Sequence record: SRR31156797_4759
DNA length: 32,789 nucleotides
Reading direction: 5' to 3' (one strand)
Of the stretch, positions 1 through 32,789 are shown in pieces. Made by a program: the position numbers and the translations under genes. Numbering within the stretch: the stretch's first letter is position 1; each line of letters begins with the position of its first letter. The notes beneath the pieces are model-generated. The model was not told where the DNA came from, did no database searches, and saw only the letters and a program-made list of their open reading frames with translations.

Positions 1-1
1 G

Positions 2-91
2 TCTAAGAACCAAATGTTGATGCAATCAGGTGCGTCAATGCTAAGTGCAACTAAGTCAATTCCACAGTTAGCAATGTCAATGCTAGGCTAA
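2..91 (+). CDS. lafA: Flagellin (lateral/LafA-like), 3' end only; truncated by window edge
   Basis: Not in the ORF track. Frame from base 2 reads SKNQMLMQSGASMLSATKSIPQLAMSMLG*, a typical flagellin C-terminal D0 helix. It lies upstream of the fliD/fliS block and is followed by a terminator. Confidence 0.88.
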   Translation, partial: SKNQMLMQSGASMLSATKSIPQLAMSMLG

Positions 92-113
92 TTGATAATT
101 AGTTTTTAATTTT

Positions 114-142
114 AAAAGCCAGCGTTTATCGCTGGTTTTTTT
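114..142 (+). terminator. Rho-independent terminator after flagellin
   Basis: aaaaGCCAGCG-tttat-CGCTGGT followed by a T run. Confidence 0.85.
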
Positions 143-219
143 GTATTTTCTTTTATTTTAGGAACTGTTTCCAATTTATGTAGGAATAATCTTTATTGAT
201 ATCTACTAATGATTTGATT

Positions 220-247
220 GAAATAAAACGATTTTATTTGCCGTTAT
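220..247 (+). promoter_or_regulatory. Possible sigma-28 promoter for the flagellin-like ORF
   Basis: GCCGTTAT (240-247) resembles the -10 consensus GCCGATAA. The -35 is imperfect (GAAA with 16 nt spacing). Confidence 0.4.
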
Positions 248-296
248 AAATTAATGAAGATGCCCTGAACTTAACTGAATATAAAAGGACACCATC

Positions 297-1019
297 ATGG
301 TTATTTCTGCACCAGTGAATAATTCAACTTATGTGACTAGTACTCATGCTGAGGTAAATAAGTTTGATTCTACTACTAACTACGTTGATCAACGAGTAAA
401 TGCGGTTGTTGAAGATGACAATCCACAATCAAGTTTGAAGATTGCGAAACGACTCTCAGAGCGTTCAGAACAACCCGTTTGGCAGCAGAAAAATCAAGAG
501 GGTGAACTTGCTTCACTGCAAAGCGCGAAACGTGTTCTAACTAATGTGGAAAATGTTGCAAATCAGCTGAATGAAGCCATTGATGTTGAAGACAACGAGA
601 AGGTATCTCAATTACGGGCTCAGCTTAAAGAATTAACAGCGCAGGTTAACAGTTCGCAATCAGATGAATCTAAGAACAAAGGCGACTCTGAAGGGGATGA
701 AGTCAAAGTTAAGTTCAACAGTAGTGAAATGTCGTCGATTGCAGAAACGTTAGCAAAAACGGATTTGACTGACAACTCAGCTCCGGAGATCAAAGAATTG
801 CTTTTGGGAGAAGGGGGCTTGATGAGCCAAATTACCCAGGTTCGTAATGAGCTGGATGCCCGGGTCCAGGAAGCTTTTACAGCAAATACAGCAGTAGATA
901 CAAGTGCCGCAATTGAAGCCAGTCAGGCTTCGAAAGAGAGCATGTTAGACGCGAGTGGCGCAAAACAACTGAACGGCACTAACACGTCTGCAGATATTAC
1001 TGTGAGTATCCTAGGCTGA
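297..1019 (+). CDS. Short, degenerate flagellin-like protein (240 aa)
   Basis: RVN..DD..LKIAKRL...KN...LQSA...L.NV.N aligns with the flagellin N-terminal helices. The last 29 aa align without gaps (12 identical) to the upstream flagellin tail. RBS aagga at 7 nt from ATG. Confidence 0.75.
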   Translation: MVISAPVNNSTYVTSTHAEVNKFDSTTNYVDQRVNAVVEDDNPQSSLKIAKRLSERSEQPVWQQKNQEGELASLQSAKRVLTNVENVANQLNEAIDVEDNEKVSQLRAQLKELTAQVNSSQSDESKNKGDSEGDEVKVKFNSSEMSSIAETLAKTDLTDNSAPEIKELLLGEGGLMSQITQVRNELDARVQEAFTANTAVDTSAAIEASQASKESMLDASGAKQLNGTNTSADITVSILG

Positions 1020-1071
1020 TTCCTACATAGGAATCAGCAGGGGTAGATGTAACGGTTTTAGTTAACCCCCT
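1015..1071 (+). other. Intergenic hairpins (11-bp perfect inverted repeat plus AGGGGG/CCCCCT stem) without U tail
   Basis: GCTGATTCCTA-ca-TAGGAATCAGC at 1015-1038; AGGGGG 1039-1044 pairs with CCCCCT 1066-1071. Confidence 0.6.
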
Positions 1072-1125
1072 ATCATATTTATAGGCAGGAATGTCGAATC
1101 GGAACTGCCGCTTTTGGAGAGAATC

Positions 1126-2460
1126 ATGCAGATTGACGCAGCATCATATGCAGAACAATTAGCGTATTACGAAATTTACTCAGCAGAGAATCGTTTAACT
1201 AATAAACTCAGCACCTTACAAAGCCAGAAAAGTATGGTGAGTAAAATTGATAACGCATTAGATGCGTTAGATAACCTGTTATACAAGTTTACTAAGCCTA
1301 CTGGGTCGTTTTCGCAAAGTGCGGTTTCTCTCTCCTCTGAAGATTACTTTAGTGTCGATGCCGCTGGCTATGCCAAAAATATCAACATGGATATTTTTGT
1401 TGAAGAAACAGCAGCGGCCCATCAGGTTGCTGTTAAGGGCATAGGCTCTGAAGCGACAGATACATTCGCAACTGTGGGTTCGGGTAATACGATTGAAATC
1501 GAGTTTGATGGCACGACTTATACCATTGATGTCGATAAAGCGGATTCGAATGGTGATAACGACGTTTCTTATCAAGAGATTGCTAACTATTTCAACTCCG
1601 AGATGGATGGGATGGTGAATGCCTCTTTAGTCCGCTCTGGTGGTGAAATGCAGTTGCTGTTCAGTTCGGAAGAAACGGGTGAGGGTAACGCATTTGAAAT
1701 TACTGCGAATACAACTGGAACAGATACATCGGTAGTCGATGCTTTTACTGCGCAAAATACAGTAAAGGAAGGACGCGATGCCATTATTTGGTTAGGTGAC
1801 TATGGTACTGGCGTTGAGTTAAACAACAGCAGTAACACATTTGAAAACATTGTTGCGGGCGTTGACATTACGGTGAGTAAAGCCAATGCAGAAGGTGATG
1901 AAACAACCAACTTTAGTATTGGCCCTGATAGTGATGCAACGATAGAAACACTGAAAGAGTTTATTACCTCGTTTAATGATGTGCTCAGTGTTCTTGACGA
2001 AGCCACCAGCTCTGGTGGTGAGAGTGAGGAGCGAGGAGTATTAGCGTCGGATGGCTCAATTCGTGGTATCGAAAACGCACTCAAATCAGTGCTTCGTTCC
2101 AATTACGACGGTGTGACTATGTTTCAACTAGGTCTTTCTTTTAACAAAGATGGCACCTTGGAACTTGATGAAGAAGCGTTCGCAGAAGCCTCAGAAACTT
2201 ATGACCTAGAAGAACTCTTTCTCGGTGAGAACGGTATGTTCAGAACGCTGGAGTCAACGGTAGAAAAGTACGCGGATTACACTTCTGGCTCTTTGGAAAC
2301 AAAGAAGCAGCGTTTGTCCGATCAGCAGTCTCAAGTAAACGATAAGTTAGAGCTACTCGATACTAAGTACGAGATGTATTACAGCCGCTATTTAGCGCAG
2401 TTTACTAACTTAAATACCATTATGAACCAGATGAGTTCAATCACGACTCTATTTGCTTAA
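1126..2460 (+). CDS. fliD: Flagellar filament cap protein (HAP2), lateral type LafB
   Basis: FliD motifs (LFSSEETGEGN, SSNTFENIVAGVDITV, GLSFNKDGTLELDEEAF, YLAQFTNL). Start placed at ATG 1126 after GGAGA rather than TTG 1114. Confidence 0.93.
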   Translation: MQIDAASYAEQLAYYEIYSAENRLTNKLSTLQSQKSMVSKIDNALDALDNLLYKFTKPTGSFSQSAVSLSSEDYFSVDAAGYAKNINMDIFVEETAAAHQVAVKGIGSEATDTFATVGSGNTIEIEFDGTTYTIDVDKADSNGDNDVSYQEIANYFNSEMDGMVNASLVRSGGEMQLLFSSEETGEGNAFEITANTTGTDTSVVDAFTAQNTVKEGRDAIIWLGDYGTGVELNNSSNTFENIVAGVDITVSKANAEGDETTNFSIGPDSDATIETLKEFITSFNDVLSVLDEATSSGGESEERGVLASDGSIRGIENALKSVLRSNYDGVTMFQLGLSFNKDGTLELDEEAFAEASETYDLEELFLGENGMFRTLESTVEKYADYTSGSLETKKQRLSDQQSQVNDKLELLDTKYEMYYSRYLAQFTNLNTIMNQMSSITTLFA

Positions 2461-2469
2461 AGGTAAACC

Positions 2470-2862
2470 ATGTTATTAGGCAACCAACAACAAGCCGCTT
2501 ATGGCAATGTACAGGTTCAGGCGAATGCCTCTGTTTCAAACAGCTTTGAGCTTGTGTGCATGTTACATAAGCGACTGGACCAAGAACTCGATGTGATGAT
2601 TTATAGCATCGAGAATAAAGATTTTGAAAAGAAATCAGCGGCGGCTCAGAAGGCCATCGATATTCTTATCGGTTTGGATTCCGCTTTGGACTTAGATAAC
2701 CCGAACGAGTTGATTGAAAACATTCATACGCTTTACGAGCACAGTATTGCGACGGTTTTCCAAGCATCGAAGGATCTCAATCCTCAACTGCTTGTCGATT
2801 TAAAGAAGCCTCTTACTGATCTTAGCGAAGGTTGGGAAGGCGCGATGAAGCTTTTGAGTTAA
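2470..2862 (+). CDS. fliS: Flagellin export chaperone FliS (LafC)
   Basis: AY..VQ.QA..S...ELV.ML, KAIDIL.GL.SALD, LSEGWEG; follows fliD. Confidence 0.9.
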   Translation: MLLGNQQQAAYGNVQVQANASVSNSFELVCMLHKRLDQELDVMIYSIENKDFEKKSAAAQKAIDILIGLDSALDLDNPNELIENIHTLYEHSIATVFQASKDLNPQLLVDLKKPLTDLSEGWEGAMKLLS

Positions 2863-2867
2863 AAACG

Positions 2868-3155
2868 ATGAATCAAACCGAGTTGAGGAAAGTGCTGTCT
2901 TTTTACCAACGAGCTCTTGAAGAGCAAAACGTAGAAGCTATTCAAAAAAGCGTAAATCTGTTGGAAAAACATTTACCTCAGGTCGATCAATCTGCCGAGG
3001 AAAATGTTGAGGTATTAGCAAAGCTCAAACAAGTACACCTAAGAGCAGTTGAGTTCATTAAGCAGCAAAGGGATGCAGCAAAAGCAGAAATGGAAAGCAT
3101 TGGTAACAATAGGGCAAGAGATTTTGCCTACCAAAAAACGCAATTAAGTAGATAA
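2868..3155 (+). CDS. lafD: LafD / FliT-like flagellar chaperone
   Basis: Small helical protein with C-terminal ..AYQ between fliS and fliK; likely start ATG 2868. Confidence 0.7.
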   Translation: MNQTELRKVLSFYQRALEEQNVEAIQKSVNLLEKHLPQVDQSAEENVEVLAKLKQVHLRAVEFIKQQRDAAKAEMESIGNNRARDFAYQKTQLSR

Positions 3156-3157
3156 AT

Positions 3158-4144
3158 ATGATTAATGGTTTTAGCCATACAACTACTAGTGCATCGACTT
3201 TAAACGACGGTTCTGCAACGGCAGTACAGTCTGGTTTTAATAGCGGTTTATTAGGCAACAAAGAGCCATCAGAGCATTCTGCAGTAAGTTTTTCGGGATT
3301 ACTGAATTCTGATACTGAAGCTTTGCTAAGTTCGACCTCGATAGAATCTTTGGCCGTGGACGGTGAGACCGCGGCACTCGAACAACAAGAAGCAGCGCTA
3401 ACGGTGGATAACTCTCATCACCTCTTAGCTTCTACATCAAACGTATCTCATCAGTTAAACAAAGATGCAGTGACAGCTGGTACATCAGCAGTTTCAACCC
3501 TGTCGGACAGTATTGTCACTGCGGTTTCTAATGTGATGAGCACAAGTGCAACGTTGGCAACCGCTCAAGTCGCCACTACCCAGCTGGCAGTGAACAGTGT
3601 TTTGGATGGCAAGCTAATTGAGGCCACAGCGGTAAAAGAAACGGCTACTTCGGTAGATGCTTTAGTTAGCAGTAATACTCAGGTAAACCGCGGTGACGCG
3701 GGTTCGAATTTGCAGTTCAAAGCGGTGATGGATAAAACGTTATCAGCCCAAGAACTTGGTGAGCGACTCAGTTCGACTATAGCAGATAAAGTGTCGGTTC
3801 AAATCAACGCAAAAACGCCAACGGCAACCATACGATTAGACCCGCCAGATTTGGGCAAAATTGACTTAGTGGTCAAGCTGGATAACGACAAGCTCAATAT
3901 TCAGATTAATGCTTCATCAGGCGCGACGCGTGAATCTATTCAGATGACTTCTGATCGTCTGAGAGCAGAGTTGGTGGAACAAAACTTTTTACATGTCGAT
4001 GTTTCTATTTCTGGGGAGCATCAGCAAAGCTCTGACCATCATGAAATGATGGCTGAAGGAGATTTCATGGTTGCTGGTAATTCGGTAGCAACGGACTCTG
4101 ATGCAGAAGAATTTGTCGACAACAGTGAGTTAGCAAGAGCGTAA
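3158..4144 (+). CDS. fliK: Flagellar hook-length control protein FliK (LafE)
   Basis: S/T/A-rich N-terminus plus T3S4 domain ATIRLDPPDLGKIDL...DRLRAEL. Confidence 0.9.
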   Translation: MINGFSHTTTSASTLNDGSATAVQSGFNSGLLGNKEPSEHSAVSFSGLLNSDTEALLSSTSIESLAVDGETAALEQQEAALTVDNSHHLLASTSNVSHQLNKDAVTAGTSAVSTLSDSIVTAVSNVMSTSATLATAQVATTQLAVNSVLDGKLIEATAVKETATSVDALVSSNTQVNRGDAGSNLQFKAVMDKTLSAQELGERLSSTIADKVSVQINAKTPTATIRLDPPDLGKIDLVVKLDNDKLNIQINASSGATRESIQMTSDRLRAELVEQNFLHVDVSISGEHQQSSDHHEMMAEGDFMVAGNSVATDSDAEEFVDNSELARA

Positions 4145-4148
4145 TATT

Positions 4149-4616
4149 ATGAAAATTGTAATTGCAGTATTAGCATCCGTACTATTAACCGTTGGCGCCA
4201 TTATTGGTTTAAGTGTTGCTGGTATTAATATTGGAAACGTCTTTGGTGGTTCTGATTCATCCTCTCAATCGAATGTTCAAGTGCTCCAAGATGCGCCACA
4301 AAATAACAATTTGGTGTCTCCAACTGTAGAAGTCCCTCTTCATGGAATGCTAATTCCTATTAATTATACAAAGCGTCAAAGTTTATTGTTGCTCGATCTT
4401 TATTTATATACCCCTGAAGGAAATGAGGACGAGCTAAAAGCTCATATTCCTAAGATCAAAAACCAGATTTTGAAAGTGTTTAGCTTGAAACCAGCGGAGT
4501 ATTATCGTGACGATATGTTCATTCTAAATTTGCAGGATGATCTGGACTATTTATTTAAAAAGGAAAAGAAGTGGCGCGTTAAGGAAGTGTTAGTCACTAA
4601 AGCGGTATATCAGTAA
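4149..4616 (+). CDS. fliL: Flagellar basal body-associated protein FliL (LafF)
   Basis: N-terminal TM helix, HIPKIKNQIL.VFS, C-terminal VKEVLVTKAVYQ; position between fliK and fliA. Confidence 0.82.
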   Translation: MKIVIAVLASVLLTVGAIIGLSVAGINIGNVFGGSDSSSQSNVQVLQDAPQNNNLVSPTVEVPLHGMLIPINYTKRQSLLLLDLYLYTPEGNEDELKAHIPKIKNQILKVFSLKPAEYYRDDMFILNLQDDLDYLFKKEKKWRVKEVLVTKAVYQ

Positions 4617-5312
4617 ATGTTATTAGCGAATCAAGCCTATCAGAAAACAGATATGCAATCAGCAGCCGAGCGTAATGCGATAGAAGCGGCTGCTATTCAG
4701 TCTAATTTACCGTTAATCAATCGTGCCCTTAAACGATACAGAGGTGCTGTGGATCAAGATACGATGGAAGACCTCCATCAAACAGCATTAATGACATTTG
4801 TGACTGAGCTGAGAAAGTTTGACCATATCGTAAACGAAGACTTCATTAAATCTGCCACTGTTCGACTGAGAGGGGCTGTGATTGATGAGCTTCGTTCGCG
4901 AGATTACTTAAGCCGTGAAAACAGAACGCTAGCCAATAATATTAAGAAAGCAGAATCAATCTTAATGGGTAAGCTTGGTCGAACTCCAAGACAATCCGAA
5001 GTGTGTAGTGCACTGAAAATCACCGCACAGGAATATTTGGATGCAATGTCTGATCTTGTATTAAGTGATGATATTGAACTTTATGACAGCGTAGAGCATA
5101 CCGAAGAAGATAATAAAGAAGAATTAGCACTTTTTCTTCAACAAGAATTAGAAAAGCTGCCTGAAGAAATGCAGAAAGTTATGTATTTAATGTACGTAAT
5201 GGGATTGAGTACTCAGGAAACAGCACTCGCATTAGAAATAAGTGAAGTGAAAGTTCACAGACTAAAACATAAAGGTGTCGAGGTCATTAAATCTCGAGCG
5301 GAGAGAATTTAG
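4617..5312 (+). CDS. fliA: Flagellar sigma-28 factor (LafS), divergent
   Basis: RLRGAVIDELRSRDYLSR (region 2.4/3), LGRTP, C-terminal region 4 HTH; lafS position. Confidence 0.88.
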   Translation: MLLANQAYQKTDMQSAAERNAIEAAAIQSNLPLINRALKRYRGAVDQDTMEDLHQTALMTFVTELRKFDHIVNEDFIKSATVRLRGAVIDELRSRDYLSRENRTLANNIKKAESILMGKLGRTPRQSEVCSALKITAQEYLDAMSDLVLSDDIELYDSVEHTEEDNKEELALFLQQELEKLPEEMQKVMYLMYVMGLSTQETALALEISEVKVHRLKHKGVEVIKSRAERI

Positions 5313-5313
5313 A

Positions 5314-6168
5314 ATGAAGCAAATATTAGCATTTATTGGGATATTAGCGGTTATTGGGGTGTCGTTTGTTCTTCATGGGGGAAGATTGGGCGCACTGGTT
5401 AAAATATCCGAGATTGTTATTATTTTTGGTGCCTCGCTAGGCGGTTTGGTTATTTCTTGTACCATGCCTACGTTGAAACTCATGCTATCGCAAATAAAGC
5501 AATCTATCGGAAAAAGTATCTACACCAAAGAGTACTACAACGAACTACTTTCCTTAATGTTTGAACTGATCAACGTGGTAAAAATGCAGAATCTGAAAGC
5601 ATTGGATACTCACGTTGAAAATCCAGAAGCGAGTAGCATCTTTACTAAATATCCTAAGATCATGGCTGACAGCATCACACTTAATTTTATTGTCGACTCT
5701 TTCCGTCAGGTGATCAGTTCTAAGATTTCAGCACACGAACTCGAGGCGGCACTGGAAGAAGAAATTGAAGTGTTGATGGAAGAGTACGAAAAGCCATCAA
5801 CCAAGTTACATGCGACAGCTGAAGCTATGCCTGGTATCGGTATTTTGGCTGCGGTTATGGGCATCATTTTGACCATGCAAAACCTGGACGCTGATGTGAC
5901 GGTTATCGGCCAAAGTATTGCTGGAGCACTGGTGGGTACCTTTACCGGTATTTTTGGTTGTTACTGTATGTTTGGTCCGTTGTCGGCATCAATGCATGAT
6001 ATTGCGGAAGAGCAAGTTGCTCCACTGCACTGCATTCGCTCAATCATCACAGGTTACTTGCAAAACTTGTCTCCGCACATGTGTGTTAATGCAGGCCGTA
6101 AGCATATTGAAAGTCATGTTAAGCCGAGCTTTACCGACTTAGAGCAATCGTTAGAAAGCTTAAGGTAG
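5314..6168 (+). CDS. motA: Flagellar stator protein MotA (LafT)
   Basis: HVENPEASSIFTKYP, AMPGIGILAAVMG, GALVGTFTG, GRK...KPSF; start ATG 5314. Confidence 0.93.
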   Translation: MKQILAFIGILAVIGVSFVLHGGRLGALVKISEIVIIFGASLGGLVISCTMPTLKLMLSQIKQSIGKSIYTKEYYNELLSLMFELINVVKMQNLKALDTHVENPEASSIFTKYPKIMADSITLNFIVDSFRQVISSKISAHELEAALEEEIEVLMEEYEKPSTKLHATAEAMPGIGILAAVMGIILTMQNLDADVTVIGQSIAGALVGTFTGIFGCYCMFGPLSASMHDIAEEQVAPLHCIRSIITGYLQNLSPHMCVNAGRKHIESHVKPSFTDLEQSLESLR

Positions 6169-6173
6169 AAATT

Positions 6174-7097
6174 ATGAGTACTGCTGGCGTAACAATTATA
6201 AAGAAAAAGAAGAACAAAGGTACTGAACTGACTCACGGTGGTTGGAAAGTGGCAATGGCCGACTTGATGATCTCATTGATGTGTCTTTTTCTTATTTTAT
6301 GGCTACTTTCGATGATGGATTCTGAAGATAGCAAAGATTTAGTTGAATACTTTCAAACCGGTCAATTACAAGCTGACGGGTTAGGAAATTCCATCAGTCC
6401 ATTAACGCTTCAGGAAGTGGCAACCAGTCACTATGACGCGGATTTGCACCGTATAAATGATACATCTCTCATCGAAGGTGAAGTGGATAGCCAGCAAGAA
6501 CTGGAAGTATTTAGCCGTTTGATACAGCAGGAACTTGAAGAGATTCAAGGCATGGGCAGTGTTCAGGTGACGATTACGCCTCAAGGTTTGAAGCTTATGA
6601 TCAGTGACTCAGAGCAAGGACAAATGTTCTACCGTGGTGGTGCTAACATGACGCCTTTCTATCAAGATTTGTTGCTTCATCTAGCGCCTATATTTAAACG
6701 TGTGACCAATGCCATGGTCATTACCGGTCATACCGATGCGAGCCGCTTTGTGGGTTCTAAAACAACTAACTGGGAGTTGTCGGCTAATCGCGCAAATGTG
6801 GCCAGATATTTCTTAGCCCAAGGCGGTGTCCCAAGTGATCAGTTCTTCCAGATTTCCGGGATGGCGGATACCGCTCCGCTAGTACCTGAAGATCCAAAGA
6901 GTTCGACAAACCGACGAATTGAAATTTTTGTGTTAACCAGTTCTGCACAAAAGCAGCTCAGTGAAGTGTATAAAACACTGCCTAACGTTGAATCAACGGG
7001 TAAAGAAGCAGATAAACAAGTAATGGATACTATTGGACGTCAGGAAAGAGAAGCCGCGCAGGCTGCTCGAGACAATCAGTTACCGACTTCCTATTAG
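6174..7097 (+). CDS. motB: Flagellar stator protein MotB (LafU)
   Basis: HGGWKVAMAD TM motif; OmpA-like domain ITGHTD, NWELSANRA, NRRIEI. Confidence 0.93.
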   Translation: MSTAGVTIIKKKKNKGTELTHGGWKVAMADLMISLMCLFLILWLLSMMDSEDSKDLVEYFQTGQLQADGLGNSISPLTLQEVATSHYDADLHRINDTSLIEGEVDSQQELEVFSRLIQQELEEIQGMGSVQVTITPQGLKLMISDSEQGQMFYRGGANMTPFYQDLLLHLAPIFKRVTNAMVITGHTDASRFVGSKTTNWELSANRANVARYFLAQGGVPSDQFFQISGMADTAPLVPEDPKSSTNRRIEIFVLTSSAQKQLSEVYKTLPNVESTGKEADKQVMDTIGRQEREAAQAARDNQLPTSY

Positions 7098-7106
7098 GAA
7101 AACATC

Positions 7107-7403
7107 TTGTTAAGAAAACTTTGTAAGGTCAGCACCGCAAACCAGCGTCAATTAAGGCGAAGGTTAGCATGGCTGACCTTAATTAATTACTTGATGATTA
7201 TTATTTATGCTGTTGCTACCCATGTTGAGTCAAGCTTGGTGGTGATGATCAGTATTTGCGTTTTTGTGTACAACTACTTGCTAGTAAGACTCGTAACCAG
7301 TATCCCGAAACATATTTTTATGACGAGAAGTCATCGTTATTTAACGGTTCCGCTAATCGGTAGTGTTTGCATTGTTTGCATCCTTGTCGTAGCAAGCTTT
7401 TAA
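7107..7403 (+). CDS. Hypothetical small membrane protein (about 3 TM helices)
   Basis: TTG start 8 nt after AGGA; basic N-terminus and three hydrophobic stretches; fills the gap between motB and maf. Confidence 0.6.
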   Translation: MLRKLCKVSTANQRQLRRRLAWLTLINYLMIIIYAVATHVESSLVVMISICVFVYNYLLVRLVTSIPKHIFMTRSHRYLTVPLIGSVCIVCILVVASF

Positions 7404-7467
7404 CTTATTTTATGCCTTATTCTTTGCTGCTTCGCATTAAACGACTTATATTTTTAGAAGAGATTTT

Positions 7468-8793
7468 ATGACTACTGAATTTTATAAAAACAACCTGGCG
7501 ATAATATCAATGCGATGGCCAGAATTGGCACAAGCTATTGAACAGCACGATATTTCAACACTTCCTTTTGAAGTCGTTGAGAATCAATCTATATCATTGT
7601 CAGTTGATGGTATTCAGTTGAGCAGCACTTATGACCCAATTGAAGAAGCTTTGGCTTATCGGAAAACTACATCTGGTGATGTTTACCATATATGGGGCTT
7701 TGGTATTGGTAATGTTCCAGAAGTCATTCTGCATGATCAAGCAGTTAAAGAAATCTCCATTTATATCTATAACCTAGATGTGTTAAAGCTAGTTTTAACT
7801 TTAATGCCTAAACCATGGCTGGCTGACAAAAAAATCAAACTTATTTATATGCATCAGAATATGGATAAGTTAAGTGATTATTTAACCAGAATTTTTGTTT
7901 CTGGAACCATTATTATTAATGCCGATAAGTTTATTTCTAAGAAAAATAACCCTGAGTTACATTGGTTAGTTCATCGACTAGAACATCGATTGTTCATTAT
8001 GCATGTCAACCGAAAACAATCATTGAGAGACGATGAGTACTTAAGTATCGAGCAAGAAAATATGCCGATACTTAAGAAACTTAAGCCATTTGAAAACTAT
8101 CTCAAGAAAAACCGAATTAAAGAGGCCATTTGTATTGGCGCGGGGCCTTCTTTGGATGCTCATATAGATGAACTGAAAGAGATTTATAAGCAAAAGAATC
8201 GCCCAACTTTTATTGCACCGACAACGGCATGTAACGCGTTACTTAAACATGACATTATTCCTGATTTAATGATGATTATTGATGTCGATATCCCTGCTAA
8301 GAGTATTCCTTTTGCGAAGTTAGGTAACACACCACTAATTTTTGCTAGTCGGGTAAAAAAAGAGATTATTTCTCAGTGGCAGGGTGAGAAGTATTACGCC
8401 AACTTGGTTGAAGAAGGCTATAACCGTCTGCAGCAACAATTACCAACCGCTTATCGCTTGTTCTGCTTTGGTTCAGTTATTCATAGTATTACGCACGTCG
8501 CCTTGCTGGCGGGAGCAGATAAAGTGTCATTCATCGGTTGTGACTTTGGCTTTCCTGGCGGGGTTCAGCATGCTTCTACCGACGATTCTAATGCTGCGAT
8601 AGTGAATGATATTGATATGAGTGAGTTGGTTGAGAATGGCTATGGCGAAATGATTTTGTCGTCACCTACATATCGTATGTTCTGCTCTGGTATTGAAACC
8701 ATCATTACAGGATGTCCAAATGTTGAGTTTTACAATATGAGCCGTTTAGGCGCAAAAATTATTGGAACTAAGTATCTTGATGAGGCGAAATAG
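7468..8793 (+). CDS. maf: Motility-associated factor (Maf, DUF115/MptE-like) flagellin nonulosonate glycosyltransferase
   Basis: LSSTYDP.EEA, GFGIG, CIGAGPSL, IIPD, GSV.H, GA..V.FIGCDFGF, NMS.LGAKI.GT motifs; adjacent to flagellar and Leg genes. Confidence 0.82.
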   Translation: MTTEFYKNNLAIISMRWPELAQAIEQHDISTLPFEVVENQSISLSVDGIQLSSTYDPIEEALAYRKTTSGDVYHIWGFGIGNVPEVILHDQAVKEISIYIYNLDVLKLVLTLMPKPWLADKKIKLIYMHQNMDKLSDYLTRIFVSGTIIINADKFISKKNNPELHWLVHRLEHRLFIMHVNRKQSLRDDEYLSIEQENMPILKKLKPFENYLKKNRIKEAICIGAGPSLDAHIDELKEIYKQKNRPTFIAPTTACNALLKHDIIPDLMMIIDVDIPAKSIPFAKLGNTPLIFASRVKKEIISQWQGEKYYANLVEEGYNRLQQQLPTAYRLFCFGSVIHSITHVALLAGADKVSFIGCDFGFPGGVQHASTDDSNAAIVNDIDMSELVENGYGEMILSSPTYRMFCSGIETIITGCPNVEFYNMSRLGAKIIGTKYLDEAK

Positions 8794-9069
8794 ATGACCA
8801 GAAATGATTTCGACAACAGTTTAAACGTATCGGCTGAATGTTATTACAATGGCGACCATTTTACCGGTGATTATCTCATGAACGGTTGTATCAGGTGGCT
8901 GTCATTCTCACCGATGACTAAAGAGCAGATACAATTTGTCAATAATCAGGTTGCTATGATTAATACTATCCGCAAATCAGAAAACTACACCAGATTGGCT
9001 GATTTTCTTAGTTACGAACTGCTATTGGATTTTCCAAATTTGGATAGTTTGATTGGTAAAGCAGAATAG
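8794..9069 (+). CDS. Hypothetical helical protein abutting maf
   Basis: ATG directly follows the maf TAG in frame; ENYTRLADFLSYELL motif. Confidence 0.65.
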   Translation: MTRNDFDNSLNVSAECYYNGDHFTGDYLMNGCIRWLSFSPMTKEQIQFVNNQVAMINTIRKSENYTRLADFLSYELLLDFPNLDSLIGKAE

Positions 9070-9094
9070 TTCACAGAGTTTCGGAGTGTAGGAA

Positions 9095-10276
9095 ATGTTA
9101 AGTTTAATCGGTCGAGAACAGGCTTTATTCAATCATGATATTGGTGATCATGAAGATGAATTGAAGCGTATTGTTTCTCAGTCCAAATTTTTGGTTCTTG
9201 GCGGAGCTGGTTCTATAGGTCAGTCTGTGACTAAAGAAATATTCAAACGCCAACCGCTTAAACTGCACGTTGTCGATATAAGTGAAAATAATTTAGTGGA
9301 ATTGGTTCGTGATATTCGTAGCTCATTCGGTTATATCAATGGTGATTTTCAAACCTTTGCACTTGATATCGGTTCATTAGAGTATGATGCCTTTATCAAG
9401 GCAGACGGTCAGTTTGACTATGTGCTTAATCTATCGGCCTTAAAGCATGTTCGTAGTGAGAAAGACCCTTTCACTTTAATGCGCATGATTGATGTGAATA
9501 TCTTCAATACGGATAAAACACTCCAACAGTCGATCGATGCTGGCACCAAAAAGTATTTCTGCGTATCAACCGATAAGGCAGCAAACCCTGTCAATATGAT
9601 GGGTGCTTCAAAGCGCATTATGGAGATGTTCCTTATGCGTAGGAGTAAACAAATGACGATCTCCACAGCCCGTTTTGCCAATGTGGCTTTTTCTGATGGT
9701 TCTCTGCTGCACGGGTTTAATCAACGTCTTCAAAAACGTCAGCCTATAGTTGCTCCAAACGATATCAAACGATACTTCGTAACACCGCAAGAGTCAGGTG
9801 AGTTGTGTTTGATGTCTTGTATCTTTGGTGAAAATCGCGATGTTTTTTTCCCAAAATTGAATAAAGCACTTCATCTGATCTCATTTGCTGATGTTGCCGT
9901 AAAGTATTTAGAGCAATTGGGTTATGAGCCTTATTTATGCAGCAGCGAAGATGAAGCGAGGCAATTGGCAAAAACGTTGCCTGAGCAAGGGAAATGGCCA
10001 TGCTTGTTTACATCAAGTGATACCACGGGAGAAAAAGACTTTGAGGAGTTCTTTACTGATAAAGAACTTCTGGATATGTCTCGTTTTCAAAGTTTAGGCG
10101 TCATAAAGAATGAAGCTTGGTTTGATGCGGAACGATTATCTTTGTTTGAGCAAACGATCAATGACATGAAAGATAAGCGGCAATGGACTAAACAGCAGAT
10201 TGTTGAACTGTTTTTCACCATGATTCCAGATTTTGGTCATAAAGAAACAGGCAAATACCTAGACGGTAAAATGTAG
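9095..10276 (+). CDS. legB: NDP-GlcNAc 4,6-dehydratase (LegB/LgaA type)
   Basis: GGAGSIG, LSALKHVRSEKDP, STDKAANPVNMMGASKR, RFANVAFSDGSL. Confidence 0.9.
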   Translation: MLSLIGREQALFNHDIGDHEDELKRIVSQSKFLVLGGAGSIGQSVTKEIFKRQPLKLHVVDISENNLVELVRDIRSSFGYINGDFQTFALDIGSLEYDAFIKADGQFDYVLNLSALKHVRSEKDPFTLMRMIDVNIFNTDKTLQQSIDAGTKKYFCVSTDKAANPVNMMGASKRIMEMFLMRRSKQMTISTARFANVAFSDGSLLHGFNQRLQKRQPIVAPNDIKRYFVTPQESGELCLMSCIFGENRDVFFPKLNKALHLISFADVAVKYLEQLGYEPYLCSSEDEARQLAKTLPEQGKWPCLFTSSDTTGEKDFEEFFTDKELLDMSRFQSLGVIKNEAWFDAERLSLFEQTINDMKDKRQWTKQQIVELFFTMIPDFGHKETGKYLDGKM

Positions 10277-10293
10277 TTGAGGGGTGTAAAGTC

Positions 10294-11445
10294 ATGAAAG
10301 CATCATCCATTGTTGAGTTGGTTCGTGATACTTATCAGACACGAGAGTTCATTCCTCTGCATGCACCTTCGTTTTCTGGCAATGAGAAATCTTATGTCAT
10401 GGAAACCCTTGATAGTACTTATGTATCCAGTGTCGGTAAGTTTGTTGATCAGTTTGAACTACAAGTAGAGAGCTATACAAACTGTGCCAAAGCGGTTGCC
10501 ACCGTAAATGGTTCTGCAGCGTTGCACGCAGCTTTACATATGGTCGGAGTCGGGCGTTGTGATTTAGTTATCACTCAGGCACTGACTTTTGTTGCAACTT
10601 GCAATGCGATCTACCATATGGGGGCAGAGCCGATATTTGTCGATGTGTCTCCAATAAGCTTAGGTTTGTGCCCCAAAGCGGTTGAGATCTATTTATTAGA
10701 ATATGCGGAGCTAAGAGAAGAAGGTTGTTTCCACAAAACGACAGGGCAACGTATTAAAGCGGTTGTCCCTATGCATACCTTTGGTCACCCAACGGAAATG
10801 GATGAACTCATCGCAGTTTGTTTAGCTTGGAAACTATCATTGGTTGAAGATGCCGCTGAAAGTTTAGGTTCTTTTTATAAAGGAAAACACACAGGTACGT
10901 TAGGTGACTTCGGTGCAATCAGCTTTAATGGCAACAAGATCATCACAACTGGCGGCGGTGGCATGGTGCTTTGTAATACTAAGGAGTCAGGACTACGTGT
11001 TAAACATGTGACGACCACGGCGAAAGTTCCTCACCCTTATGAGTTTTTCCATGATGAACCAGGCTTTAACTATCGTATGCCGAATATTAATGCAGCGCTA
11101 GGTTGTGGGCAAATGGAAGTACTTGAGTCTTATCTTTCTCAGAAAAGACGGTTGGCACATCTGTATCAAGCATTTTTCAATGGTACAGATGTTAAGTTTG
11201 TTTCTGAGCCTGATTATGCGCAATCCAACTATTGGCTCAATGCGATCATTTGTCCTGATGCTGACGTCCGTGACAGCATTTTAAGTGAGACTAATGCTGC
11301 TGGTGTAATGACTCGACCTATATGGAAGTTAATGCACCGTTTGCCTATGTTTAAAAATGTACTTTGTGGTGATTTAAGTTACTCCGAATTTATTGAAGCC
11401 CATGTGGTCAATTTACCGAGTTCACCAATAGAAATTAGCCATTAA
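10294..11445 (+). CDS. legC: LegC-family PLP-dependent aminotransferase
   Basis: FIPLHAP, EDAAESLGS, SFNGNKIITTGGGG, NYRMPNINAALG. Confidence 0.92.
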   Translation: MKASSIVELVRDTYQTREFIPLHAPSFSGNEKSYVMETLDSTYVSSVGKFVDQFELQVESYTNCAKAVATVNGSAALHAALHMVGVGRCDLVITQALTFVATCNAIYHMGAEPIFVDVSPISLGLCPKAVEIYLLEYAELREEGCFHKTTGQRIKAVVPMHTFGHPTEMDELIAVCLAWKLSLVEDAAESLGSFYKGKHTGTLGDFGAISFNGNKIITTGGGGMVLCNTKESGLRVKHVTTTAKVPHPYEFFHDEPGFNYRMPNINAALGCGQMEVLESYLSQKRRLAHLYQAFFNGTDVKFVSEPDYAQSNYWLNAIICPDADVRDSILSETNAAGVMTRPIWKLMHRLPMFKNVLCGDLSYSEFIEAHVVNLPSSPIEISH

Positions 11446-11461
11446 AATTGGATATGGGATA

Positions 11462-12637
11462 GTGATGTATAATCAAACGCGAGTCGCCGTTTTTACTGGC
11501 ACAAGAGCAGAGTATGGTCTGCTCTTTTGGCTTTTAAAAGATATTCAAGACGATCCAAATCTCCAGCTCCAATTATTAGTTTCAGGTATGCACCTTTCTC
11601 CTGAATTTGGCGAAACCTATAAGCAAATAGAGGAAGATGGTTTCAATATCGACGAGAAAGTTGAAATGCTTCTTTCTTCCGATTCCGCAGTTGGTACAGC
11701 CAAAAGTATCGGTCTTGGAGTGCTAGGGTTTGCTGATGCGTTAGCGAGATTAAAGCCAAATATCATCGTGATACTGGGTGACCGTTTTGAAGCGTTAGCA
11801 GCCGCACAAACTGCGATGATCTTACGCATTCCTATTTTTCACCTCCATGGAGGGGAGATCACCGAAGGTGCTTATGATGATGCGATACGTCATGCCATTA
11901 CCAAATTGAGCTATTTACACGGAACATCAACAGAGCAATACCGCCAACGTGTTATTCAATTAGGTGAGCACCCTTCGAGAGTTAAAAATATTGGAGCCAT
12001 TGGTCTCGACCATCTTGCTCGCAGTGAACTTATGTCTGTTGGTGAACTAGCGGAGTCATTAGACTTTAAATTAACTCAACCTTACTTTTTGGTGACTTAT
12101 CATCCCGTAACTTTGGGGAAAGAGCCTTCCGAAAAAAGCTTCCAAGCTTTGCTTGATGCACTTGATGAGTACCCTGAGCATCAAGTCATCCTGACTTATC
12201 CAAATGCTGATGACGGTGGTCGACGCATTGTTCCTATGCTAGAGCAGTATGCTGCTCAGCGTGCAAAAAGGGTCATTGCTATTTCGTCATTGGGGCAGGT
12301 TCGATATTTAAGCGCGGTGAAACACGCAAATGTAGTGATAGGAAACTCTTCCAGTGGAATCATTGAAGTTCCCGCTTTTGATGTCCCAACAGTAAATATT
12401 GGTTTACGTCAAAAAGGTCGACTCGCGGCAAAGAGTGTCATTCATGCTGAAGCTGAACAAAGCGCAATTTCTAGTGCTATTCAAGTAGCGTTGAGCCGCT
12501 CTTATCAAGTACAAGGTGAAGCCATAGTCAACCCATATGGGCGGGGTGACAGTGGCTCTCAAGTGATTGAAATGATTAAGTCCATAGACTTAAATGAATG
12601 TAAAACGTTTTATGATGTGATAACAAGAGACGAATAA
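11462..12637 (+). CDS. neuC: Hydrolysing NDP-sugar 2-epimerase (NeuC/LegG)
   Basis: TGTRAEYGL, LGDRFE, HGGE, GNSSSGIIE; start GTG 11462 or ATG 11465. Confidence 0.92.
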   Translation: MMYNQTRVAVFTGTRAEYGLLFWLLKDIQDDPNLQLQLLVSGMHLSPEFGETYKQIEEDGFNIDEKVEMLLSSDSAVGTAKSIGLGVLGFADALARLKPNIIVILGDRFEALAAAQTAMILRIPIFHLHGGEITEGAYDDAIRHAITKLSYLHGTSTEQYRQRVIQLGEHPSRVKNIGAIGLDHLARSELMSVGELAESLDFKLTQPYFLVTYHPVTLGKEPSEKSFQALLDALDEYPEHQVILTYPNADDGGRRIVPMLEQYAAQRAKRVIAISSLGQVRYLSAVKHANVVIGNSSSGIIEVPAFDVPTVNIGLRQKGRLAAKSVIHAEAEQSAISSAIQVALSRSYQVQGEAIVNPYGRGDSGSQVIEMIKSIDLNECKTFYDVITRDE

Positions 12638-13710
12638 TGACCTTAATCATCGCTGAAGCTGGCGTTAATCATAATGGGAAAGAAGAGCTGGCATTTCGAC
12701 TTGTTGATGCAGCTTATAAAGCTGGTGCTGACATTGTTAAATTTCAGACATTCAAAGCAAAGAACTTAGTAACCGAATATGCGCCTCAAGCCGATTATCA
12801 AGTGGTTAACACTCAAAAGAAGCAATCACAGTTTGAGATGCTGTCTCGTTTAGAGCTTTCTTATGAAGTACACCATAAATTAGTGGCGTATTGTGAAGAG
12901 TTAGGAATAGAGTTTCTTTCTACAGCCTTTGATTCAGAAAGCTTAGATTTTTTAGTTAATGATTTGGGTTTAACACGTTTAAAACTGCCTTCCGGTGAGC
13001 TAACCAATGCGCCTTTAGTGCTTGAGCATGCGAGAACTGGCTGTGATTTGATTGTATCTACTGGTATGGCGACACTCTCTGAAATTGAAATGGCACTCGG
13101 TGTGATTGCATTTGGCTACATCACTTCTGAAGATCGTGAGCCTTCTTTGACCGCATTTCAGGAGGCTTATTCTTCAACAGAAGGTCAACAAGCAATCAAA
13201 GAAAAAGTCACTCTTTTACATTGTACTACGGAATATCCTGCCCCTCTTAATGAAATCAACTTAAGGGCAATGGACACCCTAGCTAAGGCTTTTGATTTAC
13301 CTGCTGGTTATTCAGATCATAGTGAGGGAGTGACCATCCCTGTTGCTGCGGTTGCTCGTGGCGCTGTGGTAATTGAAAAACACTTCACCTTAGATAAGTT
13401 AATGGAAGGCCCCGACCATAAAGCGTCTCTCGACCCTGTTGAGCTCTCAGCTATGGTGAGTGCTATTCGCCAAGTCGAAGCCGCTTTAGGCTCATCGGTG
13501 AAAACACCAACAGTGGCAGAAGTGAAAAATAAGCAAGTTGCCCGAAAAAGTTTAGTGGCAGCAAAGCAAATTAAGCGAGGTGAAACCCTAACAGAGAGTC
13601 ACCTTGTCACTAAACGTCCAGGATCAGGTAAGTCACCATACTGCTATTGGGAAATGCTAGGGAAAACTGCTCAGAAGGATTACTCAGCGGGTGATTTAAT
13701 TGATGAGTAA
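12637..13710 (+). CDS. neuB: Nonulosonic acid synthase (NeuB/LegI)
   Basis: IIAEAGVNHNG, LHCTTEYP, GYSDHS, IEKHFTLD, GPDHKASL, C-terminal SAF/AFP-like domain. Confidence 0.95.
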   Translation: MTLIIAEAGVNHNGKEELAFRLVDAAYKAGADIVKFQTFKAKNLVTEYAPQADYQVVNTQKKQSQFEMLSRLELSYEVHHKLVAYCEELGIEFLSTAFDSESLDFLVNDLGLTRLKLPSGELTNAPLVLEHARTGCDLIVSTGMATLSEIEMALGVIAFGYITSEDREPSLTAFQEAYSSTEGQQAIKEKVTLLHCTTEYPAPLNEINLRAMDTLAKAFDLPAGYSDHSEGVTIPVAAVARGAVVIEKHFTLDKLMEGPDHKASLDPVELSAMVSAIRQVEAALGSSVKTPTVAEVKNKQVARKSLVAAKQIKRGETLTESHLVTKRPGSGKSPYCYWEMLGKTAQKDYSAGDLIDE

Positions 13711-14353
13711 CTCACAGCTTTTGCCTCTCGTCTTTATTGGTGGAGGGGGGCACGCTTCTGTTTTAGCCGATATCTTGTTAGCACAAGGCAGAGAGATTCT
13801 TGCTGTTGTCAGTCCTGACGACATTACCCACAGAACTATTTTTAGGAATATTCCTCGCCTTAAAGAGGACAAGGATGCATTGAGGTTCAAGCCTAATGAC
13901 GTTTTACTTGTCAACGGTATTGGAATGATGCCGAACTCGACTTTAAAGAGGTCGACTAATGAATATTTTGAATCACAGGGTTATCGATTTGAAACTGTGA
14001 TTTCTGACAGTGCTGTTGTATCTCCTTTTGCCACGATAGCAGAAGGCGCGCAGATATTTCCTAAGTCCACTGTCAATACGGGTGCTTGTATAGGAAAACA
14101 CACCATTATTAATAGCTGTGCACTAGTCGAACATGATTGTGAAGTAGGTGCATACAACCATATTGCTCCCAATGCGGTTCTTTGTGGCCAAGTGAAAACT
14201 GAGGAAAATGTTTTCGTTGGAGCGAGTGCAACAATTATTCAAAATTTGCAGATTTCTCATTCATCAGTCGTGGGTGCTGGTGCAACCGTTACTGAATCAC
14301 TGATTGCAAAATCTATTGTGTATTCAACGAGGGGGACTGCAAAGACGTATTGA
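13703..14353 (+). CDS. neuD: NeuD/PglD-family hexapeptide-repeat acyltransferase (LegH/LgaE position)
   Basis: IGGGGHASV, VEHDC.VG..NHIAP; start overlaps neuB stop. Confidence 0.88.
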   Translation: MSNSQLLPLVFIGGGGHASVLADILLAQGREILAVVSPDDITHRTIFRNIPRLKEDKDALRFKPNDVLLVNGIGMMPNSTLKRSTNEYFESQGYRFETVISDSAVVSPFATIAEGAQIFPKSTVNTGACIGKHTIINSCALVEHDCEVGAYNHIAPNAVLCGQVKTEENVFVGASATIIQNLQISHSSVVGAGATVTESLIAKSIVYSTRGTAKTY

Positions 14354-14371
14354 GTGAAATAAAGGTGTGAG

Positions 14372-15436
14372 ATGAGTCATAGCTGGCAAAAAACGCTAGT
14401 TTCTGAGCATAGTACAATTAAACAAGCATTAGAAATTATTAATACTGAAGCCATGAGAGTGGCAGTTGCTGTGAGTGCAGAAAAGAAGCTTGTGGGCATG
14501 ATCAGCGATGGCGATATTCGCCGAGGATTACTGCGAGATCTTTCACTTAACGATTCAGTCTCTCAAGTCATGAACCGTCAACCTATCAGTGCTAAGTTTG
14601 GTACGACTAAAGAGCAACTGATTGCTCTCATGAAGAAACGACAAATCCTTTCTGTGCCGCTAGTTGATGATGATAGTCGTGTGGTTGGACTTGAAACCTT
14701 ACATGGTGCCTTAAGTAAACAACAATACAATAACCCTGTATTCCTAATGGCTGGTGGTTTTGGCACACGTCTGCGCCCATTAACGGATAAATGCCCTAAG
14801 CCGATGTTAAAAATTGGTGGTCAACCGATTTTAGAAACCGTCATCAAGAGCTTTATTAAAGCGGGTTTTAACAATTTCTATATTTCTACCCATTACATGC
14901 CTGAGCTTATTCATCGCCACTTTGGTGATGGTTCTAAGCTTGGTGTCTCAATTCAATATGTACATGAAGAGCAGCCTCTTGGTACCGGGGGGGCGTTAGG
15001 ACTTTTACCGAAAGACTTACCTGAAGACCTACCTTTAATCATGATGAATAGTGACCTTCTGACCCAGGTTGATTTCCAAAGCTTATTGAAATTTCATTTA
15101 AGCAACGATGCAGATGCAACCATGTGCGTTAGAGAGTATGACTATCAAATACCTTACGGTGTCATAAACGGTGAGGGGAGTCGTATTACCAGTATGGTTG
15201 AAAAACCAGTACAACGATTTTTTGTTAACGCAGGTATTTATGTTGTTTCGCCTCGAGTTATTCGTTCTGTTCAAACAAACCAAAGAATCGATATGCCGAC
15301 GCTTTTGGAACAACATATGGCTGAACGAGGCCGAGTCTTAATGTTCCCTATTCATGAATATTGGTTGGATATCGGCCGTATGGACGATTTTAATCGTGCA
15401 CAAACTGATATTCATAGCTTAGGTATGTGTTCATGA
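14372..15436 (+). CDS. ptmE: CBS-domain nucleotidyltransferase (PtmE/LgaF type)
   Basis: N-terminal CBS pair (SDGDIRRGLL), MAGGFGTRLRPLT..PKPML, YWLDIGR. Confidence 0.88.
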   Translation: MSHSWQKTLVSEHSTIKQALEIINTEAMRVAVAVSAEKKLVGMISDGDIRRGLLRDLSLNDSVSQVMNRQPISAKFGTTKEQLIALMKKRQILSVPLVDDDSRVVGLETLHGALSKQQYNNPVFLMAGGFGTRLRPLTDKCPKPMLKIGGQPILETVIKSFIKAGFNNFYISTHYMPELIHRHFGDGSKLGVSIQYVHEEQPLGTGGALGLLPKDLPEDLPLIMMNSDLLTQVDFQSLLKFHLSNDADATMCVREYDYQIPYGVINGEGSRITSMVEKPVQRFFVNAGIYVVSPRVIRSVQTNQRIDMPTLLEQHMAERGRVLMFPIHEYWLDIGRMDDFNRAQTDIHSLGMCS

Positions 15437-16125
15437 TTAGTGACAAACAAGTTTTAGCGTTGATCCCAGCAAGAGGTGGCAGTAAGCGCCTGCCTCGTAA
15501 AAATGTTCGACTGTTGAATGGAAAGCCCCTGATTGGTTGGTCTATCGATGCGGCTAAGAAAAGCAAGTACATTGATGATGTGTTTGTCAGTACAGACGAC
15601 CAAGAAATTGCGGATGTTGCTTGGGAGTATGGTATTGATATTCCTGAACTACGTTGTGCAGATCTAGCCTCTGATTCTGCTACTACAGAGAGTGTGCTTG
15701 TTGATGTACTGGATCGCTATGCTTCAAAGGTTGATATTGTTGTACTACTCCAGCCAACATCGCCTCTTCGTTCAAATGTTCATATTGATGAAGCTCTGGA
15801 ACTGTTTATGAGCAGGAGTGCACACTCAGTCGTATCTGTGACTCCGTGTGAGCATTCACCTCTATGGAGCAATACTTTGCCTGAAGATGGCTCGATGGGG
15901 AGTTTTATACGACCAGAAGCTTTACGACGCTCACAAGACCTCCCGAGCTATTACCGTTTGAATGGTGCGATATACATATTTGATGTGAAGCATTTCATGC
16001 AAATTAAACGCATTCAGTACACGTCGAAGTCGTTCTCATATGTTATGGATAACCATGTATCGTTGGATATTGATCATCAAATCGATTTTGATATGGCGGA
16101 GTTTCTCATGCACAAAGCCAACTAG
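15433..16125 (+). CDS. neuA: Acylneuraminate cytidylyltransferase (NeuA/LegF)
   Basis: IPARGGSKRLPRKN, LLQPTSPLR, NGAIY, DID; ATGA overlap with ptmE stop (alternative start 15427). Confidence 0.93.
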   Translation: MISDKQVLALIPARGGSKRLPRKNVRLLNGKPLIGWSIDAAKKSKYIDDVFVSTDDQEIADVAWEYGIDIPELRCADLASDSATTESVLVDVLDRYASKVDIVVLLQPTSPLRSNVHIDEALELFMSRSAHSVVSVTPCEHSPLWSNTLPEDGSMGSFIRPEALRRSQDLPSYYRLNGAIYIFDVKHFMQIKRIQYTSKSFSYVMDNHVSLDIDHQIDFDMAEFLMHKAN

Positions 16126-16146
16126 GTTATTTAATTATTGGGATGT

Positions 16147-16175
16147 AAAAAAGGCTCTGCAAATGCAGAACCTTT
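16147..16175 (-). terminator. Terminator between convergent neuA and GGDEF-like gene
   Basis: Minus strand AAAGGTTCTGCA-tt-TGCAGAGCCTTTTTT; may also act on the plus strand. Confidence 0.7.
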
Positions 16176-16191
16176 CCTTTCTTGGCGCCAA

Positions 16192-17547
16192 TTATTTATC
16201 GCTACTGATTTTAAATATTTCATCTTTTGCCATTGAGATAGAGCTATCAATACTCGCGGTGTCTTGAATGTTCGAAATCAGTCTGGTTGCTTTGAGCTTT
16301 AAGCCATGACTTGAGTAGGGCTCTTCGCTCAGGCGGTAGAGGATTTTGTTCAACACGCGCGTTGCGTTTTCTGTCGAGCATTTGGGTAATAAGATGATTA
16401 ACTCATCTTGTGAACCATTCTCTTTGATCAAGTAGTCGCTGGCACGAATAAAAGACCCAATCACTTTTACGATGTGGCTGTGGGCTTGCTGTACCACATT
16501 TAGCTGGGTGGCTTCTTCTAGGCTGTATTTCACTAGTATTAGTGAATTATGTTTGTTGCTGGTAATGACGTCTTCCAAATGGCGTGATTCAGTAATGTCA
16601 TAGTTATAGACAGCGATGTCGTCGTGCAGTTTATTAAACTGAGCATCAACGAAACCTTCTTTTCCTTCCGTCATGTTTCTGGTGATTCTGTCCAGCTCGA
16701 TTTTCATCAAAATTAGATACAGAACGAAGAAGATTACACTTGAATATTGGAACACCAAGTTGGATTTGCTTAACCAAATTTCAACGTACGATACCTTTAA
16801 TCGCAGCATGTTTTTGGCATCGATATTGAAGTCTTGGTGATATTGCAGAGCAGGGATATCACTGTCTGAAAAGCTATAAACGTTCTTGCCGTTGTAATAC
16901 TCTTTTTTGATGTATGTTTGACTATTGAACACGTTACCGACAGGTATATCTGAAATTAAGCTTCCTACGGTTTTCTCATCTTTGACGATAGGGACGGTTA
17001 GGGTTAGCGCTATGCTACCGGATGGATCCTGCAGAATGTCATAAGTGTAGGTGGCGTTAGGTAGGCTAGCGTTATAGTACAACAGGGCGCAATAGTCAGA
17101 TAAATTACAGGTAATCGCCTCTTTATAAGTTTGGTACTCGCTAGGGTTGATACGATAGAACAGCAGATGGCTGTTCACCGATAAGTAGTTCAATCTATTA
17201 AAGTAATCGTTCTTAATTAACGCTGGGCTGTTTTCAAAAAGGTGAGTTAGAGTACTTAGGACATTTCGGTCTGTCGCATCGATTTTTTTATCTTGGTAAA
17301 GACTATCCACATCTTTATTAAGACGAGTAGTGATAGATGCATCCTGCTTGCTCGATAAGTTCTCCATAATGCTTTTTGAAACAATATTCAGTCTGTCTCT
17401 TGAAGCATCAAAAACAGAAACAAAATTGCTAAACGCGTAGATTCTGTCATTGATAATATTCTGTGTCGCAAAGCTTATATGAATGGCACTGAAACCAATA
17501 CCTAAGCAGATGCTTGCTAATAACGTTAGCAGGATTTTTTTCATCAC
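16192..17547 (-). CDS. Membrane sensor protein: TM, periplasmic (Cache/CHASE-like) domain, TM, degenerate GGDEF domain
   Basis: Two hydrophobic helices flank a ~230 aa domain (LTVPIVKDEKTVGSLISDI). IRASDYLIKENGSQDELIILLP corresponds to R.sD...R.GGDEF.illp. Start GTG 17547 or ATG 17544. Confidence 0.72.
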   Translation of the reverse strand: MMKKILLTLLASICLGIGFSAIHISFATQNIINDRIYAFSNFVSVFDASRDRLNIVSKSIMENLSSKQDASITTRLNKDVDSLYQDKKIDATDRNVLSTLTHLFENSPALIKNDYFNRLNYLSVNSHLLFYRINPSEYQTYKEAITCNLSDYCALLYYNASLPNATYTYDILQDPSGSIALTLTVPIVKDEKTVGSLISDIPVGNVFNSQTYIKKEYYNGKNVYSFSDSDIPALQYHQDFNIDAKNMLRLKVSYVEIWLSKSNLVFQYSSVIFFVLYLILMKIELDRITRNMTEGKEGFVDAQFNKLHDDIAVYNYDITESRHLEDVITSNKHNSLILVKYSLEEATQLNVVQQAHSHIVKVIGSFIRASDYLIKENGSQDELIILLPKCSTENATRVLNKILYRLSEEPYSSHGLKLKATRLISNIQDTASIDSSISMAKDEIFKISSDK

Positions 17548-17674
17548 TCTTACTCGAATGGGTTAATCGTATAAAACTCAACTCGGCATTGTAGAGCTGT
17601 GGGTTTTTGGCTGTATGTAGGATTAGTCTGTTTGTCTTTGGGGAAAGGCTTGTTCGTTGGTTTGTGTTCCACTA

Positions 17675-17687
17675 TGAATTTTTTTAA
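17675..17687 (+). promoter_or_regulatory. Putative MetR binding site
   Basis: TGAATTTTTTTAA vs consensus TGAA-N5-TTCA, upstream of metE. Confidence 0.5.
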
Positions 17688-17741
17688 TAAACAAGTTGAA
17701 CATTTGTCGATTGTTTCATTAAGGGATAAAGGTGATATTTT

Positions 17742-17757
17742 AGCCATCCAGACATCT
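17742..17757 (+). promoter_or_regulatory. Tandem MetJ boxes
   Basis: AGCCATCC (5/8) followed by AGACATCT (7/8) vs AGACGTCT. Confidence 0.8.
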
Positions 17758-17799
17758 TAATAATATCCGTTGGCTAAATAATAAAAGGAACTCTCACAC

Positions 17800-20094
17800 A
17801 TGACGACAACAACACACATATTGGGATACCCGCGTATCGGCGAAAAACGAGAACTAAAATTTGCTTTAGAAAAGTACTGGCGTGGTGATATCACTCAGCA
17901 AGAACTGAAAGCGGTGGGTAGTGAGATTCGCCATAATAATTGGGCGTTGCAACAACAAGCGGGGTTAAGCTTTGCGACCGCCGGTGATTTTGCTTGGTAC
18001 GATCACGTGTTAACGACCACCCTGCTTTTAGGGCATGTACCAGCGCGTCACAACCATGGATTCCCGGATTTAGATACGCTTTTTCGAGTTGGCCGTGGTC
18101 AATCTCAAAACTCATGTGGATGCAGCGGCAGCGCAGCGTCAGATATGACCAAATGGTTCAACACCAACTATCACTACATTGTTCCTGAGTTCAGTCCAGA
18201 AGATAAGTTTGAAGTAAGCTGGCCACAACTGTTTGAAGAAGTGAATGAAGCCATTAAGTCAGGGGCTAAAGTAAAGCCTGTGCTGTTAGGCCCTATCAGT
18301 TACCTGTATTTAGGTAAAGAAATCGCAGAGGGCTTTGACCGCTTAAGCCTACTTCCGCGCTTGTTAACAGCTTATCAGAGCATTTTAACTAAGTTGGCAA
18401 AGCAAGGTGTTGAATGGGTACAGATTGACGAACCTATTCTATCTCTGGAGTTGGAAAGTCAGTGGCAGGATGCGTTTAAACTTGCTTATCAAGTATTACA
18501 AGGTGATGTGAAAATTCTTCTTACCACCTATTTTGACTCTGTTGTTGATACCTTAGACAAAATTATTGAACTCCCAGTGAACGGTTTGCATGTGGACTTG
18601 TCAGCGGCTCCTGAACAATTAGATTTAGTGGTAAGTAAGTTACCTCAGGATTGGGTATTGTCTGCCGGTGTTATCAATGGCCGAAATGTATGGCGTGCAG
18701 ATTTAGGCGCGATTCGTAACCAACTTCAACCTGTGAAAGATCAGCTCGGCGACAGATTGTGGGTAGCGTCATCTTGTTCGCTGCTACATAGCCCAGTGGA
18801 TTTGGAGCTAGAAACCGAGCTATCCGCGGAAGTTCGCAGTTGGTTTGCGTTTGCTAAACAAAAGGTAACGGAAGTTGCGATTCTTGGCCGTGCGTTAGAT
18901 GGCGAACAAGAGGCTATTTTGGCATGTGATACTTATAGCCAGCCGATTGTTGATCGCAGTAGTGCTGCACACGTGAATAAGCCACAAGTGAAAGCCCGTT
19001 TGAACACCATCACAGCGTCACTAGCTGAGCGCAGTGAAGCGTATGAGCAGCGTGCACGTAAACAAGCCAATCAATTGGGCTTACCTCTGTTCCCAACCAC
19101 CACGATTGGTTCTTTCCCTCAAACGGGAGAGATTCGTATTCAGCGCAGTGAGTTTAGAAAAGGCACATTGCCAGAAGCGGATTACATTTCTGCGTTAAAA
19201 GGTCATATTGCTGACGCTGTAAAACGTCAGGAAGCGTTAGGTTTGGATGTGTTAGTTCACGGCGAAGCCGAACGCAACGATATGGTGGAGTACTTTGCTG
19301 AGAACTTAGCCGGTTTCCAAACCACCAAGTTTGGTTGGGTTCAAAGTTACGGTTCACGCTGCGTGAAACCTGCGATTGTTGTTGCCGACATTGAACGTGA
19401 AAAGCCCATTACCGTTGAATGGTCTCGCTACGCGCAGTCACTAACTAACAAGAAAATGAAAGGCATGCTGACTGGACCTGTGACGATTTTGTGTTGGACA
19501 TTCCCCCGTGAAGACATTACTCGTAAAGAGATCACTCAGCAGTTAGCACTCGCGTTACGTGATGAAGTGGCGGATTTACAGGAAGCGGGTATCGACATTA
19601 TCCAAATTGACGAGCCAGCCATTCGTGAAGGATTGCCACTGAAAAAACGTGACCAGCAAACGTACTTAGATTGGGCTGTCGAAGCGTTTAAGATCTCAGC
19701 GGCCAGCGCCAAGTCAGCAACGCAAATCCACACTCATATGTGTTATAGCGAGTTCAATGAGATTATCGATTCTGTCGCTGCGCTGGATGCGGATGTGATT
19801 ACTATCGAAACCTCGCGTTCGAATATGGAACTACTGAAAGCGTTTGAAGATTTTAACTATCCAAACGAAATTGGCCCGGGAGTTTATGATATCCACTCGC
19901 CAAATATTCCAACTCAGCAATGGATCGAAGGTTTATTGCGTAAAGCGGCAGAAAAAATTCCAGCAGAGCGTCTGTGGGTTAACCCAGATTGTGGCTTGAA
20001 GACTCGGAACTGGAAGGAAGTTGAAGCATCACTGATTAACATGGTGTTAGCAGCGAAAACGCTGCGTGAAGAAGTAACCAGTAACGCCGCATAA
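17800..20094 (+). CDS. metE: Cobalamin-independent methionine synthase
   Basis: [55 protein letters not shown]. Confidence 0.98.
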
Positions 20095-20103
20095 TTTCAT
20101 ACT

Positions 20104-20131
20104 AAAAAGGACCTGATTCAGGTCCTTTTTT
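20104..20131. terminator. Bidirectional terminator (metE / pilotin)
   Basis: AAAAAGGACCTG-att-CAGGTCCTTTTTT. Confidence 0.9.
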
Positions 20132-20145
20132 CATTGAGATTAACG

Positions 20146-20541
20146 TTATTTTGACTCACAGGTTTCTTGAGTAATTAACTCATCCACCATTAACTGACCA
20201 CGAGAGTTTCGCATTTTAATTCGATAGCTTAAGCCGACATCGAGGTTAGTGCGGATATTTTTGTTAGCACAAAACGTTTTAATGCTTGTGGCCAATACCT
20301 GATCGATCGGTTTCGCGCTTTTTTCATCGGCGTTGTAGACCATCATCATTTCAATCGTTGAGCCTTGAGAGGTCGCTCTCATGATGTTCAATGGGCCATA
20401 TTCTAATGGCAACTCAGAGTTTAGTAAGCTGGCTCTGTTGTCTGCCAATAGTTCCAGTTTTTTTTCATGATCGGCATTAGAGCTACAGCCTGATAACAAG
20501 GCCATGGTGATAGCAATAAGGCCAACGAGTGTTTTTTTCAT
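20146..20541 (-). CDS. aspS: Type II secretion pilotin lipoprotein (GspS-beta/AspS family)
   Basis: Lipobox LSGC, LP...GPL.I.RA, two further Cys, GLSYRI; located next to metE. Confidence 0.75.
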   Translation of the reverse strand: MKKTLVGLIAITMALLSGCSSNADHEKKLELLADNRASLLNSELPLEYGPLNIMRATSQGSTIEMMMVYNADEKSAKPIDQVLATSIKTFCANKNIRTNLDVGLSYRIKMRNSRGQLMVDELITQETCESK

Positions 20542-20543
20542 AT

Positions 20544-20846
20544 TTAGAATACTTTTTTAAAAGGCTTAACAATAACATTTGCGTAAACACCTGCTGCGAC
20601 ATAAGGGTCAGCGTCCGCCCAAGCCTTCGCAGCTTCTAATGAATCAAATTCAGCAATGACAGTTGAGCCAGTGAAGCCAGCTTCACCAGGGTTGTCAGAA
20701 TCAATAGCAGGCATAGGACCGGCAGTTAATAATCGACCTTCATCTTGCAGAGTTTGTAAACGCTCTAAGTGAGCAGGACGCGCACCCATACGTTTTTCAA
20801 GTGAGTTCTCAACATCTTGAGAAAAGATGACATATAACATACTCAT
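20544..20846 (-). CDS. yciI: YciI family protein
   Basis: [27 protein letters not shown]. Confidence 0.93.
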
Positions 20847-20935
20847 ATCCTTATTGAATTCAGACTTTAAACATCACAGTCCCTAATGTACTGAAACTCA
20901 GTAATTTTTAAAGTCCATTCGTGATTTTTCTGTGA

Positions 20936-21337
20936 TCAATTGCCAGTGTTTATCGCGCGAGGACGCCCGTCGGAGTCAATAGCAACATAGTTAAACGTTG
21001 CTTCACAGACTTGGAAACGATCGCCAATGCCATCCACCTTGATGGGTTTAACCCATACTTCTAGATTAATTGACATAGAGGTTCGGCCAATCTTGGTACA
21101 TTCGCCATAGCAACATACCACATCACCCACTTTGACCGGTTTTTTAAAAGCGATACTCGAAACAGAAACGGTAACGATACGACCAGACGAAATCTCTTTT
21201 GCTAGAATACCGCCAGCCAAATCCAACTGAGACATGATCCAGCCACCAAATATATCACCGTTTGCGTTGGTATCCGCGGGCATTGCCAGCGTTCGTAATA
21301 ATAACTGACCTTTAGGGGAACTTACTTCCTGACTCAT
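20936..21337 (-). CDS. yciA: Acyl-CoA thioester hydrolase YciA
   Basis: LRTLAMPADTNANGDIFGGWIMSQ; likely start ATG 21337. Confidence 0.94.
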   Translation of the reverse strand: MSQEVSSPKGQLLLRTLAMPADTNANGDIFGGWIMSQLDLAGGILAKEISSGRIVTVSVSSIAFKKPVKVGDVVCCYGECTKIGRTSMSINLEVWVKPIKVDGIGDRFQVCEATFNYVAIDSDGRPRAINTGN

Positions 21338-21351
21338 CTCAACATCCGTAA

Positions 21352-21382
21352 TAAACAAAACAGCGACTAAATATAGTCGCTG
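21352..21382 (-). terminator. Terminator-like hairpin downstream of yciB
   Basis: Minus strand CAGCGACTA-tatt-TAGTCGCTG-TTTTGTTT. Confidence 0.7.
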
Positions 21383-21463
21383 CTAAAAAGAAGTGAGTAT
21401 ATCAGTAAACTTTCTTGAATTTGATACCCTTACAGGCTGAAAGTTTAAAGGTTCTACCAGTGA

Positions 21464-22009
21464 TTATTGATTCGAATCTTTTTGCTCTTTTGGCAGATGC
21501 TTATAGATATAAACACCGGTCACAATCGTGTAAGCAAATGTCGCTATCAGCAGGCCAAACACTTTAAAGTTGACCCACACATCAAGTGGCATTCGGTAAG
21601 CAATGTAGATGTTCAATGCCGCACAAACGGCAAAAAACAGAACCCATGCCCAGTTTACTTTTGCCCAAACATTGTCTGGCAAGGTGATCTCTTTACCCAG
21701 CATGCTTTTAATTGCCGATTTGCCAATTAAATGACTGATGGCCAGACCAAGAGCAAATGCCGTGTATACGATGGTCACTTTCCATTTAATGAAGTTGTCG
21801 TCGTGAAGGAAGATAGTCATACCGCCAAAAACAGTGACCACTGCGAAAGTGATGAGCTGCATCTTCTCGACTTTCTTATAAACAAAGTAAGTCACCGCCA
21901 CTTGCACTGCGGTTGCCGCGATCAGTGCGCCGGTTGCGACATAAATATCGTACAACTTGAATAGGGCGAAGAAGATAATAAGAGGTATAAAATCAAGCAG
22001 TTGTTTCAT
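21464..22009 (-). CDS. yciB: Inner membrane septation protein A (YciB/IspZ)
   Basis: [29 protein letters not shown]. Confidence 0.94.
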
Positions 22010-22127
22010 TATTAAGGTACATCCAATCTTTCAGTGACTAGGTCATCAGGGCCTACAGTCTACTCAATTTGAGCATGCAGCAAAATAGCCATAGACAATT
22101 AGAAACAAATTAACCTGTTTCAAATAA

Positions 22128-22346
22128 TTATTTAACAGCAGTCCCAGACAGATAACCTTCGTTCTTTAAGTGTTCCAGCGTGTACTCGAGTTCTTGATTC
22201 GACATCATAAAGCAGTCTGATTTGCCGGTCATACTGGTCAGAATTTGGTGGTATTCTTGTTCAGAGTAATGACCTAAGCGTTCAACTACTAACTCTTTAA
22301 TTCCGTCTTCGATTAAGCCGTAATAGGCGTGACGATTAATATCCAT
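22128..22346 (-). CDS. Small protein resembling the N-terminal domain of phage Mu GemA/Gp16 (DUF1018)
   Basis: Strong RBS GAGGAG; Y..IL...TGK..C..MS..ELE..LEHLK.EGY pattern. Confidence 0.7.
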   Translation of the reverse strand: MDINRHAYYGLIEDGIKELVVERLGHYSEQEYHQILTSMTGKSDCFMMSNQELEYTLEHLKNEGYLSGTAVK

Positions 22347-22462
22347 AAAACACTCCTCGTTCTAACCTCAAGTGACTGTTGCCGAAAACAGATTCTTCGC
22401 CGCTAGGTCATCTCGATCTCTTTGGTCAAATTATTGCCGTTTTATTTTCATCCTAGTTAAGA

Positions 22463-22479
22463 AGCAAGTCGGGTGCCAA
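22463..22479 (-). promoter_or_regulatory. Sigma-54 (-24/-12) promoter
   Basis: Minus strand TTGGCAC-CCGAC-TTGCT matches the consensus TGGCAC-N5-TTGCW; intergenic, just downstream of a terminator. Confidence 0.8.
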
Positions 22480-22492
22480 TAAAATTAGATAT

Positions 22493-22520
22493 AAAAAAAC
22501 CGCCCAGTTGGGCGGTTTTT
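22493..22520 (-). terminator. Terminator of the DAACS transporter gene
   Basis: aaaaaaaCCGCCCA-gt-TGGGCGGttttt. Confidence 0.9.
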
Positions 22521-22535
22521 AATAACGATAAGCAA

Positions 22536-23789
22536 TTAAGCTTGTTGGTCTTGATAAACAGCTTCTTCTTCTGAATCTTCAACCAAAGAGTCAACGATAA
22601 CCGCACACGCTGCATCACCTGTGATGTTTAGCGCGGTACGAATCATATCGAAGATACGGTCCAGAGCGAACAGTAGTGGCAGACCTTCAATTGGAATGCC
22701 CGCCGCTAGCAGTACAGCAACGACTAGGAAAGAAGGACCAGGAACACCTGCTTGACCTACCGCGCCTAGGGTCGAAGTGACGATGATCGCAATGTATGCG
22801 CCCATTGATAGATCGATGTTGAACAGTTGAGCGAAGAAGATAGCAACCAAACCGTAGTAGATCGCGTTACCAGACATGTTAATCGTTGCACCAAGTGGCA
22901 GAACGAATGACGCTGTAGAGTTACGTACACCCAGCTCTTTTTCACACGTATCCATAGTGACTGGTAGTGTTGCCATAGAAGAAGCGGTAGATAATGCAAC
23001 TGCCTGTGGCTTCTTCATTGCACTTAAGAATTTCTTCGCAGATGTCTTAGTGAATACGTGGATCATTGCTGGGTAAACAATGAAGCCGAAAATCAGGATG
23101 GCAGCGGTGTAAACAACGAACAGTTTGAATACGACCATTAGCGCACCGAAACCAAAGGTACCAACAGCTTCAGCCATCAGACCGAATACGCCGATTGGAG
23201 CAATGATCATGACTTTGTTGATCATCCAAACCATAGCATCAACGATAGTGTTTACACCATTGATTACCGGCTCGCGCTTTTCCTTACTTTGTTTAGAAAT
23301 CGCAATACCAAAGAACAGGCAGAAAACCAGAATTTGTAGGATATTTGCTTCATTCAGAGATTGGAAAACGTTGGTTGGGATCATGCCAGTGATGGTTGCC
23401 CAGAATGTTGGAAGCTCGCCTTTTGATGCGTATTCAGCAGAGAACATACCTTCAACGCCTGAGACGTCGATACCCATACCTGGTTGGAATATCTCACCCA
23501 TAACAAGTGCAAGTGCAACAGCAAGTGCTGAAGTGAAAGCAAAGTAGCCTAATGTTACCAAGCCAACTTTACCTGCAGATTGGCTATCACCAAGGCCTGC
23601 TGCGCCAGAAATAAGAGCAACAGCAACTAGCGGGATCACCAACATTTTAATTAGGTTTATGAAAATGGCACCAAGCGGTGAGAACACCGTTGCGTCATGT
23701 CCCATGATGGCACCAATGGCGGTACCCAGAATCATGGCGATCACAACTTGAACGCCAATGTTTTTTAATAAACTCTTTTCTTTTAACAC
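22536..23789 (-). CDS. Dicarboxylate/amino acid:cation symporter (DAACS, GltP-like)
   Basis: FINLIKMLVIPL, STASSMATLP, LPLGATINM.G, AGVPG, DMIRTALN..GD; probable GTG start at 23789 after GAGG (ORF track extends to 23873). Confidence 0.92.
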   Translation of the reverse strand: MLKEKSLLKNIGVQVVIAMILGTAIGAIMGHDATVFSPLGAIFINLIKMLVIPLVAVALISGAAGLGDSQSAGKVGLVTLGYFAFTSALAVALALVMGEIFQPGMGIDVSGVEGMFSAEYASKGELPTFWATITGMIPTNVFQSLNEANILQILVFCLFFGIAISKQSKEKREPVINGVNTIVDAMVWMINKVMIIAPIGVFGLMAEAVGTFGFGALMVVFKLFVVYTAAILIFGFIVYPAMIHVFTKTSAKKFLSAMKKPQAVALSTASSMATLPVTMDTCEKELGVRNSTASFVLPLGATINMSGNAIYYGLVAIFFAQLFNIDLSMGAYIAIIVTSTLGAVGQAGVPGPSFLVVAVLLAAGIPIEGLPLLFALDRIFDMIRTALNITGDAACAVIVDSLVEDSEEEAVYQDQQA

Positions 23790-23971
23790 TTCCGTAACCT
23801 CTGTGCTAATAAATTGCAAAATCCTAGTCATAACCACTAAAACACAAAGGATTAATGGCAATAAATATCGCATAGTTTTTTACACGTATATGACGGAATT
23901 ATCAATATGTGTTTAGAAGTAATTTCATAAAAAATCGCTATTTTGTTGATAAAAACACAGTTTTTATTGTT

Positions 23972-23987
23972 AGGAAAACGTTTGCTT
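23972..23987. promoter_or_regulatory. PurR box
   Basis: AGGAAAACGTTTGCTT vs consensus ANGAAAACGTTTGCGT (one mismatch), upstream of the DAACS gene. Confidence 0.7.
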
Positions 23988-24055
23988 TTTTGGTGGCTGG
24001 TTGAGTTGCTGATTTTTTACAAAGAAAGTGGAGGGCTGTTGGCGCTAGAATTGTG

Positions 24056-24098
24056 AAAAAATGATCGATCTTTCCTTTTTGAAAGGAGATCGATCATT
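24056..24098 (-). terminator. trp operon terminator
   Basis: Minus strand AATGATCGATCT-CCTTT-caa-AAAGG-aa-AGATCGATCATT-TTTT. Confidence 0.8.
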
Positions 24099-24112
24099 CA
24101 TACAGTGAGTCG

Positions 24113-24919
24113 TTATTTTATCGTTGCCTTTTTCATTGGCGTGATGAAGTCTGCCAACGATTGCAATAATAGCTCTGGGTCATTTTGATGAGTCTCAATG
24201 ATTTTAACCACCGCAGATCCTGAAATCGCGCCAGCTGCCCCAGCAGTAATGGCTTGTTTTACTTGCTCTGGTTGTGAAATACCAAAACCAAGCAACGCTG
24301 GTGGGGCATCAAACTGATTTAAACGCTCTAGTAATTCATGAACAGGCATATTGGCTTTGGTTTCCGTACCAGTCACCCCTGCACGTGAAAGCAGGTATGT
24401 GTAGCCTTTACTTAATGAACCTACCGTTTTTAGTGTTTCATCGCTTGCTGTCGGTGGAGCAATAAAAATAGGTTTAATACCGTATTTTTCTGCCGCCGCG
24501 ACAAAGTCTGCACTTTCAGTGGTTGGTACGTCAGCAACGAGAACCGAATCAACCCCAGCTTGCTGGCAGCGTTGATAGAAGTTTTCAACACCGCGTGAGT
24601 AAACTAGGTTCGCATACATCAATAGACCAATCGGTAGATCTGGATTTTTTTCTCGGATTTGGCTAATTAGGTCAAAACAGATATCTGGCGTTGTGCCTGC
24701 TTGCAGAGCGCGATTATTCGCACCTTGAATGGTTGGGCCATCGGCAAGTGGATCTGAAAACGGGAACCCTAGTTCAAGTGCATCTGCGCCAGCCTCGATC
24801 AGAGTCTGCATGATTTGCAGTGAAAGCTCTGGTGATGGATCACCAATGGTCACAAACGGTACAAATGCGCCTTCGTTTTTGTCAGCTAAGCGCTGGAACA
24901 GAGATTGATAACGGTCCAT
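24113..24919 (-). CDS. trpA: Tryptophan synthase alpha
   Basis: [34 protein letters not shown]. Confidence 0.98.
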
Positions 24920-26109
24920 TACAGCACTCCTTTCTCTTGAAGAATTTTATCAACGGTGAAGATATCTTTATCGCCACGCCCAGACAGGTTAACAACCAGT
25001 AGCTGCTCTTTCTCTGGATCGGCGAACGCCATTTTTACGGCATGTGCTAAAGCGTGAGAAGATTCCAGAGCTGGAATGATGCCTTCTTTACGTGCTAGTA
25101 GCTGGAATGCGTCTAGTGCTTCGTCGTCAGTAACACTGTCGTATTCAGCGCGACCGATAGAGTTTAGGTGCGCGTGCTGCGGGCCAACCGATGGGAAGTC
25201 CAAACCTGCTGAGATAGAGTAAGACTCCTCAACCTGACCGTATTCATCCTGCATAAGCGGCGCTTTCATACCAAGGTAAATACCTGTTTTTCCGTGTTTA
25301 AGTGGTGCGCCGTGCTGGTCGGTATCAATCCCTTTACCCGCTGGTTCTACACCAATCAGGCGTACAGATTCTTCTTCGATGAAATCAGCAAACATACCAA
25401 TCGCGTTTGAACCGCCACCCACACAGGCAATGATTGCGTCTGGCAGGCGACCTTCACGCGCTAAAATTTGGTTTTTGGTTTCTTCGCCAATAATATGCTG
25501 GAATTCACGAACAATCGTCGGGAATGGGTGAGGGCCCGCTGCCGTACCTAATAGGTAGTGCGTCGTCTCATACGTAGCAGACCAGTCACGCATCGCTTCG
25601 TTACACGCATCTTTAAGCGTTGCTGAGCCAGAATGAACTGGAATCACTTCTGCACCCATTAAGCGCATACGGAATACGTTGGGGCTTTGGCGCTCAACGT
25701 CTTTAGCGCCCATGTACACACGGCATTTCAGATCAAGCAGAGCACAAGCTAACGCTGTTGCAACACCATGTTGACCCGCGCCAGTTTCGGCAATAATTTC
25801 GGTTTTACCCATACGTTTTGCCAGCAGTGCCTGACCTAACACTTGGTTCGTTTTGTGCGCGCCACCGTGGAGTAGATCTTCACGTTTTAGGTACAGTTTG
25901 GTTTTGGTACCTTTAGTGATGTTGCGAGTCAGCGTCAGCGCCGTGGGGCGACCCGCATACTCTTGCAGTAAGCCCATAAATTCTGAACGAAACTCGGGAT
26001 CTTCCTGAGCATCGATAAAGGCTTGTTCTAGCTGGTCCAGTGCCGGAACCAGAATCTGTGGTACGAACTGACCGCCGTACTCACCAAAATAGGCGTTAAG
26101 TTTTGCCAT
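24919..26109 (-). CDS. trpB: Tryptophan synthase beta
   Basis: [33 protein letters not shown]. Confidence 0.98.
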
Positions 26110-26177
26110 GATATTCCTTCCTTATCGTTCCCGATTTTTCCTGAGAAGTTTCGGAAACATTTAAAATTCTCAGTTAT

Positions 26178-27620
26178 TTAATAGTCTCGAATTGCTTTAA
26201 ATGCTTGCTGCAATTTGGCTGCATCTTTTTTGCCCGGTTCACTTTCAACACCAGAATTAAGATCCAGACCCATGCAGCCAATTTTTGCTGCTTGTTGAGC
26301 GTTGTCAGGTGAAAGCCCACCCGCCAGCATGAGATTCTGATTGGTCGCATCGTCGAGTAGTTGCCAATCAAATGAAGTACCTGTACCGCCGCTTTGCGAG
26401 CCCACTTTGGCATCTAACAGATGACGGTCAACGCTGTTCTCAATGTATGTGGGTAGTGAATCGGTCACGCCATAGGCTTTCCAGATTTCAACCGTTTCTG
26501 GCAGCTCTGCTTTTAACTCGTCGATAAAAGCTTGGTCTTCATCGCCATGAAGCTGAACAGCGTATAAGCCCAGATCTTTGGCGGTGTCGGCAACTTCGGT
26601 AACCGTATGGTTTTGGAACACGCCGACGTATTTCAATGGTGCTCCCGTCATCGTTAAACGCGCTGCTTCAATATCTACATAACGTTTAGACTTAGACACA
26701 AAAATCAGACCACCGAAAACTGCACCAGCCTGATACGCTTTTACTGCGTCATCCGGATGAGTTAAACCGCAAACCTTATTTTCACCCAGTACCACTTTGC
26801 GTACCGCCAGTTCGAGGTTTTCCTCTGCCATCAAAGCACTACCAATCAGAAACCCTCTGGCGAAAGGTGCTAAATCTCGTACTTGCTGATGGGTATAAAT
26901 ACCGGATTCAGAAATAACGGTGGTGCCTTTTGGCAGCTTCGGAGCAAGTTCTTTGGTTCGGTTTAAGTCAGTCGATAAGTCGCGTAAGTTGCGGTTATTA
27001 ATACCAATCACTTTCGCTTTTAATGCGACCGCTCTTTGCAACTCTTCTTCATTGCTGGTTTCAGTGAGGATACCCATGCCTAATTGATGAGCCACTTCTG
27101 CTAACGCTTTGTACTCATCATCAGTGAGCACTGACAGCATAAGAAGGATGGCATCGGCACCGTAGTGACGAGCGAGGTAAACCTGATAAGTGCTGATCAT
27201 GAAATCTTTACACAATACAGGTTGGGTGACTTGTGAGCGCACTCGTGAGACGAATTCAAAGTCACCCTGAAAGTATTTCTCATCGGTCAGGACTGAAATT
27301 GCATTGGCGTATTGGTTGTAAACAGAGGCGATGTAATCCAAATCAAAGTGTTCGCGAATCAAACCTTTGGATGGTGACGCTTTTTTACATTCGAGTATAA
27401 AGGCCGTTTTACCTGTATTTAGTGCCTGATAAAAATCTCGGTCAGAAGGCGTCAAAAGGTTCTTAAAACTTTCTACGGGTTGTGATTGTTGGCGTTCTTC
27501 AACCCATACCGCTTTATCTTTGACTATTTTTGCCAGTACTTCTGCCATCTGCGTATTCTTTACCGAAATATGCTCAGACAGCTTTTCTGTTTGGTCTTCT
27601 GATACCATTTCTTGTGACAT
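26178..27620 (-). CDS. trpCF: Bifunctional IGP synthase / PRA isomerase
   Basis: ECKKASPSKG, GINNRNL, NKVCGLT, VQLHG.E, LAGGL. Confidence 0.97.
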   Translation of the reverse strand: MSQEMVSEDQTEKLSEHISVKNTQMAEVLAKIVKDKAVWVEERQQSQPVESFKNLLTPSDRDFYQALNTGKTAFILECKKASPSKGLIREHFDLDYIASVYNQYANAISVLTDEKYFQGDFEFVSRVRSQVTQPVLCKDFMISTYQVYLARHYGADAILLMLSVLTDDEYKALAEVAHQLGMGILTETSNEEELQRAVALKAKVIGINNRNLRDLSTDLNRTKELAPKLPKGTTVISESGIYTHQQVRDLAPFARGFLIGSALMAEENLELAVRKVVLGENKVCGLTHPDDAVKAYQAGAVFGGLIFVSKSKRYVDIEAARLTMTGAPLKYVGVFQNHTVTEVADTAKDLGLYAVQLHGDEDQAFIDELKAELPETVEIWKAYGVTDSLPTYIENSVDRHLLDAKVGSQSGGTGTSFDWQLLDDATNQNLMLAGGLSPDNAQQAAKIGCMGLDLNSGVESEPGKKDAAKLQQAFKAIRDY

Positions 27621-27627
27621 TTCGACC

Positions 27628-28632
27628 TTAACCTCGCTGCGCTAATTGCTGAACTAACTCGAAAGCTTTTCCTGAGTTCATGGCTTCAATGGCTTGGGCT
27701 GCATTTGCTTTAAGGTCTTCACGGCCGAATAAACGTAGCAGTAGGCCAACGTTTACAGCGACAGCTGCGATTTGTGCAGGCGTTCCTTTGCCAGTGAGGA
27801 TATCAGTGATGATAGCGCGGTTTTCATCAGGCTCACCGCCCTTGATTGCTTCAAGCGGGTAGGTCTCTAAACCGAAATCTTGTGGAGTCAGTGTGTACTC
27901 GACAATTTTACCGTCTTTGATTTCAGCAACATGGGTTTCGCCATGAACAGCAACTTCATCTAATCCAGAGCCATGAACAACAGCGGCTCTTTTGAGACCC
28001 ATTTGTAACATGGTTTCAGCGATAGGACGAACCAAATCTAAGCTATAGACACCCATTAATTCGATATTTGGTCGTGCCGGGTTAATCAGCGGGCCAAGGA
28101 TATTGAAAATAGTGCGGGTTTTCATGGTTTGGCGAACGGGCATCGCATGGCGCACACCACCGTGGTATTGAGGAGCAAACAGGAAGGCAACGCCTAAATC
28201 ATCCAAGGCTTTACGCGTATTATCCGCGCTCATCGCCAGATCGATGCCGAAAGAATCCAAAAGGTCAGAAGAGCCTGATTTGCTTGAGACACCACGGTTA
28301 CCGTGTTTGGCAACTTTCACGCCACAAGCAGCAGCAACAAAGGCTGAGGTGGTAGAAATGTTGATCGTGTTTGAACCGTCACCGCCAGTACCAACAATAT
28401 CGGCAAAATCATAATCCGGGCGAGGGAAAGGGTTAGCATTCGCCAGTAACGCCTTTGCTGCGCCAGCAATTTCATCCGGTGTTTCACCTTTGACTTTTAG
28501 TGCAGTCAGCACTGCTGACATCAAAATTGGGTCCATTTCGCCACGAATAATATGGTCAAACAGTTCCTGACTTTCACTTTGCGTGAGTGCTTGTTGTTCG
28601 TAAAGTTTATTGATGATGTTTTGCATATTCAT
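27628..28632 (-). CDS. trpD: Anthranilate phosphoribosyltransferase
   Basis: DIVGTGGDG.NTINIST, KHGNRGVSSKSGSSD; start 28632 or 28626. Confidence 0.97.
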   Translation of the reverse strand: MNMQNIINKLYEQQALTQSESQELFDHIIRGEMDPILMSAVLTALKVKGETPDEIAGAAKALLANANPFPRPDYDFADIVGTGGDGSNTINISTTSAFVAAACGVKVAKHGNRGVSSKSGSSDLLDSFGIDLAMSADNTRKALDDLGVAFLFAPQYHGGVRHAMPVRQTMKTRTIFNILGPLINPARPNIELMGVYSLDLVRPIAETMLQMGLKRAAVVHGSGLDEVAVHGETHVAEIKDGKIVEYTLTPQDFGLETYPLEAIKGGEPDENRAIITDILTGKGTPAQIAAVAVNVGLLLRLFGREDLKANAAQAIEAMNSGKAFELVQQLAQRG

Positions 28633-28675
28633 TATTCCTTATCCGTATTCACTGTTATTGGGGCTGGGTGATGAC

Positions 28676-29254
28676 TTAATTTAGTGCCCAGTTAATGGCG
28701 TTTTCTAACAGTGTTGCTCCCTGTGTTGTCATGATGGATTCAGGATGAAATTGGAATCCACAGATTTTGTCTTGTTCATGTACCACTGACATTACCAGAC
28801 CATCCACTTCAGCGGTAACGGTCAGTTGGTCTGATACATGTGTTGCAACCAAAGAGTGATAACGAGCTATCGCTAGTGGTGACGGTAGTCCCTGATAGAG
28901 CGCATGGCCTTGATGTTCCATCATGGAAACTTTGCCATGAACTATTTCACCCGCGCCAGCAACAGTACCGCCATACGCTTCAACAATTGCCTGATGACCT
29001 AAGCAGATCCCTATCATAGGTACTTTGCCTTTCAGACGCTGAATAATCTCCGGCATAACACCCGCTTCAGAGGGTGCGCCTGGGCCAGGTGAGAGCACTA
29101 TTACTGGCTGTTCCAAAGCTTCTACCGCGGTTTGAATGGTATCTGCTGCAATGTGGTTACGGTAAATCGTTACCTTGTGACCCAGTGAACGAAACTGATC
29201 AACCAGGTTGTAGGTGAAAGAATCAAAGTTGTCGATAAATACGATATTCGCCAT
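28676..29254 (-). CDS. trpG: Anthranilate synthase component II
   Basis: IDNFDSFTYNL, SPGPG, GICLGHQ, QFHPES. Confidence 0.96.
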   Translation of the reverse strand: MANIVFIDNFDSFTYNLVDQFRSLGHKVTIYRNHIAADTIQTAVEALEQPVIVLSPGPGAPSEAGVMPEIIQRLKGKVPMIGICLGHQAIVEAYGGTVAGAGEIVHGKVSMMEHQGHALYQGLPSPLAIARYHSLVATHVSDQLTVTAEVDGLVMSVVHEQDKICGFQFHPESIMTTQGATLLENAINWALN

Positions 29255-29270
29255 GAGTTTTTTCTCCTAC

Positions 29271-30857
29271 CTATCTTTTATTAGAGCAAGCTGGCGCTTG
29301 ATGAGCATGTTGAATGGCAGAGATAACGGCTTGAGCTTTACCGCGTGTTTCATCGGCTTCTGCTTGCGGGTCTGAATCGAATACCACTCCCGCACCAGCC
29401 TGAACTTGCGCAATGCCATTTTCGACATAAGCAGAACGAATTACGATACACGTATCTAAATCGCCTTCACCAGTCAGGTAACCAACCGCGCCGCCGTAGC
29501 TTCCTCTGCGCTCTTTCTCTACATCGCGAATCAGTTGCATGGCACGAATCTTTGGCGCGCCGGTTAATGTACCCATATTCATACACGCCTGATAAGCATG
29601 AAGCGCATCTAAATCGTAACGAAGTTGACCAACCACACGTGACACTAAGTGCATTACATGGCTGTAGCGGTCAACTTGAAGTAAGTCGGCCACATGGCGA
29701 CTTCCCGCCTCTGCGATACGAGCGACGTCATTACGCGCTAAGTCAACCAGCATCATGTGCTCTGCGTTTTCTTTCTTATCCAAGCGAAGTTCTAGCTCAA
29801 TACGGCTATCTAAATCGAAATCGATGCTTCCGTCTGCACGTTTACCTCGGCGGCGAGTACCTGCAATTGGGTATATTTCCACTTGATTCGTTTGCTTTTC
29901 ATATTTCAACGCACTTTCTGGTGAGGCCCCGAAAAGTGTGAAACGCTCGTCTTGCATGTAGAACATGTAAGGGCTTGGGTTACTTTTTTTCAGTTGCTCG
30001 TAAGCGGCAAGCGGAGAAGGGCAAGGTAGACGGAATCGTCGAGAAGGTACAACCTGGAAGATGTCGCCTTTGATTACGTAGTCTTTTAACTTAGAAACAA
30101 TGTCGCAATATTCTTCGTCACTGATGTTCGTTTCAACGGTAACGTCACTAATCTGCTTTGCCTGAGGTTGAAGTTGTGGAATTGCGGCCTGTTCAGTAAT
30201 AACACCAAGACGTTCAACCAGTGTATTGTGAATCTCAGTGGTGCGGGCAAACGCGGTTGCCTGAAGCTGGCAAGCTTCGGTTTGGTGGTCAACAACCATC
30301 AGAGTTTCAGCAACGTAGAACACGTAATCCGGACACTGGTTAATGTCTGCTGCATCGCCCAGTGGTTCAAAATTTGCAACCAAATCGTAAGCGAATAAAC
30401 CACCGATAAAAATTGCGTGCTTGTCTTGGTTGGTGAGGTCAAAACTGTGCTGAACTAAACGCAGAGCATCGAACGATGAGGCTTCTTTCAAGCGAGAGTC
30501 TTCATCTAACGTGTCGCAAGGCGTTTCGAAATTTAATGTCAGTAGTTTGCCTTCTAGCGTTGCTGGAATGTCTTTAACAACGTTGCTGTTTAAGATGTTA
30601 ATCAGTTCTACGCCATTATCTGTTAAAGCCTGAAAAGTGACAGTATGGCCCAAACAAGTGATGCGGACGGCAGCATCTATCAATAGCAAGCTTTTCAGGT
30701 TTTGCTTCGAATCAATCTCAGCGGATTCAAGTAGCAAGCAGTCTGTTTTGTCTTCACACAGTGCGTGGAAGAGTGCTGTTGGATCTTGCGTGTAAGGAAT
30801 TGATGTTTGAATCACTTCAAGTTGTGCAAGATTTTTGATTTCAATGGCCTTGTTCAC
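29271..30857 (-). CDS. trpE: Anthranilate synthase component I
   Basis: LLESAE, NPSPYM, PIAGTR.RG, EHMMLVDLARND; GTG start after AAGGAGG. Confidence 0.98.
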   Translation of the reverse strand: MNKAIEIKNLAQLEVIQTSIPYTQDPTALFHALCEDKTDCLLLESAEIDSKQNLKSLLLIDAAVRITCLGHTVTFQALTDNGVELINILNSNVVKDIPATLEGKLLTLNFETPCDTLDEDSRLKEASSFDALRLVQHSFDLTNQDKHAIFIGGLFAYDLVANFEPLGDAADINQCPDYVFYVAETLMVVDHQTEACQLQATAFARTTEIHNTLVERLGVITEQAAIPQLQPQAKQISDVTVETNISDEEYCDIVSKLKDYVIKGDIFQVVPSRRFRLPCPSPLAAYEQLKKSNPSPYMFYMQDERFTLFGASPESALKYEKQTNQVEIYPIAGTRRRGKRADGSIDFDLDSRIELELRLDKKENAEHMMLVDLARNDVARIAEAGSRHVADLLQVDRYSHVMHLVSRVVGQLRYDLDALHAYQACMNMGTLTGAPKIRAMQLIRDVEKERRGSYGGAVGYLTGEGDLDTCIVIRSAYVENGIAQVQAGAGVVFDSDPQAEADETRGKAQAVISAIQHAHQAPACSNKR

Positions 30858-30932
30858 AAGACCTCCTTATTAATTCTGTTGTGTTTGTCGGTATTGAAAT
30901 GATGGTTTGGAGAAACCGACTTAATAACTGAT

Positions 30933-30963
30933 AAAAGAAAAGCCCGCTGGTTGAGCGGGCTTT
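30933..30963 (-). terminator. trp attenuator terminator
   Basis: Minus strand AAAGCCCGCT-caacc-AGCGGGCTTTTCTTTT; the leader segment TTGGCGGGCT can pair with its 5' arm as antiterminator. Confidence 0.9.
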
Positions 30964-30985
30964 ATAAATGCTTTGTTCTGTTTAC

Positions 30986-31108
30986 TTAATCAGAGAAGCA
31001 TGACTTAGCCCGCCAAGAAAATGACCAAATACGCCACCAATTCAGAGCAAGCTTAGTAGAAGCTGTGCTTAAATTAGAATATGGGTTTGCGTTAATTTCT
31101 TGTAACAT
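30986..31108 (-). CDS. trpL: trp operon leader peptide (40 aa)
   Basis: Hand-translated MLQEINANPYSNLSTASTKLALNWWRIWSFSWRAKSCFSD*, with 4 Trp codons. Confidence 0.9.
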   Translation of the reverse strand: MLQEINANPYSNLSTASTKLALNWWRIWSFSWRAKSCFSD

Positions 31109-31139
31109 AGGAAGCCTTAATTTGTGCTCTCGTATTTGT

Positions 31140-31173
31140 GTACTAGTAAACTAGTGCGAGAGGTGAAAGTCAA
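31140..31173 (-). promoter_or_regulatory. trp promoter with overlapping TrpR operator
   Basis: GTACTAGTAAACTAGTGC (31140-31157); minus strand -35 TTGACT, 17 nt spacer, -10 TTTACT. Confidence 0.88.
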
Positions 31174-31201
31174 GCCTTAAAAGCGGCCAAATTTAAAAAA
31201 T

Positions 31202-32074
31202 ATGAAAATAGACTTACATAGTCATACGACAGCTTCTGACGGACGAATGTCTCACGAAGAACTTATAGAGAGAGCCGTCGGCTTTAATCTCGACGTTTTG
31301 GCGATTACCGATCACGATACGATAGACGCTTTGGCACCTGCGCGTGCTTATATTGAAGAGAAACAGCATCCTTTAACTCTGATTAATGGCATTGAAATCT
31401 CTACGGTCTGGCAAAACAAAGACATCCACATTGTGGGTCTCAATATTGATCCAGATAATGCTCAGTTAGCTGCATTGATTGAGCAACAAAAGCAGCACCG
31501 TGTTACTAGGGCAGAACTCATCGCTCATCGATTACAAAAATCGACCCGTGAAGGCGTATTAGAAGAAGTGCAGGCTATTGCTGGCGATGCACCAATCACG
31601 CGTGCCCATTTTGCTAAATGGCTGGTTGATAACGGTTTTGCCAAGAATATGCAGCAAGTGTTTAAGAAATTTTTGACCAGAGATAATCCAGGTTACGTAC
31701 CGCCAAACTGGTGTACTATGGCGGATGCTGTCAGCGCAATACATGCCGCTGGAGGCAAGGCGGTACTTGCTCATCCGGCTCGATATAACTTGACGGCAAA
31801 GTGGGTTAAGCGCTTAATTACTGCGTTTGTAGAAGCAGGTGGTGACGCAATGGAAGTTGCTCAGCCGCAACAAGCGCCACAAGAAAGACGCACTTTGGCC
31901 GATTATGCTATACAATACAATCTATTAGCTTCTCAAGGCAGTGATTTCCATTATCCTTCTCCGTGGATGGAGTTAGGGCGTAATCTATGGTTGCCTTCTG
32001 GTGTCGAACCTGTCTGGAAAGATTGGAAGATGCCTTCCCAAGATAGAGTCGCGAGACTCAATAGTGAGGAATAA
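31202..32074 (+). CDS. yciV: PHP-domain nuclease/phosphatase YciV (RNase AM, TrpH)
   Basis: [33 protein letters not shown]. Confidence 0.94.
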
Positions 32075-32076
32075 TA

Positions 32077-32697
32077 ATGAGCCAGTATTTTTATGTTCAT
32101 CCAGAAAACCCACAAGCACGTTTAATTAATCAGGCCGTTGCTATCATCCGCAATGGTGGTGTGATTGTTTATCCAACCGATTCTGGTTATGCGTTGGGCT
32201 GTCAGTTAGAAAACAAACAAGCGTTAGACCGTATTTGTCAGATCCGCCGATTAGATGACAAACATAACTTCACTCTGTTGTGCCGTGACCTTTCAGAAAT
32301 TTCTCTTTATGCACGAGTGGATAACACAGCATTCCGCTTGTTGAAGAATAATACTCCGGGACCATACACCTTTATTTTTAAGGGGACCAAAGAGGTGCCG
32401 CGTCGTTTAATGAATCCGAAACGTAAAACGATTGGTATCCGTGTTCCAAACAATAAAATCGCACTCGATTTATTGGAAGCGCTTGGCGAACCATTGATGT
32501 CGACTTCTTTAATTCTTCCGGGTAATGAGACGACAGAGGCTGACCCTGATGAAATTCGAGACAGCTTAGAACATGCGGTTGATGTCATTTTGAACGGTGG
32601 ATATCTGGGCGAGCAGCCAACCACAGTTATCGATTTCAGCGATGATGAACCACAAGTACTACGCTTGGGCGCAGGCGATCCTGTACCGTTTGAATAG
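32077..32697 (+). CDS. yciO: YciO (Sua5/YrdC family)
   Basis: MSQYFYVHPENPQ.RLI.QA, YPTDSGYALGC, PGPYTFI, IGIRVP. Confidence 0.94.
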   Translation: MSQYFYVHPENPQARLINQAVAIIRNGGVIVYPTDSGYALGCQLENKQALDRICQIRRLDDKHNFTLLCRDLSEISLYARVDNTAFRLLKNNTPGPYTFIFKGTKEVPRRLMNPKRKTIGIRVPNNKIALDLLEALGEPLMSTSLILPGNETTEADPDEIRDSLEHAVDVILNGGYLGEQPTTVIDFSDDEPQVLRLGAGDPVPFE

Positions 32698-32720
32698 CAT
32701 TGGAAAGCGGATTTCATCAA

Positions 32721-32760
32721 TGAGCCCACTTTTACGCTCAATAACGTTGAAAGGGGCTCA
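32721..32760. other. Imperfect hairpin downstream of yciO
   Basis: TGAGCCC...GGGCTCA arms with additional inner pairing; no U tail on the plus strand. Confidence 0.4.
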
Positions 32761-32789
32761 CCATTCCTACCGTTATTAAGCTTGCTCTG

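Follow-up and report, generated by a model that had tools for sequence, protein, structure and literature searches.

A putative flagellin-sialylation module at the end of a lateral-type flagellar locus of a Vibrio species

Genes of the locus

The window, that is the whole stretch of DNA analysed here, comprises 32,789 nucleotides (record SRR31156797_4759), and flagellar and sugar-biosynthesis genes, all on one strand, occupy its positions 1 to 16125 (Table 1). The gene content and coordinates that an earlier note had read from this part were recovered in the list of open reading frames (ORFs) and by Pfam and NCBIfam searches. The remaining genes of the window are metE, trpABCDGE, yciI and yciB as well as genes for a T2SS pilotin, a thioesterase, an SDF transporter, a PHP protein and a YciO-like protein. 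Comparison of TrpA with named Vibrio species gave identities of 82-74%, the best named species reaching 82%, and judged by these values the host is a Vibrio, as had been proposed.

Table 1. Features of the flagellar and sugar-biosynthesis region of the window
Feature	Positions	Strand	Basis or remark
lateral-type flagellin gene, 3' end	2..91	+	rest upstream of window
terminator-like hairpin and T-run after flagellin gene	114..140	+	11 pairs, 5 G-C
GCCGTTAT, resembling sigma-28 -10 element	240..247	+	speculative; 50 nt ahead of ORF 297-1019
240-aa ORF, weakly flagellin-like	297..1019	+	without N-terminal D0 segment
fliD, lafB-type filament cap	1114..2460	+	FliD_C 7.4e-43, FliD_N 8.5e-10
fliS, flagellin chaperone	2470..2862	+	PF02561, 1.2e-18
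107-aa ORF at FliT/LafD position	2832..3155	+	named by position only
fliK, hook-length control	3158..4144	+	Flg_hook, 6.9e-17
fliL	4149..4616	+	PF03748, 25.4 bits, just above 24.6 cut-off
fliA-type sigma factor, lafS position	4617..5312	+	Sigma70 regions 2, 3, 4
motA, lafT position, MotA1-type stator	5275..6168	+	TIGR03818, 318.6 bits (cut-off 303.8)
motB, lafU position	6174..7097	+	MotB_plug and OmpA domains
98-aa hydrophobic ORF in motB-maf spacer	7107..7403	+	TTG start; doubtful gene
maf, Maf-2-type flagellin nonulosonic-acid transferase	7468..8793	+	441 aa, TPR-less; PF01973 (MptE-like), 2.4e-29
glfM candidate, four-helix adaptor for Maf	8794..9069	+	91 aa; begins one base past maf stop
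legB-type NDP-GlcNAc 4,6-dehydratase	9095..10276	+	Polysacc_synt_2, 2.5e-42
legC, aminotransferase	10294..11445	+	TIGR04181 LegC family, 526 bits (cut-off 420)
legG, hydrolysing 2-epimerase	11462..12637	+	TIGR03568 (NeuC-type), 482.5 bits (cut-off 235.9)
legI, nonulosonate synthase, NeuB type	12637..13710	+	TIGR03569, 493.7 bits (cut-off 399.65)
legH, N-acetyltransferase, NeuD/PglD type	13700..14353	+	TIGR03570, 197.4 bits (cut-off 160.8)
ptmE-like sugar-1-phosphate nucleotidyltransferase	14372..15436	+	CBS and NTP_transferase domains
legF, CMP-nonulosonate synthetase	15427..16125	+	CTP_transf_3, 3.3e-26
weak terminator-like site after last gene	16156-16169		

The C-terminal end of the flagellin with which the window opens shares 16 of 28 residues with the end of the lateral flagellin of a related locus, L010 (E 1e-9); the earlier flagellin call holds in this form, but only the last 29 codons lie in the window. 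The next ORF, previously called flagellin-like, could be aligned colinearly with a flagellin (23% identity, E 0.023), yet it had no Pfam or NCBIfam match even at E<=10, and the Atlas search gave leads only. The -10-like element ahead of it was assigned with the sigma-28 consensus; the motif occurs eight times in the window where 2.9 matches are expected, and a -35 element was not found at consensus spacing.

The lateral character claimed for the operon that follows was supported by its gene order, which is that of lafA to lafU as tabulated in PMC4481668, and by a short FliD (448 aa), a stator of the MotA1 and not the PomA type, and a FliA-like sigma factor of its own. FliD is 35% identical to the FliD encoded after lafA-maf in L010, and MotA reached only 29.3 bits against the PomA model, compared with its MotA1 score. 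For the sigma factor the top NCBIfam model was FliA_WhiG (97 bits, below the 189.6 cut-off), and for MotB it was lateral flagellar LafU (185 bits, also below cut-off). The ORF earlier named lafD does stand in the FliT position but has no family match in Pfam or NCBIfam. Judged by its sequence, this region corresponds to the 3' half of a laf (lateral-type) locus from a Vibrio species, the other flagellar genes being outside the window.

From fliD to legF, adjacent genes are separated by -38 to +25 nt, in line with the short gaps noted before, with the sole exception of motB and maf. Their spacer measures 370 nt; should the 98-aa ORF, which has no family match in Pfam or NCBIfam, be real, 9 + 64 nt would be left. 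This is also the region of lowest GC (0.358 in 7001-8000), and GC is 0.37-0.38 in maf and glfM versus 0.43-0.44 in motA and motB. A crude terminator scan returned 13 sites against 13.1 +/- 3.7 in shuffled sequences; its only two intergenic sites within 1-16200 are those of Table 1, and from 141 to 16155 no intergenic site was seen, including after motB. As far as so crude a scan goes, this is consistent with the previous statement that no strong terminator separates fliD from neuA.

Maf, its small neighbour and the sugar pathway

Maf was recognised by its MptE-like domain, by a structural model (pLDDT 86.7) whose top PDB fold match was 5mu5, the solved Maf of Magnetospirillum (E 2.4e-17), and by its closest relatives, all of which supports the earlier assignment. 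There are 35 full-length relatives at 44-57% identity, and every organism-named match at 44% identity or more comes from Vibrio or Enterovibrio (16/16). They include V. parahaemolyticus clusters with 163 and 58 members (44-46% identity). The gene order is lafA-maf-small ORF-fliD in L010, and in another relative, L009, maf-glfM lies ahead of flhA.

An ORF of 90-109 aa adjoins maf in all six relatives having downstream DNA. When 1.84 billion representatives were searched with a profile, 25 matches were obtained at E<=1e-3, among which 22 are 82-106 aa long. The 91-aa protein of the window was modelled as four helices (pLDDT 90.6), and its Asp70, located in the fourth helix (H65-75) within a LADxLEYEL-type motif, is invariant in 28 sequences. 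It deviates from the other members by a Ser for the consensus Glu three residues past the Asp and by Tyr-Tyr where many of them have Phe-Arg. The predicted complex with Maf scored 0.77 (runs 0.77, 0.74 and 0.84), while the best of three controls scored 0.00; for comparison, 51 of 78 solved complexes attained this mark, as did 2 of 108 mismatched pairs, and the test was also passed by 7 of 44 neighbouring genes that had been drawn blindly. At least 66% of the contacts agreed among runs, with a partner pLDDT of at least 76, and the contacts of lowest error joined Asp70 to Maf residues 53-55, which are invariant or almost so in the Maf alignment. The published GlfM of Shewanella oneidensis is described as an 89-aa four-helix bundle whose last-helix Asp77 is essential for Maf-2 binding (bioRxiv 10.1101/2023.12.03.569772). 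Likened to it by these described features, the 91-aa ORF very probably encodes GlfM, the adaptor required by Maf-2-type transferases. The same ORF had been left as an unrecognised small ORF in the earlier note, and its probable identity as GlfM is new in this analysis.

The seven genes that follow had been assigned to the legionaminic acid (Leg) pathway. This was corroborated by the LegC model passing its cut-off, by the best solved relative of LegG, a GDP/UDP-N,N'-diacetylbacillosamine 2-epimerase (hydrolyzing) (PDB 5zlr/5xvs, 2.6e-127), and by a synthase of the NeuB type that stays below the PseI cut-off. The ptmE-like gene equals PtmE (352 aa) in size and position as given in Table 5 of PMC4481668. 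The family models spoke against a pseudaminic acid (Pse) type pathway: the curated cut-offs were failed by the PseB (69.6 bits, cut-off 407.75), PseC (190.5, cut-off 423.5), PseI (258.4, cut-off 340.25) and PseF (178.7, cut-off 205.7) models, whereas the LegC, NeuC-, NeuB- and NeuD-type models passed theirs. LegB was likewise far below the cut-off of the FnlA model. PtmF, PtmA and GlmU, the GDP-GlcNAc feeder enzymes listed for the Plesiomonas/V. fischeri-type cluster (PMC4481668), were not found in the window. With these genes absent from the window and the remaining flagellar genes outside it, the description of the system as self-contained was too strong.

Proposed function and alternative readings

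The window probably holds a complete flagellin-sialylation module fused to the end of a Vibrio laf locus, in which the leg, maf and glfM genes would modify the lateral flagellin. The outcome would most likely be a filament coat of a legionaminic-acid-type sugar, made by Maf, GlfM and the seven-gene pathway. At the level of sequence and models, this reading is supported by the identities, order and spacing of the genes, the predicted folds of Maf and GlfM, the invariant Asp, the modelled Maf-GlfM interface and the Vibrio host. LegB, LegC, LegH, LegG, LegI and LegF together with the PtmE-like feed would produce a cytoplasmic CMP-activated nonulosonic acid of the legionaminic type. The TPR-less Maf would bind GlfM as its bridge to lateral flagellin and transfer the sugar to Ser/Thr residues of the exposed D1 surface, prior to FliS binding and type III export. 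The glycosylated flagellin would then polymerise beneath the FliD cap, and the filament would be turned by MotA/MotB-type stators, presumed by family to be proton-driven. By analogy with V. alginolyticus and Plesiomonas, glycosylation may be required for filament assembly. The host may have a polar system as well.

The sugar genes are presumably co-transcribed with fliD-motB. A lesser but serious possibility is that maf, glfM and the leg genes form a separate, independently regulated unit and not the tail of that operon. The 370-nt spacer, whose sole ORF starts with TTG and matches no family, the GC minimum there and the GC step from motA/motB to maf/glfM point in this direction, as does the location of maf-glfM elsewhere in relatives, after lafA or ahead of flhA; the lower-GC spacer could contain its own promoter. 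Nevertheless, no terminator-like site was seen past motB, and scans of the spacer for sigma-28, sigma-54 and sigma-70 motifs gave nothing above chance, these being weak scans that cover sigma-54/LafK sites poorly. Contigs from seawater RNA libraries (two runs of one study), 97-99.7% identical to the window, span four gene junctions: orf98/maf (7302-7641), maf/glfM (8302-8909), legB/legC (10179-10546) and legH/ptmE (14149-14536). They may be contaminating DNA, and a two-gene contig is no proof of a single transcript.

It is rather unlikely that the Leg-type pathway yields something other than Leg5Ac7Ac, such as a 4-epi or 8-epi Leg, an acinetaminic-type acid or a different N-acyl derivative, in which case +316 Da would not be the right mass shift to expect. 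The family models separate Leg- from Pse-type enzymes but do not tell apart stereochemical variants or different acyl groups. Strains of P. shigelloides are reported to differ in the type of their flagellar sugar, with Leg-, Neu- and Pse-type gene sets (PMC6993521, PMC7526173), and the Plesiomonas glycan is reported to be a derivative of Leg (PMC4481668). On the other side, no extra modifying gene (amidotransferase, methyltransferase or additional epimerase) was found between glfM and legF, and the gene order is that of Plesiomonas Table 5, LegB-C-G-I-H-PtmE-...-LegF, read in reverse (PMC4481668).

Improbable, though arguable, is a seven-gene module that mainly supplies nonulosonic acid to LPS or capsule, like loci of the V. 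fischeri, V. parahaemolyticus O2 or V. vulnificus type, and simply adjoins the flagellar operon, Maf sharing its pool or using another donor. LegB matches PDB 3pvz, which we take to be an Aliivibrio fischeri enzyme, over its full length (763 bits). Maf is far more diverged (at most 57% identity) than LegB, so separate histories of the two parts are possible. The Leg pathway supplying Maf2 of V. parahaemolyticus is described as lying in the LPS island and also decorating O2 LPS (bioRxiv 10.1101/2025.06.27.661923). However, wzx, wzy, glycosyltransferase and export gene families had no match among the 38 ORFs scanned (all window ORFs not nested within a longer annotated one), as the earlier note had stated for the first three. 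Moreover, the leg genes begin 25 nt past glfM on the same strand, with flagellar genes at one flank and, at the opposite one, a gene for a GGDEF-like sensor as well as metE. Finally, a silent or decaying remnant that makes no flagellum, suggested by the degenerate-looking ORF 297-1019 and by a locus only partly in view, is very improbable given that each of the 19 named genes has an uninterrupted frame of the usual length and that near-identical contigs occur in RNA libraries.

Comparison with known systems

The modification of lateral flagellin by Maf, GlfM and the leg genes would be of a kind already known in Vibrio, since two preprints (2025-2026) link Maf to lateral flagella of this genus; the earlier view that Vibrio nonulosonate genes are as a rule discussed for LPS or capsule loci is therefore out of date, while the arrangement seen here differs from both. 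In V. parahaemolyticus, lafA, maf2-glfM and legI mutants phenocopy one another, which is presented as genetic evidence that maf2-glfM and the Leg pathway act on lateral flagella (bioRxiv 10.1101/2025.06.27.661923). This 'Molassodon' system shares with the window a Vibrio lateral locus, a TPR-less Maf with a small GlfM gene behind it and Leg as the proposed donor. There, maf2-glfM lies directly after lafA, the arrangement also seen in L010, and the six Leg genes are part of the LPS island, common to O-antigen (same source), whereas in the window both maf-glfM and the seven Leg genes are placed behind motB in the flagellar operon, with no LPS genes nearby. In V. alginolyticus, Maf was reported to be required for pseudaminylated LafA filaments, and strain 138-2 carries nonulosonic acid on five Ser residues of D1 (bioRxiv 10.64898/2026.09.01.748753). 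Its Maf is likewise within a Vibrio lateral locus, but maf directly follows lafA and the sugar is pseudaminic acid; in its accessible text, this account mentions neither GlfM nor linked sugar genes.

Outside Vibrio, the tripartite Maf-2/GlfM system of S. oneidensis also combines a TPR-less Maf with an adaptor (SO_3260) that is encoded in cis and about 89 aa long, to which the candidate of the window is likened by description and not by alignment. In contrast to the window, that system serves a polar flagellum in another bacterial family, uses Pse and has an extra, TPR-bearing Maf-1. The same source describes flagellar loci that unite Maf-2 and GlfM with a pathway for Pse or Leg and links the S. 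baltica Maf-2 to a putative Leg cluster (bioRxiv 10.1101/2023.12.03.569772).

Plesiomonas shigelloides resembles the window in its lafA to lafU set and order (Table 4) and in its Leg gene order, and its lateral flagellin was shown to bear a Leg derivative, its polar flagella also carrying Leg (PMC4481668). Its Leg genes, which include PtmF, PtmA and GlmU, are placed between two polar flagellar regions and not in the lateral cluster, which has a 349-aa 'Maf-5' between flgL and lafA (PMC4481668). It is common for secondary flagellar loci to include flagellin-modification genes of their own, as in 341 of 592 enterobacterial flag-2 loci, but the cargo described there consists of ordinary GT-family glycosyltransferases and methylases and not of Maf, GlfM and a nonulosonate pathway (PMC6993521, PMC7526173). 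Every part of the locus studied here is of a known kind, and its arrangement alone is unusual.

Lateral flagellar genes of the locus

The plus strand carries an unbroken run of genes from 1 to 16125 in the ORF list, and the gene content that the earlier note had described there was borne out by this list together with Pfam and NCBIfam (Table). Several features point to a fliD-motB operon of the lateral type, as had been proposed. The order flagellin, fliD, fliS, fliT-like gene, fliK, fliL, fliA, motA and motB is that of LafA-B-C-X-E-F-S-T-U in Table 4 of PMC4481668, a paper that tabulates the lafA...lafU set of Plesiomonas next to V. parahaemolyticus and Aeromonas as references. The FliD is short (448 aa); along its whole length it shares 35% identity with the FliD encoded behind lafA-maf in L010, a metagenome locus carrying a relative of the window Maf. 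The operon contains its own sigma-28-type factor, and according to NCBIfam its stator genes are of the MotA/MotB type and not of the PomA/PomB type of the Vibrio polar flagellum. The MotA/MotB family is proton-driven and the PomA/PomB family sodium-driven.

The 240-aa ORF had been called flagellin-like. What stood of this label is a colinear but weak alignment with a flagellin (23% identity, E 0.023); zero Pfam or NCBIfam families matched even at E<=10 and the first ~35 residues, the N-terminal D0 segment, are missing, so that the label is weakly supported. In the Protein Atlas, the ORF led to unnamed clusters, to one cluster with Flagellin_N in 11% of its members and to a FliS co-chaperone cluster (0.91), all of which serve as leads only. 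Perhaps it is a flagellin paralogue that has degenerated or serves in regulation. The motif GCCGTTAT sits 50 nt 5' of this ORF.

Features of the window and junctions spanned by RNA-library contigs
Feature	Position	Strand	Evidence or remark
Flagellin 3' end, last 29 codons	2-91	+	16/28 aligned residues as in the C-end of a related-locus lateral flagellin, E 1e-9
Hairpin and T-run, terminator-like	114-140	+	Clear, 3' of the flagellin end
240-aa ORF	297-1019	+	Between flagellin and fliD
fliD	1114-2460	+	Pfam/NCBIfam
fliS	2470-2862	+	Pfam/NCBIfam
107-aa ORF at FliT/LafD position	between fliS and fliK	+	Position only, no family match
fliK	3158-4144	+	Pfam/NCBIfam
fliL	4149-4616	+	Pfam/NCBIfam
FliA-type sigma factor gene	4617-5312	+	Pfam/NCBIfam
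motA	5275-6168	+	TIGR03818 MotA1 318.6 bits, over cut-off; PomA model 29.3 bits
motB	6174-7097	+	Best NCBIfam model lateral LafU, under cut-off
maf	7468-8793	+	MptE-like, 2.4e-29; 441 aa
91-aa ORF, glfM candidate	8794-9069	+	Begins at the base after the maf stop
Seven sugar genes	9095-16125	+	Pfam, NCBIfam
451-aa sensor	16192-17547	-	Runs towards the end of the Leg module
trpA	24113-24919
Junction orf98/maf	7302-7641		RNA-library contig
Junction maf/glfM	8302-8909		RNA-library contig, 3 differences in 608
Junction legB/legC	10179-10546		RNA-library contig
Junction legH/ptmE	14149-14536		RNA-library contig, 1 difference in 388

Maf and its probable GlfM adaptor

PF01973 (MptE-like/DUF115) was matched in Maf at residues 198-363 with 102.8 bits against a cut-off of 34.6. 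It is the only domain matched: there is no C-terminal TPR domain and the model stops just past the catalytic domain region. For the AlphaFold model (pLDDT 86.7), the top PDB fold was 5mu5, the solved Maf of Magnetospirillum (E 2.4e-17, TM 0.46/0.34), followed by archaeal HPPK (MptE), and the sequence search of the PDB returned archaeal HPPK only (1.4e-5). From its family membership, the protein is a putative transferase of CMP-nonulosonic acid (CMP-NulO) to flagellin Ser/Thr. With 441 residues and no TPR domain, it has the Maf-2 architecture described in the Shewanella preprint (10.1101/2023.12.03.569772).

Among 5.8 billion proteins, 35 full-length relatives are 44-57% identical to the window Maf and none exceeds 57%. 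All of those at 44% identity or more that bear an organism name (16/16) come from Vibrio or Enterovibrio, and large V. parahaemolyticus clusters stand at 44-46%. A contig scan added one distant MAG (26% identical) and a search of a plasmid collection one record, from Paenibacillus (27.7%).

The ORF behind maf, left by the earlier note as a small ORF of no given identity, probably encodes GlfM, the adaptor needed by Maf-2-type transferases, as judged from its position, Asp70, fold and complex prediction. In six metagenome loci, chosen for a Maf 38-55% identical and for the presence of DNA downstream of maf, an ORF of 90-109 aa adjoins the maf stop in every case (6/6). Three further Maf relatives and three members of the small-protein family (P0004/P0067, P0017/P0068 and P0019/P0070) stem from contigs of matching length (2450, 16419 and 39836 nt), which suggests that the same pairing is present there too.

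A word-index search with the 91-aa protein gave a single match, a 98% twin, while a profile search of 1.84 billion representatives gave 25 at E<=1e-3, 22 of them 82-106 aa long and one a Photobacterium galatheae 'hypothetical protein'. Asp70 is invariant in all 28 sequences of the alignment of the protein with its relatives, within a LADxLEYEL-type motif, Met1 being the only other invariant residue. The predicted model (pLDDT 90.6) has four helices (3-18, 22-37, 43-61 and 65-75), with Asp70 in the fourth. The published GlfM of S. oneidensis is an 89-residue four-helix bundle adjoining maf-2, whose strictly conserved Asp77 lies in the last helix and is essential for Maf-2 binding (10.1101/2023.12.03.569772); the likeness is to this published description, the reference sequence standing outside the alignment. 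The same preprint reports conservation of F24, R25 and E80, where substitutions did not cripple function. Many members of the alignment have F/Y-R and, three residues past the Asp, a Glu; at these places the window protein has Y17-Y18 and S73. The PDB fold search with the model returned nothing at E<=0.001, only generic helical bundles. DUF5342 was rejected as the family of the protein and put down to chance, with E 3e-4, a score under the cut-off and a match in only 2/8 members, the window protein and its twin.

Prediction of the complex of Maf with the 91-aa protein scored 0.77 (runs 0.77, 0.74 and 0.84) against 0.00 for the best of three controls, on a test whose mark was reached by 51/78 solved complexes, by 2/108 mismatched pairs and by 7/44 blindly drawn neighbouring genes. 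The runs share at least 66% of their contacts, with a partner pLDDT of at least 76, and the contacts of lowest predicted error link Asp70 with Maf residues 53-55, in a part of the Maf alignment that shows little or no variation. The prediction supports, and does not demonstrate, binding of the small protein to Maf-2.

Sugar pathway and its place behind the flagellar operon

Sugar genes 1-4 encode a Polysacc_synt_2 dehydratase, a LegC-family aminotransferase, a NeuC-type hydrolysing epimerase and a NeuB-type synthase, and genes 5-7 a NeuD-type acetyltransferase, a CBS-domain nucleotidyltransferase and a cytidylyltransferase. By the discriminating family models, the pathway is decided for legionaminic acid (Leg) type and not for pseudaminic acid (Pse). 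The LegC model TIGR04181 scored 526 bits (cut-off 420) and the NeuB-type model 493.7 bits (cut-off 399.65), the models used being unable to tell LegI from NeuB or LegF from NeuA. A Pse pathway was rejected: PseB (69.6 bits, cut-off 407.75), PseC (190.5, cut-off 423.5), PseI (258.4, cut-off 340.25) and PseF (178.7, cut-off 205.7) all stayed below their cut-offs, and the NCBIfam models for PseG and PseH found no match among the window sugar genes. Leg-type is a gene-level label, since stereochemistry (D-glycero-D-galacto) and N-acyl groups of the sugar are beyond what sequence can give. The hydrolysing 2-epimerase (LegG) matched TIGR03568 with 482.5 bits and has as best solved relative PDB 5zlr/5xvs (2.6e-127), annotated as 'GDP/UDP-N,N'-diacetylbacillosamine 2-epimerase (hydrolyzing)'. 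The dehydratase (LegB) matched PDB 3pvz, which we take to be an Aliivibrio fischeri protein, over its full length with 763 bits.

The order of the sugar genes is that of Table 5 of PMC4481668 reversed, minus PtmF, PtmA and GlmU. The earlier description of a self-contained system was overstated: with these three members of the fuller cluster absent from the window, the pathway would have to draw its substrates from housekeeping enzymes. In V. parahaemolyticus, glmM and glmU are proposed as feeders in the preprint text (10.1101/2025.06.27.661923). Family scans found no match in the window for wzx, wzy or glycosyltransferase families, in agreement with what had been read there.

From fliD to the last sugar gene, intergenic gaps are -38 to +25 nt, the motB-maf spacer excepted. 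The terminator scan found no terminator-like site between genes of the cluster after position 140, which agrees with the earlier reading of no strong terminator between fliD and neuA; in the window as a whole there were 13 such sites vs 13.1 +/- 3.7 in shuffles. In GC content, the spacer (7098-7467, 370 nt) is the low point of the region (0.358 in 7001-8000), and its sole ORF (98 aa, hydrophobic) begins with TTG and has two to three hydrophobic stretches; a search for its family or relatives found none. This spacer looks like a seam joining the maf-glfM-leg block to the lateral flagellar (laf) operon. Scans for promoter patterns were uninformative and allow no statement on the promoters of the cluster. 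GCCGWTAW had 8 matches vs 2.9 expected, the only well-placed one at 240-247; the full sigma-28 pattern had 17 vs 9.4 expected, zero of them in the intergenic spacers of the cluster; the sigma-54 pattern had 175 vs 159 expected, with no convincing site; and the sigma-70 scan gave 16 sites vs 40 expected.

Two seawater RNA-library runs from one study yielded contigs 97-99.7% identical to the window that span four gene junctions, so near-identical strains share these junctions. The contigs also hint at transcription; a contig is not a transcript, such contigs may be carried-over DNA, and bins with little or no read cover in some runs (e.g. 7801-8400, run X2) are uninformative.

Taken as gene content, the module would most likely glycosylate the lateral flagellin with a Leg-type sugar via Maf-GlfM. 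A further reading, which we consider rather doubtful, is that supply of the sugar is built into the lateral flagellar hierarchy, possibly along with a swapped flagellin-Maf-GlfM cassette. In this case, transcription of the fliD-motB operon would run on through maf-glfM-legBCGIH-ptmE-legF; if so, transferase, adaptor and CMP-Leg would be made together with the lateral sigma factor, just before flagellin. Flagellin, Maf and GlfM may likewise form a hypervariable cassette exchanged between otherwise near-identical Vibrio strains, and the Maf allele of this lineage may be one that swaps quickly: relatives of TrpA reach 90-100% identity and those of Maf at most 57%, and LegB matches a solved structure along its whole length.

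Host and comparison with known systems

Many relatives of TrpA at that high identity were found, none bearing a species name, and the best named ones are from V. aestuarianus (82%), V. anguillarum (81%) and V. qinghaiensis (80%). Among the 120 matches listed, all organism-named ones are Vibrio or 'Vibrionales', in line with the vibrio host first proposed. From this pattern, the host is a Vibrio with no close named species. Exact look-up found 0/10 window proteins in a collection of 15 billion, and samples of 400 genomes at class level and 41 at order level gave MetE at 58% identity or less, hence no close relative. One Maf relative (54%) and one TrpA relative (90%) each lie on a 49308-nt contig, possibly the same one.

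Downstream, the window continues with a convergent sensor, metE, a T2SS pilotin gene, yciI, a thioesterase gene, yciB, a transporter gene, trpABCDGE and two housekeeping genes. In the sensor, an N-terminal signal/TM segment is followed by a domain that looks periplasmic, another TM segment and, at the C-terminus, a degenerate GGDEF-like region (Pfam GGDEF E 0.038; nearest Atlas clusters GGDEF proteins, 0.93-0.95), in which the place of the GG(D/E)EF motif reads NGSQDEL. It may be a c-di-GMP-related regulator beside a surface-motility locus.

Sialylation of Vibrio lateral flagellin is newly described in two preprints (2025-2026), in whose text the donor-sugar genes lie elsewhere or are undiscussed. 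The window brings acceptor, chaperone, transferase, adaptor and a dedicated Leg pathway into about 16 kb, a compact natural cassette usable for reconstitution of Maf-2/GlfM specificity with Leg vs Pse donors and for flagellin glyco-engineering. The locus would also allow a test of whether sugar synthesis and surface-induced flagella share their regulation, and it adds no new mechanism.

The statement in the earlier note that Vibrio nonulosonate genes are normally discussed for LPS or capsule loci is outdated by these preprints. In V. alginolyticus, five serines of LafA bear pseudaminic acid and filament formation requires maf (10.64898/2026.09.01.748753); in that account maf lies directly 3' of lafA, whereas the window maf is 3' of motB. 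In V. parahaemolyticus 'Molassodon' and 26% of 'Typical' strains, maf2-glfM is directly 3' of lafA, and lafA, maf-glfM and legI mutants phenocopy one another (10.1101/2025.06.27.661923). The Leg pathway described there is in an LPS island, whereas that of the window stands behind motB-maf-glfM. The layout of L010, lafA-maf-small ORF-fliD, is the same as that of V. parahaemolyticus maf2-glfM. In L009 (1-12850), another metagenome locus with a Maf relative, maf-glfM has a divergent sugar-phosphate nucleotidyltransferase gene on one side and flhA on the other, with flgA, fliG and fliF further along, a third placement of the pair in a flagellar locus. As the placements in L010 and L009 differ, the maf-small ORF pair moves about within flagellar loci.

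In Plesiomonas, Leg is reported on both flagella and its genes are in the polar cluster (PMC4481668), unlike in the window, where they are in the lateral one. Shewanella and Gram-positive flagellar loci are described as joining Maf-2, GlfM and Pse or Leg genes (10.1101/2023.12.03.569772), and glycosylation cargo is frequent in the secondary flagellar loci of Enterobacterales (341/592) in the surveys' text (PMC6993521, PMC7526173). In the literature listings and main-text passages covered, no laf operon of a Vibrio was found in which motB is followed by maf-glfM and a complete Leg pathway; prior examples may be in Fig. S10B, Fig. S14F and Table S5 of the ecospecies preprint, in Fig. S2 and S4A of the GlfM preprint and in Additional file 1 of both flag-locus surveys. 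Since comparable systems of Vibrio, Plesiomonas and Shewanella are published, the window belongs to a known kind: its gene arrangement differs from those described, and the kind of system is one already known in Vibrio.
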